Position numbers and translations under genes: made by a program. Below are positions 1 to 64,000 of a stretch of DNA of 64,000 bases, piece after piece (the stretch's first letter is position 1; each line of letters begins with the position of its first letter). Source of the stretch: a bacterium. Lineage in GTDB: Bacteria; UBA10199; 2-02-FULL-50-16; JAJFLM01. The DNA is taken from positions 128,001 to 192,000 of the forward strand of contig CBDCFN010000015.1 of assembly GCA_965216315.1 (NCBI GenBank), written 5' to 3'. The notes under the pieces are model-generated. The model saw only the letters and a list, made by a program, of their open reading frames with translations, had not been told where the DNA came from and searched no databases.

Positions 1-2634
1 GTTGTCGAGATAAATCAAGCCCACCGTGCGACGTCCTGTCAGTAACGGCGTGCACAGCACTGAACGAATTTCAAGGGCGTGCACCGACTGAGACTCCGCA
101 AAACGCTCATCGGTTTGCGCGTCCAAGCTCACAATCGTCTTTCCAGTCCGCATCACTTCCTTGGCAATTGTGCGCGAAATTTCCTCTTCATCGCGATCCA
201 AATCCTGACTGTCGAAATTACGCGCTGCCCTGATATCCAAATCCTGCCGATCGGACAGAATCACAAAACCACGCTCGGCATCCGTCAGATGAATCGCCGC
301 ATCTAGGACCTCCTCTAGGAGCTGATCCACATCGTGCATCATTAACAAGCGGCGATTGATATCACTGCTTTCGATAAACGATGTCGCATCCATTGATTGT
401 GACACGTTTTCCTTTTTTTCCGCTGGACCGAGCGCTGCTAAGGCCTGACGAATCTTTTCCTTTTTGCGATCCCGCATAAAGCTTTGCTGAAATGACTCCG
501 GCACACTGGCCTTCAATTCATCAATGACTTGGAGGGCCTTGTTGTATGACCTTTTGGCGGCGAGCGTTTTTCCGCTGAGTTGAGCAAGCTCCCCTTCGTC
601 ACTTAAAATCTGCCACAGATTATTTTTGGCCTGTCGTTCCAGGGCATCTTTTTTAAGCGCGGCCAACCATGCCGCAACGGGATAATCGGCATACTTCTCC
701 TGCGCAATTCGGAATTTGGCCTCGAACCAATTGGCCTGTAATTCATAGGACTCCTGCCCGGTACTCGTGACATAATCGCGCAAAATCCCTAATACCTCCT
801 CGCACGTATTGAGATCCTTTAGTTCCAGCGCGCGATACCCTTTAGCGAGTTGAGCCTGAAACATCGCCTGCGATTCACCCAGGTCTTTAGCAAAAGTGAG
901 AGCTTGTTCAATATACTTGGCAACACGTTCCTCATTGCCCTTGCCCTGCTCTCCAACTGTCAACAAGAAGAGATTATAGGCGATCAGTGATTGGAGTCCG
1001 TGTTCCTGCGATAAGGCGAGGGATTCTTCGAGCGCTTCCTCCGCCTGACTGAGGCGACCAAAGTAAAAATAAAGATTGCCCAAATTACTCAGAATCGAAG
1101 CCAACGAACTCGGATTATCTAAGGCACGCGCCAGTTCAAGAGCCTGGATAAAGAGCTCATACGCACGGTCCCAACGGCCTTGTTCCTGCTGCAGCGTCGC
1201 CGCATTGATCAGAAGACTTAATTGATGATCTTGCCGTTCGCTTTCTGCCGCATAGGCCGCAGCCTTTTCAAAACTGGCCGCCGCTTCGACCGGCTTACTA
1301 AGCGCCTGCAAGACGAGAGCACGGTAATTTTCAAAACGCGTGCGCTGGACGAGCGTCGCTTGTTCTATCTCGTTGGCTGGAACAGATTCAATATTTTGAG
1401 TCGCCGTATCTAAGGCCCCTTCACGATAGGCTAATTGCACGGCAAGTATTACGTGTTCAAATGAGCGTTCACCACCTAAGGCGGGATGAGCCGCCATTTC
1501 AGCAAGAAAGGCATGGGCTTCGGGATATCGCCCCTGCTCGATCAAGACGTGACCCATCGCCGCATAAAACGCTTCGACGACGCCTTGCTCCGTTTCCGTT
1601 TTAAAGCGCGAGAGCTGCGATTCAGCAAACCGCTGGGCTTCATGACGATCTCCACTCCGTACCAGCGCCAATAACTCATCGACGACTTCCTGAGCGCTCT
1701 GCTTGCCTTGGGCACGGCTGCGAACACGTTGCTTTTTCGGGGCGCGTGTTTTTGAAACTGAACTCACCGCCTTTTCAGCACTCAGGGCAAAATTTTCTCT
1801 TTCTTCTGCATTGAGAAGTTCGATAATGGCTCGTGCCTTCGCGAGGCGCCGCTTTGGGTCCTTTTCGACCAGGCGTTCAATAATTTTGATAATTCCAACC
1901 GGAACTTCATCGCTGGCGCGCAGGGGAGTAAGGTCGATGTCCTGCTGACGCAGGGCCTCAAGATACATCGCAAAGCTTTGCCCGCGTTTGACGGGCAACC
2001 GCCCTAAGGCCATTTCATAGAGCACAACTCCAAACGAATAAAGATCCGCACGCTGATCATAGTCTTGCTGTGCCAATACTTCCGGCGCCATATAGGCCAA
2101 TGTACCGGCCGTCTCTTTAACCTGATCCTTATTTTTCGCGGCAACAGCCAAGCCGAAATCGATGATCTTCAAACGAAGTCGTTCGAGCGTTTGAGACGCA
2201 TCCGCATCATGGACCATGCCAACGAGCATATTGTCGGGCTTGAGATCGCGATGAATGATTTTGTTAGTGTGTAAATAATCAAGGGCCCAACAGGCCTGGA
2301 CGATCAATTGAAAGACCGCGTTCCAATCTTTTTTTTGGCATGCACTGACAAAGTCCTCTCCCTCGACATACTCCGAGGTATAGTAGAGTTCTTTACCATC
2401 ATTAGAATAATCAAGGAGCCGCGCTAAATGCGGGTGCGAAAGTTTTTTAAGAAGCGCGCATTCCGACTTAAAGGCCTTGACGAGAGTCGGTGTGGCCTTG
2501 GCGCCAAGCAAGCGTTTGAGGACCTTGAGTTGATGACCTTCTTCTCTATCCCGCACGAGATAAGTCGTACCGCCTGCACCGGACCCGAGTTCCCGCTCGA
2601 TCTCATAACATCCTGCTAATACAGCCGATTTCAC
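1..2634 (-). CDS. Ser/Thr protein kinase-TPR-GAF multidomain protein (3' part runs off the window)
   Basis: Not in the ORF track (no stop in window). Manual translation from GTG 2634 gives YEIERELGSGAGG, IIHRDLKPDN, IIDFGLA, GTLAYMAPE, DLYSFGVVLYE, then TPR-like helices, and a GAF end (IRSVLCTPLL..VGLIYLDN) at base 1. Confidence 0.88.
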   Translation of the reverse strand, partial: MKSAVLAGCYEIERELGSGAGGTTYLVRDREEGHQLKVLKRLLGAKATPTLVKAFKSECALLKKLSHPHLARLLDYSNDGKELYYTSEYVEGEDFVSACQKKDWNAVFQLIVQACWALDYLHTNKIIHRDLKPDNMLVGMVHDADASQTLERLRLKIIDFGLAVAAKNKDQVKETAGTLAYMAPEVLAQQDYDQRADLYSFGVVLYEMALGRLPVKRGQSFAMYLEALRQQDIDLTPLRASDEVPVGIIKIIERLVEKDPKRRLAKARAIIELLNAEERENFALSAEKAVSSVSKTRAPKKQRVRSRAQGKQSAQEVVDELLALVRSGDRHEAQRFAESQLSRFKTETEQGVVEAFYAAMGHVLIEQGRYPEAHAFLAEMAAHPALGGERSFEHVILAVQLAYREGALDTATQNIESVPANEIEQATLVQRTRFENYRALVLQALSKPVEAAASFEKAAAYAAESERQDHQLSLLINAATLQQEQGRWDRAYELFIQALELARALDNPSSLASILSNLGNLYFYFGRLSQAEEALEESLALSQEHGLQSLIAYNLFLLTVGEQGKGNEERVAKYIEQALTFAKDLGESQAMFQAQLAKGYRALELKDLNTCEEVLGILRDYVTSTGQESYELQANWFEAKFRIAQEKYADYPVAAWLAALKKDALERQAKNNLWQILSDEGELAQLSGKTLAAKRSYNKALQVIDELKASVPESFQQSFMRDRKKEKIRQALAALGPAEKKENVSQSMDATSFIESSDINRRLLMMHDVDQLLEEVLDAAIHLTDAERGFVILSDRQDLDIRAARNFDSQDLDRDEEEISRTIAKEVMRTGKTIVSLDAQTDERFAESQSVHALEIRSVLCTPLLTGRRTVGLIYLDN

Positions 2635-2682
2635 GTATTTGAGGATAGCACGGCAGAGGGCTAGTGTATATATTATATACAG

Positions 2683-3372
2683 CTATTGCCTGACAAAACT
2701 AAAGGTGCCGACCGGAACAAGTTCTCCATTCACTACAAACAAGGCATCATCAAAGAGCTTAATCACTTCGGCAGGATCCGTATCCTGATTCGCTGCCGTA
2801 AAAGTCGCGCCGCTGTCAGTTCCTGCATCGTAGACAAAAAGTTCGACTTCTACGGTTTCAATCCAAGTGCCGTCCTCACATAAAGAAAGATCTCGAACGC
2901 CAACAAACCAGTCCGGACTGGGCGCCAGCATAGAAACGAGACTGACAAGCGGGTGATTTGGGCTGATCTCAAAGCTCAGATTCACTGACCCCGGCGACGG
3001 GTTGATCCCTCCACCCGAGAGGGTGGTCCCCGCATTTCCAGAACTGATCAAAGCGCTAATCTCATCGTCCAAAGGACTCTTACTGCCCATTTCAGCCATG
3101 TTTTCGATACCATCGGTAGCCAATTCACCACTGGCCCATAGGGTCACTGCGCTATCGTGAGTCGCGCCGATTAGCCCTGAAAAATGAGGATTCGACGGCA
3201 AGACGTCGTGCGTTTGCTCGCTCCACGTCGCCGTAAATGTCACTTGATAAGTTGCTGTTCCGGTGCAGTCTATCTCACTGGCATCGTTAGAATTGGGTGC
3301 ATTTGTCGTGCAAGCAGAGACGACGGCAAGGCACATGCCCAATGCAAGCAAGAGCTGAATCTTTGCGGACAT
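2683..3372 (-). CDS. Spondin_N domain lipoprotein
   Basis: Lipobox VSAC; motifs PHFSGLIGATH, SMLAPSPDWFVG, YDAGTDSG. Confidence 0.88.
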   Translation of the reverse strand: MSAKIQLLLALGMCLAVVSACTTNAPNSNDASEIDCTGTATYQVTFTATWSEQTHDVLPSNPHFSGLIGATHDSAVTLWASGELATDGIENMAEMGSKSPLDDEISALISSGNAGTTLSGGGINPSPGSVNLSFEISPNHPLVSLVSMLAPSPDWFVGVRDLSLCEDGTWIETVEVELFVYDAGTDSGATFTAANQDTDPAEVIKLFDDALFVVNGELVPVGTFSFVRQ

Positions 3373-3554
3373 ATTGAGAGCTTAATCCTCTTGAGGCTAG
3401 ATGTAAATGACCTCGAAACGGGCACGCCCCGACACATGCAAAGTGTATAATAAGTAGTCGAAAGAGGGCTCCCGACACCAAAATCGCAGCCGGATCCCAA
3501 ACGCGCTAATAATAAATAATCTAATAATATTATATAGTTATGTCTTTTCCTTGC

Positions 3555-3569
3555 TGGCACAAGACTTGC
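3555..3569 (+). promoter_or_regulatory. sigma54 -24/-12 promoter
   Basis: TGGCAC-aagac-TTGC upstream of ORF 3700; AT-rich IHF-like box at 3521-3540. Confidence 0.8.
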
Positions 3570-3586
3570 TCTCTTGGGGGGTACAA

Positions 3587-3605
3587 TTCAGCACCCAACC
3601 CTACA
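3587..3605 (+). repeat. Direct repeat copy 1 (TTCAGCACCCAACCnTACA); copy 2 at 4331-4349
   Basis: 18/19 identity between copies; each copy is followed by a long hairpin. Confidence 0.7.
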
Positions 3606-3699
3606 TGTGGGGCGGCTGGGGACACGGTGTTTCCAGCCGCTCTGCAACCCTTAAAGGGGGGCTTAAATAACGGGATGTCATCAACCAAGGAGAGAGATA

Positions 3700-4320
3700 A
3701 TGCGTACTCACAAAAAAATTCTTAATACCCTTTTCGGACTCATTCTGGCCGCTGTCATTTACCCCCAAGTGGCGAGTGCACAACCAGCCGATGAACCATC
3801 ATCTTGGGAACCCCAGGTGAATGAACTGAAACGGATCGGTCCGATCCCCGTCGAAGATCTCAATGACCAGCAAATAAATAAACTGAAACAACTTCGTGAG
3901 GAACGCCAAGAACTGAAACAGGCAATCAATGACTGGTATGAAGAGATTGAAGGGCGCATTCCTAGTCATGACTTTGGCTTGCGTGAACTCAATGCAGATA
4001 TTGTGGAGATGAATAACAGGATTCGGAGAGCGAGGAAAATTATCAGAGCCATAATCGCAGAAGATGAGATCGAAGCTGAAATTCCTGTTACTGATGAAGA
4101 CGAAACAGAACTGGAAACCGAGATTCTTGAGGAAGCTGATGATATTAGCGAACCCGATCTCGTCTATGTCGATGACGGCCAGGACGACTTTAACGCCGGC
4201 CTTAATTCAGGCGGTTGCACGCTGAGCAGCACGGCCCCCAACGGCACCCCCGGCAGCATGCTCGGCCTCTTGATCTGCGGAGCAATCGCCATTCTACTGA
4301 AAAAGCGGACGAGCGCTTAA
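3700..4320 (+). CDS. Secreted coiled-coil/acidic protein with MYXO-CTERM-like C-terminal anchor
   Basis: Signal peptide ending ASA; C-terminal GGC-linker-TM helix-KKR; SD AAGGAG. Confidence 0.75.
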   Translation: MRTHKKILNTLFGLILAAVIYPQVASAQPADEPSSWEPQVNELKRIGPIPVEDLNDQQINKLKQLREERQELKQAINDWYEEIEGRIPSHDFGLRELNADIVEMNNRIRRARKIIRAIIAEDEIEAEIPVTDEDETELETEILEEADDISEPDLVYVDDGQDDFNAGLNSGGCTLSSTAPNGTPGSMLGLLICGAIAILLKKRTSA

Positions 4321-4349
4321 TCAAACCAACTTCAGCACCCAACCATACA

Positions 4350-4391
4350 CAACGAGGTCGCAAGTCATTCTCTTTACTTGCGGCCTCGTTG
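4350..4391. terminator. Hairpin between convergent genes
   Basis: caacgaggtcgcaagt / acttgcggcctcgttg stem. Confidence 0.6.
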
Positions 4392-4405
4392 CATTTAAGC
4401 CGGAC

Positions 4406-4825
4406 TCATTCGGTCCGTGCGCGCATGATTACCGCACTGATCTGGCTGGTTTGGACCAAGGCGTCAAAAAATTCACGGCCCTGCAACTGCTCTATGTAGA
4501 TGAGATGGTCGCCGACTTCCTTGAGTTTTCCCGTAATGGACTTACCGGATTTGAGCACGACTTCAATCGTCTTACCCTTGTGCCGATAAAGGTTGTGAGG
4601 AATCGAGTCCGAGCGATTGAACTTGAAGACATCCGTGGGCGCCTTCGCCTCGGCTGGAGCCTTGGCAGTTTCCGCTGGAGTTTCAGGTTTGGCCTCCGGT
4701 GGTGTAGGAAGCTTGGCAGGCGCCTCGGCTGCAGCGGGTGGTGTCTCACTCTGTGCACCAACAATATTTACACTCGCTATCACCGCGAATCCAATGAGAC
4801 TTATGAGAATTGATTTGCGCAACAT
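4406..4825 (-). CDS. Exported protein with Pro/Ala linker and Sm/LSm-like C-terminal domain
   Basis: Signal peptide; GKTIEVVLKSGKSITGKLKEV resembles the Sm1 motif. Confidence 0.6.
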   Translation of the reverse strand: MLRKSILISLIGFAVIASVNIVGAQSETPPAAAEAPAKLPTPPEAKPETPAETAKAPAEAKAPTDVFKFNRSDSIPHNLYRHKGKTIEVVLKSGKSITGKLKEVGDHLIYIEQLQGREFFDALVQTSQISAVIMRARTE

Positions 4826-4836
4826 AGTTTCTCTCC

Positions 4837-5439
4837 CTACTTGTTCTTGATGATTTCGATTGAGTTAATCTTATCACCAACGGCAATTTTTCCGGCAACA
4901 TCCATCCCTTCGAGGGTCTGACCAAAAACCGTATATTGTCCATCAAGAAAGGGCGTTGCAGCCAGGGTAATATAGAATTGGGATCCACTCGAACGTTGCT
5001 CGGGATTCACTTGGTCCGGCAGACGTGCCCAGGCGAGCGCCCCTTGGATATGCTTATGGGGGCTTCCCTTATGTTCGCCGACAGTCGTATAGCCTGGGCC
5101 GCCACGGCCGGTCCCCTCAGGGTCGCCGCCCTGAATAACAAAACCCGGCTCGACCCGATGAAAAGTCAGGCCATTATAAAATCCGCCTTCGGCCAACTGT
5201 TTGAAGTTAGTCACCGAGATAGGCGCTTCCTTTTCAAAAAGATCGACTTTAATATCACCTTTATCCGTGTGAATGACAGCCTGATAGTTAACACCCGCTT
5301 CGATATCGGGCTTGGTTGGCTCTGAAAATGTCTTTGGCATATTGGCATCCCCTTTGCTTTTTTCCGCATCCTTAGAACTGCAGGCGTTGATACTAAAGCT
5401 TAAAACAATTAATAGAATGAGACCGGCGCTTTTATGCAT
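4837..5439 (-). CDS. Cyclophilin-type peptidyl-prolyl isomerase (lipoprotein)
   Basis: FHRVEPGFVIQGGDP, GSQFYI, FLDGQYTVFG; lipobox INAC. Confidence 0.93.
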   Translation of the reverse strand: MHKSAGLILLIVLSFSINACSSKDAEKSKGDANMPKTFSEPTKPDIEAGVNYQAVIHTDKGDIKVDLFEKEAPISVTNFKQLAEGGFYNGLTFHRVEPGFVIQGGDPEGTGRGGPGYTTVGEHKGSPHKHIQGALAWARLPDQVNPEQRSSGSQFYITLAATPFLDGQYTVFGQTLEGMDVAGKIAVGDKINSIEIIKNK

Positions 5440-5490
5440 AGAACTCCCCCCTTAGTTGGTCCTAGAGGGTCACACAGCCTTGGTCGGGAG

Positions 5491-6681
5491 TCAAGTTTCG
5501 GAGAGACGCTTATTTCGTTGATGATGGCGATCTAACAGGCAATCCGCCGCGACACGCATCGCAGGCCAGGCGGGCAACGCCCGAACGATCATCCTCGTTG
5601 TATCGATGACATAATCCCCATCGACCTGAACGGGAATTGCAAAAGGCTGCCCTTTTTCATCTGAAAAGAAAATTTCCATGGACTGTCCCTGTAGCAATTG
5701 TAGCTGCAACTCCGCCTCAAGTCTTTCAATGCGATCATCAGGGCCAATTTGCATGGACTTGCCTTTCAAAGCCGCTTTCCCCTTGCCCTGCACCTCACGA
5801 AAAATTTTATACATTTGCCATATTGACCCTAGCGGATAGCCCTTGACCCCAAGACCCTGTATCGGTGTCCCCGGAAAGGCATTGCTGCCATCCGCTAAAG
5901 GCGTGCCATGAAAAAAAACCTCGCGCGATACAAACTGATGATCACCATATTGGCTATGCTTCCAATTGACATGAAAAGGGCGAGACAACACGACATTTTT
6001 TCCACCGATCATTTTGCGCTTGATATGCACCCACTTGCCGTGCCCCGTTCGCGTCGATTTGAACATAGCCGCGATGGTCGTCCCCGCACCCGCATTATGG
6101 GAAAAGATAATCGGTTCATTGATGCCATCCAGTTCAAGCCAACCAAGATTTAATGGCACCGTCGTATGAGAGCGCAGGTAATCAATGCAATCGGATTCAT
6201 TGGCACCGGGCGCCCCTGCCATAACGCTGAGGTCATTGGCACTCCCTAAACGAATCACGCCGACGCGGAGTCCACTGGCCGCCATTCGAGCCGCTACTTC
6301 GTCCGCCGACTGTTGAATCATATCTTGTTGGTTTGGAAAAATGTAGAGCAAGAGGCCACGGACTACTTCGTTCATCGTGCCATCTCCACCAAAGGCGATC
6401 ACATCCAAAGGTGTATCGGGACGGAAGGTCTTAAATTGACGAACAGCCGCCGCAACCAAACGAACCGTCTCGAAGGGATCTTCCACGGTCCTCACGGGCG
6501 GGAGCATCCTGAATTCTTGCTGCAAGGCCCGATCGGCCTCCATGACATTCGTGACATTCTCGGCAATAGTTGGGGCATTGCCGCTCCCGGCGACCGGATT
6601 CACAACGGGCAAAATATAATGAGGAGCCGCCGCCAAAACAGGCGCCAGCGAAGCTGCTGAAAGGGACCCTAAGACCACCAT
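5491..6681 (-). CDS. Diacylglycerol/lipid kinase (YegS/DgkB-like) family protein, divergent
   Basis: NPVAGSG, GGDGTMNEV, GSANDL, QVDGD motifs. Confidence 0.75.
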   Translation of the reverse strand: MVVLGSLSAASLAPVLAAAPHYILPVVNPVAGSGNAPTIAENVTNVMEADRALQQEFRMLPPVRTVEDPFETVRLVAAAVRQFKTFRPDTPLDVIAFGGDGTMNEVVRGLLLYIFPNQQDMIQQSADEVAARMAASGLRVGVIRLGSANDLSVMAGAPGANESDCIDYLRSHTTVPLNLGWLELDGINEPIIFSHNAGAGTTIAAMFKSTRTGHGKWVHIKRKMIGGKNVVLSRPFHVNWKHSQYGDHQFVSREVFFHGTPLADGSNAFPGTPIQGLGVKGYPLGSIWQMYKIFREVQGKGKAALKGKSMQIGPDDRIERLEAELQLQLLQGQSMEIFFSDEKGQPFAIPVQVDGDYVIDTTRMIVRALPAWPAMRVAADCLLDRHHQRNKRLSET

Positions 6682-6691
6682 ACCGAAGAGG

Positions 6692-6717
6692 TCTTCGGGA
6701 TGATGACAAGAAAGTTG
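6692..6717 (-). promoter_or_regulatory. CAAC-N16-CGAAGA alternative-sigma promoter motif
   Basis: GCAACTTtcttgtcatcatcCCGAAGA, 10 nt before ATG 6681; same motif precedes other orphan genes. Confidence 0.6.
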
Positions 6718-6736
6718 CTTAAAATATAAGCACTTA

Positions 6737-7495
6737 CTAAAGACGGACGGGAACCTGATTTCTCTTAAGATATCGCTTCACTTGGCCGACCGTGAGTTCT
6801 CCAAAATGGAAAATCGAGGCTGCCAAGGCAGCATCCGCCCGACCCTTGGTGAGGCCCTCATGGATGTGAGCTTGGTTGCCCACGCCCCCCGAGGCGATGA
6901 CTGGAACTTCGACGGCCTCAGCGATCGCACGGGTTAACTGGAGATCATAGCCGATCTTGGTCCCATCGCGGTCCATGCTGGTTAAGAGTATTTCGCCGGC
7001 GCCATAACGCACCATTTTTTGTGCCCATTTGACTGCATCGATGCCGGTCGGCGTGCGACCGCCATGAATATAGACCTCCCACTTGCCGGGCTTGACTCTT
7101 TTGGCATCAATGGCGACGACGATGCACTGACTGCCGAACCGCTTGGAGGCACGCTTTACCAAATCCGGATCCTTGACCGCCGCGGTATTCATCGCGCACT
7201 TGTCTGCTCCGGCCTTCAGCAACATACGCACATCTTGAATACTGCGAACACCGCCCCCAACGGTTAACGGCATAAAAACTGTTTCCGCGGTCTTGCGGAC
7301 AACATCCAAAATGATCGGGCGCCTTTCATGACTTGCCGTGATGTCGAGAAAAACCAATTCATCCGCCTTTTGCCGATCGTATTCCTTTGCCACCGCCACC
7401 GGATCCCCCGCATCCCGCAAATTGACAAACTTAGTGCCTTTGACAACGCGACCATCTTTCACATCAAGGCAAGGTATTATTCGCTTTGTCAGCAT
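6737..7495 (-). CDS. hisF: Imidazole glycerol phosphate synthase cyclase subunit
   Basis: [40 protein letters not shown]. Confidence 0.98.
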
Positions 7496-7647
7496 CAGTT
7501 AATCTCCAATAGCGAACGACGTGAGCGAGAGGGAGAGGCTCCGGAAGCTTTGCTTCTGGAGGGGGCGACGCAAGCCCCTATAAAAGCTCCTTTGACAACA
7601 CGACCGTCTTTCACATCAAGGCAAGGTATTATTCGCTTCGTCAGCAT
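7495..7647 (-). pseudogene. Duplicated hisF 5' fragment fused to a palindromic insert (50-codon mini-ORF)
   Basis: 7589-7647 repeats 7437-7495 at 56/59 identity; ORF ends in a TGATG overlap with the hisF start. Confidence 0.8.
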
Positions 7648-7649
7648 AT

Positions 7650-8372
7650 TTATTGAGCCAATTGAATCGCTTCGGCGAGATCCAAGGTTTCTTCGTAAAG
7701 CGAACGGCCCAGTATGGCTCCCGCGACTCCATCCGATTCTATCGCCTTTAATTTGGCAATATCATCGATTGTCGCGATACCCCCGGAAGCAATGACGGGC
7801 AGGCCACACTCTTGAGCAATAAACTGGGTCGCCGCAAAATTCGGGCCGCTGAGCATACCATCACGGCTGATGTCCGTATAAATGATACAACACGCACCCT
7901 TGTCCTTCATCATCTTAGCGACGTCCACGGCCTTTTGTTCCCCCGTCTCTTGCCAACCGCGTACGGCCACCAACCCGTCCTTCGCATCGATTCCCACCGC
8001 AATCCGCTCGGGAAATTCTTCGTTGAGTTGGGTGATCAACTCGGGTTCTTCCAAGGCCTTGGTCCCCAACACGATGCGACCCGCGCCGAGCGTCAAATAG
8101 ATCTCGGCAATATCCCGCGAGCGGATTCCACCCCCGATCTGGACGGGAACTTCCACTCCCTGCATGATTTGTTCGATGGCGGCCGTATTGACAGGCTTAC
8201 CTTCCAACGCTCCATTGAGGTCAACCACGTGCAACCACTCAGCCCCTTGCTCAACCCATTTCTGAGCCGCCTCGAGGGGATCCTTATAGTAGACGGTCAC
8301 ATCGTCAAAACGCCCCTGCTTGAGGCGGACAGCCTGGCCGTCTTTGAGGTCTATGGCAGGATAGAGGATCAT
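7650..8372 (-). CDS. hisA: ProFAR isomerase
   Basis: YPAIDLKDGQAVRLKQG, HVVDLNGA, YTDISRDG. Confidence 0.97.
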   Translation of the reverse strand: MILYPAIDLKDGQAVRLKQGRFDDVTVYYKDPLEAAQKWVEQGAEWLHVVDLNGALEGKPVNTAAIEQIMQGVEVPVQIGGGIRSRDIAEIYLTLGAGRIVLGTKALEEPELITQLNEEFPERIAVGIDAKDGLVAVRGWQETGEQKAVDVAKMMKDKGACCIIYTDISRDGMLSGPNFAATQFIAQECGLPVIASGGIATIDDIAKLKAIESDGVAGAILGRSLYEETLDLAEAIQLAQ

Positions 8373-8500
8373 ATTCAGTTCATTCGCGCGGAGTTAATCC
8401 GACGCTCATTCACAATCAGTATCATATTGCTGACATGCTAGGAGATTGCGCCGGGAAAATCAATTTGCCAATCAGCCTTTTCACGGCTAACTATGCGCTT

Positions 8501-9787
8501 ATGCAACAATGGCGGACTCAGCAGCGGGATTTCGAGACTAAATGGTCTCAATTGCTGGAATCGGCCTCCAGCACTGATGCCAGGGTTGAAAAGACGGTTG
8601 CTGCCATCGTTGCGAGCGTGCGACGCAAGGGCGATGCCGCCTTGTTTCGCTATACGAACCAGTTCGATCGCTGCACCCTGGACGCCAGTTCGGTTCGAAT
8701 TTCCAAACGCGATATCACCAAGGCGCTCCGGCAGGTCCCGAATCGTCACCTCACCCTTTTGCGCCGTGCGGCCGGACGCATTCGACGCTATCATCGACAG
8801 CAGAAGACGACTAACTGGAGCCTCAATCAGAGTGGTGCGCGCATGGGCCTGCGCTGGACCCCGCTGGAACGGGTTGGACTCTATGTTCCGGGCGGCAAGG
8901 CCGCCTATCCTTCAACCGTCTTAATGAACGCCATCCCGGCGCAATTGGCCGGCGTCCCGCGGCTCGTGATGGTCACGCCAACACCGGACGGCACTGTCAA
9001 TCCTTATACAATCGCCGCCGCTAAAGTCGTCGGCATCAATGAAATCTATCGCGTCGGCGGCGCCCAAGCCGTCGCGGCCTTGGCCTATGGAACGGAATCC
9101 ATCTCCGCCGTCGACAAAATCGTCGGTCCGGGCAACGCCTATGTCGCCACCGCGAAGCGGCAGGTCTTCGGTAAAGTCGACATCGATATGATCGCAGGGC
9201 CCACCGAGGTCTTAGTGCTCGCTGATGGCACGGCTGATCCCGACTTCATCGCCGCCGATCTCCTCAGCCAAGCCGAGCATGATCCCAACGCGCGACCCGT
9301 CTTAATCACGACCTCACGAGACTTGTTAACTAGCGCAAAAGCGGCTCTCCGACGTCAGTTGAAGAAAACAACCCGCCGGGGCATAGCGACTCGCGCCCTC
9401 ACGAAAAACGGCGTCGCCATCTTGGCCCGGAACCGAAAGGAAGCCATCCGACTGGCCAACGAAATGGCCCCCGAACATCTCTTACTTATCGTCCGCAATA
9501 AGGGTCCCTGGATGCGCGATATCCGCAATGCAGGAGCTATTTTTATCGGTCCCTATTCACCCGTCGCGGCCGGCGATTATCTCGTCGGACCCAACCATGT
9601 CCTCCCTACGGCACGCACGGCCCGTTACGCCTCGCCGCTCGGGGTATACGACTTTGTAAAGGCGTCGAGCTGGCTCGAGTTATCGCGAAAAGGGCTGGCG
9701 CAAGTGTCAAAGGATATAGTACAACTGGCTGAGCTTGAGGGATTGACCGCACACGGTGATTCCGTACGTATTAGACTAGATGAGTAA
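8501..9787 (+). CDS. hisD: Histidinol dehydrogenase
   Basis: GLYVPGGKAAYPS, DMIAGPTE, SQAEHD, APEHL, GPNHVLPT; ATG 8501 preferred as start. Confidence 0.97.
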   Translation: MQQWRTQQRDFETKWSQLLESASSTDARVEKTVAAIVASVRRKGDAALFRYTNQFDRCTLDASSVRISKRDITKALRQVPNRHLTLLRRAAGRIRRYHRQQKTTNWSLNQSGARMGLRWTPLERVGLYVPGGKAAYPSTVLMNAIPAQLAGVPRLVMVTPTPDGTVNPYTIAAAKVVGINEIYRVGGAQAVAALAYGTESISAVDKIVGPGNAYVATAKRQVFGKVDIDMIAGPTEVLVLADGTADPDFIAADLLSQAEHDPNARPVLITTSRDLLTSAKAALRRQLKKTTRRGIATRALTKNGVAILARNRKEAIRLANEMAPEHLLLIVRNKGPWMRDIRNAGAIFIGPYSPVAAGDYLVGPNHVLPTARTARYASPLGVYDFVKASSWLELSRKGLAQVSKDIVQLAELEGLTAHGDSVRIRLDE

Positions 9788-9792
9788 TTTGG

Positions 9793-9882
9793 CGCGGGTG
9801 GCACGCGAGAAACTTTTTTAAGAGCGAGTCCCTTCGGGACAAGTGGTTTAAAAAATTGTTTCGAGCCGTGACAGGACCCGCG
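9793..9882. repeat. Long imperfect palindrome in the hisD-hisB spacer
   Basis: Nested pairings cgcgggt/acccgcg, cacg/cgtg, gaaac/gtttc, tttttaa/ttaaaaa; apical gtcc-cttcg-ggac. Confidence 0.6.
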
Positions 9883-9895
9883 AATTGAGATCAAT

Positions 9896-10486
9896 ATGGC
9901 CACACGCAAAGCGCGCATTGAGCGCAAGACCAAAGAGACCGACATCAAACTCGAGATCCAACTCGATGGAACAGGGAGCTACGAGGTCCAGACGCCAATC
10001 CCCTTTTTCAATCACATGCTCGAGCTCTTCGGCAAACACGGCCTTTTTGAGTTCAAGGTCCAGGCCAGCGGAGACGTTGAGGTTGATGATCACCACCTTG
10101 TCGAGGACGTCGGGATATGTCTCGGTGAGGCCTTGCGTGAGGCTCTAGGCGACAAGAAGGGTATTCGCCGTTACGGCTTCTTTACGGTCCCGATGGACGA
10201 AACCCTGACAACGGTCACGGTCGATTTCAGTGATCGTCCGGCCTTTGTTTACAACACGCCTTTGAAAACCGGGCTCATCAAAGAGTTTGACGTCGAATTG
10301 GTCGAACACTTCTTCGAGTCGGTGTGCCAGTCCGCCCGCATCAATTTGCACGTCAATGTCCACTACGGCAAGAACAAGCACCACATCGCCGAGTCGATCT
10401 TTAAGGCTTTCGCCAAGGCGGTCGATGTCGCGACACAGATAGATCCTCGCACGGATGCCGTGCCTTCGACTAAGGGAAAACTGTAG
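9896..10486 (+). CDS. hisB: Imidazoleglycerol-phosphate dehydratase
   Basis: DDHHLVEDVG, PMDE, NKHHIAES, PSTKG. Confidence 0.98.
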   Translation: MATRKARIERKTKETDIKLEIQLDGTGSYEVQTPIPFFNHMLELFGKHGLFEFKVQASGDVEVDDHHLVEDVGICLGEALREALGDKKGIRRYGFFTVPMDETLTTVTVDFSDRPAFVYNTPLKTGLIKEFDVELVEHFFESVCQSARINLHVNVHYGKNKHHIAESIFKAFAKAVDVATQIDPRTDAVPSTKGKL

Positions 10487-10499
10487 GGGTGCTGCGCCG

Positions 10500-11108
10500 T
10501 CACAAGGCTACAAAATTCGACAATAGCTTGAGCCCGGCGGTTTGTGACTTTTCCGGGTGAAACTGGCACGCAAACAAGTTCCCGCGAGCCACGCTGGACA
10601 CGAAATTCTTGCCATATTTTGTCCGGGTCGCGACGACACTGCGCTGCGTCGGCACCACATAATAGGAGTGTACAAAGTAAAAATCCGTTCCACTGCGAAT
10701 ACCCTTGAGATAAGGCGTCGCATTGACGCGCTCGATCTGATTCCAACCCATGTGCGGAATCGTATATTTCTTCGGTAATTCAAAGCGTACGACTTTGCCG
10801 GGAAAGACACCGAGACATTTGTGCCGGCCAAATTCGTAACTCTCTTCAAAAAGACATTGAAAACCCAAGCAAATTCCCAGGAAGGGCTTGTCTTGATTAA
10901 TCGTCTCTAAAATTGGATCGATGAGTCGATATTCCTTCAAGTGCTTCATGCAGTCACCGATCGCACCAACACCTGGCAAGACAACCTTATCTGCACGTCG
11001 GATCGTCCGCGGCGAGCGGGTGACAACCGCCTTGCCACCGGCATGCTCGACGGCCTTCTGCACGCTACGCAGGTTCCCCATTCCGTAATCGATAATCGCA
11101 ATCGTCAT
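10500..11108 (-). CDS. hisH: IGP synthase glutaminase subunit
   Basis: DYGMGNL, GICLG, FYFVHSY, QFHPEKS. Confidence 0.98.
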   Translation of the reverse strand: MTIAIIDYGMGNLRSVQKAVEHAGGKAVVTRSPRTIRRADKVVLPGVGAIGDCMKHLKEYRLIDPILETINQDKPFLGICLGFQCLFEESYEFGRHKCLGVFPGKVVRFELPKKYTIPHMGWNQIERVNATPYLKGIRSGTDFYFVHSYYVVPTQRSVVATRTKYGKNFVSSVARGNLFACQFHPEKSQTAGLKLLSNFVAL

Positions 11109-11167
11109 TGAAAGGGGACCTCATCATTTTGAGGATCAGAGGTCAACTTGATAGGGAGAAGTAATGA

Positions 11168-12004
11168 TCAGTCAAATTCCTTCTCTTGAATCGATGCTTG
11201 CAAGATAGTCGTAATCTCTTCGACGCCGGCCCGCGGGTTTTCAGCACACGCAATGTCGAGTTGCTGGCAACGTACCCACAGGTTTTCATCCCAGCTTTCC
11301 AGATGACACCAAGCAATCATAAAGTCGCCGACGGACTCCTCATAACGAACAATAGAACTCTCATCGCACGCTGCTGAGACACGATTTTCTCTCTCGAGGA
11401 CCTTGCGACAGATCTCTGTAAGTTCGTGAATCTGCGCCTGCAACTGCTCACACTCATCCACCTTTCCTTCTGGCCAGTGTGCCAAACGGCATCTCGGCGG
11501 CATTGCATCTGAATCGATTTCAATGACTTGCTTCAAACTCGGCGTCTGTTCGAAGTCTTGACAGATTGTTAACATGCTACCATGGCACCTTTGCTTTAAG
11601 ACACGAAACCATTCCCTTTCGTCGCTGCACACACTCCAGGGCATCTCGTCATCATAGATCTTGAGTCGGCACCTTCTTTCACCGTTCTCTTGCCTGACAT
11701 CAACCGCTTCCCTGAAGGTCGACGAACGGATCTGCTTACACTCACGCAGGCTCGACAGCGTCTCACGCAGATCGTTATACCGCTCGAAATCAACACGCCG
11801 AATCTTCCTTTCAGGATTCGTACTCTCAGTCGCAGGGGGTCGATTGGGAGTCGTGGCAGCCGATTCTGCTGGCACATCGACTTCTGCATCATTCTCGGCC
11901 ATATCAATTGAGGTTGTGTCCAAATTCATTGGAGCCGTGGTCGGACAAGCGGACAGGGAGGTGAAAAAAACCAACGAAGCAACTAAACAGAGAACGCGTA
12001 TCAC
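11168..12004 (-). CDS. Cys-rich lipoprotein with three internal repeats
   Basis: Lipobox LSAC; 12 further Cys; RCRL, RCRL and WCHL repeats. Confidence 0.7.
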   Translation of the reverse strand: MIRVLCLVASLVFFTSLSACPTTAPMNLDTTSIDMAENDAEVDVPAESAATTPNRPPATESTNPERKIRRVDFERYNDLRETLSSLRECKQIRSSTFREAVDVRQENGERRCRLKIYDDEMPWSVCSDEREWFRVLKQRCHGSMLTICQDFEQTPSLKQVIEIDSDAMPPRCRLAHWPEGKVDECEQLQAQIHELTEICRKVLERENRVSAACDESSIVRYEESVGDFMIAWCHLESWDENLWVRCQQLDIACAENPRAGVEEITTILQASIQEKEFD

Positions 12005-12222
12005 TTATTCAGTTTGCCCTATATTCCTAGCTTTGGGAAGACAAAAGCTTTACAAGAATCGACGAACACAATTCAAAAAACCGAACTATTTCCTAATGTT
12101 AGCTTCATCAAGAATCGAAGGTTCGGTCATCTATTTCTGACCTATCCCGATATCAAAAAACCTGTGGTTTTCGACCCGGCAGCAGCGTAAAATCCTATCT
12201 AAGGATAGAGAGGGGGAATGAA

Positions 12223-12612
12223 ATGAAACTGACAATCTACACTTGTCTCGTCTTGTTATGTAGCATCAGCTTATGGTCCGTTCCAGCAGCAGCACAAATG
12301 CCCTTTGAAGATTGCTGTGTAGAAAACTGTGAAGATCTCGGTGGAGGAACCATTTCCTGCAATAACCTGTCTTTGGCGGCGTGTCTTGAACAGATCTTTC
12401 CCGTAACCGCAGCGAGCCGATTGGCTAATGAGGGAAATCGATCCTGTAAAGGCGCGGTAATGGAACATGACGGTGGTCCTTCATTATGTGGTGCTAACGA
12501 AATCGAATGCACAAATGGAGAATCGTCTTGGTGCTGTGAAGACGGCACTGGCTGTGTCGGTGGCTGTGGTCCATTTTTTGGAACATGCACGTTATCCTGC
12601 GGTAGTGGATGA
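12223..12612 (+). CDS. Small secreted Cys-rich protein
   Basis: Signal peptide ending AAA; 14 Cys in about 105 mature residues; purine-rich SD. Confidence 0.72.
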   Translation: MKLTIYTCLVLLCSISLWSVPAAAQMPFEDCCVENCEDLGGGTISCNNLSLAACLEQIFPVTAASRLANEGNRSCKGAVMEHDGGPSLCGANEIECTNGESSWCCEDGTGCVGGCGPFFGTCTLSCGSG

Positions 12613-12630
12613 ATTTTAAGCTTTACGGCC

Positions 12631-13887
12631 CTAAAATTTAACTTTGGTTCGCTTAATGCGCGCCCCGAGCTGCCGCAGTTTGTACTCGATGCGGTCATAA
12701 CCGCGGTCAATGTGATAGATGCGATGCACCTCGGTGAGCCCGTCAGCGGCAAGCCCGGCGAGAATCAAGGCCGCCGAGGCGCGAAGGTCTGAAGCCATCA
12801 CCGGCGCACCCGATAATTTTTTGACCCCCGTCACGATCGCACTGTTGCCCTCGATCTTAATATTCGCCCCCATGCGATTGAGTTCGGCGACGTGCATAAA
12901 GCGATTCTCAAAAATATTCTCCGCGATAATACTCGATCCCTCGGCCACACACATCAACGCCATGAATTGGGCCTGAAAATCCGTCGCAAACCCGGGGTAA
13001 GGGGCCGTACTGACATCCGTATAGCGAATGTGGTTCGGCCCTTTGACGCGAATTCCTTCATGAACTTCGGAAAACTCAACGCCAACTTCTTCTAGCTTGG
13101 CTACGAGAGCCTCGACGTGATCCATGCGACCATGCGAGAGCGTGATCGTGCTGCCGGTGATCGCCGCCGCAATCATAAAGGTCCCCATCTCAATGCGATC
13201 CGGAACAATCGAATGAGTCGTCCCTTTAAGGGAATCGACCCCTTGAATACGGATGGTATCCGTGCCAGCGCCTTCAATGATCGCCCCCATCCCTTTCAGA
13301 CATGCGGCGAGATCGGGAATCTCGGGTTCGCGCGCTGCATTCTCAAGCACCGTTTCTCCTTTGGCAAGGCAGGCCGCCATCATGATATTTTCCGTCCCGG
13401 TCACGGTCACATCATCAAAATAAATCTTGGCCCCATGGAGCCGCTTGGCCTTGGCGTAGACATATCCCTCCTTGATATCGATCTCCGCACCCATTTTCTT
13501 GAGGGCATCCAAATGCAGATTGATCGGTCGCGCCCCAATCGCACAACCGCCGGGCAAACTCACTTCGGCCCGGCCCATCCGTGCCAACAGCGGCCCCAAC
13601 GCCAATACGGAGGCACGCATCGTCTTCACTAATTCATACGGCGCCCGCACCTCACTCAACTGTTCCGGGTAAATCGTCAGGTGGCGCCCCCAAGAACAGC
13701 CACCGCCAAATTCTTCGATGAGCCGCAACGTCGTCTTAATATCTTGGAGCTTGGGAATGTTCTGAAATTTACTCGGCTCTTCCGACAACAGCGCCGCAAA
13801 AAGACAGGGCAGTGCCGCATTCTTGGCGCCACTAATCTTGACGGTTCCCTTGAGCTTTTTGCCACCTGCTATGACGATCTTTTGCAT
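12631..13887 (-). CDS. murA: UDP-N-acetylglucosamine 1-carboxyvinyltransferase
   Basis: [30 protein letters not shown]. Confidence 0.98.
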
Positions 13888-13895
13888 ACCCTGCT

Positions 13896-14810
13896 CTAGC
13901 CCATTGCCTTACGGCGCGCAATCACGATTCGATCCTGTCCGGCCAGATCCGCCTTGACCTCGACCGCCTCGCACCAATCCTGCGCACTAAAAAGCGCTTG
14001 AATCGTGCTCCCTTGATCACTTCCTATTTCCCCAACAAAATGGCCTCCCGCTGCCAAACGATCACTGAGCCCGGACACAATCTGGCGATAGACAGCCAGC
14101 CCGTCGGCACCACCATCGAGGGCCTGTTTAGGCTCCCATTCATAAACTTCGATTTGGAGCGTCGCGAGTTCATCGCTGCGTATATAAGGGGGATTAGAAA
14201 CAATTAATGGAAACGTCAGGACGCCGCCTGCTGCGTCCTGACCCGGGAACAAGTCCGTCTCGACAAATTCTATCTGCTCTCCCACTCCGTTCAATTGGGC
14301 ATTCTCACGGGCCAAGGCTAAGGCAGGCAATGAAGTATCTGTCGCGATAATTTTGACATCCGGTACGTTCTTGGCCAACGCGATTGCGATGCATCCGGAA
14401 CCGGTACCGATGTCGAGGACCTCTCCCGACCGCCTCTCGGCAGCTACCCTCTCCTTACCAAGGAGAGGGGCTGGGGGTGAGGTCTTCAACGCCTCTTCGA
14501 CTAACAATTCTGTCTCCGGCCGCGGAATCAAGACGTCCGCATTGAGCCGAATGGGCAGTCCATAAAATTCCGTATCGCCCATAATATATTGCAGTGGTTC
14601 ACGCCGCGCGCGGCGTTCGACATAGCTGCGATACTGAGCTAATTCTTTGGCCTGGACAGGCCTGTTATACTGGGCATAGAGGTCAATCCGCTGACAACCC
14701 AAGGTCGCCGCCAGCAGATGCTCGGCATCCAAACGTGGATTGGGAACGTCTTTCTTTGCAAAAAAATCCGCCGTCCATTCGATTAATTTCAATGACGTCC
14801 ATTGCTCCAT
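13896..14810 (-). CDS. prmC: Release factor glutamine methyltransferase with in-frame palindromic insert
   Basis: VLIPRPETE, LDIGTGSG, SNPPY; follows prfA. Confidence 0.95.
   Translation of the reverse strand: MEQWTSLKLIEWTADFFAKKDVPNPRLDAEHLLAATLGCQRIDLYAQYNRPVQAKELAQYRSYVERRARREPLQYIMGDTEFYGLPIRLNADVLIPRPETELLVEEALKTSPPAPLLGKERVAAERRSGEVLDIGTGSGCIAIALAKNVPDVKIIATDTSLPALALARENAQLNGVGEQIEFVETDLFPGQDAAGGVLTFPLIVSNPPYIRSDELATLQIEVYEWEPKQALDGGADGLAVYRQIVSGLSDRLAAGGHFVGEIGSDQGSTIQALFSAQDWCEAVEVKADLAGQDRIVIARRKAMG
14416..14486. repeat. In-frame palindromic element inside prmC
   Basis: Terminal pairing aggacctc/gaggtctt; internal ccctctcctt-acc-aaggagaggg hairpin; encodes KTSPPAPLLGKERVAAERRSGEV. 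Confidence 0.75.
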
Positions 14811-14815
14811 AATCA

Positions 14816-15880
14816 CTACGCCTCGGCCTTGAGGGCTTCGGCTTGAAAAAAAGTCCGCAACGAAACGATCACTTCTTCCAGTTCCCCTTCCATCACCCGA
14901 TCTAATTTTTTTAAAGTGAGACCGATGCGATGATCCGTGACTCGATTCTGCGGATAATTATAAGTGCGAATTTTTTCAGAACGATCGCCCGATCCCACCA
15001 TCCCTTTTCGAGTCTCGCGTCGCTCGGACGCCAACTTCTCTTCTTCGGCCGCCAGCAAACGACTCTTAAGAACCTTGAGGGCCTTGGCCTTATTCTTGAT
15101 TTGGGAACGCTCATCGCGACAGGTCACGACCACTCCCGTCGGTTTATGCGTAATGCGCACGGCGGAGTCCGTCGTATTGACGCCTTGACCACCGGGGCCT
15201 GAGGCCCGAAAAACATCAATTTGCAGATCATCGTCTTTGACGGCGATGTCGACATCCTCGGCCTCTGCCAGTACGGCTACCGAAACGGCTGAGGTATGAA
15301 CACGTCCCTGCGACTCTGTCTCCGGCACACGTTGGACGCGATGCACGCCACTCTCGTATTTAAAATCACTATAGACGTGATCCCCGTTAATAATCGCAAT
15401 CGCCTCTTTAAAACCGCCGACCGTCCCCTCGCTCACATCCGTCAGTTGAATACTCCAGCCTTTGGATTCGCAGTATCGTTGATACATACGCAACAGGTCG
15501 GCAACAAAGAGACAAGCCTCATCCCCCCCGGTCCCGGCACGGATTTCCAAAATAACATTCTTGTCGTCATGCGGATCCTTAGGCAGCAGGAGGATCTTCA
15601 GCTCTTCTTCGAGTGCGGTCTTACGCGTTTCCAGGTCCGGAATCTCCGCCTTGGCAAGCTCGCGCATTTCTTCGTCGGAATCTTTGAGTAATCCCCTGTT
15701 GTCATCTAACTCCTGCTCGACCTTTTTATATTCACGATACGTCGCCACCAGCTCGCGCATCGACGCGTGCTCTTTGGCGATTTTTTTGTAGGCGTTTTGA
15801 TCCTGGACAATATTGGGATCTTGCAACTGTTGATCGAGCGCATCAAACTTGGCTTCGATATCTGCAAGTTTCTCGAGCAT
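14816..15880 (-). CDS. prfA: Peptide chain release factor 1
   Basis: GGQ motif, PET specificity tripeptide, GSGDRSEKIRTYN. Confidence 0.98.
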   Translation of the reverse strand: MLEKLADIEAKFDALDQQLQDPNIVQDQNAYKKIAKEHASMRELVATYREYKKVEQELDDNRGLLKDSDEEMRELAKAEIPDLETRKTALEEELKILLLPKDPHDDKNVILEIRAGTGGDEACLFVADLLRMYQRYCESKGWSIQLTDVSEGTVGGFKEAIAIINGDHVYSDFKYESGVHRVQRVPETESQGRVHTSAVSVAVLAEAEDVDIAVKDDDLQIDVFRASGPGGQGVNTTDSAVRITHKPTGVVVTCRDERSQIKNKAKALKVLKSRLLAAEEEKLASERRETRKGMVGSGDRSEKIRTYNYPQNRVTDHRIGLTLKKLDRVMEGELEEVIVSLRTFFQAEALKAEA

Positions 15881-16013
15881 CTTATTGGGGTCCCCGTTTG
15901 CCGTGGAATGTGGCTACTCGCATCATTGATAATCTTTGGCCCCGGCTCCGATGAACCCCAAGCCCCACGTCAAAGACCGGCAAAGCCGGATCTTTGACTT
16001 TGCCAATACAGCG

Positions 16014-16247
16014 CTAACTTTCTTTGGTTTCTTTGGCTGATTTGCCGCTTTGTTTTGCGTAACGCTGGCGGAAACGCTCAACACGTCCGGCGGTATCGAC
16101 GAGCTTTTGCTTGCCGGTAAAGAAGGGATGGCAGGCCGAGCAGATCGCGATCGATTGATCGTCGGTGGTCGAATAGGTCTCGATCACATTGCCGCAGGCA
16201 CAATTGACCTTGGTCGGTTTATATTCTGGATGAATCCCTTCACGCAT
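16014..16247 (-). CDS. rpmE: 50S ribosomal protein L31 (Zn-binding type)
   Basis: [26 protein letters not shown]. Confidence 0.97.
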
Positions 16248-16315
16248 AGGCGGGGAGGAGTATCAGTTGAGTCTTAGATTTTCAAGCGAATTTAAAGGGT
16301 TTTTAGGGGGTTTGC

Positions 16316-16633
16316 TTAGCTTTCAATATTTTCGGCAAGAATTTGCTGGAGCAAGGCATCTTCGGGGCGACTGGCCTTAATATGTCTCCCGCCGGCTTGG
16401 AGGCCTTGGAGGCCGGCAACAGAACGCGGCGCCGGCGCGCTCATCGTGAAATTATCACCGCGCTTCTTGGTCGCAACGGTCTCAGGGTCAACCCTCAGGC
16501 CCAGTTTGACCAACATCCGCTGGGTCCAAGTCGTGCGCTGAGGCGTTTCCGACTCAACATTCCGCTGGTAGGCGTACTGATTATTTTGTGCGCCGGTCAG
16601 AAACCCATTCGTGTAGACGTTATTACCTGCCAT
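16316..16633 (-). CDS. Hypothetical protein, sigma54-promoted
   Basis: 105-aa ORF filling the gap, directly downstream of a consensus sigma54 site. Confidence 0.65.
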   Translation of the reverse strand: MAGNNVYTNGFLTGAQNNQYAYQRNVESETPQRTTWTQRMLVKLGLRVDPETVATKKRGDNFTMSAPAPRSVAGLQGLQAGGRHIKASRPEDALLQQILAENIES

Positions 16634-16649
16634 TTCACCCTTCTATAAA

Positions 16650-16664
16650 GCAAAGCCCGTGCCA
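16650..16664 (-). promoter_or_regulatory. sigma54 -24/-12 promoter
   Basis: TGGCAC-gggct-TTGC on the minus strand; IHF-like box at 16699-16719. Confidence 0.8.
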
Positions 16665-16854
16665 ATTACCCCTAGAACTCGCTATTTTTTAATACCTGTA
16701 AGTGGCTGTAATTAATGGATTTTATTGGAAAACTGTGGACTAACTGGCATGCACACCACCCCCAAACGTCCTAAAATGGGGTATCAGGACTCCACATTGG
16801 GACTCGTGACCTCGATTGACAGCAGGGCGGCCTCCAAGGGAAAACTCACAGACG

Positions 16855-17985
16855 ATGGACTATCAAGCCACTCTCACCCAGCTCCGTAAACAGGGACTCT
16901 ACCGGGAACTCGACGAAGTCGAGGGCCCCCAAGACGCCGCAATCGTGATCCAGGGCCAGCCCTATCTGAACTTCTCAAGCAACAATTACCTCGGCCTGGC
17001 GACAGATCCACGTCTGGCCGCCGCGGCCGCGGCCGCCACCGATCGCTATGGCTGGGGGGCCGGATCGGCGGCCTTGATCAGCGGTCAAATGAGCCCACAC
17101 GAACAATTGCGCCGTGCCCTGGGCGCGTTCTTTTCTGCCGAGGCCGCACTCCTCTTCAACTCAGGTTATCATGCCAATGTGGGAGCCATCCCGGCGCTGG
17201 TCGGCCCGTCAGACCTGCTTTTTTCCGATGCGTTGAATCACGCCTCGCTTATCGATGGCTGTCGCCTGGCCCGTTGTCCCACGCATATTTACCGTCATGG
17301 CGACACCGATCACTTAGCTGAACTCCTCGAACAACATCCCGCGACCGGTGAACGCTGGATCATTACCGAGTCGGTGTTCTCGATGGATGGCGATCAGGCC
17401 CCACTTGAAGCCATCGCCCAACTCGCCACGCAATATAATGCCAATATTTATCTTGATGAGGCCCACGCCGTCGGTGTGTTCGGAGAACAGGGACGAGGCC
17501 TATGGGAAACCGTAGAAACACCGCTTGCTGCGCCTAATATCATCCGCATGGGCACCTTCGGCAAGGCGCTAGGATCCTATGGCGCCTTTGTCCTTGGCAG
17601 TTCCGATAGCATCGAATATCTTCTCAATCGCGCGCGAACATTTATTTATACAACGGCGCTACCGCCCGCCGTCACCGCGGTCAATCACTGTGCCTTGGAA
17701 ATAGTCGCAACCGAGCCGGAACGACAGATGCAATTGTGGCAACATGTGCACCACTTCGCCGATGAACTGGAAATCAAAGCGGAATCACCGATCATCCCCT
17801 GGATCATTCCCGGCAATGAAGAGGTCGTAACCGCAGGAAAGAAATTGCGTAACGCCGGCTTTTTGGTCCGCGCGATACGCAGCCCGACGGTGCCCGTCGG
17901 CAAAGAGCGTTTGCGCATCACTTTGTCGGCAATGCATACCGAGGAACAGGTAGAGAAACTTATTAACGCGATTAAAACCATTTAG
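16855..17985 (+). CDS. bioF: 8-amino-7-oxononanoate synthase
   Basis: FSSNNYLGL, SGYHAN, NHASLIDG, DEAH, GTFGKALG. Confidence 0.96.
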   Translation: MDYQATLTQLRKQGLYRELDEVEGPQDAAIVIQGQPYLNFSSNNYLGLATDPRLAAAAAAATDRYGWGAGSAALISGQMSPHEQLRRALGAFFSAEAALLFNSGYHANVGAIPALVGPSDLLFSDALNHASLIDGCRLARCPTHIYRHGDTDHLAELLEQHPATGERWIITESVFSMDGDQAPLEAIAQLATQYNANIYLDEAHAVGVFGEQGRGLWETVETPLAAPNIIRMGTFGKALGSYGAFVLGSSDSIEYLLNRARTFIYTTALPPAVTAVNHCALEIVATEPERQMQLWQHVHHFADELEIKAESPIIPWIIPGNEEVVTAGKKLRNAGFLVRAIRSPTVPVGKERLRITLSAMHTEEQVEKLINAIKTI

Positions 17986-19323
17986 ATGGACAAGAAAACC
18001 TTAAAAGATCTCGATCGCGAACTCATCTGGCACCCCTTTACCCAGATGGCCGACTACCGGACGGAAGAACCGGTCATCATCGAACGCGGCGAAGGCGTCT
18101 ATCTAGTGGATACCGATAACAATCGCTACCTCGACGGCGTCTCGTCACTCTGGGTTAATGTCCACGGTCACCGGCATCCCAAACTCGATGCGGCCCTCAA
18201 GACGCAAACAGAGAAAGTCGCCCATTCGACCCTACTCGGCCTCTCCAATGTTCCCTCGATTGAATATGCGGAAGCCCTTTTGCAAGTCGCGCCTCAAAAT
18301 TTATCCCATGTTTTTTATTCAGATAGTGGTTCCACCGCAGTGGAAATAGCCCTCAAGATTGCCTTCCAATACTTCCAGCAAACCGGCCACAAAGACAAAA
18401 CCAAGTTTATCTCCTTTGAGAATGCCTATCATGGAGATACGATCGGATCGATCGGCGTTGGAGGAATTGAACTCTTTCACTCACTCTATCGCCCCCTCCT
18501 CTTCGAGGCGTTCCGAGCCCCACACCCCTACCCCTATCGAGACAATAAGACACCCGAGCAAAGTCGGGACGATTGTCTTGCTCAATTGGAACAAATGCTG
18601 CGCGACCACCACGAAACGATTGCCGCCTGCATCCTCGAACCACTGGTGCAAGGCGCCGCTGGCATCATTACGGCACCGGAAGGCTTCTTGAAAGGGGTGC
18701 GCGCTCTCTGCAGTCAGTACAATGTCCTCCTCATTTTGGACGAGGTCGCCACCGGCTTCGGACGCACAGGAACCTTATTTGCCTGCGAACAAGAAGAAGT
18801 CGAGCCGGACATCATGTGTGCCGCCAAGGGGATTACCGGCGGCTACCTGCCATTGGCCGTCACGTTGACGACCGATGCCATTCATCAGGGCTTTCTTGGT
18901 CATTATGAGGAACTCAAGACTTTCTTTCACGGACACACCTACACAGGCAATCCGTTGGCCTGTGCTGTCGCCAAGGCCAGCCTGGAACTCTTCAAAGAGG
19001 AAGAGACACTCAAGAATGTGCAGGCGCGAAGCGCCCAGCTCGCTGAAGAACTCAGCCGCTTTAAGGAATTGTCTGCCGTCGGCGACGTCCGGCAGCGTGG
19101 TCTCATGGCGGGAATCGAACTCGTAGCAAACCACGATACGAAAGCGCCCTACCCTCTGGCGGATAAAATCCCGCACCAAATTGTCATCGCAGCGCGGAAA
19201 CGTGGCCTTATCATCCGACCCTTGGGCCCCGTAATGGTCTTGATGCCGCCGTTGTGTATTAGTGAAGATGAATTAAAGAATGTTTGCGAGATTATTTTTG
19301 AATCAATTAAAGAAATTACATGA
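17986..19323 (+). CDS. bioA: Adenosylmethionine-8-amino-7-oxononanoate aminotransferase
   Basis: WHPFTQM, YHGDT, DEVATGFGRTG, AKGITGGYLP. Confidence 0.97.
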   Translation: MDKKTLKDLDRELIWHPFTQMADYRTEEPVIIERGEGVYLVDTDNNRYLDGVSSLWVNVHGHRHPKLDAALKTQTEKVAHSTLLGLSNVPSIEYAEALLQVAPQNLSHVFYSDSGSTAVEIALKIAFQYFQQTGHKDKTKFISFENAYHGDTIGSIGVGGIELFHSLYRPLLFEAFRAPHPYPYRDNKTPEQSRDDCLAQLEQMLRDHHETIAACILEPLVQGAAGIITAPEGFLKGVRALCSQYNVLLILDEVATGFGRTGTLFACEQEEVEPDIMCAAKGITGGYLPLAVTLTTDAIHQGFLGHYEELKTFFHGHTYTGNPLACAVAKASLELFKEEETLKNVQARSAQLAEELSRFKELSAVGDVRQRGLMAGIELVANHDTKAPYPLADKIPHQIVIAARKRGLIIRPLGPVMVLMPPLCISEDELKNVCEIIFESIKEIT

Positions 19324-19991
19324 ATAAAGCCTTCTACATCATCGGCACCGACACTTCCTGCGGCAAAACCCTCGTCACCGGCGCTATGGCTGCTTATTTG
19401 CAGAGCATGGGACGCGATGTCGGTGTCATGAAGCCTTTCGAGTCGGCATGTGAAGATTCGGCCTTCCTCAAGGCAATGGCCGGATGTAATGACCCGATTG
19501 AAACAATCAACCCGTATCACTATGACGAGCCGCTTGCGCCCGCAGTCGCCGCCGAAAGAGCCGGTCTCAGTGCTGATTTTGAACACGTCATCACCAGCTT
19601 TAATCAACTCCGGGAACGCCACGATATTCTGCTTGCCGAAGGGGCAGGCGGATTACTGGTTCCACTGGTCGAAACAAAGACTCACGTCGAATTATTGAAG
19701 GAACTCAGAGTCCCGGTGCTGCTTGTAGCTAGGCTTGGTCTTGGAACAATTAACCATACCTTGCTGACAATGGACGTACTCAAGCGGAATTATATTCCGT
19801 GTTATGGAGTGATTCTCAATGAGACTACACCGGCCTCCAGCGTGGCTGAAAAAACAAATCCTCAGGTCCTGAGCGATTATTATCAGATTCCACTGCTGGG
19901 AACCTATTCGCACTTAGAGGATATAAGTGATAAGCAGGCCTTAATCGCTGCCTTGCCTGATACGTTGAAAAATTATCTCAATAAATTATAG
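19320..19991 (+). CDS. bioD: Dethiobiotin synthase
   Basis: GTDTSCGKT, EGAGG, LGTINHT. Confidence 0.96.
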   Translation: MNKAFYIIGTDTSCGKTLVTGAMAAYLQSMGRDVGVMKPFESACEDSAFLKAMAGCNDPIETINPYHYDEPLAPAVAAERAGLSADFEHVITSFNQLRERHDILLAEGAGGLLVPLVETKTHVELLKELRVPVLLVARLGLGTINHTLLTMDVLKRNYIPCYGVILNETTPASSVAEKTNPQVLSDYYQIPLLGTYSHLEDISDKQALIAALPDTLKNYLNKL

Positions 19992-19994
19992 GGG

Positions 19995-20744
19995 CTACCC
20001 CGCCATCGTCAAGCCGCCGGAAACCGACAAAACCTGACCCGTGATATAGCTCGCGCCAGGACTCACTAAAAAAGCCACCGCATTGGCAATCTCCTCCGGC
20101 TGCGCAATACGCTTCATCGGAATGATCTGAACGAAGGCCTGCTTGATCTTGTCGTTGATCGCCGACTCGTAGAGAGGGGTATCGGTTGGACCCGGACAGA
20201 TACAATTGACATTGATCTTATATTTAGCGACCTCGCGGGCCAGCCCTTTACTGAAAGCCGCGACTCCACCCTTGCAAGCCGAGTAGGCGACGCCTTGAAG
20301 TTGACCCACGCGAGCCGCATCAGAGGCGAGGCTGACGATGTGTCCCTCTCCTTGCTCTTTCATCGAACGCAACACGGCGTGGGTAACTAAGAACGGCGCC
20401 TTGAGATTAATCGCATAGATCTTATCCCAATAAGATTCTTCTTCGTCCTCAAAAAACGAGGCTCCCGACCAACCGATATTATTAACGAGTATTTTAATGC
20501 CGCCCAGATCGGAAACGACTTGCTCAACGGCCGTATTGACCGCCTCACGATTCGTACAGTCCACATTATAAGCCCTGGCCGTTCCCCCGGCCTCGGTTAT
20601 TATTTTTTCTGTTTCAGCAACTGTTTCGGCATTGAGGTCAAAGAGGCCGACCTTGGCCCCATCACTCGCCAATTTTTTAGCAATCGCGCGACCAATTCCT
20701 TGGCCGGCTCCGGTGACAACAGCGACGTGGTCTTGTAATGACAT
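19995..20744 (-). CDS. Short-chain dehydrogenase/reductase (BadH/FabG-like)
   Basis: TGAGQGIG, NNIGW, SDAARVG, YSACK, VSGGLTM; SD GGAG before ATG 20744. Confidence 0.88.
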   Translation of the reverse strand: MSLQDHVAVVTGAGQGIGRAIAKKLASDGAKVGLFDLNAETVAETEKIITEAGGTARAYNVDCTNREAVNTAVEQVVSDLGGIKILVNNIGWSGASFFEDEEESYWDKIYAINLKAPFLVTHAVLRSMKEQGEGHIVSLASDAARVGQLQGVAYSACKGGVAAFSKGLAREVAKYKINVNCICPGPTDTPLYESAINDKIKQAFVQIIPMKRIAQPEEIANAVAFLVSPGASYITGQVLSVSGGLTMAG

Positions 20745-20826
20745 AATAATCTCCTTTAATGGCCCCTTCCTTACCAAGGAGGGAATCGTACTTGCAACCA
20801 CTAATCCCCTTGATTAGAGTAGGTCT

Positions 20827-22086
20827 ATGAGCCTCGAAGAACAAATCGAATCCATCGCACGTCATGCCCGCGAGGCCGCGGGGGCAGTCGCTCACCTTTC
20901 TGAGGAGAAAAAAAATGTCCTGTTGCGGGCCATGGCCGACCGGCTGCTCGAACGTAAGGCGGACATCCAGGCGGCCAATGCCCGCGATGTCGAAGCCGGG
21001 GAGGCCTCAGGCAAACTAAATAAAGCAGCGATCGACCGCCTCATCCTTAATGAAGCCCGGATCCAGGACATGGCCAACGGTTTACGCGAGGTTGCTGAGC
21101 TGCCCGATCCGGTCGGCCTGCGCGTCAAAGAATACACCCGACCCAACGGCCTCAAGATAGAAAAAATCAGGATTCCCCTGGGCGTCATCGGCATGATTTA
21201 TGAATCACGCCCGAATGTCACCGTCGATGCCGCCGGACTCTGTCTCAAATCCGGCAATGCCATCGTACTGCGCGGGGGTTCTGAGGCCATCCATTCCAAC
21301 ACTTTGCTGGGAGACATCCTTCGAGAAGTCTGTGAAGCACACGACATCGATCCCAACATTATTCAGGTCATCCCCACGACCGAGCGGGAGGCCATGAAGA
21401 TACTCGTCAATCAAACCCGATATATTGATTTAATGATTCCACGTGGCGGCGAGGCCCTGATGAAATGGATGGCCGAACATTCGAAAATTCCCGTCATCAA
21501 ACACGATAAAGGGGTTTGTCATCTTTACGTCGACAAAGAAGCGGATATCGAAATGGCCGTTAACATCGCCTATAATTCCAAGGTTCAGCGGCCCGGCGTC
21601 TGCAATGCGCTGGAAACAGTGCTCGTTCATCGCGATATTGCGGGATCATTTCTTCCCGCCCTAGCGAAACGGTATCTAAGTGCCTCGGTCGAAATACGCG
21701 GGGATGAGCGCGTCTGTCAGTTGATTCCGGAAGCCACGGCCGCAACGCCTGAAGACTGGGATGCTGAGTATCTTGATTTAATCATTTCCATTCGTGTCAT
21801 CAAAGATATGGACGAAGCCATGCAGCATATCGAACGGCATGGCTCTCTACACACGGAATCAATCGTGACCAATAACGCCACTACGGCGGAACGCTTTCTT
21901 CGAGAAGTCGATTCTTCGATGGTTGCCTGGAATGCCTCGACGCGCTTTAATGACGGGGGGCAGCTCGGCCTCGGCGCCGAAATCGGCATCAGCACGACAA
22001 AAACGCATGCTTTCGGTCCCATGGGCCTTGAAGAACTCACCACAACAAAATACGTTGTAACTGGAACGGGGCAGATAAGAGAGTGA
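20827..22086 (+). CDS. proA: Gamma-glutamyl phosphate reductase
   Basis: IYESRPNVT, GVCNALE, NASTRFNDG, GAEIGIST. Confidence 0.97.
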   Translation: MSLEEQIESIARHAREAAGAVAHLSEEKKNVLLRAMADRLLERKADIQAANARDVEAGEASGKLNKAAIDRLILNEARIQDMANGLREVAELPDPVGLRVKEYTRPNGLKIEKIRIPLGVIGMIYESRPNVTVDAAGLCLKSGNAIVLRGGSEAIHSNTLLGDILREVCEAHDIDPNIIQVIPTTEREAMKILVNQTRYIDLMIPRGGEALMKWMAEHSKIPVIKHDKGVCHLYVDKEADIEMAVNIAYNSKVQRPGVCNALETVLVHRDIAGSFLPALAKRYLSASVEIRGDERVCQLIPEATAATPEDWDAEYLDLIISIRVIKDMDEAMQHIERHGSLHTESIVTNNATTAERFLREVDSSMVAWNASTRFNDGGQLGLGAEIGISTTKTHAFGPMGLEELTTTKYVVTGTGQIRE

Positions 22087-22448
22087 ATTCGGAAGAGCTC
22101 GCAAAAGAGATTCTGGCTGCTGCTCAAGATGTCAAAGCCGAGGACCCGGTGGTCCTCGATCTGCGCACACTCACAAGTTTTACCGATTTTTTCGTCATCG
22201 TCAGTGGACGTTCCGACCGGCAGGTCCAGGCGATTGCCGACCGCGTTACCGAGGACCTGAGAGAAAAGAAAATCAAACCCATGGGCATTGAAGGCTATGA
22301 TAGCGGCCATTGGGTCCTCATCGATTATGGTGCCGTCGTACTCCATGTATTTTACGGTGAAACACGTGAATTCTATTTACTTGAACAACTCTGGAGTGAT
22401 GCCCCCCGGCTAGAGGTCAATAGTGATGATCAAAAGGCGGCACCGTGA
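22083..22448 (+). CDS. rsfS: Ribosome silencing factor
   Basis: KAED, SDRQVQAIAD, WVLIDYG, FYLLEQLW. Confidence 0.95.
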   Translation: MNSEELAKEILAAAQDVKAEDPVVLDLRTLTSFTDFFVIVSGRSDRQVQAIADRVTEDLREKKIKPMGIEGYDSGHWVLIDYGAVVLHVFYGETREFYLLEQLWSDAPRLEVNSDDQKAAP

Positions 22449-24001
22449 AACCAACACTGCTAATCATTCTGGATGGGTGGGGTGAACGAGCGGAACATGA
22501 GCATAACTCGATTCATCTCGCTACGACAAATCACTATGACCGTTTTCTCCACAACTACCCACATACAACGGTACTAACGCATGGAACCGCCGTTGGCTTG
22601 ACGGAAGGGGTCATGGGCAACTCCGAAGTCGGCCACATGAACATCGGTGCCGGCCGCATTGTCATGCAGACATTGAGCCGCATTTCTCAAGCCATCGACA
22701 ACGGTGCTTTTTTTGAGAACGAAGCCTTGCACACGGCGATGCAGGCCTGCATCGAACATAATAGCACGCTTCACCTGATGGGACTCCTGTCCGATGCGGG
22801 CGTTCATAGCGACATCTCGCATCTCGTTGCACTTCTGCGCATGGCCGCCAATAACAAAATTTCCAACGTATGCATTCACCCCTTTATGGACGGCCGTGAT
22901 ACCAACCCACGACGTGGGGTTGAGTACCTCCACCGTCTTCAGGATACACTGAACTCACTTCAAATAGGCAGGATCGCAACGGTCTCAGGTCGTTATTACT
23001 CGATGGATCGGGATAAACGGTGGGATCGAACTGAACGGGCCTATCAGGCCTTAGTCCTGGGTAAGGGCGCAAGAAGTGAAAATGATGCCGCCACCATTGT
23101 CAACGACTGGTATCATCAGAGTAACCCCCAACCCGGCTTTGGGGATGAATTCGTCCCACCAACCGTGCTTATTGACCCTGCCACAAAACAACCTATTGGC
23201 CTCATCGAAGAAAATGACGTCGTGATCCATTTCAACTTTCGCCCGGATCGCGCGCGCCAACTGACACAGGCACTAAGCGATCCCGATTTTTCCGAGTTTG
23301 AACGACAGTCTTTTCCAGTTCTCAGTAACTTCACTTGCATGGCACCGTATAGCGAAAATTTCGATCTACCCATCGCCTTTAGAAAAGAAAAACTTGCGCG
23401 CATTATGGGCGAGATTATTGCAGAGCAAGGCATGGCTCAATTTCGCTGTGCAGAAACCGAAAAGTATGCGCACGTTACGTATTTCTTTAACGGAGGGGTC
23501 GAGCAGGTCTTTCCTGGTGAAGAACGCAAACTCGTTCCTTCCAATCGCGAAATCGCCACCTACGATTTAGCCCCGGAAATGAGGGCGCGTGAAGTAACAG
23601 CAGAGGTCCTCAATGCCCTTAATACAAACAAGTTTGGGTTTTATGTGATCAATTTCGCCAATCCGGACATGGTCGGTCACACAGGGAAAGAACCGGCGGC
23701 GATTCAAGCAGTTGAAGCCCTAGATGATTGCCTGGGACAGATCGTCGATCAGGTGCTTCAACAAGACGGCATTGTGATTATTACGGCGGACCACGGCAAT
23801 TGCGAAGAAATGATCGACGCGCATGGCCATCCCCATACTCAGCACACGCTAAACCCCGTGCCTTGCATTATCATCGGCAATAGCGTTAAAGAGCTTAAAT
23901 TGAAACCGGGACGACTCTGCGATATAGCCCCGACGTTATTGGAGTTAATGGGGATTGAACAGCCCCCGGAAATGACCGGGGAGTCATTAATTATTCATTA
24001 G
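22445..24001 (+). CDS. gpmI: 2,3-bisphosphoglycerate-independent phosphoglycerate mutase
   Basis: ILDGWG, MGNSEVGH, ETEKYAHVT, PDMVGHTG, ADHGN. Confidence 0.97.
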   Translation: MKPTLLIILDGWGERAEHEHNSIHLATTNHYDRFLHNYPHTTVLTHGTAVGLTEGVMGNSEVGHMNIGAGRIVMQTLSRISQAIDNGAFFENEALHTAMQACIEHNSTLHLMGLLSDAGVHSDISHLVALLRMAANNKISNVCIHPFMDGRDTNPRRGVEYLHRLQDTLNSLQIGRIATVSGRYYSMDRDKRWDRTERAYQALVLGKGARSENDAATIVNDWYHQSNPQPGFGDEFVPPTVLIDPATKQPIGLIEENDVVIHFNFRPDRARQLTQALSDPDFSEFERQSFPVLSNFTCMAPYSENFDLPIAFRKEKLARIMGEIIAEQGMAQFRCAETEKYAHVTYFFNGGVEQVFPGEERKLVPSNREIATYDLAPEMRAREVTAEVLNALNTNKFGFYVINFANPDMVGHTGKEPAAIQAVEALDDCLGQIVDQVLQQDGIVIITADHGNCEEMIDAHGHPHTQHTLNPVPCIIIGNSVKELKLKPGRLCDIAPTLLELMGIEQPPEMTGESLIIH

Positions 24002-24015
24002 TAGGGGAGCGTAAC

Positions 24016-24501
24016 ATGCCATCTTTCGACATTGTCAGCGAATTAGATCGCCAAGAACTCAAAAACGCCGTCGACCAAGTCATCCGCGAAGTCAAACAAC
24101 GCTATGACTTCAAGGGCAGCAAATCAGAGATCAAGGAAGAGAATGACAACCTGACCTTTATTTCTGACGACGACTTTAAAATGAAGGCCTTGATCGACAT
24201 CTTCCAATCCAAGGCCGTCAAACGTGGCCTCGACCTCAAAGCCTTTGATTATGGAAAAATAGAACCTGCTGCAGGCGATACCGTACGTTGTTCGGTGAAA
24301 GTCGTCGAAGGTATCGAAAAAGAAAAGGCTAAAGATCTGGTCAAAAAGATCAAGGACATGAAACTCAAAGTTCAGGCTGCCATTCAAGAGAACCAAGTCC
24401 GCGTGACCGGAAAAAAACGCGACGATTTGCAGGACGTCATCGCCGCCGTCAAAGGCTTGGACTTTGCTATTCCGTTGCAGTTTGAAAATTTCCGGGACTA
24501 G
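24016..24501 (+). CDS. yajQ: YajQ family nucleotide/c-di-GMP-binding protein
   Basis: MPSFDIVS, RYDFKG, RVTGKKRDDLQ, NFRD. Confidence 0.96.
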   Translation: MPSFDIVSELDRQELKNAVDQVIREVKQRYDFKGSKSEIKEENDNLTFISDDDFKMKALIDIFQSKAVKRGLDLKAFDYGKIEPAAGDTVRCSVKVVEGIEKEKAKDLVKKIKDMKLKVQAAIQENQVRVTGKKRDDLQDVIAAVKGLDFAIPLQFENFRD

Positions 24502-25316
24502 CTATCGCGAGGTCTCGATGACGGTGGCTTACTCCGCCGCAGCAACTGGTTACTTAGTTGATAAAGGTGAAAACTAAGTTTGCGGTGGAGCCCGAGCTGC
24601 ATTACTTGCTCGGCTAAGGCGAGGGAATGACTCAAGAGGCGCTCGATATGCTCAGGCTTGAGGTGACCGCTGGCCGCTCTCAGGGCTTGGCTCACTAATT
24701 TCAAATCATCAAAGTCTTCATAGGCCAGCGTCTGGCGAGCCTCATCGTCATCAATTTCCTCATTTTCTTCATCATGCTCTGCGTGGATCAGCAATATCGC
24801 TAAATCAACTTGCTCTTTAGCAAACTCGAGAGCACGAACTTCATCATTCAACTGAGAGGCATAGTGGCTCGCACGGCCCAAAAGGTCATACTTCTCGAGA
24901 CCGGCCTCCATGCCCATCAAGGCCTCCTGGAGCAGTATAAGTGCCTCCGTCTCAATAAGTTCAGCGAGTAGAGCATCGGCGAGTAACGGCGTGTATTTGA
25001 AGCCGGTCGGATCGTCTTCGCTGGGCGGGACCGAGGGGCTTTTACTTAAGCCGGCTGTCATCCGGTCATGAAATAATTGAATACGGTCCAAGCCACTCAC
25101 GGGTCGACCCATCCTTACGGCGTAGAGCATGCAGAAATCCCTGAGGGGAGCGACCAACATGCCGGCAATTAACTGCCGGCCATCGGTCACCGAGTCATCG
25201 ACGATGCCGGCTTCCCGCGCTGCTTGGTACAAATTATTGACTAACGAGGGCTTGGGAGAACCCGCCGCAAGCAAACAAGCGGACTGACTAGAGATGCTGA
25301 CGCCAAGCAGATTCAT
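24498..25316 (-). CDS. Hypothetical helical protein (paralog of 25332..26570)
   Basis: 272-aa ORF; motifs shared with the upstream neighbour. Confidence 0.7.
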   Translation of the reverse strand: MNLLGVSISSQSACLLAAGSPKPSLVNNLYQAAREAGIVDDSVTDGRQLIAGMLVAPLRDFCMLYAVRMGRPVSGLDRIQLFHDRMTAGLSKSPSVPPSEDDPTGFKYTPLLADALLAELIETEALILLQEALMGMEAGLEKYDLLGRASHYASQLNDEVRALEFAKEQVDLAILLIHAEHDEENEEIDDDEARQTLAYEDFDDLKLVSQALRAASGHLKPEHIERLLSHSLALAEQVMQLGLHRKLSFHLYQLSNQLLRRSKPPSSRPRDS

Positions 25317-25331
25317 TGTAATGACCCCGAT

Positions 25332-26570
25332 TTAGTCTCGCTCCGAGGGACCTTTGACAGGCCGGGTGGGGCGGCTGTCCTCACCGTCTTCTAGTTCGCC
25401 CTCTAGTTGTTGACGCATTTTATCCTCATGACGCCCGGCCCATATATGTAGACGTTCGGCCACATCTCCTTCAAACTTGTGTTCCGTAATCTGTTTTAAT
25501 AGCGCTAATGACTGCTCATCAACCGGCAGCCGATGCAATACAGCAAACATTTGTCTGAAAAAACCACCCGCCCACTCATGTTCACCCCCTTGAGCCAAGG
25601 TCCGTCCGGCGATCCAGAGATATTCGAAGCGGCGTGCGACATCCTCACGATCGATATGGCCAATAATGCGCTTGATATTATCGTAATGGGCATGAGCCTT
25701 ATCTTCTTCGCCTTGACTCAATTGCCGCAAGACCGATTCGGCTTCTTCGCCGATGACATCAACCAGCTTCGGCATGATTTTCCGTAGCGGCTCTTCCACG
25801 TTACTTGGCAACAACTCCTGAACCAGTTGTTGTTTGAGATGTTCGAGAGATGTTTTTTCGTGTTCCTGGGCCACACCGCTTAAGTCTGATTCCTTTAAAG
25901 TGCGCTGTGCATATTCGATTAAGTCGAGACGTTCTTGTATATTAAAAAAACTCAGGTCTTCGATCACCATGCGAAGTTGATTAAACGCGACGACATATAC
26001 TGTGCTGTCTTCCCCCCTATTGGCAATCTTTTGCCAATCCGCATCCACCTTCAACATTGTAAATGCAATTAATGACTTTGCTAGAGAGATAGCGTGAATT
26101 CTTTTACCCATTGTCACTGCATCAAGGATATCCTGAATCCTTAGGCGGCGTTCAACAGCATAATCGGTAAGATCCGTTACCTTAGGACCATCATCATGGG
26201 CTCCAAAAACTTTCAACGAGACAGCAAGAGAATCGCTGCCTAGCTCTTCTAACAATAAATTGGCGAGATAAAGGCAATAAATGCTTCTATTAGAGCTATC
26301 AACCAACTCGCCAAGCTCACCTATCTGATCGGCATCGAGGCCCTTAGTGACACGTTCATGAAACACAGAGAGGCTACTGGTTTTGCCGCAGACATCATTG
26401 ATCTGATTGGCGAGCAACAGTGCCAATAGCGAACGCGGTCCTTCATGTTTATAGACAGTCCCTCGCTCTTCATGGTGAAGAACGAGAAAATTACTCCAGA
26501 GTCTTGGAGTCTTACTGCTGGCGAGGATCGCCGTCGTCGCCAACGATGACGCATTCATCAATATATGCAT
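25332..26570 (-). CDS. Hypothetical helical protein
   Basis: 412-aa ORF with a CAAC-N16-CGATAA motif 7 nt upstream. Confidence 0.72.
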   Translation of the reverse strand: MHILMNASSLATTAILASSKTPRLWSNFLVLHHEERGTVYKHEGPRSLLALLLANQINDVCGKTSSLSVFHERVTKGLDADQIGELGELVDSSNRSIYCLYLANLLLEELGSDSLAVSLKVFGAHDDGPKVTDLTDYAVERRLRIQDILDAVTMGKRIHAISLAKSLIAFTMLKVDADWQKIANRGEDSTVYVVAFNQLRMVIEDLSFFNIQERLDLIEYAQRTLKESDLSGVAQEHEKTSLEHLKQQLVQELLPSNVEEPLRKIMPKLVDVIGEEAESVLRQLSQGEEDKAHAHYDNIKRIIGHIDREDVARRFEYLWIAGRTLAQGGEHEWAGGFFRQMFAVLHRLPVDEQSLALLKQITEHKFEGDVAERLHIWAGRHEDKMRQQLEGELEDGEDSRPTRPVKGPSERD

Positions 26571-26577
26571 GGCCGAC

Positions 26578-26683
26578 TTATCGCCTACCGCAGGCGCTTG
26601 TTGTGACGCGTAAGGATTATCTGTTTACTGGAGTCAACAGATAACGAACTGCATAGACAACAGATATTTCTAAAAGTCGAAAA
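26578..26683. promoter_or_regulatory. Back-to-back CAAC-N16-CGA promoter motifs
   Basis: Minus strand 26578-26603 CAAC-N16-CGATAA; plus strand 26658-26683 CAAC-N16-CGAAAA. Confidence 0.62.
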
Positions 26684-26692
26684 GGTCCCGAT

Positions 26693-27607
26693 ATGTACAG
26701 CTCTCTCGCAGTAATAAATAGCGCGGCGCTAAGCGGGTCGCTGGTCCTCGCGTCGGGGAGTTACCCTCCGGCCCCCGAAACCCCTCATTCCAATTCGAGT
26801 CCCGTCGATGTCTTTGCCACAACGTTTCCCGGCCACGCGCTGGGGCCCTTCACTACTACCGTACGTTATCCACAGCTCCGCGAGGATATGCCCGTGTTGG
26901 AGCCTGAGGGTGGAGAAAGCGCTTTAATCGCACTGGGTCTCTTCGCCGAAGTCGGTGCTTGTTTCTATTTTGCATCGAATGGAACATTGCTTTCTCCATT
27001 ATTAGCTGTTTCCTTAACCGCTTTTGCCGCAACTGTGTTTGTTGGAAGCCGTGTGTTAGGAAAACTAGTTGAACGCTATCTAGACCATATCCGCTCCGAC
27101 CAAGATCCACAGAGTCAAGAGTTTCAACAGGTGGAGTCAAGATTAGCGGGGCTCTATCCCGAAACAGAACGTTATCTCAGAATCGGCCCCGGCGTTAAAG
27201 AAAGTGATCGAACTCATTATAAGAAGTGGCGGCAGGATATTTCTGAGGCCATCCTACAGCTCAAACATATTCGCCAACGAGACCCGATGCGCATCCTTAA
27301 ATGGCTACCTCCCGGCTGGGCCATTCGATTCTTCTTATATTTAGATAACAGCCGTGAGGCTCCTATTTATAAACATGAACTAATGACGCAAGTCATCGAG
27401 GCCCATGAGAATAGACTCGCACAAATTCCGCTTGAACTCTCAGACTTCTACAGCGCCTTCCGGGGCCGCGTTCACTCTCGTCTCCACTTTGGTGACCTTA
27501 TCCCGGATAGCCAAGAGAAATTAGAAGCAGAAGCGGAACTCGCTGAAGCTGAATTGGCGGGAATAGAAGCGGACGATCGGAAGGCAATCTACGACCCAGA
27601 CGACTAG
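26693..27607 (+). CDS. Hypothetical protein with two hydrophobic segments
   Basis: 304-aa ORF; hydrophobic at about aa 77-122. Confidence 0.7.
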   Translation: MYSSLAVINSAALSGSLVLASGSYPPAPETPHSNSSPVDVFATTFPGHALGPFTTTVRYPQLREDMPVLEPEGGESALIALGLFAEVGACFYFASNGTLLSPLLAVSLTAFAATVFVGSRVLGKLVERYLDHIRSDQDPQSQEFQQVESRLAGLYPETERYLRIGPGVKESDRTHYKKWRQDISEAILQLKHIRQRDPMRILKWLPPGWAIRFFLYLDNSREAPIYKHELMTQVIEAHENRLAQIPLELSDFYSAFRGRVHSRLHFGDLIPDSQEKLEAEAELAEAELAGIEADDRKAIYDPDD

Positions 27608-28356
27608 CCTTGTGCGTGAAACTCAGCCTCAATCACATCGTGACATTGCTGCGCGAGCTTTTCCGCTGCAGCCATCACTTGATCGGCAGGAATTCTTTCG
27701 ACGGGAATGGGCGGTAGAATCTTGAGCGACATCCGTGATCTCCGACTGAGTACGACCGAATGTTTAGGCAACGCGTTGCGACTCCCGTTGATTACCATGG
27801 GCAAGATGGGCGAGCCGGTTTCCAACGCGGCTCGAAAAGCCCCAATCTTAAAGGGGGCCATCGCCCCATCTTTTGACCGGGTTCCTTCGGGAAAAAAAAC
27901 TACCGAGGAGCCTTTATTGAGCCAATCTCGGCATTCGGCCAAGCACTTTTCTCGACTCGCCGCATCCCCGCGTTCAATGCCGACATACTTGTTCAGCCAC
28001 ATGTTCCAGCCAAGCAGCGGTGCTTTAAACATGGATTTTTTGCTCACCCATTTGAAGTGTAGAAACGATTTATAGATGACAAGGATATCCACCATCGATT
28101 GATGGTTGGAAACCATGACGTAGGCCTGTTTACGATCGACGTGTTCTTTACCGCTGACCTTGACCCACCAGAACGGACTGACCCAGATATAGAGTGTCGA
28201 CCAAAAACAAGAATACTGGTGCAAAACACGCAAATTTCGGTCGAAAGGCGTCGTCAACACGCGAATAACCACGGCCCCTACAAAAAGAAAGATGGAGGTG
28301 ACGACGAAGAAGGTCCAATAAAGGGAACTAAATACGATGCTCCAGAAACGACTCAT
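27604..28356 (-). CDS. plsC: 1-acyl-sn-glycerol-3-phosphate acyltransferase family
   Basis: NHQSMVD (HX4D), FFPEGTRS, FKIGAF. Confidence 0.9.
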   Translation of the reverse strand: MSRFWSIVFSSLYWTFFVVTSIFLFVGAVVIRVLTTPFDRNLRVLHQYSCFWSTLYIWVSPFWWVKVSGKEHVDRKQAYVMVSNHQSMVDILVIYKSFLHFKWVSKKSMFKAPLLGWNMWLNKYVGIERGDAASREKCLAECRDWLNKGSSVVFFPEGTRSKDGAMAPFKIGAFRAALETGSPILPMVINGSRNALPKHSVVLSRRSRMSLKILPPIPVERIPADQVMAAAEKLAQQCHDVIEAEFHAQG

Positions 28357-28362
28357 TCTGTC

Positions 28363-30810
28363 TTAATTCCGCAGCGGCTTCCCTTTCGTCAACATATACT
28401 GCATCCGCTCTTGCGTTTTTTGCATCCCGAGTAGCTCAAGAAAACATTCACGCTCTAAGTCAAGCAGGTCTTGCTCTGTCACATAGCTTACCTGGCGATT
28501 CCCCCCGGTCAACACACGTGCAAGGCGCTTGGCGACTTCACCGTCATGTTCGGAAATATCCCCTTTGGTGATAAAGTCCCGAACCGCTGATTGCAGGGCC
28601 ATCTGGCCACCGATGCCGGCCACCATGATATCCTCCCGAGGCTCAGGAACCGTATAGTCCTTCGTCATTTCAAGCACACGCTCCTTAGCGTCTTGCAAGT
28701 GACGATCACCTGACATGCTGACCTGATCTGCGGGAAGGAAATAGTAGAAGTCCTGGGCTTCTTTGGCTGAGGTGGCCACCTTGGCAAAGGCAATCGTCTG
28801 GAAGGCAAATTGCGCCTTCTGGAAGGGACCTCCGTCCGGGATTTTGTGCCACCAGCTCTTACCGACGGGGAACTTGCGATTTTTATGGAGCATTGCTTGT
28901 TCGGCACGTAGCACCATTTCTTTGCAGCCCCCACCGCCTGGAATGAGTCCGACCCCGACCTCCACCAAGCCAAAATAAGTCTCGGCCTGGGCTTGAATAC
29001 GATCGGCGCCTAAGCAAACCTCCGCACCGCCACCCAAGGCCATTTGGTGAGGCGCCGCCACGACAGGTTTCTTACTATAACGCAGTCCCATGCAGGCCTT
29101 TTGAAAGGCATCGACCACCTGTTCAATTTTTTTCCAGTTTTGCTGCTGGGCCTCCAACCAAATCAACATGAGGTTGGCACCGACACTAAAGTTGGAACCC
29201 CGGTTGTAGATGACCATGCCTTCAAAGTTACGCTCTACTTCAGAAACCGATTGAACCATCAGCTCCGTTATCCCATCATCGATCGCATTCATCTTGGAGT
29301 GGAACTCAAGACACGCCACTCCATCGCCAAGATCCCACAATGACGCCGAAGCATTTTTCAAGACAGCTTTCTTCGCGGTTTCCTTGACAACATCAAGGCG
29401 GACAATGCCTTCGCGGACCGGAACCAGCAGGTAGCTACTCTTTTCGATGTCAAAATAGAGGCTCTTAACACCCTCTTTTTTGTAGAAGGTGCCATCCCCC
29501 TTTTCGAGGACTTTTTTAACCAATTCAGGAACGGGAATATTCTCGGCTTCAAGACGCTTAGCAATCTCGGCCACTCCCAGAGCATCCCATAATTCAAAGG
29601 GGCCAATTTCCCAATTGAATCCCCACTTAAGCGCATTATCAACATTGACGATGTCATCCGCTATCTCCGGAACGCGATTGGCCGCATAGACCAGAGTATC
29701 ACGGGTCGCCGACCATGCGAGCGCACCGGCACGATCATCGGCACCAATCAGAAATTTGATGCGCTTACCAACATTTTTGATCGACTTAGCCTCTTTGAGC
29801 GAAGCAAACTTGGGTTTCTTAATCGGAACATATTCCATCGTTTTGAGATCCAATTGCAGGATCTTCCGCTTACCCTCGGCATCCTTGGTCTTCTGATAAA
29901 AGCCTTTTTTGGCTTTATTGCCTAAGAGCCCTTTTTCAACGATCTTCTCCAACACCGGCTGCTTGAACACCTCACGCTGTTCATCTTGGGTACAGCTCTC
30001 AAAGGTATTGACCGCCACATGAGCCAGCGTATCGATGCCAACAAGGTCACCCGTGCGAAAGGTTGCTGATTTCGGGCGCCCGACCGGCTTACCGAGTACC
30101 GCGTCCACTTCCTCGACCGTATAGCCTTCAGCAATAGCCGTCTTGATCGTGGCACAGAATCCGTGCACGGCAATCCGGTTGCCGATAAAATTCGGCGTAT
30201 CTTTGGCATAGACCACGCCCTTGCCGAGCGTGTTTTCCATAAAGTCCGCTATTGTCTCCAAGGCTTCCGGATCCGTTTCCGGGCTCGAAACAATTTCTAA
30301 GAGTTTCATGTAACGAACAGGGTTGAAAAAATGCGTCACCAAAAAGTTCTTCTTAAATTGCTCCGAACGTCCTTCTGACATCTGACTCAATGGCAGACCC
30401 GATGTATTCGAAGTCACAATGGCATTCGCATTGAGATGCGGTTCGAGTTTGGCAAACAGGCTTTGCTTAATATCCAAACGCTCCAGGACAACTTCAACAA
30501 TCCAATCACATTCCTTGACCTTCTCTAAATCATCATCAAAATTGCCGACCGTGATGAGCTTGAGGTCTTTCTTGGAATAGATCAGGGACGGCTTGCTCTT
30601 CTTGAGGCCTTCGATAGCTCCGAGTGCAAACTTGTTGCGGAATTTCGGGCTATCCTCTTTAAGTCCCGCCGCCTTATCCTCATCCGTAAACTGTGGTGGG
30701 ACGATATCCAACAGGTAGACGGGGATGCCGGCTCCGGCCACTACCGCGGCTATGCCGCGTCCCATCACGCCGGCCCCAAGGACCGCCACTTTTTTGATTT
30801 CGCGTGCCAT
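28363..30810 (-). CDS. fadN: 3-hydroxyacyl-CoA dehydrogenase/enoyl-CoA hydratase (FadN-type)
   Basis: GAGVMG, SNTSG, HFFNPVRYMKLLE, FSVGANL, GLIPGGGG, GKPLRN. Confidence 0.9.
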   Translation of the reverse strand: MAREIKKVAVLGAGVMGRGIAAVVAGAGIPVYLLDIVPPQFTDEDKAAGLKEDSPKFRNKFALGAIEGLKKSKPSLIYSKKDLKLITVGNFDDDLEKVKECDWIVEVVLERLDIKQSLFAKLEPHLNANAIVTSNTSGLPLSQMSEGRSEQFKKNFLVTHFFNPVRYMKLLEIVSSPETDPEALETIADFMENTLGKGVVYAKDTPNFIGNRIAVHGFCATIKTAIAEGYTVEEVDAVLGKPVGRPKSATFRTGDLVGIDTLAHVAVNTFESCTQDEQREVFKQPVLEKIVEKGLLGNKAKKGFYQKTKDAEGKRKILQLDLKTMEYVPIKKPKFASLKEAKSIKNVGKRIKFLIGADDRAGALAWSATRDTLVYAANRVPEIADDIVNVDNALKWGFNWEIGPFELWDALGVAEIAKRLEAENIPVPELVKKVLEKGDGTFYKKEGVKSLYFDIEKSSYLLVPVREGIVRLDVVKETAKKAVLKNASASLWDLGDGVACLEFHSKMNAIDDGITELMVQSVSEVERNFEGMVIYNRGSNFSVGANLMLIWLEAQQQNWKKIEQVVDAFQKACMGLRYSKKPVVAAPHQMALGGGAEVCLGADRIQAQAETYFGLVEVGVGLIPGGGGCKEMVLRAEQAMLHKNRKFPVGKSWWHKIPDGGPFQKAQFAFQTIAFAKVATSAKEAQDFYYFLPADQVSMSGDRHLQDAKERVLEMTKDYTVPEPREDIMVAGIGGQMALQSAVRDFITKGDISEHDGEVAKRLARVLTGGNRQVSYVTEQDLLDLERECFLELLGMQKTQERMQYMLTKGKPLRN

Positions 30811-30824
30811 ATTTACACTCCGTA

Positions 30825-31985
30825 TTAATTCAATAATTCAATGACCGTCGCGGCACCTTGTCCGCCACCGATACACATCGTTTCAACACCAATCGTCTTA
30901 CCTGCCTGTTTGAGGTCATTGATTAATGTCGCCATGATGCGTGCGCCGCTGCACCCTAGGGGGTGACCTAACGCAATCGCACCGCCGTGCGGATTGAGCT
31001 TTTCTTCAGGAATGCCTAGTTCACGGATAACTGCGAGTGATTGTGCCGCAAAGGCCTCGTTGAGCTCGAAGATGTCGACATCGCTGATTTTCATGCCGGC
31101 ACGCTTCAACACTTTTTGCACCGCGGGTATCGGGCCGATTCCCATGTACTCAGGATCAACTCCCGCAACGGCCATCGCTCGGATCTTGGCCAAGGGCTTG
31201 ATGCCCAAGGCCTTGGCCTTGGAAGCACTCATCACAATAACGGCCGCGGCACCGTCAGTCAGGGGAGAGCTGTTACCCGCCGTCACGGAACCATCTTTTT
31301 TGAAGGCCGGTTTGAGCGTCGCTAGCTTTTCAAGCGTGGTCCCCGGGCGTATATTTTCATCTTTGTCGAGAGTAACTGTTTTACCGTCGGGCAAGGGTAT
31401 TTCAATAGGAAGCATTTCATCCCGAAACAAACCTTTTTCCGTCGCCGTCGCTGCGCGTTGATGGGATTGCATCGCAAACTTATCCATGTCTTCTCGGCTG
31501 ATGTTGTACTTGGCCGCAACGTTTTCAGCCGTGATCCCCATCGACACATAAGCATCCGGCATTCCGGATTCCATTAACAACGGATTCAAGCTCGGGTTGA
31601 ACCCACCCATTGGTACATGGGTCATTGACTCAATTCCACCACTCACAAAAATTTCGCCATTACCCACCATGACATTAAGGGCCGCATCATTGATGGCCTG
31701 CAGACCCGAAGCACAGAAACGATTGAGCGTAAACGCCGACGCGGTGTTCGGAACACCGGCCAGAAAACTAATATTACGCGCCACGTTCATGCCTTGTTCC
31801 CCTTCAGGCATCGCACAACCGATAATCACGTCCTCGATTTCCTGCGGATCGATCTGAGGGACCCGGCGCAAAGCTTCTTTGACAACCATACCCCCCACAT
31901 CATCGATGCGGAGGTTGACGAGTAATCCTTTGTTGGCACGGCCCATCGGACTACGAACAGCTGAGACGATAACGGCTTCTTCCAT
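30825..31985 (-). CDS. fadA: Acetyl-CoA C-acyltransferase (thiolase)
   Basis: NRFCASG, NEAFA, GHPLG, MCIGGGQG; SD AAGGAG. Confidence 0.92.
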   Translation of the reverse strand: MEEAVIVSAVRSPMGRANKGLLVNLRIDDVGGMVVKEALRRVPQIDPQEIEDVIIGCAMPEGEQGMNVARNISFLAGVPNTASAFTLNRFCASGLQAINDAALNVMVGNGEIFVSGGIESMTHVPMGGFNPSLNPLLMESGMPDAYVSMGITAENVAAKYNISREDMDKFAMQSHQRAATATEKGLFRDEMLPIEIPLPDGKTVTLDKDENIRPGTTLEKLATLKPAFKKDGSVTAGNSSPLTDGAAAVIVMSASKAKALGIKPLAKIRAMAVAGVDPEYMGIGPIPAVQKVLKRAGMKISDVDIFELNEAFAAQSLAVIRELGIPEEKLNPHGGAIALGHPLGCSGARIMATLINDLKQAGKTIGVETMCIGGGQGAATVIELLN

Positions 31986-32015
31986 AATGAATCTCCTTAC
32001 ACGGCTTAGATGCAA

Positions 32016-32039
32016 AAAAATGAATGAGTATTCATTTTT
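32016..32039. promoter_or_regulatory. TetR-type (FadR/YsiA-like) palindromic operator
   Basis: aaaaatgaat-gagt-attcattttt directly upstream of fadA-fadN. Confidence 0.7.
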
Positions 32040-32074
32040 ACGCTGATGTGACGCGATATGTCAATGGGAGGGCA

Positions 32075-32105
32075 AAAAAGAAGGAGCCTGATAATCAGGC
32101 CCCTC
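32075..32105 (-). terminator. Intrinsic terminator after rnpB
   Basis: gcctgat/atcaggc stem followed by a T-run on the minus strand. Confidence 0.7.
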
Positions 32106-32127
32106 ATTAAGCTATTAAAATTATTAA

Positions 32128-32569
32128 GGAAGTGGGCCGATAAGCCGGGTTCTGTCTCCGCCGCAGGCAGATGATGATCATTTATCTGGGACGGCCATTA
32201 CTGACCGCCTCAAGCATCCTACCCATCCTGGCGAAAGAGGACTTTGTGAATTCCGCAAAGCCTTCTTAACTTGGCCGGACCGACCTCAAACCAGAACCTA
32301 TTTGGACTTGCATCCCGTGGGGTTTAGCTGATTTCACTACAGCATTGTTTCACAAACTGAAAGCACAGCTTCCAGTTTGCTAAAGTCATGGGGCGAGAAA
32401 ACTCTCTCCCCCCTGACAACCCCCCATCGTGTTAGCAATGGGGCAATCTGTACATACTTTCTGTTCCACTTTCCGTCGCCTCACGGCGCCCGGGAGTTAC
32501 CCGGCACGGTGTCCTGTGATGCCCGGACTTTCCTCCCCATCTCTCGGGGCGATCATCTGGCCCACTTCC
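32128..32569 (-). ncRNA. rnpB: RNase P RNA
   Basis: GAGGAAAGTCCGGGC near the 5' end, ACAGAACCCGGCTTA near the 3' end, P1 ggaagtgggcc/ggcccacttcc. Confidence 0.96.
32347..32435. repeat. Structured repeat copy 1 (within rnpB P12)
   Basis: Close match to 35725-35808. Confidence 0.8.
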
Positions 32570-32601
32570 AAGCGTTAGTCTAAGTCAGGGGAGAAGTGCC
32601 G

Positions 32602-33015
32602 TCAACCCGCCTGAAGATCGATCGCATCATTGGCAAGGCGATCCGCATCTTTATTTTGTTCGCGAGGGACGTGCTCCAAAACAACTTTTTCAAAGGCGCG
32701 CAACCGTGACTTGGCTTCCAGATACAAAGGCTTGAGCCCTTCATTTTTGACCTTATACTCACCCGTCAGCTGTCGAATCATCAGCTGCGAATCCGCCCGA
32801 ATAATGACTTCCGCCGGATTAAGAGCTTCCAGTTTATCGAGGGCCAAAATAAGAGCCTGATACTCCGCGACGTTGTTAGTAGCTGTTCCCAGATAGGCAT
32901 AGGCCTCTTCAACCATAACATCATGCTGATCGACAATATAGACGCCGGCCCCCGCGGGCCCTGGGTTTCCTCGGGCCGCTCCATCGGTATAAGCAATTAA
33001 GAGTTCATGCGACAT
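32602..33015 (-). CDS. rnhA: Ribonuclease HI family protein
   Basis: YTDGAARGNPG, TNNVAEY, DSQL, HVPREQNKDADRLAN. Confidence 0.92.
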   Translation of the reverse strand: MSHELLIAYTDGAARGNPGPAGAGVYIVDQHDVMVEEAYAYLGTATNNVAEYQALILALDKLEALNPAEVIIRADSQLMIRQLTGEYKVKNEGLKPLYLEAKSRLRAFEKVVLEHVPREQNKDADRLANDAIDLQAG

Positions 33016-33021
33016 GAAAAA

Positions 33022-33759
33022 CTATTCGGTTGGGGTTTCAATCCCTTCATCCTCAACGGCTTCCTTGATAAAAAGCAGACGCTGACAACTAGGGCAGGAA
33101 TGAAGCGTCTCGAGGCGTAACACCTCGATCACTAACTGAGGCGGCACGTTAACGAAACAACCCTGACACGACTTGCCCTCTAGCATGGCAATCGCATCGC
33201 GGTTCATCCCCCTGGCTTCATTGTAACGAGCCAGCAGCTCTTGGTCGATGTCATGGGTCTTTTGCTCCCACTCATTTTGGCGTTCTTCTAAGCGCGCCTT
33301 CAGCTCGCCGATGCTCGCCTCGAGCTCCGCCTTTTGTTCGGCTAACTCCTGCGCCTTGGCATCGAATGCCGGTTTATCTTCGGCAACCTTTTTCTCAAGA
33401 CCTTCAGTCTCTTCCATGATCGCGAGCATTTGATTTTCCAGTTCCTTGTTGTGGCGCTTGCGTTCCGCAATTTCGGAGACAGCCGCTTGATACTCTTTGT
33501 TGGTCTTGATCATATAGAGCTTGGCTTCGCGCTCCTTGACGTGCTCCTGATAATCCGCCAGTTCGGCTTCTTTCTCACGATACGACTTTTGAAGCTCCTC
33601 AAGACGACTCGCCGCTGCGTTATACTCCTTAAACGAATCAGCCAGCTCTTGGTCTAGTTCTTGTATCTTAGCCGGCACAGCCTCGATTTCTGCCTGAATG
33701 TCATGAATTTCGACGGCATGCGTATTAAGACGATAGAGTTTTTTTATCTGATCTTTAAT
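33022..33759 (-). CDS. Coiled-coil C4 zinc-ribbon protein (CT398/HP0958-like), probable ATT start
   Basis: CQGCFVNVPPQ...CPSCQRLL; frame open upstream of GTG 33678 to ATT 33759, which has SD AAGGAG. Confidence 0.88.
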   Translation of the reverse strand: MKDQIKKLYRLNTHAVEIHDIQAEIEAVPAKIQELDQELADSFKEYNAAASRLEELQKSYREKEAELADYQEHVKEREAKLYMIKTNKEYQAAVSEIAERKRHNKELENQMLAIMEETEGLEKKVAEDKPAFDAKAQELAEQKAELEASIGELKARLEERQNEWEQKTHDIDQELLARYNEARGMNRDAIAMLEGKSCQGCFVNVPPQLVIEVLRLETLHSCPSCQRLLFIKEAVEDEGIETPTE

Positions 33760-33780
33760 GACTCCACTCCTTACCCAATG

Positions 33781-33853
33781 TGGGCCCGATAGGACTTGAA
33801 CCTATAACGACCCGGTTATGAGCCGGGTGCTCTACCAATTGAGCTACAGGCCC
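33781..33853 (-). tRNA. tRNA with CAT anticodon, probably tRNA-Ile2 (lysidine); CCA not encoded
   Basis: GGGCCTGTAGCTCAATTGGTAGAGC..CCCGG-CTCATAA-CCGGG..GGTTCAAGTCC; paired 1-72 end. Confidence 0.93.
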
Positions 33854-33865
33854 TCGAACCCCTAC

Positions 33866-33897
33866 AAAAAAAGGGGCGACTTCTCAGTCGCCCCTTT
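33866..33897 (-). terminator. Intrinsic terminator after rpoD
   Basis: aaaggggcgac/gtcgccccttt stem with a T-run on the minus strand. Confidence 0.8.
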
Positions 33898-33903
33898 ATG
33901 CTC

Positions 33904-35667
33904 CTAATCAATGAAGCTTCGCAACCTTTTTGCTCGCGACGGGTGTCGCAACTTGCGTAAGGCCTTGGCCTCGATCTGTCGGATACGCTCACGTGTGACC
34001 GAGAAGTTGCGCCCGACCTCTTCTAGCGTATGGTCAGACTTCTCTCCGATCCCAAAACGCATCCGCAAGACTTTTTCTTCACGAGGCGTTAATGTCGCCA
34101 AGACCCGCTGGGTCTGTTCCGCAATATTCAGCCCCGTGACCGCATCGCCCGGCGTCGGGATATTCTTGTCCTCGATAAAATCACCTAAGTGCGAATCTTC
34201 CTCTTCCCCGATGGGGGTTTCCAGCGAAATGGGCTCCTTAGCAATACGGAGCACCTTGCGCACCTTTTCGAGTGGCAATTCCATCTTTTCGGCAATCTCT
34301 TCCGGCGTCGGCTCACGACCTAATTCCTGAACAAGATGGCGGGATGTCCGGACCAACTTGTTGATCGTTTCAATCATGTGCACAGGAATACGGATCGTCC
34401 GGGCCTGGTCCGCTATGGCCCGCGTAATGGCCTGACGGATCCACCAAGTCGCATAAGTACTGAATTTATACCCGCGCCGGTACTCAAACTTGTCCACCGC
34501 CTTCATCAAGCCGATGTTGCCTTCCTGAATAAGGTCAAGAAACTGCAGGCCTCGATTGGTGTATTTTTTGGCAATACTCACGACGAGGCGCAGATTCGCA
34601 TCGACCAATTCATTCTTGGCAAGAGCCGCGTAACGCTGCCAGCGTCTGATATCTTTGAGAATCTTCCGTAGTTCTTTCGTATCAAGACCGCACTCACGTT
34701 CCGCCTCACGAATGATTTTTTTCGCTCCCTTGTAAGTATCGATATGCTTGACCACATCTTCCTTACTCATCCGCAGATCAGTGGAGATCTTTTTCTCCAT
34801 GTATTTGGAGCGGCCAAATTTATCGATGAGCTCGGGCAGCTTATCCGCAGGCACACTGAGTTTGCGTCGCACTTGCGAAACAACTTTTTCTTGATCATCA
34901 ATCGTATCAACCAACTCATGAATGCGACCGATCAAACGATCGATGGTCTTGCGGTTAAGTCGCATTTCCTTCACAACGTCTAATAGCTGATCCAAAGCCT
35001 CATCCGCCTGCTGCTGCGCCTTTTCGCGATTTTCCGCCCGCAAGCGTGCGTTCTGCGATTTGGCCTTGTACGTCGAGTACTGCTTGCTCAACTTACGTAT
35101 CTTGGTGAGATACTGTAAAAAGTGGCTCGCATAGGCTTCTTCGTCAACGGACTCTTCGCTGTTCTGCTCGCTTTCTTCAAAATCTTTGACAAGTTCAGTA
35201 ACACTGACATCGCCCTTTTTGATCTTCTCACCCATGCGATTGAATTCATTCAGCCCCATGGGTGCCGACAGAAGGGTTCTCAAAGCTTGATCTTCACCTT
35301 CTTCAATGCGCTTGGCGATCTCAACTTCCCCTTCGCGTGTCAACAAGGCCACCTGGCCCATCTTACGCAAATACATCCGGACCGGGTCCGTTGAGCGAAC
35401 GACTGGCGTCTCCTCGACAGGAACCGGACGTGAACTCTCCGGTTTCTCCGTCGTTTCTTCCTTTTTCTTGACGGCTTGAGCCGCTTTTTCGTCGTTGACG
35501 ATTTCAATATCCATGTCATCAAACATGGACAGTACGCCATCGAGTTGATCGGGTGAAACCATGTCACCCGGAAGGGCATCGTTGACTTCCTCGTAGGTGA
35601 GAAAGCCCTTTTCCTTTCCGCGGTGAATCAGCTGCTGAACACCCTGCGTCTCGTTTTTCTTCGCCAT
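33904..35667 (-). CDS. rpoD: RNA polymerase primary sigma factor
   Basis: Region 1.1, [38 protein letters not shown]. Confidence 0.98.
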
Positions 35668-35724
35668 AATCGTAGCTCCCTATATCACTAATATTATCGT
35701 CAACCCGATCGTTCCAATTCCGTC

Positions 35725-35808
35725 GTTTCACCAACTGAAAGCGCAGCTTCCAGTTTGCTCTAGTTAGGGGCGAGAATCCTCTCTCCCCCTAACGACCCCC
35801 ATCGTTAG
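35725..35808. repeat. Structured repeat copy 2 (dnaG-rpoD spacer)
   Basis: gtttcaccaactgaaagcgcagcttccagtttg...ggggcgagaa..ctctcccc..ccccatcg; abuts the dnaG stop. Confidence 0.8.
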
Positions 35809-37584
35809 TTAACCCCCGATTAAAAGCCTATTATGCTCCGTCATCAGCTCTATGACGCGACCGGTATCGGCCTCAGCCTCGGCCTTTCGAAGCTGGCTCG
35901 CCAAATTCTGTCGTTGCGCCACGAGATGTTGGCGCTGCAAGCGCTGTCGACAGGAAGTCACCAAATCTTCCGCTTCCCCGGCGTCAACGCTTGAATCAGA
36001 CAGGAGCAGTTCGGTCAGTTCCTGACTCAAACCCTCGTCTGCCAGCCCCCCCAGGATTTCGGCAGGCGACCGTCCTTGGTCCAGGGCCGCCTGAAGGCCA
36101 GGCCACAGCCCGCGTAGGACCGTATGCTGCCAATCCCCGGCTTCCAGCTCGTCACGAAGGGCCGCAGCCCCTTCCACATTAGATAAAACCGCTCTTAAGA
36201 GGTCTCGTTCAAAGGGAGTGAGACGCACGCCCTTATGACGCCGAGCGTCAATATCATCGGCCGGTGCCTGTACAAAGTTGCGTCCTCTGTGCCCTAGAGC
36301 CGTTATCTCACGCCGGATCACCGCCTCCGTAAGGCCTAATTTTGACGCAAGTCTCTGAATATACAAGCCTTTTTCGACTTCTTCGACGATGCGCGCTAAC
36401 TGAGGCACGAGCTTACGGGCCGCCTGGACCTTGCCGACGTTGTCTGCGGGGCTCTGGGCCACCACTTTATCGATAAAATAATCCATCAATGCGGGTGCCG
36501 CCAGGAGTCCCGCCCCAAAATTTTCCCGGCCCTCGGTGCGGATAAAGCTATCCGGATCCTCCCCTTCGGGCAGGGAAAAAATGCGCGTCGGAATCCCCAG
36601 TGGGCTCGTCGTCTCCAGGGACCGCCAGGCCGCCTTGAGGCCCGCCTGATCCCCATCAAAGATCACGACGAGTTCTTGGGAGTGGCGACTGAGTCGTTTG
36701 ACCTGGTCCGCGGTCAACGCGGTACCTAAAGGGGCAACGGTATGAGTGAATCCATGCTGCGCCAGGGCCAGGACGTCCATATAGCCCTCAACAATCAAGG
36801 CCTGCTGGGCTTCGCGCAACGATGTCCGCGCCTCGAAGAGACCATAGACCTCACGCCCTTTGTGATACAAAGGCGATTCCGGCGTATTAAGATATTTGGG
36901 TTGTTGGTCGTCGCTGAGACTCCGCCCGCCAAAGGCGATGAACTGACCCGCACTGTTGCGGATGGGAAATATCAAGCGCCCCCGAAAAAAATCAAAATAG
37001 TGACCATCATCCCCGCGACGTAATAGGCCGACCTTTTCAGCCAGTTCCAGGGGAACCTTTTTTGACTCAAGATAGCGTGCGAGTTCACGGCCACTCGATG
37101 GGGCAAAGCCAAGCAAAAAATGCTGCGCCGTACGCGCTTCGATGCCCCGTTGCTTTAAGTAGTCCGCTGCCTGCCGACCCGAACCGCTCTCATCGTGGAG
37201 TTGATTAAAATAGAATTCGGCGGCCAGGTGATTGACGCGCGCATACCGCTTCTTAAGCTGGAGCGATTGGGTCTCATCATTGCGACCGTCAAAGCGAATG
37301 TCCACGCCGACTCGCTCGCCAAGCGCTTGCACCGCCTCCACAAAGGAGATGCCTTCAAACTTCATTAAAAAAGTGAAAACGTTTCCGCCTTCTCCGCAGC
37401 CAAAGCAGTGAAAAATCTGCTTATCGGCATTGACCATAAAAGACGGCGTCTTCTCAGTATGGAAAGGGCAGAGACCCTTATGGTTGCGCCCCGACTGCTT
37501 GAGAGGCAGATACTCCGAGACAAACGCGACGATATCGACGCCTTCGCGGATCTTTTCCAGCTGTTCGTCTGGAATGAGGCCCAC
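35809..37584 (-). CDS. dnaG: DNA primase
   Basis: CPFH..CFGC zinc finger, KYLNTPE, VEGYMD, FDGDQAG, EDPD. Confidence 0.97.
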   Translation of the reverse strand: MGLIPDEQLEKIREGVDIVAFVSEYLPLKQSGRNHKGLCPFHTEKTPSFMVNADKQIFHCFGCGEGGNVFTFLMKFEGISFVEAVQALGERVGVDIRFDGRNDETQSLQLKKRYARVNHLAAEFYFNQLHDESGSGRQAADYLKQRGIEARTAQHFLLGFAPSSGRELARYLESKKVPLELAEKVGLLRRGDDGHYFDFFRGRLIFPIRNSAGQFIAFGGRSLSDDQQPKYLNTPESPLYHKGREVYGLFEARTSLREAQQALIVEGYMDVLALAQHGFTHTVAPLGTALTADQVKRLSRHSQELVVIFDGDQAGLKAAWRSLETTSPLGIPTRIFSLPEGEDPDSFIRTEGRENFGAGLLAAPALMDYFIDKVVAQSPADNVGKVQAARKLVPQLARIVEEVEKGLYIQRLASKLGLTEAVIRREITALGHRGRNFVQAPADDIDARRHKGVRLTPFERDLLRAVLSNVEGAAALRDELEAGDWQHTVLRGLWPGLQAALDQGRSPAEILGGLADEGLSQELTELLLSDSSVDAGEAEDLVTSCRQRLQRQHLVAQRQNLASQLRKAEAEADTGRVIELMTEHNRLLIGG

Positions 37585-37606
37585 CAGTTCCCCCTAGCTT
37601 CTTTAA

Positions 37607-38053
37607 CTATGATCCTAAACGTTGTTGAACTAACTGCTTGACGATCTTCCCGTCAGCCCGCGTCCCCAACTCCGACATCACGGGTTTCATGACCTTACCA
37701 AAATCTTGTGGCCCTGCAGCCCCGCTTTCCTGAATTACTTTGTCAACACACGCGGCGATCTCCGCCTCACTTAGTGGAGGCGGCAACAGGGTCTCTAAAA
37801 ACTCTATCTCTTCCGCTTCTTTGGCGGCCAATTCATCGCGACCCGCCTTTTGAAATTGTTCGATCGATTCCTTGCGCTGCTTGATCAGCGTTGCGACCAC
37901 CTTTTGAGAATCGCCCTCCTCCAGAGGAGCCCCTTTTTCAATCTCTTTATTTTTGAGCGCCGCCTGAGTCATCCGGGCAACATCAAGACGCACCTGCGCC
38001 TTTGCCTTCATCGACTCGACAACAGCCCGCCGGACCTCTTCGAGGATGCTCAT
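37607..38053 (-). CDS. yqeY: GatB/YqeY domain protein
   Basis: KQRKESIEQF, GKVMK, RADG; lies between rpsU and dnaG. Confidence 0.92.
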   Translation of the reverse strand: MSILEEVRRAVVESMKAKAQVRLDVARMTQAALKNKEIEKGAPLEEGDSQKVVATLIKQRKESIEQFQKAGRDELAAKEAEEIEFLETLLPPPLSEAEIAACVDKVIQESGAAGPQDFGKVMKPVMSELGTRADGKIVKQLVQQRLGS

Positions 38054-38056
38054 TAA

Positions 38057-38257
38057 TTATCTACTCTCTCTTAATCGAACTTTTTTGAGGGCTCGTTTGC
38101 GCGCAGCAATGGCCTTCTTTTTGCGTTTGATTGAGGGCTTTTCATAGTGCTCGCGCTTTCTGATCTCTGAAAGGATGCCTAATTTTTCGCATTGCTTTTT
38201 AAAACGCCTCACCGCTTGTTCAAAACCTTCGCCTTCTCTAATCCTAATACCTGGCAT
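38057..38257 (-). CDS. rpsU: 30S ribosomal protein S21
   Basis: [14 protein letters not shown]. Confidence 0.97.
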
Positions 38258-38429
38258 GGATGGCAGACACCCCCTTTACGTGACGTCGTAACTTCACCTG
38301 GAATTTAACTAAAAATTCCTGTCAATTCAATAGTTTATCAAAAGAGAGTGCTTTTAAATGAGCGGGGTCTCCCTGTCAAGATAATTGCTGATGGATGATT
38401 TCATCACACGCGGGAGCTGGAAAAATGCA

Positions 38430-38455
38430 CAACAGTTGGGCAGGCGGTCCGAAGA
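38430..38455 (+). promoter_or_regulatory. CAAC-N16-CGAAGA promoter motif
   Basis: 6 nt before ATG 38462. Confidence 0.6.
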
Positions 38456-38461
38456 GGGATT

Positions 38462-39832
38462 ATGTCATTGGGACTGAGCTCAATTGGCTCACTGCACACC
38501 GCCACGCTGATGACATCGGGGCTATGTGCAGCGACCTCGACGTCTTCGTTCAGCGCCGACCAGCTAAGCGCCTTTAATCGGCTGACCATCGCCGAGGATC
38601 ATCGGCCGGACTATCCCGGCGGCCCTCTCGGCACGCGCCACTTTAACGGACAAGTTCTCACACCCATCGCAAGCCCGCGGGCCTCGATAGGAAACGTCTT
38701 GTTGATCAATTCGGGCGGAGACAGCCGCGGCTACAACTGCATCAACTACGGAGCCTATCTCGAACTCACCGCCGGTAAACTCCGTGTCTTTGGCAGCATG
38801 AACGGTTTTGCGGGACTGACGAATCCACGTCCGCAGATCATTGAGCTCAACTCGCATATCACCTCGCAGCTCGCCCACGAAGGGCACCTGCTGCTCGCGA
38901 CCGGGAGTCGTCGCTGCGGCCCTTACGACCAGATTCCAGGCCTCGCCCAAGAGGCGCCGTTGAATAACTTCATGGCGAACATCGCCCCCTTTCTCGGTGG
39001 CCTGCTCGTCGTCGGTGGCGATGGAACCCTCCAGCTCTGCCAACGACTCGTAAAGGAAGCAGGGATCAAAAACCTGATCTTCGCCGGGGCGAGTATGGAC
39101 GGGGACATCCCGGGCATGGAGTCCTCGATCGGTATGGACTCCTCCCTCGACTACGTCGTCGGCGCCATTCGCTCGATCCAGCGAACATCCGGCAGTTGCA
39201 ACAAAGTCCACATCATTCAGACGATGGGCGGAAACAGCGGCCGTTTTCCCCTGGAAGCCGCCCACTCGGCCGGCATCCGGGCCGTCATCGTCCCCGAATT
39301 GGGTACGATAGACATGCAATACATCTACCGCCTCTTATTTAAGTCTTTACTGGAAAATCGCGGCGCCGTCCTCGTCATCGGGGAGAAGGGGAGTTACCGC
39401 ACCATGCACGGGGAAAAAATTTCCTTCGCCCCCCAAAAGGGTTCGATGAACGGCAAAGAGGTTGAAAAGTTGCGCGCGATCGTCGATCAAGAAATGAACG
39501 AGGTAGCCGCAACACTTTATCCTGATCTCAAAATCTCCACGCGCACGAACATTCTCGGTCATGCCCAACGCCAGCCCGGCAAATTGGCGCAAATCGATCT
39601 TCGTGAGGGCATGGATATGGGGCGCCGCATGGTCCGCGCCCTGCTCGGAGGAGATGAGGGAATGATAATCCCTATGGATGAACGTGATCCGATGATATCA
39701 ATTGACGATGCCCTCTCAGAAAATTCGCGGCAGGCCGGCCGAACCCGCGTCCTCAAGCGCTGGCTGGACAATTTTGGGCCCTTTTATCCGGAGCTCACAG
39801 ACCGATTGCGTGAACGCGAATCCCGCCCGTAG
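38462..39832 (+). CDS. Divergent PfkA-family (6-phosphofructokinase-like) protein with N-terminal extension
   Basis: SGGDSRGYN, GGDGT, SMDGDIPG, SIG, TMGG, LGHAQR. Confidence 0.78.
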   Translation: MSLGLSSIGSLHTATLMTSGLCAATSTSSFSADQLSAFNRLTIAEDHRPDYPGGPLGTRHFNGQVLTPIASPRASIGNVLLINSGGDSRGYNCINYGAYLELTAGKLRVFGSMNGFAGLTNPRPQIIELNSHITSQLAHEGHLLLATGSRRCGPYDQIPGLAQEAPLNNFMANIAPFLGGLLVVGGDGTLQLCQRLVKEAGIKNLIFAGASMDGDIPGMESSIGMDSSLDYVVGAIRSIQRTSGSCNKVHIIQTMGGNSGRFPLEAAHSAGIRAVIVPELGTIDMQYIYRLLFKSLLENRGAVLVIGEKGSYRTMHGEKISFAPQKGSMNGKEVEKLRAIVDQEMNEVAATLYPDLKISTRTNILGHAQRQPGKLAQIDLREGMDMGRRMVRALLGGDEGMIIPMDERDPMISIDDALSENSRQAGRTRVLKRWLDNFGPFYPELTDRLRERESRP

Positions 39833-39839
39833 TTTCTAG

Positions 39840-39865
39840 CAACTTTTCTCCCGCCCCGGCGACAC
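39840..39865 (+). promoter_or_regulatory. CAAC-N16-CGACAC promoter motif (weaker -10)
   Basis: GCAACTTttctcccgccccgGCGACAC upstream of ORF 39909. Confidence 0.5.
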
Positions 39866-39908
39866 AGTCGGTGGTTGTTGTTAATCATCCCATTCGGGAG
39901 GGGACTCT

Positions 39909-41492
39909 ATGCACATGTCATCGGCACTTTTAAATACGGCACTCGTAAACCAATCGGCTCTGGCAGCCTCATCCACCGTTACCACGGGAATCAACCTGCC
40001 TTATCCTTCGGGAACGCGTTTTCTCCACGAGATACTCGTGGACACCGCTGCAACCGCCCGTTTCGCCAACATCTTTGCAGATGTTCGCCTACCGAGCTCC
40101 CCGCAAGATTTTCAACGGACTTATCGTCACGCGGTTATGCATTTTGAAGGGGCCCGCACCGCCTCACCGGATCGCACCGAGATCGCCACTCATCTGGCCG
40201 GCTTGTCGCAGGAGCGCATGGTATATGTTGATGAGACCGGCAAAGAAATACCGCTACTCGACTACATGTTAGGGGAAGCGGATCCACTGCCGATCGCAAC
40301 CATCGAGTTCTCCGGCGCGGGGTTGATGCCGCGCATTTCTTACGGCAACACGACTCATCAAGGTGAGGAAATCATTTCCCTCGCCAGTGATTTTGCGGAC
40401 CGTCACATGGCCTCACACGCCGCAACGGATGCCTTGCAATGGATTATTGAAAACGGCCGCGATGAAAATGGGCACGTCAATTTAAAGGGTCAGAAGTTTG
40501 CGATCCTCGGCGCAGGAGCCGAATTATCGCCGACCCAAGTTCTCCTTGAGGCCGGTGCCGATGTCTTGTGGATTGACCTCAATCCCCCCTCGGAAGAGTT
40601 TCTTCAGCGACCCGGACTCAGTGGCAGCATTACTTTTGTCCCCGAGCGCCAGGCGGACCTGCTGAATCGACCTCGCGAAATCGCCGAGACGATTGAAAAG
40701 TTCGCTGACGGCCAAGCCGTCAACATCGGAACCTTTGCCTACGCTGCCGGCTCCGGCCTCGAGTGGCGGCTGACCACGGCGATGAATGTCATTGTACGTC
40801 GCCTGCGTCCCGAAACGATCAAATCATACAGTACGTTTATCTCGCCGACCTCGCCGGCCGTGACGCAGCCGGACGACTTAGACGCGGCCCGTGCCGGAGT
40901 GCGCGTCAAGCACATGTTGGTTTCGGCCGCACGCCTCTTCGGGCGTCTTCGACCAAATCACCATCCATATGGCAATATCCATATGGCCGATACAATCGTG
41001 CCCTTGCAAAAAACGGGCTATCAAGGGGCCCAATACATCGAAAAAGTTTGTGCCGCCGAGGCCATCGCCGCCTACGGCAACCGGATGGACCGGCACATCG
41101 GCCACCCGGTCACCGTCTCCGCCAACGTCGCGGGCATCAGCCAGACCAAGAACATGCAGATCCCCGCCTTTCAATTGGGTTTCATCGGGGCGCCGGCTTT
41201 TGGACTTGAGACCTACCAGCCGGAAACCACGCGCTGGCTCAGCGGGTTAATCATGTTATCGGATCTCTTAAACGAGGCGTCGCCGGCAACACCTTCAACG
41301 TCCTATCGCGATGAACAGGATCGGGCTCGGGCCCTCTTTTCACGCCAGGTTCACGGGGGGATCTTTGCCCACCCCTATGCCTTGAATGAATTAATCACTT
41401 TGGCGGGACTCGTCGGAGCAAAGCGCAACCTGCGGCTGGCCGCGCGCGCACTCGCCGAACAATTAAAGGGTGGCAAGAAAAAGAAAGGCTAA
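39909..41492 (+). CDS. Hypothetical protein with Rossmann-like motif
   Basis: 527-aa ORF; FAILGAGAELSP..LLEAGADVLWID dinucleotide-binding-like segment. Confidence 0.75.
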   Translation: MHMSSALLNTALVNQSALAASSTVTTGINLPYPSGTRFLHEILVDTAATARFANIFADVRLPSSPQDFQRTYRHAVMHFEGARTASPDRTEIATHLAGLSQERMVYVDETGKEIPLLDYMLGEADPLPIATIEFSGAGLMPRISYGNTTHQGEEIISLASDFADRHMASHAATDALQWIIENGRDENGHVNLKGQKFAILGAGAELSPTQVLLEAGADVLWIDLNPPSEEFLQRPGLSGSITFVPERQADLLNRPREIAETIEKFADGQAVNIGTFAYAAGSGLEWRLTTAMNVIVRRLRPETIKSYSTFISPTSPAVTQPDDLDAARAGVRVKHMLVSAARLFGRLRPNHHPYGNIHMADTIVPLQKTGYQGAQYIEKVCAAEAIAAYGNRMDRHIGHPVTVSANVAGISQTKNMQIPAFQLGFIGAPAFGLETYQPETTRWLSGLIMLSDLLNEASPATPSTSYRDEQDRARALFSRQVHGGIFAHPYALNELITLAGLVGAKRNLRLAARALAEQLKGGKKKKG

Positions 41493-42361
41493 GGCAGCGT
41501 CTTGCGTTTGGTTGGAGTGGGGGGATCGCTGTCTTCGTCTTCAGTCTTCATGCGAATCACGTGATCCATGAAAACTGCGGGGTCGACGTAATAGATGCGG
41601 GCTTCATCGTCTTCCGCTTCGCCGACGGGCGTGAGGCTATTCGGATCATAAAGCTGGCCTTCTTCAGCCTTTTCATCGGCCTCGTCTTCAACGCGATTAA
41701 GCACAAACGGTTGACCTTCCTCCATAACCTCGCTCAGAGCTTCACCGACACAGCTCCCCGCATCTTTCACCTCGATAGCATAGATCGCCCAGTAGACGAC
41801 ATTACCCAGCGTTCCGTTAACCTTAATGCTGTAGAGACCTGACTCGACACCCGCCTTAAACCGAAACTTAATCGTTCCATCGGCTTCAACGGGCAACTGA
41901 TAGCCCGGTTTACCTGGATCCGCATCTCCGGGGGTTATCGTCAACCCTAAGTCAGCAATCGACGGAGAACCACTGACACCATCTTTCTCGATAAAGAGAT
42001 CCACCGTCGGCCCATCACTCATCGGCTCAACGGTTCTCACTTCGGTCTCCGACCATTCGACCGTTTGGCCTTCGGTATAACTGCAGAGCGGTTCGCGAGA
42101 CAGAACGAGCCGCAGACATTCATAATCCGTCGCGGCACGACAATCGATTTGGGGAATTGGGGCTGCGACCTGGTGATCCGTTTCTCCGGGACCCGCGAGC
42201 GGGGGAGTATCCATCGCTTCGCTACTCCCGCCGACATCGACACCTTCCGCACCTTCGGTGATGGTTGCACCGGTCGCGGCCGGACCACCGCCGGTCTCAA
42301 AACAGGCACAAATGAAAACAATCACGATGAGAGGGTAAAATATACGCATTCCGCCAGACAC
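41489..42361 (-). CDS. Acidic lipoprotein, hypothetical
   Basis: Lipobox ICAC; SD GAGGAG. Confidence 0.7.
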   Translation of the reverse strand: MSGGMRIFYPLIVIVFICACFETGGGPAATGATITEGAEGVDVGGSSEAMDTPPLAGPGETDHQVAAPIPQIDCRAATDYECLRLVLSREPLCSYTEGQTVEWSETEVRTVEPMSDGPTVDLFIEKDGVSGSPSIADLGLTITPGDADPGKPGYQLPVEADGTIKFRFKAGVESGLYSIKVNGTLGNVVYWAIYAIEVKDAGSCVGEALSEVMEEGQPFVLNRVEDEADEKAEEGQLYDPNSLTPVGEAEDDEARIYYVDPAVFMDHVIRMKTEDEDSDPPTPTKRKTLP

Positions 42362-42376
42362 TCCTCAGTGTAACAA

Positions 42377-42403
42377 TTATCGGCCGGAGGCTCCACTAAG
42401 TTG
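42377..42403 (-). promoter_or_regulatory. CAAC-N17-CGATAA promoter motif
   Basis: GCAACTTagtggagcctccgGCCGATAA; the -10 equals the FliA consensus GCCGATAA. Confidence 0.62.
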
Positions 42404-42472
42404 CATTATTAAGCGCATTGAATCCAATAAATATTTCTTAATAATATTAGCAACTTAGTGGGCCTGTCCCGG

Positions 42473-42730
42473 CTAATCTTCAATACGCTGTCCCGACGCC
42501 CTTTGCGGACTCGATGCGCCCCGTCGTGCCGCCGTCAGCGGCGCCGCGCGTCCTTCACACATCAGCGTCAGCTTCTTCAGCGAATGGTCATCGGTCCCCG
42601 TAATCTCCAGCGTACACGCCTCATCGGCATGCTCCGCTTGGGCCGTATGAATTTCATCCCGACACGCCGGCCAGGATTTGGGATCATCAAGCGTATAAAC
42701 ACAAGTCTCAACAGTTCTTACATCAGGCAT
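42473..42730 (-). CDS. Small hypothetical protein with 4 Cys
   Basis: Strong SD GGAGG; promoter motif at 42775-42800. Confidence 0.6.
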   Translation of the reverse strand: MPDVRTVETCVYTLDDPKSWPACRDEIHTAQAEHADEACTLEITGTDDHSLKKLTLMCEGRAAPLTAARRGASSPQRASGQRIED

Positions 42731-42774
42731 AGTCTCTCCTCCATAGTTTCGTTAGCCGCTACACACAGTTTTAG

Positions 42775-42800
42775 TTATCGTCGAACACTGGCAAGAGTTG
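42775..42800 (-). promoter_or_regulatory. CAAC-N16-CGATAA promoter motif
   Basis: ACAACTCttgccagtgttcgACGATAA. Confidence 0.6.
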
Positions 42801-42874
42801 TGGAAACCCTAAAGGGATTGGGATATTTGTGTCTAATTTATTAGACTATAGAAATGACTAGAATAGGTAGCTAA

Positions 42875-43456
42875 TTAGCCGCCAAAATAAGCAGGGGCAT
42901 TGCCCGCCTTCCATTTGATATTGCAGCCGATCGAAGGCGTTTGCTCGGCCGGCACTTCTTTGCCGGCGATCACTTGATCTGCCGCCGCGCGCATATCCTC
43001 CCCCGTGACCGGGATATCGTTGCTCGGTCGGCTCGCATCAAACTGCCCGCGATAAGCGAGCTTGTGGTTCTTATCGAAGAGGAAAAAATCCGGCGTGCAG
43101 GCCGCAGTGTAGGCCTTGGCGACCTCTTGCGTTTCATCATATAAATAATGAAACTTATATCCCCGACTCTCCACTTCCGCCTTCATCTTCTCCGGACTGT
43201 CATCGGGATGGGTTTCCACGTCATTACTATTGATCCCGACAACCTTCAGGCCTTTCGCTTCGTATTCGCTGGCAAATGCCGCTAACGCGTCTGCAATGTG
43301 TTTCACGAAAGGACAGTGATTGCAGATGAACATGACGAGGAGAGGCTGGTTGGAATAATCACTTAATGAGACCGTCATGCCGCTGACGACATCGGGAAGA
43401 GAAAAGTCCGGGGCCGGTGTCCCCAGGGACAACATCGTGGATTCAGTCATGACCAT
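42875..43456 (-). CDS. Thioredoxin-fold AhpC/TSA family protein (PRX-like1)
   Basis: FICNHCPFV, AACTPDFF, YRGQFD, PSIGCNIKWK. Confidence 0.92.
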   Translation of the reverse strand: MVMTESTMLSLGTPAPDFSLPDVVSGMTVSLSDYSNQPLLVMFICNHCPFVKHIADALAAFASEYEAKGLKVVGINSNDVETHPDDSPEKMKAEVESRGYKFHYLYDETQEVAKAYTAACTPDFFLFDKNHKLAYRGQFDASRPSNDIPVTGEDMRAAADQVIAGKEVPAEQTPSIGCNIKWKAGNAPAYFGG

Positions 43457-43522
43457 GGTCGCCTCCTCACGTAGTCCCTATAGTAAAGACGAGAATCTGG
43501 CTCAGGTCAATGAAAGAGATGC

Positions 43523-46500
43523 TTAGTCCATCGTCCCCGTACGCGGCAGGAGAATTCCCGTGTCGTAGAGGGCTTGAATCCCGTCCGTTCCAAAGACTTC
43601 GGTAAGGCGTTCAACGCCAAAACCGAGCTCAACTAAATGACGCGCCAGGTCCAATTGAAGCTCCAACTCTTGCCGCGCTATTAGGTCCGGCATTGTCGGT
43701 TCACTACCGGTACCTTCAAATGAGAAAATATAGGGAACCGAACCACTCTCCGTTGTCAGCTGAAGCTGAACCGTGGAAGCCTCTGAGTCGATATGATACG
43801 TCAGGGCAGCTTGGCCATTATTGTCTCGTGACGCGAGCATCAAACCGCCCAGAGTCAGGTTGAGATTGAGAAGTTGAGCGTCGCGTTCGTTCGCCTCATT
43901 CCTGCGGGCTTCCTCGCGCGCCCGAAACTCAGGCGTCCAGATGACATTAAAGACAGGAAGCAACTCACGTAAATAGTAGCTTTCTAAGCTCTCGCGAGTC
44001 TCTGGTGTACTCGCCTCATCATCAACGTCACGCACGCGCATGAATTCGCTCATCAGGTTTGCCAGTTGTTCAATCGGCTGCCGTAACTCGACATAGCGTT
44101 CCGGCGCATGCTGATAACGCGAGATGATGTGGTTCGCATATGTTTCCACTCGGGAAAGTTCCGATACCCAAAAGTTGTTATCATCAACCAAAGCTTCTTC
44201 GTTACGCACACCTTTCCCTTCGACAACAGTCACTTCGGTCGCGGCTTCTACCGGACGGATCGCGACAGCGTCCATCGCTATTACCGGAGTCACCTCGGGT
44301 TCCTGCATCGAGATCGGTTCAACGGGTATATCCACTGCGTCGTGGAGGCTCATCGCTGTTTTGGCCTCGTCACCGCGGGTCGGATGGATATGATAACCCG
44401 TCCCTCCGGCCTCGATGGCCGCTTGCATTTCCTCAGCACGCCGCAAATCATCGGCGGCCATAATCCGACTGGCCTCATCTAGAAGATCCCTGCGCGTCCG
44501 CGACTCGCCAAAATCAATCAAGCGCAACTCGACTCCATCCCAAACGACATTGGCTGGACTCACATCGTTGTGAAAAACACCGATGTCGTGGAGTTGGCTT
44601 AAATTGTCTGCAAAACGATCCCACGCCTCGGTCGGAATCTCCGCGCGCTCTTCCACCGTTAATCGATCGAGACTCTCGCCCGGAACACGACTGATGATTA
44701 AGGCATCCGGGCGCACGCGGCCGATCAAAGCGGGAGTAAATCCCTCCATTCCGTTGAACTGAATCCACGCCAGAGCGTTTTGCTCAAAATTTAACGCGGT
44801 CGGTAAGGCGATCTTGGTCTGGTTGCCGTCCCCGTTGTCACGGAGATCGCCGGTGTAGAAATTTTCATGTTGAGTGGGATAGAGACGCGGGGCATCATCA
44901 GGCGCCAGTTGGACAGGACGAAGTTCGCCGAGGATGCGCGCGTAGTAAGTATCGCCAATTAAAATCGTATCGCCTTCCATCAGGCTATAATCTTGGCCAT
45001 CCGTGCGTTCCCTACCATTGATCGTTAGCGTGCCCTCCGTCGCCTGTACCCACATTTCGCCATCATCGATCTCATAGCGAATTCCTTCTAAGATACTTCC
45101 GTCGGCTTCGATGGGAATCGGACGGGCCTGATCCATCCGAGTAGAGGTCACATGAAAAATACCGTTGCCGCGGTCTACAAAGGTAATCTCATGTTGGTTA
45201 AATCCGGAACGGGTACGCGCTTTACCTAATGGTGTCGCCAAGAAAGCCTCTTCCAAGGAGTGACCTTCAGCCATGGCCTCACGTAGCGCAGCATCGGTTT
45301 CTGGATTCGCAACTTTCGTAATAATGTAAGGCGCGTTTGCAGTCGCTATCTGAAACAGTGACGAGAAAACCCCGTTTTGTTGATGACCATCTACTGTCGA
45401 TGCCCCGATGATCCGAACTCCACCATCGGCTTCAACCTGGTACATAAAACTACCGATCTGTTCGTTTGCTCTAAAAGCTAGTAAACGGTATTGTCCTGGG
45501 CCAAGAGGCTCCGCTGCATAGCGATCAATGTAAAAATCAGCTTCGGGTTGAATCCCAAGGATTTCTCTAGTGAAGCCCTCTCCGAGCACCGATGCCAATT
45601 CAGAGGACGACCATTGGTCTTGGAATAAACGAGTCAAAGCAAATTCATAGCGTCCTTGAGGGCTGTCAGAAATTATCAACCAAACATCACTCCGGCTAAG
45701 GTAATCCGTTACGCGCTCTGCCCAGCGCCTTTCAAACTCGGTCCGCACATCAGGAGAAAGCAGATCATAGCTATTGACCTCCGCTTCAACTAAGAGGCCG
45801 GATATTTCATCTGTCAGCCTGCTCCTTTCCTGTTCGATGAATCGTTGCCGGGACCAGTCCGGCAGCATCGATAACGATACTGAATCGTGGCGATCAATCA
45901 ATTGATCGACGACGGCCCCCAAACTGGGTGAGTTTCTATGTACTGGCAGTGCCGCATCGACCAGTGCCTGGACTTGGGCCTCTATATTTCCAAGATCTCC
46001 ATGGTTGCGACGGCCATTTTGACCGGTCTTGAATTCGCCCGCAACACCCCCATTATCGGCGTGATAATATTCCGTGCGAAGCACATCCGCAGAAATATCA
46101 ATGCCGTATTCGTCGCGCAAAATTCGTTGCGCCCGGCGCGCAATCTCCCGCGCATGTCTATTTTCACGCTGGTTGCGATCGGACATGGGATCGGCATCTT
46201 CATAGCCGTAATAAATTCCGCTGCCATCATCCGACCCGAAGATCGCCATCGCCATCGAAAGACCACCGTCGAAAACCGTTGCAAGAACCCCAGCGAGCGG
46301 TACAAGACATGTCATGGCTTGTTGTCCGGGCCCTGCTTCCGCGAGGTTAAAATCAGGCAAAGTCGTCATTTCCAACCAGTGATCGAACTCAATGATCGGC
46401 GTTAGCTCAGGCACAACATTCTCTTGCCGGGGGCGACGGACAAGAGACCCGCTGTTCATCAAACCACCCGCACGGATGAGACCGACCGTCATGAAGTGAT

Positions 46501-49201
46501 TCCAGAGCCCCTCCCCACTTAAGTTCTGTTCCAAGATTTCGAGAAACGAATACGCCTCATCCCCCCACAAAGGCCGGAGTTGACCGAGTGTACTGTCGAG
46601 AACGATGTTTTCCGTTACCGCCGCGCCGACATCCGCCAAGACATTCATGGTCCGCACGCCAAACTCGGCACCATTATAAAGTCGGCGCAACCAAAAAGTA
46701 TCGGCCGAGAAACCCATCCTTGCCAAATCATCCGCCCACATCATGAAGGGACGACCGACGAGATCGAGGGCTCCAAAGAGCCCGATCGACTGGACATAGC
46801 CAAAGCCAAAGCTCAAGGCGTGTTGCCCACCGGTTCTCTCTAAGTCAATGCGCCGCTCGCCGTGCGCCAGTGAATCAATCACAATCGCGGAACTTTCAAA
46901 GAGCGTCCCCATTTGAAACGCGTTGTAGGCATAACCGCCGATACTCAAACCACCAGTCGCATTGAGACCACGGGTTGTCCCCAAGATCGCTCGGAGGCGC
47001 GTCATCGCGGTGGCCGTCTGGGTTACTTGCGCCGTCTCATGAAAGGTGACCCAATAACGCCCTAACGACGTCCCGACGCGCGAAGCGACAGCTCCAACCC
47101 CGAAGGTGACAACGACCATCGCCGTCGTCTCGATCAGGCGGACCATCGCATCGCGGCCCTCATTCATTTCGAGGATCTGATTGACCATGCCGTCGTAGTA
47201 GTCATCGTCGGGATCACCGTTGCCGAGTAGATCCTGAAAAAAGACTTCCTCGGATCCGAAGCGATCCGCCATGACCGCGATGTCATGATCCGCCTCAAGG
47301 AAGGCCGCTTCGATCTCCTCCGGAGTCCGCGCATCGGCCAGATCATTCAAGGCACTGTCGAGATGATTCAGCCGCGAATAACACTCTTCGCCGAAGGCAC
47401 GCAGATAGGCCAATGATTCATCTTCCAAAAAGATCTCATCCCAATCGATGAGATTGACGTTATGGTACTGACCGACGATTTCGCGGACGTCCCAGAGCGT
47501 GTTCATGCGATCGACGATCGAGGCCATGCGTAAGATCCGGTTGAATTCTGCGGTCATCGCCTCAAAATCATTCGGATCCGCACTTAAGAATTGTTCGAAG
47601 GCCTCTCCAACCGGCCGGTCAAAATAAGCTGCCATCGCATACGCATGATCGCCATGACTTGTGTCTTGTGGAGGGAGTCCGGCCAACATGGCCTCACGTC
47701 CGTAGATCGAGTCCAACGTTTCAATCATGCTTTGATGAACGAATTCATTGTATGGCGTCGCCAAACTCGAAAAATCAATTTCACCCGCACTCCCTAAGGC
47801 GACGGAACAATCCCTTTGAAGCTGGGTAATCTCACTGGATCCGGCACGATGAGGCTCGAGCGCAACGATGCTGGCAAACAGCGCCACGTCCTGCACACTC
47901 ATTTCGTCGGCGTACTGTTCGGCAAGGAAATCGATAGCGCAATTAATCGGTTCGCGCCACTGGCCGTTCGATTGACGTTCGCGCCAGTCGGCAGGTCGAT
48001 ACACATCTTGAGCATAGTGAACGAGCCAGGCACTGGTCTGAACTTCGAGCTCCGCAAGAACTTCCGGATCTTCCTCGACAAGGGCTAACTGAAGTTGATT
48101 GCGCAACATCGTCAACTCACGTCGTCGCTGCGAATTACCGATCCCATACAATTCAATTATGTTCAGTGATGCGATCAATACCTCGGCTTCGTTTTCAGAT
48201 TCTTGATAATTACTGATCACATCAATCTGGGCGCGCACCAGCGCCGTCAACGTGACATCTTCGTGCATATCATCCCAGTCCTCCCGACGCCGTTTCGTCT
48301 CATGAATATCGAGCACATTCTCAAGATAGGCGAGGGCGACGTAGTTTTCACCGACGTGGGGAATGCTCAGCTGTCTCGTCAGCTCATCGATGCGATCCAA
48401 ATCTTGATAGCTCAAAGGTTGATTGACGCGCACAACCTGCTGGAGCAGGCCCCGGGACTCGGAAGCTATATAATTAAAACGGAAGCGTTCGTCAGCACTA
48501 ACCGAAGGATTGTCTGTCAGGGCCTCATAAAGGAAAGGATGAGCCTCACGAACGGCCGATATGACATCCGATTCGGGATCCAACCCGCTTAACTGATCAC
48601 TATAAGTAGCGGCCGTATGAATATAGGGTTCACTAGCTTCGGCATAGGCTGCAATTGACTCGAGCATCGCACGATGGGCTTCCATTGATTCCTCGTTACC
48701 CAAGGCCGCCTGTAATTCACGCATTAGGCGCGTAGGAACTCCCTCAGCCAGCAATCCATTCTCCAAGGCATAAAGTTGTTCGGTCTCAAACCACAGCTGT
48801 AATTCAAGCTCTAATTGTGCTCTCAGTATTTCTATATCCGCACCCGACTCAAGCTCTGAGCGACCACGGGCGACGATCGTGCTTAGCACGATCGCGCCCG
48901 CTTCGCTCAATGGGCACTCCGGGAATAGTGCGCAAAGAGCTTCCAATTCATTAAGAAGTTCTTCCAGCGATTCCGCTGACACTGTGCCGGCTGTCTCGAT
49001 ACGATCGCGCTCCGCAAACAAACTCGTTTGATGCTGCAGGGCCGTTGTCGCATCGACATCAAAAACCGTTACCTCATCAGGCTCAAAAGTGACGACTTCG
49101 ACCGGCACGTCCGGCGTCGTAGAAGTTGTTGTCTCTTCCGACGTCAGTAACGAATCCGGCATCGGACCTAAATGTGTTGTGATGGATGAAAACCAAGTCA
49201 T
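43523..49201 (-). CDS. Giant acidic multidomain protein (hydrophobic core, GNAT-like, FHA-like, protein-kinase-like)
   Basis: 1892-aa ORF; LHDIGVFHNDVSPANV..LIDFGES; GTLTING..LMEGDTILIG; HQQNGVFSSL. Confidence 0.8.
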   Translation of the reverse strand: MTWFSSITTHLGPMPDSLLTSEETTTSTTPDVPVEVVTFEPDEVTVFDVDATTALQHQTSLFAERDRIETAGTVSAESLEELLNELEALCALFPECPLSEAGAIVLSTIVARGRSELESGADIEILRAQLELELQLWFETEQLYALENGLLAEGVPTRLMRELQAALGNEESMEAHRAMLESIAAYAEASEPYIHTAATYSDQLSGLDPESDVISAVREAHPFLYEALTDNPSVSADERFRFNYIASESRGLLQQVVRVNQPLSYQDLDRIDELTRQLSIPHVGENYVALAYLENVLDIHETKRRREDWDDMHEDVTLTALVRAQIDVISNYQESENEAEVLIASLNIIELYGIGNSQRRRELTMLRNQLQLALVEEDPEVLAELEVQTSAWLVHYAQDVYRPADWRERQSNGQWREPINCAIDFLAEQYADEMSVQDVALFASIVALEPHRAGSSEITQLQRDCSVALGSAGEIDFSSLATPYNEFVHQSMIETLDSIYGREAMLAGLPPQDTSHGDHAYAMAAYFDRPVGEAFEQFLSADPNDFEAMTAEFNRILRMASIVDRMNTLWDVREIVGQYHNVNLIDWDEIFLEDESLAYLRAFGEECYSRLNHLDSALNDLADARTPEEIEAAFLEADHDIAVMADRFGSEEVFFQDLLGNGDPDDDYYDGMVNQILEMNEGRDAMVRLIETTAMVVVTFGVGAVASRVGTSLGRYWVTFHETAQVTQTATAMTRLRAILGTTRGLNATGGLSIGGYAYNAFQMGTLFESSAIVIDSLAHGERRIDLERTGGQHALSFGFGYVQSIGLFGALDLVGRPFMMWADDLARMGFSADTFWLRRLYNGAEFGVRTMNVLADVGAAVTENIVLDSTLGQLRPLWGDEAYSFLEILEQNLSGEGLWNHFMTVGLIRAGGLMNSGSLVRRPRQENVVPELTPIIEFDHWLEMTTLPDFNLAEAGPGQQAMTCLVPLAGVLATVFDGGLSMAMAIFGSDDGSGIYYGYEDADPMSDRNQRENRHAREIARRAQRILRDEYGIDISADVLRTEYYHADNGGVAGEFKTGQNGRRNHGDLGNIEAQVQALVDAALPVHRNSPSLGAVVDQLIDRHDSVSLSMLPDWSRQRFIEQERSRLTDEISGLLVEAEVNSYDLLSPDVRTEFERRWAERVTDYLSRSDVWLIISDSPQGRYEFALTRLFQDQWSSSELASVLGEGFTREILGIQPEADFYIDRYAAEPLGPGQYRLLAFRANEQIGSFMYQVEADGGVRIIGASTVDGHQQNGVFSSLFQIATANAPYIITKVANPETDAALREAMAEGHSLEEAFLATPLGKARTRSGFNQHEITFVDRGNGIFHVTSTRMDQARPIPIEADGSILEGIRYEIDDGEMWVQATEGTLTINGRERTDGQDYSLMEGDTILIGDTYYARILGELRPVQLAPDDAPRLYPTQHENFYTGDLRDNGDGNQTKIALPTALNFEQNALAWIQFNGMEGFTPALIGRVRPDALIISRVPGESLDRLTVEERAEIPTEAWDRFADNLSQLHDIGVFHNDVSPANVVWDGVELRLIDFGESRTRRDLLDEASRIMAADDLRRAEEMQAAIEAGGTGYHIHPTRGDEAKTAMSLHDAVDIPVEPISMQEPEVTPVIAMDAVAIRPVEAATEVTVVEGKGVRNEEALVDDNNFWVSELSRVETYANHIISRYQHAPERYVELRQPIEQLANLMSEFMRVRDVDDEASTPETRESLESYYLRELLPVFNVIWTPEFRAREEARRNEANERDAQLLNLNLTLGGLMLASRDNNGQAALTYHIDSEASTVQLQLTTESGSVPYIFSFEGTGSEPTMPDLIARQELELQLDLARHLVELGFGVERLTEVFGTDGIQALYDTGILLPRTGTMD

Positions 49202-49230
49202 ATCGCACCGCCCTTTAGGCCCCTACTAGA

Positions 49231-49245
49231 GCAATTGGCGTACCA
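49231..49245 (-). promoter_or_regulatory. sigma54 -24/-12 promoter
   Basis: TGGTAC-gccaa-TTGC; IHF-like box at 49282-49302. Confidence 0.72.
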
Positions 49246-49411
49246 ACTCAGGCCCTCAATGGTGGTCGGGTAAACTTTTTTTAACTTATTAATATTATTG
49301 AGTTTTTAAGGAATTATGGAGCGCTCCACTCGACCGCGCCTACCGCTGCTTGGGGACAAGAAGGGGGCTTTTGAGGACTTTCAATTCCAGCTTTAAATAA
49401 AAACTGTCTAT

Positions 49412-49981
49412 TTAATTATACACTAAATTCCGAGCAATATAGGCAACCACAGAAGACGGTAAGAGGGCCTCCGGCCCGCGTTTTCCTTGTCCGTGTCCCC
49501 GGTATTGCGTACTCGAAACATTGGGAATTGCCGACTGAGGCCCGCGGGGGAAGACAATAAGGTCCGTAAGTTGTTCGATCGTCTTAAAATCCTTCCACTG
49601 GGCGCGCGCTTTATAGCTGTCCGCCCCGACGACGAGCATAAAGCGCGTCCCCGGATAACGTTGGGTCAGATGTTTCAAGGTCCGCACCGTATAACTCGTC
49701 CCTTTGAGGTCGGACTCGGTTTTCTTCACGGTCACTCGCGGCGAAAGATTGGAGAAAGCCAAGCGACACATATGAAAACGGGCCTGATAGGGAGCCATGT
49801 CCTTGGCAAAGGGATGGCGGTAGACAGGCACGATCCAAACCTGATCAATCTCTTTGTTTTTAAGTAAGGCCCGAACCATGGCAACGTGGCCCTTGTGGGG
49901 CGGGTTGAAGGCGCCGCCGAAGAGGGCGATGGTACGGCGTTTGAGCTTATCGTCAGGGCTTTTCTTGCGAATAATTCTCAT
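49412..49981 (-). CDS. nadD: Nicotinate-nucleotide adenylyltransferase
   Basis: FGGAFNPPHKGH, SYT, GAD, VSST. Confidence 0.9.
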   Translation of the reverse strand: MRIIRKKSPDDKLKRRTIALFGGAFNPPHKGHVAMVRALLKNKEIDQVWIVPVYRHPFAKDMAPYQARFHMCRLAFSNLSPRVTVKKTESDLKGTSYTVRTLKHLTQRYPGTRFMLVVGADSYKARAQWKDFKTIEQLTDLIVFPRGPQSAIPNVSSTQYRGHGQGKRGPEALLPSSVVAYIARNLVYN

Positions 49982-50005
49982 TAGTAATACTTTCTAGCCT
50001 TCATC

Positions 50006-50887
50006 ATGAAAATCAAAAGCGCCCTCATCGTCTATAAAAAAAGCAGCTACCAAAAAATGGTGCTCGAAGAGAAGTCTTCTTATTACAACCGTCTGGTCCG
50101 CGAAAACAACATCAGCGTACGTCAGTGGAAACAACTTCACAAGGAGCATCTCGCGACGATCAAACGGGTCGAAGCCTGTCTCCAGGAACACGGTATTCCC
50201 TTTAAGGCCTACAATCGCTTTAAAATCCGCCTGCCGGTCAAGGCAGACCTCATCATCACCGTCGGGGGCGACGGAACTTTTTTAGAGTCCTCTCATTACG
50301 CCACCAATCAAATTCTCTTTGGCGTCAACTCGACTCCAACGAGCAGTGTCGGTCACTTTACCGCCGTTCATGGGGTTGGCTTTGAAAAAAAGTTTAAACA
50401 ATTCCTCGCCGGACGTGCCCGGTTAAAAACACTCCAGCGCCTCCAAGCCCATTGTGGACGGACTAAACTGGGACCTCCGGTACTCAATGAGATTCTCTTT
50501 ACCAGTCGCAACGCCGGGGCCACATCCCGCTACTGGATGCGCGTCAATAAAGGCGCGCGCAAGGGGCGCTTCGAGGAACAGAAAAGCTCAGGCATCTGGG
50601 TCTCAACGCCTTCCGGCAGCACCGCCGCGATTCATTCCGCGGGGGGCAAACGCCTGCCGATGGAAGCCAACAAATTTTCCTATCGTATCCGCGAACTCTA
50701 CAAACAACGCGGCATCAAGCACCTCTATCGCAGCGACGTGTTGGGGCCGAAGGACGCGATCCAACTGACTGCCAAGATGGACGACGGGGCCCTTTTTATC
50801 GATGGGTCTCACGTGATCATTAAGGTAAGACGGGGGGAGACCTTGACGTTCAAGCTATCGACTAAACCGTTGCGTATCGTCGCCTAG
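50006..50887 (+). CDS. nadK: NAD(H) kinase
   Basis: GGDGTFL, LNE, STPSGSTA, SAGG. Confidence 0.88.
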   Translation: MKIKSALIVYKKSSYQKMVLEEKSSYYNRLVRENNISVRQWKQLHKEHLATIKRVEACLQEHGIPFKAYNRFKIRLPVKADLIITVGGDGTFLESSHYATNQILFGVNSTPTSSVGHFTAVHGVGFEKKFKQFLAGRARLKTLQRLQAHCGRTKLGPPVLNEILFTSRNAGATSRYWMRVNKGARKGRFEEQKSSGIWVSTPSGSTAAIHSAGGKRLPMEANKFSYRIRELYKQRGIKHLYRSDVLGPKDAIQLTAKMDDGALFIDGSHVIIKVRRGETLTFKLSTKPLRIVA

Positions 50888-51693
50888 CGTCCCAATATTG
50901 TCAGGATTTCCGTCGCAGCCTCTTCGATGGCCTTATTGGTCATACTCACGACTGGGATATTGCCGAGCTGACTGAAGACACGGCGCTGAAAAGCCAGCTC
51001 TTCTTTAATGTAGTCAAGGTCCGCATAATCTTCATTGAGCGGGCGCCCGAGTTTCTGCAGGCGTGACGAGCGTAGATTAACCATCTTTTCCGCATCAATC
51101 ACCAAGCCGACCATCTTTTGCTTGTCGACATTTTTCAACTGCGCGGGCGGTTCCACGCCCATAACAAGGGGAACATTGGCCACCTTATACCCGCGATAGG
51201 CCAGATAGACCGACAACGGTGTTTTGGAAGTGCGCGAAATACCCAATAAAATAATATCGGCTTCATTAAGGGAATCAAGGCCTTGCCCATCATCGTGCTT
51301 CACCGTGTAGGTCATCATCTCGGTCCGTTTGAGATAGTCGCCCGTCATTTGATACTGCATGCCGGGTTGATCCGACGGAGCCAAATGCGCCTTATGTTCG
51401 ATGAGATCCATGACGGGTCCCATCACATCAACCGCCCTCACCCCTTGGGCCTTGGCCTCATCCAAGAGAACCTGCCTGAGTTCCGCGGAAACCAGCGTGT
51501 AAACGATGATGGCACCCGCCTCTTTAGCGGCTTTGACGACTTCGGTAACTTTTTCTTCGGTATTAACGATGGCCCGACGTTCAATATTGGAATTGAGATC
51601 CGGAAACTGACGCACCGCCGCTACGGTAATATTTACCGCTAAATCTCCGGTCGCATCCGATACGGCATAGATGATCATCTGCTCTGGCTGCAT
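50884..51693 (-). CDS. PEP synthase/PPDK regulatory kinase-pyrophosphorylase (PDRP/PpsR family)
   Basis: SDATG, HDDG, GISRTSKTPLS, ANVP, IEE. Confidence 0.93.
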   Translation of the reverse strand: MQPEQMIIYAVSDATGDLAVNITVAAVRQFPDLNSNIERRAIVNTEEKVTEVVKAAKEAGAIIVYTLVSAELRQVLLDEAKAQGVRAVDVMGPVMDLIEHKAHLAPSDQPGMQYQMTGDYLKRTEMMTYTVKHDDGQGLDSLNEADIILLGISRTSKTPLSVYLAYRGYKVANVPLVMGVEPPAQLKNVDKQKMVGLVIDAEKMVNLRSSRLQKLGRPLNEDYADLDYIKEELAFQRRVFSQLGNIPVVSMTNKAIEEAATEILTILGR

Positions 51694-51695
51694 CG

Positions 51696-52766
51696 TTACG
51701 AAATCACTTCCTTTAATTGAGGCGATCCTTCCTTGTTCGGAACATCCAAGGCCTGCAGCCTGTCATGAAAACGAGCGAGACGTTTGTCGGAGTTTTCATA
51801 GCTGGAACGCGCATGATTAAGATGAGTTCCAATCTTAGCAAAATCCTGTTCAAAGGTCTTAAAATCAATCTTGAGACGCGCAAGATTCGCCATAATCTCG
51901 TGAATGCTTTCTTCGATCTTGAAACCGCGCAGCCCTAACAGAATCGTATTTAAGTAGGCATAAAAATTATTCGGCGAAATCGGAACAACCCGTCGGCTCA
52001 AGGCGTAGGTCGAAAGGGCCTTATCGCCTCCAAACTCGTCATCCTTAATGATGGTTTCATAATAAACATTTTCCGCCGGAATATACATGAGCGCGAAATC
52101 AAAAGTCCCTTCATCGGGACGAATATATTTATTGGCAATCGCATCGACATGTTTTTTGACATCCGTCCGAAACAGCCGATGGGCCGTCTTTTTCTCAGAC
52201 TCGTTCTCGGCGCTACAAAACTTACGAAAGTTTTCGAGCGGAAACTTGGAATCGATGGGCACCAAATGATCCCCTAATTTCACCACAGCGTCCACGGCTT
52301 CCCCGTTTTTAAAACGATGCTGCAAGGTAAAATGTTCCATCGGCATCACCTGCGCCAGCAAATCCCCCAAGAATAATTCGCCGAGTGATCCTCTCAATTT
52401 GGGCGCCTTCAAAATTTCCTGTAACGAAGCAATATCGCGACCGACCTCAAAAATACGGTCATTCGCCGCTTCCATCTTGCCGAGACGGCTCTGTACTTCA
52501 CCAATGACGCGAGCCGCATTATCGAGTCGTGTTCCGACTTGTTGTTGTGAGGTCTGCATCACGTCGATGTTCTTCTGGAGATGTTGATTGATGACTTTAT
52601 TGAGTTCCGAAACTTGGTCCTGCATTTCTTTGCGAAGGCCACCAAACTGATCTTGCAACGCCAGCAGTGAAGTCTCCGCGGCATCATTTTTGCGGCGCAG
52701 CGCGACAACAGCCAAAATACCGATGGCCAGGCAGGCGATTCCAAATAATATCCAGGGTAAGGGCAT
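51696..52766 (-). CDS. rmuC: RmuC family protein
   Basis: KLRGSLGE, IDSKFP, KYI, DFALMYIPAE. Confidence 0.92.
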   Translation of the reverse strand: MPLPWILFGIACLAIGILAVVALRRKNDAAETSLLALQDQFGGLRKEMQDQVSELNKVINQHLQKNIDVMQTSQQQVGTRLDNAARVIGEVQSRLGKMEAANDRIFEVGRDIASLQEILKAPKLRGSLGELFLGDLLAQVMPMEHFTLQHRFKNGEAVDAVVKLGDHLVPIDSKFPLENFRKFCSAENESEKKTAHRLFRTDVKKHVDAIANKYIRPDEGTFDFALMYIPAENVYYETIIKDDEFGGDKALSTYALSRRVVPISPNNFYAYLNTILLGLRGFKIEESIHEIMANLARLKIDFKTFEQDFAKIGTHLNHARSSYENSDKRLARFHDRLQALDVPNKEGSPQLKEVIS

Positions 52767-52863
52767 GGAAAAGGCATCATAGCAGGGCCGGCTTGATTTG
52801 CAACCAAAGGGGGATTAGGGAGGATTGGCGAGACTTTTTGGCTAATTTTGCAACTATATAGAT

Positions 52864-53115
52864 ATGCCCCAGGTTAAAATCTACACGACTGATTACTGCG
52901 GTTTCTGTAATGCCGCCAAACGGCTGCTGGAAGCCAACCAGATTCCATTTGAGCAAATCCATCTCCAAGCGAGGTCAGAGTTGGATGCCCTGATCGCCAA
53001 AACGGGTCACTCAACACTGCCGCAGATTTTTATCGATGATGAACTAATCGGGGGTTTTCAGGAATTAAGGGAGCTGGACCAAAACGGGGAACTCAAGAAA
53101 AAACTGGGGGTTTAG
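52864..53115 (+). CDS. grxC: Glutaredoxin 3-like
   Basis: CGFC, TLPQIFI, IGG. Confidence 0.88.
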   Translation: MPQVKIYTTDYCGFCNAAKRLLEANQIPFEQIHLQARSELDALIAKTGHSTLPQIFIDDELIGGFQELRELDQNGELKKKLGV

Positions 53116-53549
53116 ACCCGGCCGCGACTACGAAGCGACAGGAGTTTGAGGTCATTTTGCAAATCAGCGCTGTCGGTATCCGTGGGAGCCTCCGGGGTAT
53201 AAGTCGGGGCTTCGGCACCGCGATTTTGGCCACCATTTTCAATAAAACGGCGATACTGAGCATGGGTGGCGATAGAAACGGCATCACCTCGATCTAATTC
53301 CCGATCATTGTCAGCATCCGTCCGCGAACTATTGATGATCTTCACTTCACCGTCAGAGGTCGAAACCGTCTGAAAGTCATGCTCATAATGCTCCAGCTTA
53401 TAGGAGACGCGACGCGACGCATCGGCCGAGTGCATGGTGCGAGCAACGGCCGAAGGCGCCCGTTCCGGACGGTCCCTACGGACCTCAGGGGTCTCGCGAA
53501 CTTCCGGGCGCTGCTGGACGCTCTGATTTTGGACATGATGTTCCGACAT
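53112..53549 (-). CDS. Hypothetical hydrophilic protein, sigma54-promoted
   Basis: 145-aa ORF; SD GAGG; sigma54 site at 53573-53587. Confidence 0.68.
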   Translation of the reverse strand: MSEHHVQNQSVQQRPEVRETPEVRRDRPERAPSAVARTMHSADASRRVSYKLEHYEHDFQTVSTSDGEVKIINSSRTDADNDRELDRGDAVSIATHAQYRRFIENGGQNRGAEAPTYTPEAPTDTDSADLQNDLKLLSLRSRGRV

Positions 53550-53572
53550 AAAATTCCTCAGCCTCTATAATA

Positions 53573-53587
53573 GCAAGTCCCGTGCCA
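53573..53587 (-). promoter_or_regulatory. sigma54 -24/-12 promoter
   Basis: TGGCAC-gggac-TTGC; IHF-like box at 53625-53645; a CAAC-N17-CGATAA motif also lies at 53652-53678. Confidence 0.8.
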
Positions 53588-53737
53588 ACTAGGCCCATAC
53601 TGGCATTTGATGCCAAAATAACTATAACTTACTAAAATTACTGACCTTTTATTATCGACCTCAGGAGGGGTTGGGTTGCGGCTCCCGGGTCCGTCATCCG
53701 GGCTTGGGGGTCTTACCCCCCATCTTGGTGCCTCGAC

Positions 53738-54796
53738 TCAGGAGCCTAACTGGGCGAGCTTATTCGCTAAATCTCCGACCGCCGCGCCGGAGACCTCAAC
53801 TTGGGACGCGAAGGTTTCGAGCTGAACCATGAGCTTGGCAACCCGGGGCACCGCACTTTCGAGCGCCTGTCTCAGCTCGGCATCCGCAGCGACCTCCTGC
53901 TGAAGCACTTCAATCGTCTCCCGCTGCCGGGCTTCGTCATGACAGAGCAGGATGATATCGCATCCCGCCTTCAAGGCCGCACACGCCGCCATCGGAACCG
54001 CAGCGGCTTCGGGGGCGATCCCTTTCATGAAGAGATCATCGCTGAAGAGAACCCCCTCAAAACCCAACTCCTCTCGGAGCAGGTCCCGATTCAACTGGGA
54101 CGAAAGGGTCCCGCACCACGTCGGATCCCAAGCAGAGTATAAGACATGGGCCGTCATTAAAGTCGGAATCCCGGCAGCAATCGCCCGTTGAAACGGAACC
54201 AATTCACGGGCCCTCATTGTAGCGACGTCCGTCCCTACACACGGCAAGGTTAGGTGAGAATCTTCCCGCGTATCCCCATGCCCGGGAAAATGTTTCCCAC
54301 AACTAATGACACCACCCGCTGCAAAGCCGCGCATCATTGCAATGGCCACTGCCGCAACAATTTCGGGGTCGCCATGAAACGCACGATCTCCGATAATCGG
54401 ATTCTCCGCGCAACTATCGACATCCAAAACCGGAGCATAGTTGAGATTAAACCCCACCGCCTTTAATTCCACGGCAATCAGTCGCGCGATTTCCGTGATC
54501 AATTCCGTGTCTTGCGTCCGCTCATAATACTGTCCGAACAAACGCGCCGGCGGGATTTTCGTAAAAGGTTCCTCTAAGCGAAATACGCGGCCGCCCTCAT
54601 GATCGACGCTCACAATGAGCGGCCCCCCACGTGCTTGCTTCAGGGTCTGGATCAGTTCGGCTAATTGGGTCGGGTTGACTATATTGCGTTTAAACAGGAT
54701 CACCCCGGCGATTTCTTCTTCGCTGAGCAGACGCAAAAAATCATCATCCGGTTGAGTCCCTTCAAAACCGAGAATGAGGTGTGGTCCGAGTTTCAT
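53738..54796 (-). CDS. nagZ: Beta-N-acetylhexosaminidase (GH3)
   Basis: DHEGGRV, KHFPGHGDTREDSH, SDDL. Confidence 0.95.
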   Translation of the reverse strand: MKLGPHLILGFEGTQPDDDFLRLLSEEEIAGVILFKRNIVNPTQLAELIQTLKQARGGPLIVSVDHEGGRVFRLEEPFTKIPPARLFGQYYERTQDTELITEIARLIAVELKAVGFNLNYAPVLDVDSCAENPIIGDRAFHGDPEIVAAVAIAMMRGFAAGGVISCGKHFPGHGDTREDSHLTLPCVGTDVATMRARELVPFQRAIAAGIPTLMTAHVLYSAWDPTWCGTLSSQLNRDLLREELGFEGVLFSDDLFMKGIAPEAAAVPMAACAALKAGCDIILLCHDEARQRETIEVLQQEVAADAELRQALESAVPRVAKLMVQLETFASQVEVSGAAVGDLANKLAQLGS

Positions 54797-54802
54797 CTTC
54801 TA

Positions 54803-55627
54803 TTACGCCTCATCTATTATAGATCGTCTCACATCAAGACGATCTCTTAAACCATCCCCAACCATGTGAAAGACGATGATGGTCACCATGATTGCCAAAC
54901 CGGGAAAAATGGAGAGGTGCGGCGCCACTAAAAGAAACTGCACTCCCTGGTCGAGAAGGCGGCCCCAACTGGGAACATGCGGCGGCACTCCTAAACCCAA
55001 AAAGGACAGCGTTGATTCCGCAATAATCACGCCGGCCATCCCAAAGCTGGCCTGCACCAACAACGGCCCGGCCAGGTTAGGAATAAAATAGCGGATTAAT
55101 AAGCGTGGAAAGCGGCAGCCGACTACTTGGGCCGCACGCACATAATCACGTTCTTTAATGGCCATGACCTGGCCACGCACCAAGCGTGCAAAACTGACCC
55201 AACCGACGACCGATAAAATCACGACAACCTGGAGAATGGAGGTCTGCGACTGAAAGGCCGCCAGGGCAATCACCAACAGAATAGAGGGGAAGGCCAACAA
55301 AACATCCGTCACAAAAATGAAGAATTCGTCGATGCGGCCCCCATAATAGGCGGCAATCGACCCAATGATCGTCCCGACGGCTGCCGTCAGCAGAATCGTC
55401 ATCACGCTGATCACCAAGGAAACTCGGGCCCCTAACAGAACTAACGTCAGGAGATCCCGACCGTCTTCGTCATACCCAAAAAGATGGCCGCGACTCGGAC
55501 CTAACAAGGAATCCGCCAGTGAAAAATCCGTCGCACTCACACCCGTGAGCCAAGGACCCACGACGGCAAAAACCGCTAACGTGGCGATACCAATGAAGCC
55601 CCATTTCAAGCGGGAGAAAGATTTCAT
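54803..55627 (-). CDS. Peptide ABC transporter permease (DppC/OppC-like)
   Basis: GYDEDGRD, ARLVRGQ, LSFLGLG, GDGLRD. Confidence 0.92.
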   Translation of the reverse strand: MKSFSRLKWGFIGIATLAVFAVVGPWLTGVSATDFSLADSLLGPSRGHLFGYDEDGRDLLTLVLLGARVSLVISVMTILLTAAVGTIIGSIAAYYGGRIDEFFIFVTDVLLAFPSILLVIALAAFQSQTSILQVVVILSVVGWVSFARLVRGQVMAIKERDYVRAAQVVGCRFPRLLIRYFIPNLAGPLLVQASFGMAGVIIAESTLSFLGLGVPPHVPSWGRLLDQGVQFLLVAPHLSIFPGLAIMVTIIVFHMVGDGLRDRLDVRRSIIDEA

Positions 55628-55635
55628 AACAAATT

Positions 55636-55725
55636 AAATCCCCCTTTATCCCCCTTTACAAAGGGGGAGATAACGGTTCCCATTTGGTATCCCTCCCTTT
55701 GACAAAGGGAGGTTAGGAGGGATTT
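55636..55725. repeat. Double-hairpin palindromic element between the permease genes
   Basis: tccccctttacaaaggggga and cctccctttgacaaagggagg enclosed by aaatccc/gggattt. Confidence 0.75.
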
Positions 55726-55735
55726 TTTCAAAGGA

Positions 55736-56665
55736 TTATCCATTTGCACCTAACTTTACCCGCGGATCTATCCGCGCATACAAGAGATCCGTTGCCAGAT
55801 TGACCAAGGCATAGGTCGCCGCAATCGTTAAGATACAACCTTGCACCACCGGGTAATCGCGTCGTTCGATCGCGGTTAACAATAACGTCCCGATTCCCGG
55901 CCACGAGAAGACCTTCTCGGTGACGATCGCCCCGGCCAACAGGGCGCCAAACTGCAAACCGACAATGGTCACGACCGGGTTCAATGCATTGACCAGCGTG
56001 TGTTTTCCGACCACGACAAATTCCGAAAGTCCTTTGGCGCGTGCCGTGCGCACATAATCTTCGTTCATCACATCCAACATCGAACTGCGCGTCAACCGGC
56101 TGGTCAATGCCGCCATCGACGCTCCCAACGTCACCGCCGGGAGGATAACACTACCCGGTAAATCACGTCCCGCCACGGGAAACCAATCCAACTGAACCGC
56201 AAACACCAAAGCCAGGAGCGGACCGAGCCAAAAATTGGGCATCGCAATACCAATCAGTGCAAACAGCATACTGCCGCGATCCGTCCAGGTTCCGCGTCGT
56301 AATGACGCAATGACGCCTAAGGGAATCGCGAGCGCCAAGGCAATCAGAATAGCAATCAACGCCAAATGCAAAGTGGCCGGAAAACGTTGGGCAATCATCT
56401 GAGTCACCGGCTTTTGGCTATAGAGTGACTTGCCGAGATCCCCATGCATGAGACCGTCGATAAAACGTAGCTGCTGTTCCCAGACAGGCTCGTCGAGGTG
56501 CAATTGGTGCTGCAAAACCTCGCGATCACTGACCAGGGCCTGTTCACCCAAGATCGCATCAACCGGATCCCCAGGAATCATGTGAATAAAGAAGAAAACG
56601 AGCGTACTGACAGTATAGAGAATAGGAATAAGAAAGAGTAAGCGACGGACGGCATAGTGTATCAT
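55736..56665 (-). CDS. Peptide ABC transporter permease (DppB/OppB-like)
   Basis: PGDPV, DYVRTARAKGL, EKVFSWPGIG, RDYPVVQG. Confidence 0.93.
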   Translation of the reverse strand: MIHYAVRRLLFLIPILYTVSTLVFFFIHMIPGDPVDAILGEQALVSDREVLQHQLHLDEPVWEQQLRFIDGLMHGDLGKSLYSQKPVTQMIAQRFPATLHLALIAILIALALAIPLGVIASLRRGTWTDRGSMLFALIGIAMPNFWLGPLLALVFAVQLDWFPVAGRDLPGSVILPAVTLGASMAALTSRLTRSSMLDVMNEDYVRTARAKGLSEFVVVGKHTLVNALNPVVTIVGLQFGALLAGAIVTEKVFSWPGIGTLLLTAIERRDYPVVQGCILTIAATYALVNLATDLLYARIDPRVKLGANG

Positions 56666-58212
56666 GGCTCCTCCCGATACAAACCAACCATCCCACTAAA
56701 CGCCGCATTGGGGTACATCACATAGCCCTTTACATCACGTCGCCGCACGAGGATAACGTCTTCATACCAAAGGCTGATGTACGGAAGCTCATCCGCTGCA
56801 ATTGACTGCACTTCCTCATAAATTCGTTTCCTCTCCTGCGGTGAATTCGTCGAGCGCCCGGCCTCCGTCAGACTATCAATGACTTTATTCCGGTAACGGT
56901 TTCGGTTTCCCCCCTTCGGAGGAATCTGAGAGGAGTTAAAAACATAATAGTATATATCCGGTTCCGTCACGCCAACCCAGGTTAGCGTATAGAGCTGAAA
57001 ATTGCCCGCGCGGATATCCCGAAAGAGCGTCCCCCATTCATAAGGCGTTACCAGGACATCGACTCCAACTTTATTGAGGTATTGTGATATCAAGCGGGCC
57101 ATGCCGACACGATCTCGTTTGGAGGACGTCTTATAAAGGATGCGAAAACGACTCTGGGGTCCCGGACCGTCCGGATCAGGAAAACCCGCCTCATCCAGCA
57201 GAGCCATCGCCTTTTGCGGATTGTATGAGTAGCGCATCCCCGGCTTGTGATAGGCCCAGTGCATCGGAGCCAAGATTCCGGTCGCCGGCCGTGCCATTCC
57301 CTTTAACTTGTAACGAATCATCTCCGGAATATTCAGCGCATGAGCAAAAGCCCGGCGCACCTTGGCATTAGAGAGATGCGGATCTTCCAGATTAAAACCC
57401 ATATAGCTATAATTGATTCCCGGCTCACTTTGCACCACGAGATCCTTACGTTTGCGCACATAAGGAATTAATGCCGCCGGCACATTGTTCTGTAAGAGAT
57501 CAATACGTCCCCGCACGAGATCCAAAACACGTAAGTTATCATCACGGATAACACGAAAGACAAGCTGCTGCGGTTTGGCCGCCCCCGCAAAATAGTCATC
57601 AAAGCGGGTTAATATGACCTGTTCATCTTCTACAAAATCACTGACCTGAAACGGCCCGCTGCCAACGAGCGTCTCGTCCTTGCCCTGCCGGACAATTCCC
57701 AAGGTCAATGCACTCAAGAAAGGGGCGAAGGGCTCTTTGAGCTTTATCGTAAAGCGCTGCGCATCTTCGATCTCAATCGCCGCAATCTTACTAAAGGTTG
57801 AATAATGAGGCGAAGGCACCTTCTGCTCGCGAATCGAATTATAGGTCCAGGCAACATCCTCGCTCGTCAGCGGGGAACCATCTTGAAATCGAACATCCGG
57901 GCGCAACACAAAGCGGTATTCTTGCGCAGAGACCGCCTGGTAAGACTCTAAAAGATGGGGTGTCAGCCGCAGTTTTTTATCCAGCCGAAAGAGTCCTGAA
58001 TAAATGAGGCGACAGAGTTTCGATGAGTAGGCATCGGCGGCAAGCCGTGGATCAAACGTACTGGGTGAACTCTCCAGCCCGATTACAAATGTGCCCGGCG
58101 CAGGACGGCCCGTGTCCGAACATGCCGAACAAAACACCAGACTCAAACAAAGAAAGTGGAGCCAAAAAGTGCATCCGTTGACACGGCGCAGGTGTGTAGT
58201 TAGACTTATCAC
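56662..58212 (-). CDS. Peptide ABC transporter substrate-binding lipoprotein (family 5)
   Basis: FDP, LRPDVRFQDGSPLTSEDV, GSGPF; lipobox CSAC; exact start uncertain. Confidence 0.9.
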   Translation of the reverse strand: MISLTTHLRRVNGCTFWLHFLCLSLVFCSACSDTGRPAPGTFVIGLESSPSTFDPRLAADAYSSKLCRLIYSGLFRLDKKLRLTPHLLESYQAVSAQEYRFVLRPDVRFQDGSPLTSEDVAWTYNSIREQKVPSPHYSTFSKIAAIEIEDAQRFTIKLKEPFAPFLSALTLGIVRQGKDETLVGSGPFQVSDFVEDEQVILTRFDDYFAGAAKPQQLVFRVIRDDNLRVLDLVRGRIDLLQNNVPAALIPYVRKRKDLVVQSEPGINYSYMGFNLEDPHLSNAKVRRAFAHALNIPEMIRYKLKGMARPATGILAPMHWAYHKPGMRYSYNPQKAMALLDEAGFPDPDGPGPQSRFRILYKTSSKRDRVGMARLISQYLNKVGVDVLVTPYEWGTLFRDIRAGNFQLYTLTWVGVTEPDIYYYVFNSSQIPPKGGNRNRYRNKVIDSLTEAGRSTNSPQERKRIYEEVQSIAADELPYISLWYEDVILVRRRDVKGYVMYPNAAFSGMVGLYREEP

Positions 58213-58290
58213 CGTCTCGGCGGAAAGTAGAGAATTTCCTAAATAGTGTCAATGAATTAGCCACGGCCTCTTAAACGAAAGCGCCTCGAG

Positions 58291-59619
58291 ATGCGTCCAG
58301 AAACGAAACAGCAAAAAAAGAACTGGCTGCGCGCGGGGATTTTATCGGTTCTCCTCCTGGGAGCCAACCCACTCGCTGCCGCGACGCTACCCGATGTTCC
58401 GGACCTGCTGCGTCGCAACGGAATTCCCAAGGCCGCGTTGTCCGCAAGCATCATTTCACTCAAAACCGGCAAAACCGTCTTCAAATATAATGACGGGCTC
58501 CCACTCAACCCTGCGTCGGCTATGAAACTGCTGACCAGCCTCGCCGCCTTTGAAACTTTGGGTGCCGATCATCGCTACCCTACTGAATTCTTCAGCTACA
58601 AACCTGATAAGGAAGGAAAGATCTCGGGGCTCTGGGTAAAGGGTTACGGCAGTCCCGCCCTGGTCGACGAAGAGCTCCGTTGGATCGCGAAAAACTTAAA
58701 AAAGCGCGGCATCCGTCACATCGATGGACCCATCTATGTGGATGACACTTACTTTGGCCCCGCGGAACCAATCCGTTTCCCGGGCACAACGGGCAAAAGC
58801 GTTTACCGAGTCGTGACCGGCGCGCTTTCCTATAATTTCAATCGCCCTGAATCGCTGCTTTTTGCCGCGCGTTCATTTAAAAAGAACGGCGCCTATGCAC
58901 GCGGGACCTCAGAAGTCCCTGAAAGACCCGTCTTACTCAATAAAGAAATCTTGGACCCGGCGATTTATACCGGCCTTGCGATTAAAACGGAACTCGAGCG
59001 CCAAGGCATCCCGGTGACAGGAAAAGTGCAATTTCAGCGGGTCCCATTGGATACACGACTGCTCCTCTTTCATAGTTCGCAGCGCTTGGCCGAAATTATG
59101 GCGGGGCTTAACAAATTCAGCAACAATTTCATCGCCGAACAGGTCCTCCGCTCTCTCGGTGCCGCGCGCTATGGGCAGGCAAGCCGCACGCGCGGCCTCA
59201 AAGTCTTGAGTGAAACTCTCGCCAAAGTCGGTGGCACCGATGCCAACTATCGGCTGCATAATGGCTCCGGACTCTCGCGTCACAATCGGCTCGCAGCCGC
59301 CCATTTAACTCAACTGCTCCGCCATGCTCTCAAGGCGTCCTATGGCGAAGATTATACAAGGGCCTTGAGTATTGGCGGCGTCGATGGGACACTGCTAAAA
59401 AGGTTTCGCAGCTCAAAGCTCAAGGGCCATATTTGGGCCAAAACCGGCACCTTATACTCGGTCTCAACATTGGCGGGTTATTTTTTAGTCGATGAGGAAC
59501 CTTACTGTTTTGCCATTCTCGTGAATGATTTTGCAACGGGGCCGGCACCGGCAGAAAAGACACAACAAATGATATTGGAACACTTCGTTAAGTACATCGC
59601 GCAAAAGGAATCATCGTAA
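58291..59619 (+). CDS. dacB: D-alanyl-D-alanine carboxypeptidase/endopeptidase PBP4
   Basis: PASAMK (SxxK), SNN, GSGLSR, AKTGTL. Confidence 0.93.
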   Translation: MRPETKQQKKNWLRAGILSVLLLGANPLAAATLPDVPDLLRRNGIPKAALSASIISLKTGKTVFKYNDGLPLNPASAMKLLTSLAAFETLGADHRYPTEFFSYKPDKEGKISGLWVKGYGSPALVDEELRWIAKNLKKRGIRHIDGPIYVDDTYFGPAEPIRFPGTTGKSVYRVVTGALSYNFNRPESLLFAARSFKKNGAYARGTSEVPERPVLLNKEILDPAIYTGLAIKTELERQGIPVTGKVQFQRVPLDTRLLLFHSSQRLAEIMAGLNKFSNNFIAEQVLRSLGAARYGQASRTRGLKVLSETLAKVGGTDANYRLHNGSGLSRHNRLAAAHLTQLLRHALKASYGEDYTRALSIGGVDGTLLKRFRSSKLKGHIWAKTGTLYSVSTLAGYFLVDEEPYCFAILVNDFATGPAPAEKTQQMILEHFVKYIAQKESS

Positions 59620-61103
59620 TGTCTTGGTACCGCTTTGGCGCCGCACTATTATTGATCGGACTCACGGGACTCTTTGTGTTTTGGGAATATCATTTTTTTC
59701 CAAAACGGGTGTCGCGTTCCATTACCAAGCCAATCGAATTGCACACGCGCTCCGTCTCTCACAAGAGTCTACTCGCAGAACCGGCTCCCATCATTCCGGA
59801 CGCACTCAAAGGAGAGCGCGCCATTGCCTTCAAGCTTTCCTTTGAAGACCCTGAAGGCATGCAATTAACCCCTCCACTGCTTGATAATCTGGTGACCCCC
59901 TCGCGGCTTGAATCTCTCAGTCCGCTCAAGAAACTCCCCAACCAAGAATTATTCCCGGTCCCCGCGTCGATTCGGAAGGCTGTCGATTTCTGGAAAAGTT
60001 GTTACTCCAAGTATACTTCGTATGAAGTGGTTCTCCACGATAGGCGTTATTTGGGGGTGGTTTACGATGTGCTTGATTTTACCAGCCTCAAACAACAGGG
60101 ATTTAGTGACCAAGAGATCTGGCGTTTCAAAAAAGATCGCGTCAGAGAGCGCATGAATGAAATCGACAATGCCCTTAAGCAACTCAACAAGACTCAGGGG
60201 GTTGCACGGCGACTCACCCCTTTAGAAGGCAAGATCTGGAAGCTTTGGGAATTCTTGCCTGACGACCCCAAACGTTTTGCCAAGGCCCGCGAAGAACTAC
60301 GTTCCCAAACCGGCATGAGAGATCGATTTCGTCGCGCCATTCAAAGAGCGGGTGCCTATTTACCTTATATGGAAGATATTTTTCTCAGTTATCAGCTTCC
60401 ACCCGAACTGACACGACTCGTTTTTGTCGAGTCAATGTTCGTGAATGAAGCCCTCTCCAAGACCGGCGCTGCCGGGTTGTGGCAATTTATGCCCGGAACA
60501 GCCAAGCTTTTCATGAAGCTCAATGAATGGGTGGACGAACGACTCGATCCCTTCATCGCGACGGAATCAGCCGCACGTTTGCTGTCGGACAATTATAGCC
60601 TGCTCGGATCTTGGCCTCTCGCCATCAATGCCTACAACTCCGGGCCGGGACGCCTTAAGCAGGCGGTTCGCCGGCTAGGAACGGATGACATCGGCGTGAT
60701 TATCAACCGGTTTAAGGGACGCGGTTACGGTTTTGCATCGCGGAACTTTTATCCTTCCTTCATTGCCGCCCTTGAAGTGTCAGAAAACTATCGGCAACTC
60801 TTTGGCGACTTACCCATCTACGAACCGATCACTTACGAGACCGTCAAACTCCCTGCCCAGGCACGCATCGATGATATCGCTTCGATACTGGAACTCGACG
60901 TTCAAAGCCTCAGGGATTTAAACCCAGCCTTCTTGCGACCGATCTACGAATCTGATGTCTATTTGCCTGCCGGCGCCAATATTCGTGTTCCCTTAGGTGA
61001 TGGAGCGGATCTCATCGCCGGCGTTTACAACCTTGCCGCTCGATCTCATTACGACCTTACACGTACGGAGATGACTGAAGATAAGAATTCTGAAAAACTT
61101 TAA
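59619..61103 (+). CDS. MltD-like lytic transglycosylase
   Basis: VES, GAAGLWQFMP, DERLDP, AYNSG; C-terminal LysM-like segment. Confidence 0.9.
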   Translation: MSWYRFGAALLLIGLTGLFVFWEYHFFPKRVSRSITKPIELHTRSVSHKSLLAEPAPIIPDALKGERAIAFKLSFEDPEGMQLTPPLLDNLVTPSRLESLSPLKKLPNQELFPVPASIRKAVDFWKSCYSKYTSYEVVLHDRRYLGVVYDVLDFTSLKQQGFSDQEIWRFKKDRVRERMNEIDNALKQLNKTQGVARRLTPLEGKIWKLWEFLPDDPKRFAKAREELRSQTGMRDRFRRAIQRAGAYLPYMEDIFLSYQLPPELTRLVFVESMFVNEALSKTGAAGLWQFMPGTAKLFMKLNEWVDERLDPFIATESAARLLSDNYSLLGSWPLAINAYNSGPGRLKQAVRRLGTDDIGVIINRFKGRGYGFASRNFYPSFIAALEVSENYRQLFGDLPIYEPITYETVKLPAQARIDDIASILELDVQSLRDLNPAFLRPIYESDVYLPAGANIRVPLGDGADLIAGVYNLAARSHYDLTRTEMTEDKNSEKL

Positions 61104-61117
61104 GGAATTGAATAGGC

Positions 61118-61435
61118 TTATCCCGAGGGAATCAGCAGCCAAATAATCATCCCGACAAGAAGTAGTAACAAGAACCACCATATCTTTTTCCGCGGCTTTT
61201 CACCGCCGCGTGAACGCTCTCGAGCCTGAGCCTCTTCGATGAGATGCAAGGCGAGTCCTTCCGGAGGCATAGCTGCAGCACTCACGGCTGCTGCCTCGCG
61301 TGCTGCGACCACCATCTCACGAAGCTCGGCCGAGGCCAGGCAGGCGGCAAAGGCTTCGTGCATCAGCTCTTCGGGCCACTTCTCCAAGTCAGTCCCGTAA
61401 AGCGACAAATATTCCTTCATTTCGTCGGCTGTCAT
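61118..61435 (-). CDS. Small single-TM protein, anti-sigma-like N-terminus
   Basis: LSLYGTDLEKWP motif; C-terminal TM; SD GAGGAG. Confidence 0.6.
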   Translation of the reverse strand: MTADEMKEYLSLYGTDLEKWPEELMHEAFAACLASAELREMVVAAREAAAVSAAAMPPEGLALHLIEEAQARERSRGGEKPRKKIWWFLLLLLVGMIIWLLIPSG

Positions 61436-61665
61436 CGCTCCTCAAGCAATCACACAATCATGGTAAAAACACACCAAGTTCTTCAAAAATTATTCTCCAT
61501 CTAGGGCCGCTTCACCCCCAATCTGAAGCGATTTCAGCGATTTCGGCACAACATTTCACCAAAAAAACCGATACATCTTAGATGCAAACGCAAGATGCAT
61601 CTGGGGCTTGTCTAACGAGCCATAACCCGCTATAAGTATTGACTAATCATCCAGAGTGGAGAGCG

Positions 61666-63777
61666 ATGAGGGCACAATTTATTCACACAATTAGGCCACT
61701 GAGGCGCTGGTTTATCTGCCTGGTTCTGGTCGGCGGGATTGTGGGCCCGGCCACGGCCGTCCACGCTAAGAAGAAATCCGACGACTCAAAACTCCAAGGC
61801 GGCATCGAGGCCTTTGAAGAAGATAACTGGAAAACCGTCCTCAAGAAGCTCAAACCTTTCCTTAACCAGGATAATCCCATTCCCGACTACGTTCTTTATA
61901 TGGTCGGTGTCGCTGAACGTCATGAAGGCGATTGCAGCGAGGCGGCGGATCACTTTGCCAAGCTGCGCCGCAATTATACGCGATCTGTTTTTGCAACCGA
62001 CTCTATTCTCGAAGAAGCGCGCGCTTTAGTCTGCGCCAAAGACTTTGAATTAGGGCGCACCCGGGCTCAGGAATTCCTCAAGACCAAGCCCTATAAGCGA
62101 CTCGCCGCTGAGACTCAGCTGTTGTTGGCTCGTAGTTACTTAGAGTCAGGAGCTAAAGAAACAGCACGCGCTAAACTACGCGATTTTTGGGTTGATGCCA
62201 GCGACGATGACTTGGCCCAAGACGCACTCAAACTTTTAAAGAAAGCGGGGGGCAAAATCTCCGGTAATGATAAATGGCGCCGGGCGCGCCATTTGTATAA
62301 AATGCGCGAATGGGTCCAGGCCAAGAACATATTGGTCGAACTCGGCGCACAAGATAGTTTCCTTTTTGCTGAATGTATCTTTCGCTTGCGCGATTACCAG
62401 CGCGCCAAGAAACTTTTTGAGAGTCTATTGGCCCGTCGCGAGTCGACCGGCAAGGCCCAGGCCCGACTGGCGACGATCAACGCCCGCATTGGCGACTACA
62501 ACTCAGCCATCAAGCACAATCTATCGATCGCCAAGAAATACGCCGGCTCTAAAAAGCAACGCAGCGCCCTTAAGAAAGTTGCTTTCTTACACCGCGATCG
62601 CCAGGAATTTGAAAAATCAGCCAAAGTGCTCCAAGAACTTCTCCAAAAGCCCTTACGTAAACGCGAAAAGATCGAGGCCTTAGAAGATTATGCCTGGGTC
62701 AGCTATCGCGCCGGCAATTTGGATGTTGCGATCAACACGATTGATGACCTGCTTGAGATGAAACTCAACAAAGAACAGGCCGCAAAAATGCTTTTCTGGA
62801 AGGGCAAGATACTCAGCAAACAGGTCGCTGACACCAAAGACAAACAGGAACGCAAAGATCTTCGCAAGCTTGCCCGAGAGACCTTTCGCGAGGCCTGGAA
62901 ACATGACAAATGGGGCTACTATGGACTCTCCGCGCTGCGGGACATGAACGACAAAGATAAAGAAAAGAAATTTTACAGCACGCTTAAGATTGAGGATCAA
63001 CGGCGTGCCCGGCGTATTCGCCAAGTGGCGGTCGACGCTGCACCCTCTATGAATGGGCTCTTTCATCTGCCCCGCGCTCAGGCCCTCCATTCGATGGGGC
63101 GTAAGCGTCTGGCCACGCGCGAGATGAAGGCCGCCTTTAGAGAGGCCAAGGGACGACCCGCACTGATGAAACTCGTTGGGGAAATGGCCTATGAAGTGGG
63201 CAATTATCACGTCCCCATGATTGTCGCCCTCAGAAAACCGGGACTCATGGACCGTCCGGAAGATGCCTGGAATTGGATCTACCCTGCCGCCTACCAACCG
63301 ATTGTCGAACGTCACGCCGGACGTCGGCATCTCGAACCCAACCTTGTTTACTCGATGATGCGCCAGGAATCAGCGTTTCAGGAACAAGTGGTCAGCTCGG
63401 CCGGCGCACGCGGTCTGATACAGATTATGCCCTTCACCGGCCGGCGCCTCGCTCGCATCATGGGCTGGAAGGGATTTAAAACCATTGACCTTTTTGAGCC
63501 CGAGATCAACATCGCACTCAGCACTTTGTATGTACGGATGAACTCTGATCTCTTCGACGGCCACCTGCCCGCCGTCATCGCCTCCTACAACGCAGGCGAA
63601 CACGCCGTGGCTCGTTGGCTCCCCTCGCGACAGCATCTTGATTATTGGGAGTTCATCGAAGAAATTCCTTATCGGGAAACCAACAAATACACCAAACGCG
63701 TCATGCGCAACTATTGGATGTACAATTACATCTACTCAGCCGGGAAGCCCGCCAAGTCCGCCCGCCAAGACACCTAG
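61666..63777 (+). CDS. slt: Slt70-like soluble lytic transglycosylase with TPR repeats
   Basis: MRQES, GARGLIQIMP, SYNAG, ETNKY; signal peptide. Confidence 0.92.
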   Translation: MRAQFIHTIRPLRRWFICLVLVGGIVGPATAVHAKKKSDDSKLQGGIEAFEEDNWKTVLKKLKPFLNQDNPIPDYVLYMVGVAERHEGDCSEAADHFAKLRRNYTRSVFATDSILEEARALVCAKDFELGRTRAQEFLKTKPYKRLAAETQLLLARSYLESGAKETARAKLRDFWVDASDDDLAQDALKLLKKAGGKISGNDKWRRARHLYKMREWVQAKNILVELGAQDSFLFAECIFRLRDYQRAKKLFESLLARRESTGKAQARLATINARIGDYNSAIKHNLSIAKKYAGSKKQRSALKKVAFLHRDRQEFEKSAKVLQELLQKPLRKREKIEALEDYAWVSYRAGNLDVAINTIDDLLEMKLNKEQAAKMLFWKGKILSKQVADTKDKQERKDLRKLARETFREAWKHDKWGYYGLSALRDMNDKDKEKKFYSTLKIEDQRRARRIRQVAVDAAPSMNGLFHLPRAQALHSMGRKRLATREMKAAFREAKGRPALMKLVGEMAYEVGNYHVPMIVALRKPGLMDRPEDAWNWIYPAAYQPIVERHAGRRHLEPNLVYSMMRQESAFQEQVVSSAGARGLIQIMPFTGRRLARIMGWKGFKTIDLFEPEINIALSTLYVRMNSDLFDGHLPAVIASYNAGEHAVARWLPSRQHLDYWEFIEEIPYRETNKYTKRVMRNYWMYNYIYSAGKPAKSARQDT

Positions 63778-63890
63778 TACATGGATAGAAAGTGCTCCAA
63801 ATGCCGGAGCAAAGCTTATCCATGAAAACCCCCTTAATTCCAATAGTATAGCTTGATTAAGCGCTCTAATTTCCGTAAATCTATAGTATT

Positions 63891-64000
63891 GTGGCACAGG
63901 CTCAGAAATTGCCCGAGCTCAAACCTCAGGTCCTCATCGTCGATGACGATGAGAGCATGCGGGATCTGCTGACGTCTATCCTCAAGGATGATTACGACTG
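63891..64000 (+). CDS. Response regulator receiver domain (partial, 5' end only)
   Basis: Manual translation PQVLIVDDDESMRDLLTSILKDDYD; start at GTG 63891 or TTG 63909. Confidence 0.8.
   Translation, partial: MAQAQKLPELKPQVLIVDDDESMRDLLTSILKDDYD

What the first reader, a model, noticed from the sequence alone, without database searches (positions are those of the whole stretch)
5491..53678. Dispersed alternative-sigma regulon of orphan genes (CAAC-N16/17-CGA motif, often leaderless)
Seen: one bipartite motif sits upstream of non-housekeeping genes at 6692-6717(-) CAAC-N16-CGAAGA, 26578-26603(-) -CGATAA, 26658-26683(+) -CGAAAA, 38430-38455(+) -CGAAGA, 39840-39865(+) -CGACAC, 42377-42403(-) N17-CGATAA, 42775-42800(-) -CGATAA and 53652-53678(-) N17-CGATAA. 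I did not notice it before housekeeping genes. In four cases the ATG lies only 6-10 nt after the -10 box with no clear SD. Known: the -10 resembles FliA/sigma28 GCCGATAA and the AAC -35 resembles ECF sigma promoters. Inference: one alternative sigma factor co-expresses a scattered set of accessory genes, possibly a host- or prey-contact programme.
Basis: partly seen in the sequence, partly recalled or inferred. Interest (0 to 1): 0.85.

Follow-up and report, generated by a model that had tools for sequence, protein, structure and literature searches.

The report
Injectisome sigma regulon with tagged cargo
The motif is a real promoter type, probably read by a flagellar-type sigma factor encoded inside a protein-injection gene cluster, and it sits in front of about a hundred proteins that share an uncharged N-terminal tag and may be the unknown cargo of that machine.

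Summary
All eight sites are present. The motif is RCAACTTT-N11-GCCGATAA, a sigma-28-like promoter with a changed -35 box. It has 225 strong intergenic copies against 0-5 in shuffles, and 18-105 exact copies in 81 of 81 genomes of the phylum (probably UBA10199). The likely reader is a FliA/WhiG-like sigma encoded inside a secretin-less type III secretion (T3SS) cluster. That sigma is in 81 of 81 genomes and flagellin in 10. One genome with only RpoD and this sigma still has 79 sites, so an ECF sigma is not needed. The scan found this much before on other DNA of this genome (e1-7801342). New here: (1) T3SS-cluster promoters keep an 18-nt spacer across the phylum (29 of 32 and 22 of 24 loci), while dispersed genes mostly use 16. 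(2) 107 of 205 N16 genes encode an uncharged, non-Sec N-terminal tag (140 of 1958 elsewhere). Tagged proteins include second copies of metabolic enzymes and bacterial signalling enzymes, so they are candidate T3SS cargo. The tag is clear in one close relative and weak in distant ones. No transcription start, sigma binding or secretion is shown.

The parts
6692..6717 (-). N16 promoter site; ATG 10 nt downstream
   Evidence: (19.0 bits)
5491..6681 (-). DAG-kinase-like protein (396 aa) with uncharged N-terminal tag; tag also on its orthologue in G081
26578..26603 (-). N16 promoter site; ATG 7 nt downstream
   Evidence: (17.8 bits)
25332..26570 (-). orphan (412 aa, no Pfam hit) with tag-like N-terminus
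24498..25316 (-). operon-internal orphan (272 aa) that carries the tag with no promoter site of its own
26617..26644 (.). palindrome TTATCTGTT-N10-AACAGATAA centred 27 nt from both divergent -35 boxes; candidate operator
26658..26683 (+). N16 promoter site; ATG 9 nt downstream
   Evidence: (13.8 bits)
26693..27607 (+). orphan (304 aa, no Pfam hit) with tag
38430..38455 (+). N16 promoter site; ATG 6 nt downstream
   Evidence: (16.0 bits)
38462..39832 (+). second-copy phosphofructokinase-like protein with tag and about 75 extra N-terminal residues; an untagged PFK lies elsewhere in the genome
39840..39865 (+). N16 promoter site; leader of 43 nt with Shine-Dalgarno-like sequence
   Evidence: (19.4 bits)
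39909..41492 (+). orphan (527 aa) with tag despite a leadered mRNA
42377..42403 (-). N17 promoter site
   Evidence: 20.1 bits
41489..42349 (-). lipoprotein-like orphan, no tag
42775..42800 (-). N16 promoter site before an 85-aa ORF (42473-42730, minus strand, not scanned against Pfam)
   Evidence: 21.1 bits
53652..53678 (-). N17 promoter site, about 100 nt before a 145-aa orphan (53112-53549)
   Evidence: 17.8 bits
   Evidence: 21.6 bits
The favoured sigma lies outside the window at G000:C16:350583-351410

Best explanation
The sites are promoters for a FliA/WhiG-derived sigma encoded in the middle of a non-flagellar, secretin-less T3SS cluster (G000:C16:339-374 kb). SHOWN: motif, consensus, spacer classes, phylum-wide co-occurrence and gene order. 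INFERRED (about 0.85): this sigma reads the motif. Its region 2 stays FliA-like and would read GCCGATAA, and its changed region-4.2 helix (SKSWTSRLH in place of TESRVSQIH) would read RCAAC. INFERRED (about 0.5): the adjacent FHA-domain sigma-54 activator and kinase switch the sigma gene on through a sigma-54 site, and an N18 promoter two genes upstream gives positive feedback. INFERRED (about 0.35): spacer length orders the programme. N18 promoters (GC-richer spacer) drive machine and envelope genes. N16 promoters (T-tract, often with almost no leader) drive cargo. INFERRED (about 0.55): the uncharged S/A/T/L-rich N-terminal tag, often with L-A-A/S near residues 13-20, is this lineage's T3SS export or chaperone signal. 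That would give about 110-125 substrates here, probably delivered to a prokaryotic host or prey.
For: Consensus and -10 GCCGATAA. The sigma's best family is FliA/WhiG, and its best PDB matches are a Streptomyces-type WhiG-like sigma and FliA. It lies between sctJ and the sctK-position/sctL/sctN genes. Sigma in 81 of 81 genomes, motif in 81 of 81, flagellin in 10 of 81. G020 has only RpoD and this sigma and 79 exact sites. Region 4.2 motif is kept in 46 of 47 relatives. Best PWM hit has spacer 18 in 29 of 32 sctJ-to-sigma intervals and 22 of 24 intervals before the needle-position gene. N18 is found in 37 of 37 genomes, 3-27 copies against 0-4 for the reversed control. Tag: 107 of 205 against 140 of 1958, and 78 of 205 against 155 of 1953 with motif-blind starts. 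It is not Sec-like: K/R in residues 2-8 in 1 of 107, strong h-region in 1 of 107. It occurs on leadered and operon-internal genes, on the cluster gene right after sctT, and on 15 of 19 such ORFs in G081. Tagged GDH, malic enzyme, RtcB, cysteine desulfurase, PFK, ACC and adenylate cyclase have untagged paralogues. No T6SS or contractile sheath was found in G000. Few charges and high serine match described T3SS signals (PMC2668754, passages).
Against: No experiment links sigma to motif, and because both are universal in the phylum there is no genome lacking one of them. The sigma scores below the TIGR02479 cut-off (133 against 189.6). No T3SS secretin was found; the only clear secretin is in the T2SS operon, so the route across the outer membrane is unknown. 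The tag is weak outside close kin: 2 of 18 in six distant genomes and 6 of 25 in G020 (five loci overlap). It is leucine-rich, unlike the polar signals described in PMC2668754. The needle-position and tip-like genes lack the tag. 11 of 30 tagged enzymes queried have no paralogue, and two tagged proteins are very large (2588 and 3854 aa). Distant sigmas of the same subfamily lie beside sctJ, but their loci show no enrichment of this motif. The sigma-54 site was found in only 16 of 40 loci and no control was run. In G000 the promoter of the needle-position gene is N17, and 98 of 205 N16 genes lack the tag.
Confidence: 0.65

Rival explanations
1. The same sigma drives a general life-stage programme (attack or dispersal phase, as FliA does in Bdellovibrio). 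The T3SS is one member, and the tag does something else: a degradation signal, or sorting to an internal compartment or another export route.
For: The regulon holds many untagged genes, lipoproteins, T2SS gspF, regulators and some housekeeping genes. The tag is weak in distant relatives. No T3SS secretin. Precedent in PMC3627812 (passages).
Against: The tag is almost confined to this regulon: 113 of 159 tag-like proteins lie directly behind a site. It is found on a T3SS-cluster gene and added to second copies of cytoplasmic enzymes. The smc site is not conserved (2 of 27), which argues against a conserved cell-cycle core.
Confidence: 0.25
2. An ECF sigma reads the motif (AAC-N16/17-CGA resembles ECF promoters; recalled, no call).
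For: G000 has two ECF-sized sigmas. The AAC box and T-tract resemble ECF promoters as recalled.
Against: G020, G022, G009, G024 and G027 (95-99% complete) show only RpoD, an RpoH-like sigma (4 of the 5) and the T3SS sigma, yet carry 38-79 exact sites. Neither ECF operon in G000 has a site directly upstream.
Confidence: 0.04
3. The motif is a binding site for a transcription factor, or an activator-dependent RpoD or RpoH promoter.
For: RpoD is universal too, and operator-like palindromes occur near some sites.
Against: The motif is asymmetric, strictly spaced and strand-oriented, with an ATG peak 5-11 nt after it. A canonical TTGACA/TATAAT-type promoter exists upstream of rpoH. No RpoH-like sigma was detected in G020.
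Confidence: 0.05
4. Chance match.
For: The loose pattern occurs 50 times in the window, mostly in genes.
Against: 225 against 0-5 in shuffles; 18-105 against 0-7 reversed control in 81 genomes.
Confidence: 0.01

Closest known systems
FliA (sigma-28) attack-phase regulon of Bdellovibrio bacteriovorus (PMC3627812; passages read)
   Same: A sigma-28-type -10 box; a large regulon of non-flagellar and uncharacterised genes in a related predatory-type lineage.
   Different: The -35 is RCAAC rather than TTAAG. The sigma gene lies in a non-flagellar T3SS cluster. Flagellin is found in only 10 of 81 genomes. There are two conserved spacer classes and a shared protein tag.
Needleless T3SS* of Myxococcus xanthus, mxan_2434-2464 (PMC3459982, PMC12075869, PMC10433427; passages read)
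   Same: Export apparatus, SctD/J/L/N/Q and several LcrH-type chaperones, with no secretin of its own. The needle-position protein's nearest Atlas clusters are mostly Myxococcota.
   Different: The passages read name no sigma factor, regulon or effector; PMC10433427 says the effectors are unknown. Here weak leads point to needle-like and tip-like genes, and sctU lies elsewhere in the genome.
HrpL regulon of Pseudomonas syringae (recalled, no call)
   Same: Works alike: a sigma encoded in a T3SS cluster, switched on through sigma-54, marks the machine genes and scattered effector genes with one promoter box.
   Different: HrpL is an ECF sigma, whereas this one is FliA-derived. The target here looks prokaryotic: no ankyrin repeat or ATP/ADP translocase was found in G000.
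Chlamydial sigma-28 (PMC12282069; passages read)
   Same: A sigma-28 retained without flagella in a T3SS-bearing bacterium.
   Different: It bound only two genes in that study and has a consensus-like promoter; here about 270 genes carry strong sites.

Membership tests
sigma-28 (FliA/WhiG) promoter class | -10 box GCCGATAA | tested here: met
   PWM consensus G-C-C-G-A-T-A-A; CCGATA as in PMC3627812
sigma-28 (FliA/WhiG) promoter class | -35 box TAAA(G) | tested here: not met
   RCAAC instead. TAAA-type patterns occur 9-11 times in the genome against 90 for CAAC-N16-CGATAA. The canonical E. coli box is recalled.
sigma-28 (FliA/WhiG) promoter class | transcription start about 6-8 nt after the -10 box | not testable with these tools
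   No RNA holder listed. ATG peak at 5-11 nt is only indirect.
FliA/WhiG sigma family (TIGR02479) | score above the curated cut-off | tested here: not met
   Best family, but 133.1 bits against a cut-off of 189.6
FliA/WhiG sigma family (TIGR02479) | region 4.2 recognition helix of ESRVSQ type | tested here: not met
   SKSW[TV]SRLH in 46 of 47 relatives. A W-type helix in 118 of 150 representatives. Alignment to the PDB sigma.
Flagellar FliA regulon | flagellin and FlgM in the genome | tested here: not met
   No PF00669 or PF04316 match in G000, 98% complete; flagellin in 10 of 81
ECF sigma regulon | an ECF sigma present wherever the motif is | tested here: not met
Non-flagellar T3SS | export gate and ATPase of Sct type (SctV, N, R, S, T, U) | tested here: met
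   SctV 806 bits (cut-off 692) and below the FlhA cut-off; SctN above cut-off, but FliI clade 2 also above; R, S and T matched with mixed Fli/Sct scores; SctU/FlhB family elsewhere
Non-flagellar T3SS | own secretin (SctC) | tested here: not met
   Two PF00263 matches: one in the T2SS operon, one weak; neither in the cluster
Non-flagellar T3SS | needle, tip and translocon subunits | tested here: inconclusive
   Atlas leads only: PF09392 on 11% of one cluster's members, LcrV on 12% at score 0.89, recognition below threshold in both. The single-sequence model of the needle-position protein has pLDDT 59 with one long helix. Two SycD-like chaperones.
T3SS substrate signal | N-terminal, serine-rich, few charged residues, not Sec-like | tested here: met
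   PMC2668754 passages. Leucine richness is atypical.
T3SS substrate signal | directs T3SS-dependent export | not testable with these tools
   Needs a secretion assay

The most novel reading that the evidence does not exclude
This phylum lives on other prokaryotes and uses a secretin-less T3SS to deliver more than 100 tagged proteins into them. The cargo would include whole metabolic enzymes (ACC, a type I FAS-like protein, PFK, malic enzyme, GDH) and bacterial signalling enzymes (hybrid histidine kinases, RelA-like, GGDEF, adenylate cyclase), to reprogramme rather than simply lyse the host. One flagellum-derived sigma would run the programme and order it by promoter spacer length: 18 nt for the machine, 16 nt for the cargo.
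Probability: 0.3. Interest if true: 0.92.

Novelty: new variant of a known kind. Interest (0 to 1): 0.78.

Why it matters
The substrates of secretin-less T3SSs are unknown (PMC10433427, passages). A promoter box plus a protein tag gives a genome-wide candidate list and a direct assay. It also gives a lifestyle clue for a phylum known here only from metagenome-assembled genomes. It shows a flagellar-type sigma kept inside an injectisome-type cluster with a changed -35 specificity. A 2-nt spacer difference conserved across 20-odd families, separating machine promoters from cargo promoters under one sigma, would be an unusual way to build a hierarchy.

Tried and rejected
RNA evidence: no RNA holder listed; this is not evidence either way. 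Motif in loci of distant sigma homologues: not enriched in 38 of 80 loci with a T3SS core hit, 351 kb. Opposite-strand sigma-54 box as an explanation of GCAAC: rejected by eye on the N18 sites. A shared operator dyad upstream of N18 sites: none found. Eukaryote-host markers: no PF12796 in G000 (1 of 12 genomes positive, G081), and no PF03219 in G000 (5 of 26 with weak partial matches). The tagged ACC matches bacterial-type carboxylases best, and the FAS-like protein had no PDB match at 1e-20. Structure of the needle-position protein was uninformative, so no fold search was run. No Pfam hit for 24 members of the upstream-ORF family. Rfam found only RNase P and a tRNA. Literature: I saw no paper on this motif, this sigma subfamily or a T3SS in UBA10199 in the listings of searches. 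The library lacks most subscription papers, including the primary T3SS* paper, and I read no supplements; those could name a sigma in the Myxococcus cluster.
Full report
OBSERVATION. The eight sites are present exactly as listed. The four short ATG distances are 10, 7, 9 and 6 nt. The loose pattern occurs 50 times in the window, so I tested it on the whole genome (G000, 2.96 Mb, 98% complete) with a self-trained gene caller (2443 genes, starts approximate). Intergenic CAAC-Nx-CGA peaks at x=16 (256), with 81 at 17, 62 at 18 and 28-54 at the other 12 spacers; coding counts show no such peak. A PWM gives (A/C)(G/A)CAACTTT-N11-GCCGATAA. Hits above 14 bits in intergenic DNA number 225, 38 and 32 for N16, N17 and N18, against 0-5 in five shuffles. 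The PWM was trained on the same genome, so the spacer and reversed-pattern controls carry more weight than the shuffles. 305 genes have a hit above 12 bits, and 203 of 254 intergenic N16 hits point at a start within 200 nt. ATGs peak 5-11 nt after the -10 box. 82 of 205 N16 genes have such a short leader, and 12 of these 82 have an SD-like sequence against 71 of 123 long-leader genes. Leaders of 6-8 nt would be leaderless if the start lies where sigma-28 starts usually do (recalled); this is not shown.

ORPHAN ENRICHMENT. No Pfam hit at 1e-6 was found for 65 of 99 tagged N16 proteins (99 of 107 scanned), 29 of 44 untagged N16 proteins (44 of 98) and 39 of 56 N17/N18 proteins (56 of 66). The control was 11 of 50 random non-regulon proteins from the same regions (Fisher p 7e-7 for the first comparison). 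Some housekeeping genes carry sites, and at least the smc site is not conserved (2 of 27).

RANGE. Record titles of the sigma's relatives point to the candidate phylum UBA10199, also labelled 'Deltaproteobacteria'. RCAAC-N16-CGATAA occurs 18-105 times in 81 of 81 sampled genomes of 24 families, against 0-7 for the reversed control. Kin are not independent, so this shows conservation rather than 81 separate tests.

WHICH SIGMA. G000 has RpoD, an RpoH-like sigma, two ECF-sized sigmas, RpoN and one FliA/WhiG-like sigma. The last is present in 81 of 81 genomes, mostly at 56-70% identity. Flagellin is in 10 of 81 and was not found in G000; FlgM was not found either. G020 (97% complete) shows only RpoD and this sigma and has 79 exact sites; four more genomes add only an RpoH-like sigma and have 38-50. 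The -10 is the FliA box of PMC3627812 (passages). The -35 lies in register with the canonical TAAAGTTT (recalled) but reads GCAACTTT. The sigma's recognition helix is changed to SKSW[TV]SRLH in 46 of 47 relatives. The link between helix and box is an inference. The protein scores below the TIGR02479 cut-off, so I call it FliA-derived rather than a FliA.

CONTEXT. The sigma lies inside a T3SS cluster: sctV, FHA and TPR genes, sctD, two small genes, a CdsG/SycD-like TPR, sctJ, two small genes, sigma, then sctL, N, O, Q, a FliO-like gene, sctR, S, T, five large orphans, two SycD-like chaperones, an FHA-region sigma-54 activator and a kinase. sctU is elsewhere. The only clear secretin is in the T2SS operon, as in the secretin-less Myxococcus systems (PMC3459982, PMC12075869, PMC10433427; passages). 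A sigma-54-like site precedes the sigma gene in G000 and in 16 of 40 relatives (no control). A fast-evolving ORF of 100-125 aa lies just upstream of the sigma in about 24 of the 37 relatives' loci listed. It could be FlgM-like or SctX-like; this is untested. The sigma subfamily extends beyond the phylum (118 of 150 representatives with the W-type helix, some named Acidobacteriota). 23 of 30 longer metagenome loci have a T3SS core hit nearby, but this motif is not enriched there.

TWO SPACER CLASSES. In 47 loci around the sigma in relatives, PWM hits peak at N18 (91, against 24 at N16 and 5-17 elsewhere; strict pattern 66 against 20, 5 and 13). With spacers 11-23 allowed, the best hit is N18 in 29 of 32 sctJ-to-sigma intervals and 22 of 24 intervals before the needle-position gene. 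It is N18 in only 9 of 28 intervals after sctT and 4 of 19 upstream of the TPR gene. N18 occurs in 37 of 37 genomes. In G000, N18 spacers are GC-richer (55% against 46%). Sec- or lipoprotein-like N-termini follow 14 of 29 N18 sites, 15 of 205 N16 sites and 365 of 1958 other genes. Not every N18 gene is a machine gene: many of the 30 sampled in relatives precede orphans. My committed reading is one sigma with two geometries giving two timings or strengths (about 0.35). An activator or DNA supercoiling could set the difference; this is inference.

THE TAG. 107 of 205 N16 proteins have at most one charged residue in positions 2-26, against 140 of 1958 others and 7 of 66 N17/N18 proteins. [LVIA]LA[AS][SGAT] occurs in 43 of 205 against 25 of 1958. 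I re-chose regulon starts using the motif; with motif-blind starts the counts are 78 and 35 of 205, and giving controls their most upstream ATG yields 155 and 32 of 1953. The tag lacks the basic n-region and strong h-region of Sec signals, and 99 of 107 bodies have no predicted membrane helix. It occurs on 60 of 82 short-leader and 47 of 123 long-leader genes, so it is a protein feature and not a by-product of the promoter. 113 of 159 tag-like proteins lie directly behind a site, and about a dozen of the other 46 look operon-internal by eye. In the window, five of the eight listed sites lead to tag-like proteins, and one operon-internal gene has the tag too. In the close relative G081, 15 of 19 ORFs of at least 60 aa starting 5-11 nt after a site are uncharged. 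In distant genomes the figures are 2 of 18 and 6 of 25, so the tag in this form is lineage-limited. Tagged proteins include five histidine-kinase-type proteins, a response regulator, RelA-like, GGDEF, adenylate cyclase, Ser/Thr kinase, two patatins, DAG kinase, macro domain, RtcB, several metabolic enzymes, an ACC and a FAS-like giant. Seven named enzymes have untagged paralogues, while 11 of 30 queried have no paralogue. The tagged GDH matches solved GDHs from residues 26-38 onward (residue 28 to residues 6-12 of several bacterial chains), and the PFK from residue 81 to residue 6. No ankyrin repeat, ATP/ADP translocase, T6SS or contractile sheath was found in G000. The T3SS is therefore the obvious Sec-independent exporter (T4SS and ABC routes were not searched), and a prokaryotic target is likelier than a eukaryotic one. 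Both points are inference.

KNOWN VERSUS NEW. It works like the HrpL system (recalled) and like Bdellovibrio FliA, but it fails the membership tests for a flagellar FliA regulon, an ECF regulon and a complete injectisome. My reading was written down before the look-up of earlier findings. Finding e1-7801342 reached the same conclusion on promoter and sigma from another piece of this genome; that is a repeat, not independent evidence. The few lines shown for it and for the other notes do not mention the spacer classes or the tag. I saw nothing on this system in ten literature searches (listings only, apart from the six papers read in passages; no supplements read).

VERDICT. It is a new variant of a known kind. 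Odds: sigma assignment about 0.85, tag as T3SS signal about 0.55, spacer hierarchy about 0.35. Interest 0.78.

Noticed in passing
window 26617-26644; second copy G000:C16:104931-104958: Palindrome TTATCTGTT-N10-AACAGATAA centred 27 nt from both divergent -35 boxes; the only other near-identical copy lies between regulon genes next to a DUF4423 gene.
   Followed up: partly
G000:C16:350010-350369 (L053:15010-15369) and L006-L040: Fast-evolving ORF of 100-125 aa with a disordered-looking N-terminus directly upstream of the sigma in many relatives; FlgM-like or SctX-like; no Pfam hit in 24 members.
   Followed up: partly
window 43523-49201 (-): 1892-aa orphan with a weak kinase-like segment near residues 1500-1580, no Pfam hit and no motif upstream.
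   Followed up: no
G000:C16:362938-370038 (L054:7938-15038): Four paralogous orphans (460-611 aa) after sctT; two have N16 or N18 sites and two have sigma-54-like sites upstream; possible filament or translocon subunits.
   Followed up: partly
G000:C16:2161715-2185583: Tandem array of about 11 cysteine-containing paralogues in two families, nearly each with its own very strong N16 site (15-27 bits).
   Followed up: no
G000:C15:370007-381571 and C16:1632121-1639887: A 3854-aa FAS-like protein and a 2588-aa single-chain ACC fused to a biotin ligase, both tagged and behind N16 sites.
   Followed up: partly
G000:C16:91474-94224: A strong Sigma70_r4 match at the end of a 916-aa helicase-like ORF with no region 2.
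   Followed up: no
G000:C16:805005-806090: sctU/flhB lies apart from the T3SS cluster, next to a kinase and an FHA-GGDEF-like gene.
   Followed up: no
L241-L320: Distant members of the same sigma subfamily lie next to sctJ homologues in high-GC metagenome contigs; their promoter motif is undetermined.
   Followed up: partly
window 32125-32568 (-) and 33781-33853 (-): RNase P RNA and a tRNA; ordinary.
   Followed up: no

What the first reader, a model, noticed from the sequence alone, without database searches (positions are those of the whole stretch)
5491..41492. Shared uncharged Ser/Ala/Leu N-terminal tag on six proteins: candidate non-Sec export signal for an effector set
Seen N-termini: MVVLGSLSAASLAPVLAAAP (5491), MNLLGVSISSQSACLLAAGSP (24498), MHILMNASSLATTAILASSK (25332), MYSSLAVINSAALSGSLVLASGS (26693), MSLGLSSIGSLHTATLMTSG (38462), MHMSSALLNTALVNQSALAASS (39909). 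None has K/R/D/E in the first ~19 residues. Five of six carry xLA[AS][AGS] at about aa 15-22. The tags are fused to otherwise cytoplasmic-type folds (DAG kinase, Pfk, Rossmann-like). All six lie directly or operonically downstream of the CAAC-CGA motif. Known: Sec signals normally have a basic n-region, while type III/flagellar substrates often have Ser-rich unstructured N-termini. Inference: a previously undescribed family of co-regulated translocated substrates.
Basis: partly seen in the sequence, partly recalled or inferred. Interest (0 to 1): 0.85.

Follow-up and report, generated by a model that had tools for sequence, protein, structure and literature searches.

The report
Export tag on 130+ co-regulated proteins
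In an uncultured bacterium, more than 130 proteins, many of them spare copies of ordinary metabolic and signalling enzymes, start with the same kind of short uncharged tag and share one promoter with a protein-injection machine, so the tag most likely marks them for delivery into another cell.

Summary
The genome, most likely class UBA10199, has 161 of 2,496 called genes with the uncharged Ser/Thr/Ala/Leu N-terminus. Of these, 100 have their own CAAC-N16-CGA promoter (odds ratio 41), 14 are operonic and 15 have a variant site. The tag holds a protein-level motif, [LMIVA][LMC]A[AS], near residues 14-21. It is far less hydrophobic than this genome's lipoprotein signals, is kept in orthologs of the family, and is missing from outside homologs. 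The likely promoter reader is a sigma-28-like gene inside a non-flagellar type III secretion cluster that has a needle-like subunit and translocator-type chaperones but no secretin of its own. No flagellin, T4SS, T6SS or eCIS marker was found. Best reading: a type III export signal on a large effector set (about 0.65); secretion is untested. The cargo is bacterial-type enzymes and regulators with untagged housekeeping twins and no ankyrin, LRR or F-box hits, so the target may be another bacterium. The scan found the promoter regulon before (e1-7801342), but not the tag; its 'needle-less' label is contradicted here.

The parts
5491..6681 (-). Tagged DAG-kinase-family protein (396 aa); tag = residues 1-20 (6622-6681), directly before the first strand of the domain
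   Evidence: PF00781 E 8.6e-12; orthologs in G001 and G002 keep tag and promoter; an untagged DAGK paralog lies at C16:2226756
6694..6717 (-). Sigma-28-like promoter CAAC-N16-CGAA; CGA ends 13 nt before ATG (near-leaderless mRNA inferred)
24498..25316 (-). Tagged orphan (272 aa), second gene of the 25332 operon; tag = residues 1-21 (25254-25316)
   Evidence: no Pfam hit; no own promoter; weak likeness to 25332, E 7e-4
25332..26570 (-). Tagged helical orphan (412 aa); tag = residues 1-19 (26514-26570)
   Evidence: no Pfam hit; not found with this query in 7 of 7 relatives searched; low-confidence all-helical model with no fold match
26580..26603 (-). Promoter CAAC-N16-CGAT(AA) of the 25332-24498 operon, back to back with the 26693 promoter
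26658..26681 (+). Promoter CAAC-N16-CGAA of 26693; CGA ends 12 nt before ATG
26693..27607 (+). Tagged orphan (304 aa) with a 42-residue hydrophobic stretch at 77-118; tag = residues 1-23 (26693-26761)
38430..38453 (+). Promoter CAAC-N16-CGAA of 38462; CGA ends 9 nt before ATG
   Evidence: same site before the G001 and G002 orthologs (N17 in G002)
38462..39832 (+). Tagged phosphofructokinase-family protein (456 aa), extra to the untagged housekeeping Pfk; tag about residues 1-24 (38462-38533)
   Evidence: PF00365 E 6e-36; untagged Pfk at C16:651721; tagged orthologs in G001 and G002
39840..39863 (+). Promoter CAAC-N16-CGAC of 39909; CGA ends 46 nt before ATG
39909..41492 (+). Tagged member of a widespread unnamed family (527 aa); tag = residues 1-22 (39909-39974), an add-on missing from nearly all homologs
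   Evidence: of 119 homologs, 1 (P0004) has an extension with the tag; 3 more pass the rule only because they begin inside an uncharged part of the domain; homologs begin at a median query residue 19

Best explanation
[quoted passage not shown] It switches on parts of the machine and about 200 scattered genes together. About 130-150 of their products begin with 20-30 uncharged, weakly hydrophobic residues ending in a [LMIVA][LMC]A[AS] motif, grafted onto duplicated or acquired enzymes, regulators and orphans. These are threaded through the export gate and needle into another cell's cytoplasm, where ATP, GTP, CoA, NAD(P) and RNA are available to them. Shown: tag, motif, promoter link, T3SS gene content, a needle-like subunit, untagged twins. 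Inferred: that this sigma reads this promoter, that the tag is the T3SS signal, how the outer membrane is crossed, and what the target cell is.
For: Tag-promoter link. T3SS cluster at C16:339-372 kb: SctV over its cut-off (806 vs 692 bits) and below the FlhA cut-off (698 vs 772); SctJ, L, N, O, P/FliK, Q, FliO, R, S, T-like genes; SctU elsewhere; two LcrH/SycD-like TPR proteins; a FliA/WhiG-like sigma (E 1e-38, below cut-off) inside the operon. Six promoter-type sites (N16-18) lie on the + strand of the cluster, before sctV, the needle-like gene and the putative translocator genes, and a tagged gene sits inside the cluster; its G001 ortholog is tagged. Needle: a profile of 21 homologs hits only 4 PDB sequences at E<=10, all attributable to T3SS needle subunits (E 0.013-0.92; the best is the 43-residue chain of a needle co-chaperone entry). 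The ESM Atlas lists a cluster with PF09392 on 11% of members at 0.91. A model with the adjacent TPR protein scores 0.86 against a best control of 0.02 (contact agreement at least 65%, partner pLDDT at least 52; mark reached by 116 of 157 solved and 2 of 215 mismatched pairs; may pass by likeness to solved needle-chaperone complexes). SctV is in 40 of 40 class genomes and the promoter in 41 of 41 (23-101 exact copies vs 0-8 for the control). No flagellin, rod, phage sheath, VipB, TraG-type ATPase, or pilus/VirB11 ATPase other than GspE was found in a 98% complete genome. Tags are add-ons: (0 of 115 outside multi-domain ACC homologs tagged, while the 5 closest have 0-2 charges). Tagged Pfk, malic enzyme, cysteine desulfurase, RtcB, glutamate dehydrogenase, ACC/biotin ligase and DAGK have untagged twins. 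Literature: T3SS signals are N-terminal and Ser/Thr/Pro-biased (PMC8047123, passages); small non-polar N-terminal residues act as an export signal (PMC8983047, passages); a Chlamydia housekeeping enzyme became a substrate by gaining a T3S signal (PMC9251005, abstract).
Against: No secretion, expression or proteomic data. No dedicated secretin: the only full secretin is the T2SS GspD, so the outer-membrane route is unknown. The machine's own predicted substrates mostly lack the tag: the needle-like, rod-like and ruler genes have 3-6 charges in aa 2-20, and only 1 of 5 putative translocators passes the rule. The translocator identity is unproven; profile and fold searches gave only generic coiled coils. 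The strict tag is family-level: zero-charge N-termini after the promoter were 10 of 14 (G001), 3 of 8 (G002), 4 of 23 (G040), 1 of 6 (G037), 0 of 16 (G031) and 0 of 2 (G003), although T3SS and promoter are class-wide. 89 promoter-bearing genes fail the tag rule and 32 tagged genes have no promoter link; several of those 32 look like false positives of the rule. Some cargo is very large (3,854 and 2,588 aa). Known T3SS effectors share no common motif (PMC8047123, passage), whereas this tag has one. The xLA-S/A motif also resembles a signal peptidase I site (recalled rule).
Confidence: 0.65

Rival explanations
1. The tag does not export. It works inside the cell, as a degron, a sorting tag for an internal compartment, or a regulatory leader for isoenzymes of a sigma-28-driven life-cycle stage, and the T3SS is merely co-regulated.
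For: The cargo needs cytoplasmic cofactors and looks like a second metabolism. FliA became a global stage regulator in Bdellovibrio (PMC3627812, passages). About half of the tagged genes with their own promoter are near-leaderless (49 of 100 within 15 nt). Uncharged hydrophobic ends and L-A-A recall Lon/Clp degrons (recalled).
Against: The tag is equally present on long-leader genes (51) and on operonic or variant-promoter genes (29), so it is not a by-product of leaderless translation. It does not explain why the sigma sits in the T3SS operon in the complete relatives' loci, why 100 of 161 tagged proteins have no paralog in the genome, or why an ACC carries its own biotin ligase although the genome has an untagged one. 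Microcompartment and encapsulin genes were not searched.
Confidence: 0.15
2. The tag is an atypical, weak Sec signal cleaved by signal peptidase I after xLA, sending the proteins to the periplasm and perhaps on through the type II system.
For: xLA-S/A fits the recalled -3/-1 rule, with Pro just before it in 10 of 66 cases. A T2SS with GspD and GspE is present. The promoter also drives some true Sec and lipoprotein genes.
Against: No basic n-region. The best 11-residue hydrophobicity has median 1.53 (n=108, 95th percentile 1.99) against 2.75 for lipoprotein signals (n=55, 5th percentile 2.25), p 2e-24. Only one signal peptidase I gene was found. Pfk, ACC, RtcB and RelA-like domains have no substrates in a periplasm (established knowledge).
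Confidence: 0.1
3. The tag is an export signal, but for a different, unrecognised route: a dedicated translocase or chaperone, vesicles, or T3SS export to the periplasm only, with a second step through GspD.
For: A conserved motif is unusual for T3SS effectors. There is no SctC. A CesT search found nothing, but it rang in no control genome either, so it is uninformative. The structural substrates lack the tag.
Against: No other candidate machine turned up among the families searched. A needle-like subunit and chaperones imply an extracellular conduit.
Confidence: 0.1

Closest known systems
N-terminal secretion signals of non-flagellar T3SS effectors (review PMC8047123, passages read)
   Same: N-terminal, Ser/Thr-rich, low in charge, attached to diverse cargo; genes co-regulated with the machine.
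   Different: Here the tag is Leu/Ala-rich, free of charge for about 20-35 residues and carries a shared motif; the review says most effectors share none. The regulator is a sigma-28 paralog, and the cargo is largely bacterial-type enzymes and regulators.
Myxococcales T3SS / M. xanthus T3SS* MXAN_2434-2464 (PMC3459982, PMC12075869, PMC10433427; passages read)
   Same: Non-flagellar T3SS without its own secretin, with LcrH-like chaperones, in a related lineage; T3SS* acts on bacterial prey.
   Different: T3SS* is described as lacking needle and translocon, working with a Tad pilus, and having unknown effectors. This system has a needle-like subunit and five paralogous candidate translocators, no Tad/T4P ATPase was found in G000, and it has a definable set of candidate substrates.
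Chlamydia trachomatis phosphoglucomutase CT295 (PMC9251005, abstract and outline read)
   Same: A housekeeping enzyme that gained an N-terminal T3S signal in some lineages only.
   Different: One enzyme of glycogen metabolism acting in a eukaryotic vacuole, versus dozens of duplicate enzymes across lipid, amino-acid, RNA and signalling pathways under one promoter.
Campylobacter sigma-28-dependent non-flagellar proteins (Feds; FspA) (PMC9856085, passage read)
   Same: Sigma-28 co-expression of non-structural proteins, discussed among proteins exported by a type III apparatus.
   Different: Flagellar machine and a handful of proteins; no shared tag is described in the passage read.
FliA attack-phase regulon of Bdellovibrio bacteriovorus (PMC3627812, passages read)
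   Same: Sigma-28 as a global stage regulator; -10 box CCGATA.
   Different: -35 box TTAAG there, RCAAC here; flagellated organism; no T3SS-linked tag described in the passages read.

Membership tests
Non-flagellar T3SS (injectisome) | Export apparatus SctRSTUV, ATPase SctN, SctJ, SctL, SctO, SctQ | tested here: met
   SctV 806 bits over its 692 cut-off; SctN 620 over 605 (FliI clade 2 scores 638 over 630); SctU 357 vs 358, just under cut-off but better than FlhB; R, S, T, J, L, O, Q-like genes present, several below their cut-offs
Non-flagellar T3SS (injectisome) | No flagellum-specific genes (flagellin, rod) | tested here: met
   PF00669 and PF00460 no match in G000, 98% complete; FliO-, FliG- and FliM-like remnants are present; hook and motor genes not searched
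Non-flagellar T3SS (injectisome) | Needle subunit SctF with its TPR chaperone | tested here: met
   weak but specific; 1 of 21 members hits TIGR02105 (E 0.078) and 1 of 21 hits PF09392 (E 0.023); the SctE-like partner is unconfirmed
Non-flagellar T3SS (injectisome) | Dedicated outer-membrane secretin SctC | tested here: not met
   one full secretin, which is T2SS GspD (521 bits vs 131 for SctC) in a gsp cluster, plus a short weak hit at C16:16617
Non-flagellar T3SS (injectisome) | Tip and translocon proteins | tested here: inconclusive
   five paralogs beside two LcrH/SycD-like genes share a C-terminal helical hairpin; only generic coiled-coil matches
T3SS effector signal | N-terminal location, Ser/Thr bias, low charge | tested here: met
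   aa 2-20 of 91 promoter-bearing uncharged proteins: S 16%, T 10%, A 17%, L 17% (the set was selected for zero charge)
T3SS effector signal | Sufficient for T3SS-dependent export of a reporter | not testable with these tools
   needs an experiment
Sec signal peptide (SPase I or II) | Basic n-region and strongly hydrophobic h-region | tested here: not met
   SignalP itself could not be run
Sec signal peptide (SPase I or II) | Small residues at -3/-1 of a cleavage site | tested here: inconclusive
   xLA-S/A is compatible, but -3 is most often Leu (28 of 66); cleavage untested
Tat signal peptide | Twin-arginine motif | tested here: not met
   RR within the first 30 aa in 2 of 129 tagged, promoter-linked proteins; none can lie in aa 2-20 by definition
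Sigma-28 (FliA/WhiG) regulon | -10 box (GC)CGATAA and a FliA-type sigma gene | tested here: met
   logo; FliA/WhiG best hit E 1e-38, below cut-off; relatives of the sigma in 47 loci of genome contigs
Sigma-28 (FliA/WhiG) regulon | -35 box TAAAG/TTAAG | tested here: not met
   RCAAC instead; TTAAG from PMC3627812, TAAAG recalled
eCIS / T6SS / T4SS substrates | The machine is encoded in the genome | tested here: not met
   PF04984, PF05943 and PF19044 no match; PF00437 only GspE over cut-off; one marker family per system

The most novel reading that the evidence does not exclude
UBA10199 bacteria are parasites or predators of other bacteria that use a needle-bearing, secretin-less type III machine to inject a tagged kit of about 150 proteins into a living prokaryotic cell. 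The kit is a transplantable metabolism (Pfk, malic enzyme, self-biotinylating ACC, type I FAS, acyltransferases, amino-acid catabolism) plus regulators that act in a bacterial cytoplasm (histidine kinases, receivers, GGDEF, adenylate cyclase, RelA/SpoT-like and sigma region-4 domains, RtcB). That would be an injectisome that reprograms bacteria instead of eukaryotes, with a signal simple enough to predict its substrates from sequence. Not excluded by: no ankyrin match in G000 and in 25 of 27 class genomes; no ATP/ADP translocase in G000; no LRR, F-box or U-box among 147 tagged proteins scanned. Against: no pilus or flagellar motor was found for reaching prey, prey walls must be crossed, and a protist host remains possible.
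Probability: 0.25. Interest if true: 0.93.

Novelty: new variant of a known kind. Interest (0 to 1): 0.8.

Why it matters
It gives a whole uncultured bacterial class a probable lifestyle (contact-dependent injection) and a predictable substrate list. It would be among the largest type III effector sets proposed (about 10% of coding capacity; ranking from general knowledge), with an unusually stereotyped signal, so the long-standing question of what a type III export gate reads becomes testable by motif mutagenesis. The machine has a needle but no own secretin and keeps FliO/FliG/FliM-like parts and a sigma-28. It resembles the intermediate between flagellum and injectisome that Abby and Rocha inferred (PMC3459982). 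The Myxococcota cluster with needle annotation suggests that 'needle-less' myxobacterial systems deserve a second look. The cargo suggests wholesale metabolic takeover of a target cell, possibly a bacterium.

Tried and rejected
ECF sigma as promoter reader: both ECF genes sit in ordinary anti-sigma contexts and the -10 box is the sigma-28 type; set aside, not excluded, and their spread across the class was not searched. RNA-level signal: codons of the L-A-[AS] motif in 64 genes roughly follow genome usage. Leaderless by-product: the tag is as common on long-leader genes. Chlamydial Inc-like family (recalled feature): only 2 of 129 tagged proteins have a 42-residue hydrophobic stretch. CesT chaperone search: 0 of 11 genomes, but no control genome rang, so uninformative. 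Candidate translocators: no usable Atlas hit, generic coiled coils only (best Z 10.8, within the range expected for helical bundles). SctE assignment of C16:347020: no supporting family. 25332: no relative in 7 genomes, pLDDT 54 model, no fold match. Literature: ten searches; in their listings no title or abstract start describes a UBA10199 secretion system, effectors or this tag. The 23 UBA10199 papers were seen as listings only, no supplementary files were opened, and subscription journals are mostly outside the library, so a mention may have been missed. Earlier scan notes: by sequence and by relatives nothing. No tree of SctV/SctN was built, for want of named reference sequences. Gene calls come from my own dicodon model; some starts are wrong (it missed the 5491 start). 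The tag rule was written after seeing the data; searches are the less circular tests.
Full report
1. Observation. The six ORFs and N-termini are as described. The first charged residue falls at positions 20-41. Five carry xLA[AS][AGS]. Five have their own CAAC-N16-CGA site, and 24498 follows 25332 in an operon. Pfam confirms a DAG kinase domain in 5491 and a phosphofructokinase domain in 38462; the other four have no family. 26693 has a hydrophobic stretch at residues 77-118, so not all cargo is plainly cytoplasmic.

2. Genome-wide test. The window lies on contig C15 of a 2.96-Mb genome, 98% complete. I called 2,496 genes with a self-trained dicodon model. CAAC-Nx-CGA within 80 nt of a candidate start gave 218 sites at x=16 against 18-44 at the seven other spacings tried. 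The logo is RCAAC(ttt)-N16-CGATAA. With starts chosen without knowledge of the promoter, 91 of 178 promoter-bearing genes have no D/E/K/R in aa 2-20, against 98 of 2,318 others (OR 23.7, p 1e-62); at other spacings only 0-1 of 7-26 genes do. A rule written after seeing the data marks 161 genes: 100 with their own promoter, 14 operonic, 15 with a variant or more distant site (background 90 of 2,246) and 32 unlinked, some of them false positives; 89 promoter-bearing genes fail the rule. An HMM trained on 79 N-termini of contig C16 ranks the six window proteins 1, 4, 18, 20, 28 and 30 of 481 genes on the other contigs; 17 of its top 20 are promoter-linked and 0 of 383 internal windows reach the top-40 score. 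Tagged proteins make up 9.8% of called residues.

3. Nature of the tag. Beyond composition there is a positional motif. [LMIVA][LMC]A[AS] occurs in 51 of 91 N-termini against 5.8 after shuffling, and motif information is 7.3 bits against 5.6-6.0. Codons in the motif roughly follow genome usage, which points to a protein-level signal. The tags lack a basic n-region and are much less hydrophobic than lipoprotein signals of the same genome (median 1.53, n=108, versus 2.75, n=55). One signal peptidase I gene was found. SignalP could not be run.

4. The tag is a conserved add-on. Orthologs of the Pfk-like and DAGK genes in the two other genomes of the family (G001, G002) keep promoter and tag with unrelated sequence. 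Of 119 homologs of 39909, one has an extension with the tag; three more pass the rule only because they begin inside an uncharged part of the domain, and homologs begin at a median query residue 19. Of 120 listed homologs of a tagged multi-domain ACC, the five closest have 0-2 charges in aa 2-20 and none of the other 115 is tagged. This fits a promoter-plus-signal unit grafted onto new cargo. The wording 'terminal reassortment' came from scan note e1-4021695 and its paper was not read. After the promoter, zero-charge N-termini were 10 of 14 in G001, 3 of 8 in G002, 4 of 23 in G040, 1 of 6 in G037, 0 of 16 in G031 and 0 of 2 in G003 (these are samples of the matches, not all of them). The strict tag is therefore a family trait, with looser apolar leaders in some other families.

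5. The machine. Record titles of relatives point to class UBA10199 (47 loci, two titles name it). G000 has one type III cluster at C16:339-372 kb and a separate SctU. SctV passes the injectisome cut-off and not the FlhA one. The cluster also holds SctJ, L, N, O, P/FliK, Q, R, S and T-like genes, FliO-, FliG- and FliM-like remnants, FHA proteins, two LcrH/SycD-like TPR proteins and a FliA/WhiG-like sigma. Six promoter-type sites with 16-18 nt spacers lie on its + strand, and a tagged gene lies inside it. Flagellin, rod, phage sheath, VipB and TraG-type ATPase were not found; the only pilus-type ATPase over cut-off is GspE and the only full secretin is GspD. SctV is in 40 of 40 class genomes, 39 over cut-off. 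The exact promoter occurs 23-101 times in 41 of 41 genomes against 0-8 for the reversed control; these genomes are kin, not independent draws. Scan note e1-7801342 had already described this regulon and called the system needle-less. I find a needle-like gene. A profile of 21 homologs hits only four PDB sequences at E<=10, all attributable to needle subunits; the Atlas lists a Myxococcota cluster with PF09392 on 11% of members; and a model with the neighbouring TPR protein scores 0.86 against a best control of 0.02 (contact agreement at least 65%, partner pLDDT at least 52; 116 of 157 solved and 2 of 215 mismatched pairs reach the mark; the pass may reflect likeness to solved complexes). Single members match needle models only weakly. 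Five paralogous candidate translocators gave only generic coiled-coil matches.

6. The cargo. I scanned 147 of the 161 tagged proteins; five window proteins were scanned, one cluster protein, and eight were not fetched. 47 of the 147 have a Pfam hit at E<=1e-4 and 100 have none. Hits include histidine kinases, receivers, GGDEF, adenylate cyclase, RelA/SpoT and sigma region-4 domains, Ser/Thr kinases, RtcB, helicases, malic enzyme, glutamate dehydrogenase, an aromatic amino-acid lyase, a PLP enzyme, a class V aminotransferase, a type I FAS-like protein, ACC fused to biotin ligase, an AMP-binding ligase and acyltransferases; a few hits are false positives of the rule. No ankyrin, LRR, F-box or U-box appeared. 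Untagged twins exist for Pfk, malic enzyme, the desulfurase, RtcB, glutamate dehydrogenase, ACC, biotin ligase and DAGK; the lyase, the FAS-like protein and the MurG-like glycosyltransferase have none, and 100 of 161 tagged proteins have no paralog. Catalytic motifs look intact by eye (motifs recalled). Ankyrin was found in 2 of 27 class genomes and not in G000; ATP/ADP translocase-like matches in 4 of 27 and not in G000. These enzymes need a cytoplasm, so if exported their destination is another cell's interior.

7. Mechanism. Most likely (0.65) the cluster's sigma-28 paralog co-induces machine and cargo, the uncharged leader and its L-A-[AS] motif are read at the export gate or by a chaperone, and the cargo passes through the needle into a target cell. 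Sigma specificity, signal function, the outer-membrane route and the target are inferred. Rivals: an intracellular tag in a life-cycle programme (0.15), a weak cleavable Sec signal (0.10), another export route (0.10). The main results against my reading are the missing secretin, the lack of the tag on most structural substrates, its family-level range, and the absence of any expression data.

8. Comparison and novelty. It works like a type III effector signal (PMC8047123 and PMC8983047, passages). Precedents exist for enzymes that gained such signals (PMC9251005, abstract) and for sigma-28 co-expressed non-flagellar proteins (PMC9856085, passage; PMC3627812, passages). The closest machine is the secretin-less myxobacterial system, described as needle-less with unknown effectors (PMC3459982, PMC12075869, PMC10433427; passages). 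Membership in the canonical injectisome class fails on the secretin and is open on the translocon; membership of the tag among type III signals needs an export assay. Ten searches showed no listing that describes this system or tag; supplements were not opened. I rate it a new variant of a known kind, interest 0.8. The boldest reading not excluded is an injectisome that transplants a metabolic and regulatory kit into other bacteria (probability 0.25, interest 0.93).

Noticed in passing
genome-wide; in window 6694-6717, 26580-26603, 26658-26681, 38430-38453: 49 of 100 tagged genes with their own promoter start within 15 nt of the CGA, only 6 of them with a Shine-Dalgarno-like word: a large set of leaderless or near-leaderless sigma-28 transcripts.
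   Followed up: partly
L014:9385-9936 (G000 C16:347385-347936) and neighbours 347020, 348043: Needle-like subunit with a long low-complexity N-terminal region, beside a TPR chaperone; the order is conserved in relatives. It contradicts the 'needle-less' label of e1-7801342.
   Followed up: yes
L015:6938-15710 (G000 C16:362938-371710): Five paralogs (298-611 aa) with a shared C-terminal helical hairpin between LcrH/SycD-like genes; found in 12 of 40 class genomes with one query. Candidate tip, translocon or filament proteins of unknown fold family.
   Followed up: partly
G000 C16:992461-993870: GatA-like amidase under the promoter whose native N-terminus has lost its charges instead of gaining an added tag; an untagged paralog (43% identical) lies at C16:2252250.
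   Followed up: partly
L087:6080-13846 (G000 C16:1632121-1639887): Tagged multi-domain acetyl-CoA carboxylase fused to a biotin ligase; among 120 listed homologs the ligase domain appears only in four of the five closest.
   Followed up: yes
G000 C16:692172, 1960441, 1901642, 1610949, 2164778-2185583, 2309001: A second group of promoter-driven proteins starts with MGDG-/MGDN- or with an early Cys (MC-, MGC-, MASC-); possibly a second signal class or lipidation sites.
   Followed up: no
G000 C15:72917, C16:1780244, C16:1781404: Three patatin-like paralogs (motifs read by eye) under the promoter, with short uncharged leaders.
   Followed up: partly
L069 (G000 C16:444170-456124): Tandem array of eight Laminin-G3/ConA-like paralogs, five tagged and three with other N-termini on 50-90% identical bodies, which suggests leader swapping.
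   Followed up: no
window 41489-42361(-), promoter 42379-42403: A predicted lipoprotein with an ordinary signal is preceded by an N17 variant of the promoter.
   Followed up: partly
window upstream of 43523-49201(-), 53112-53549(-), 3700-4320(+): Sigma-54-type TGGCAC/TGGTAC-N5-TTGC sites (consensus recalled) precede a 1,892-aa orphan with a kinase-like stretch and two small orphans.
   Followed up: no
window about 7495-7650(-): The first codons of hisF are duplicated just upstream of the intact gene, separated from it by a short hairpin-like element.
   Followed up: no
window 38462-39832: The tagged Pfk has MGG where the housekeeping copy has MGR in the sugar-phosphate-binding motif (role recalled), as do its orthologs; the substrate may differ.
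   Followed up: no
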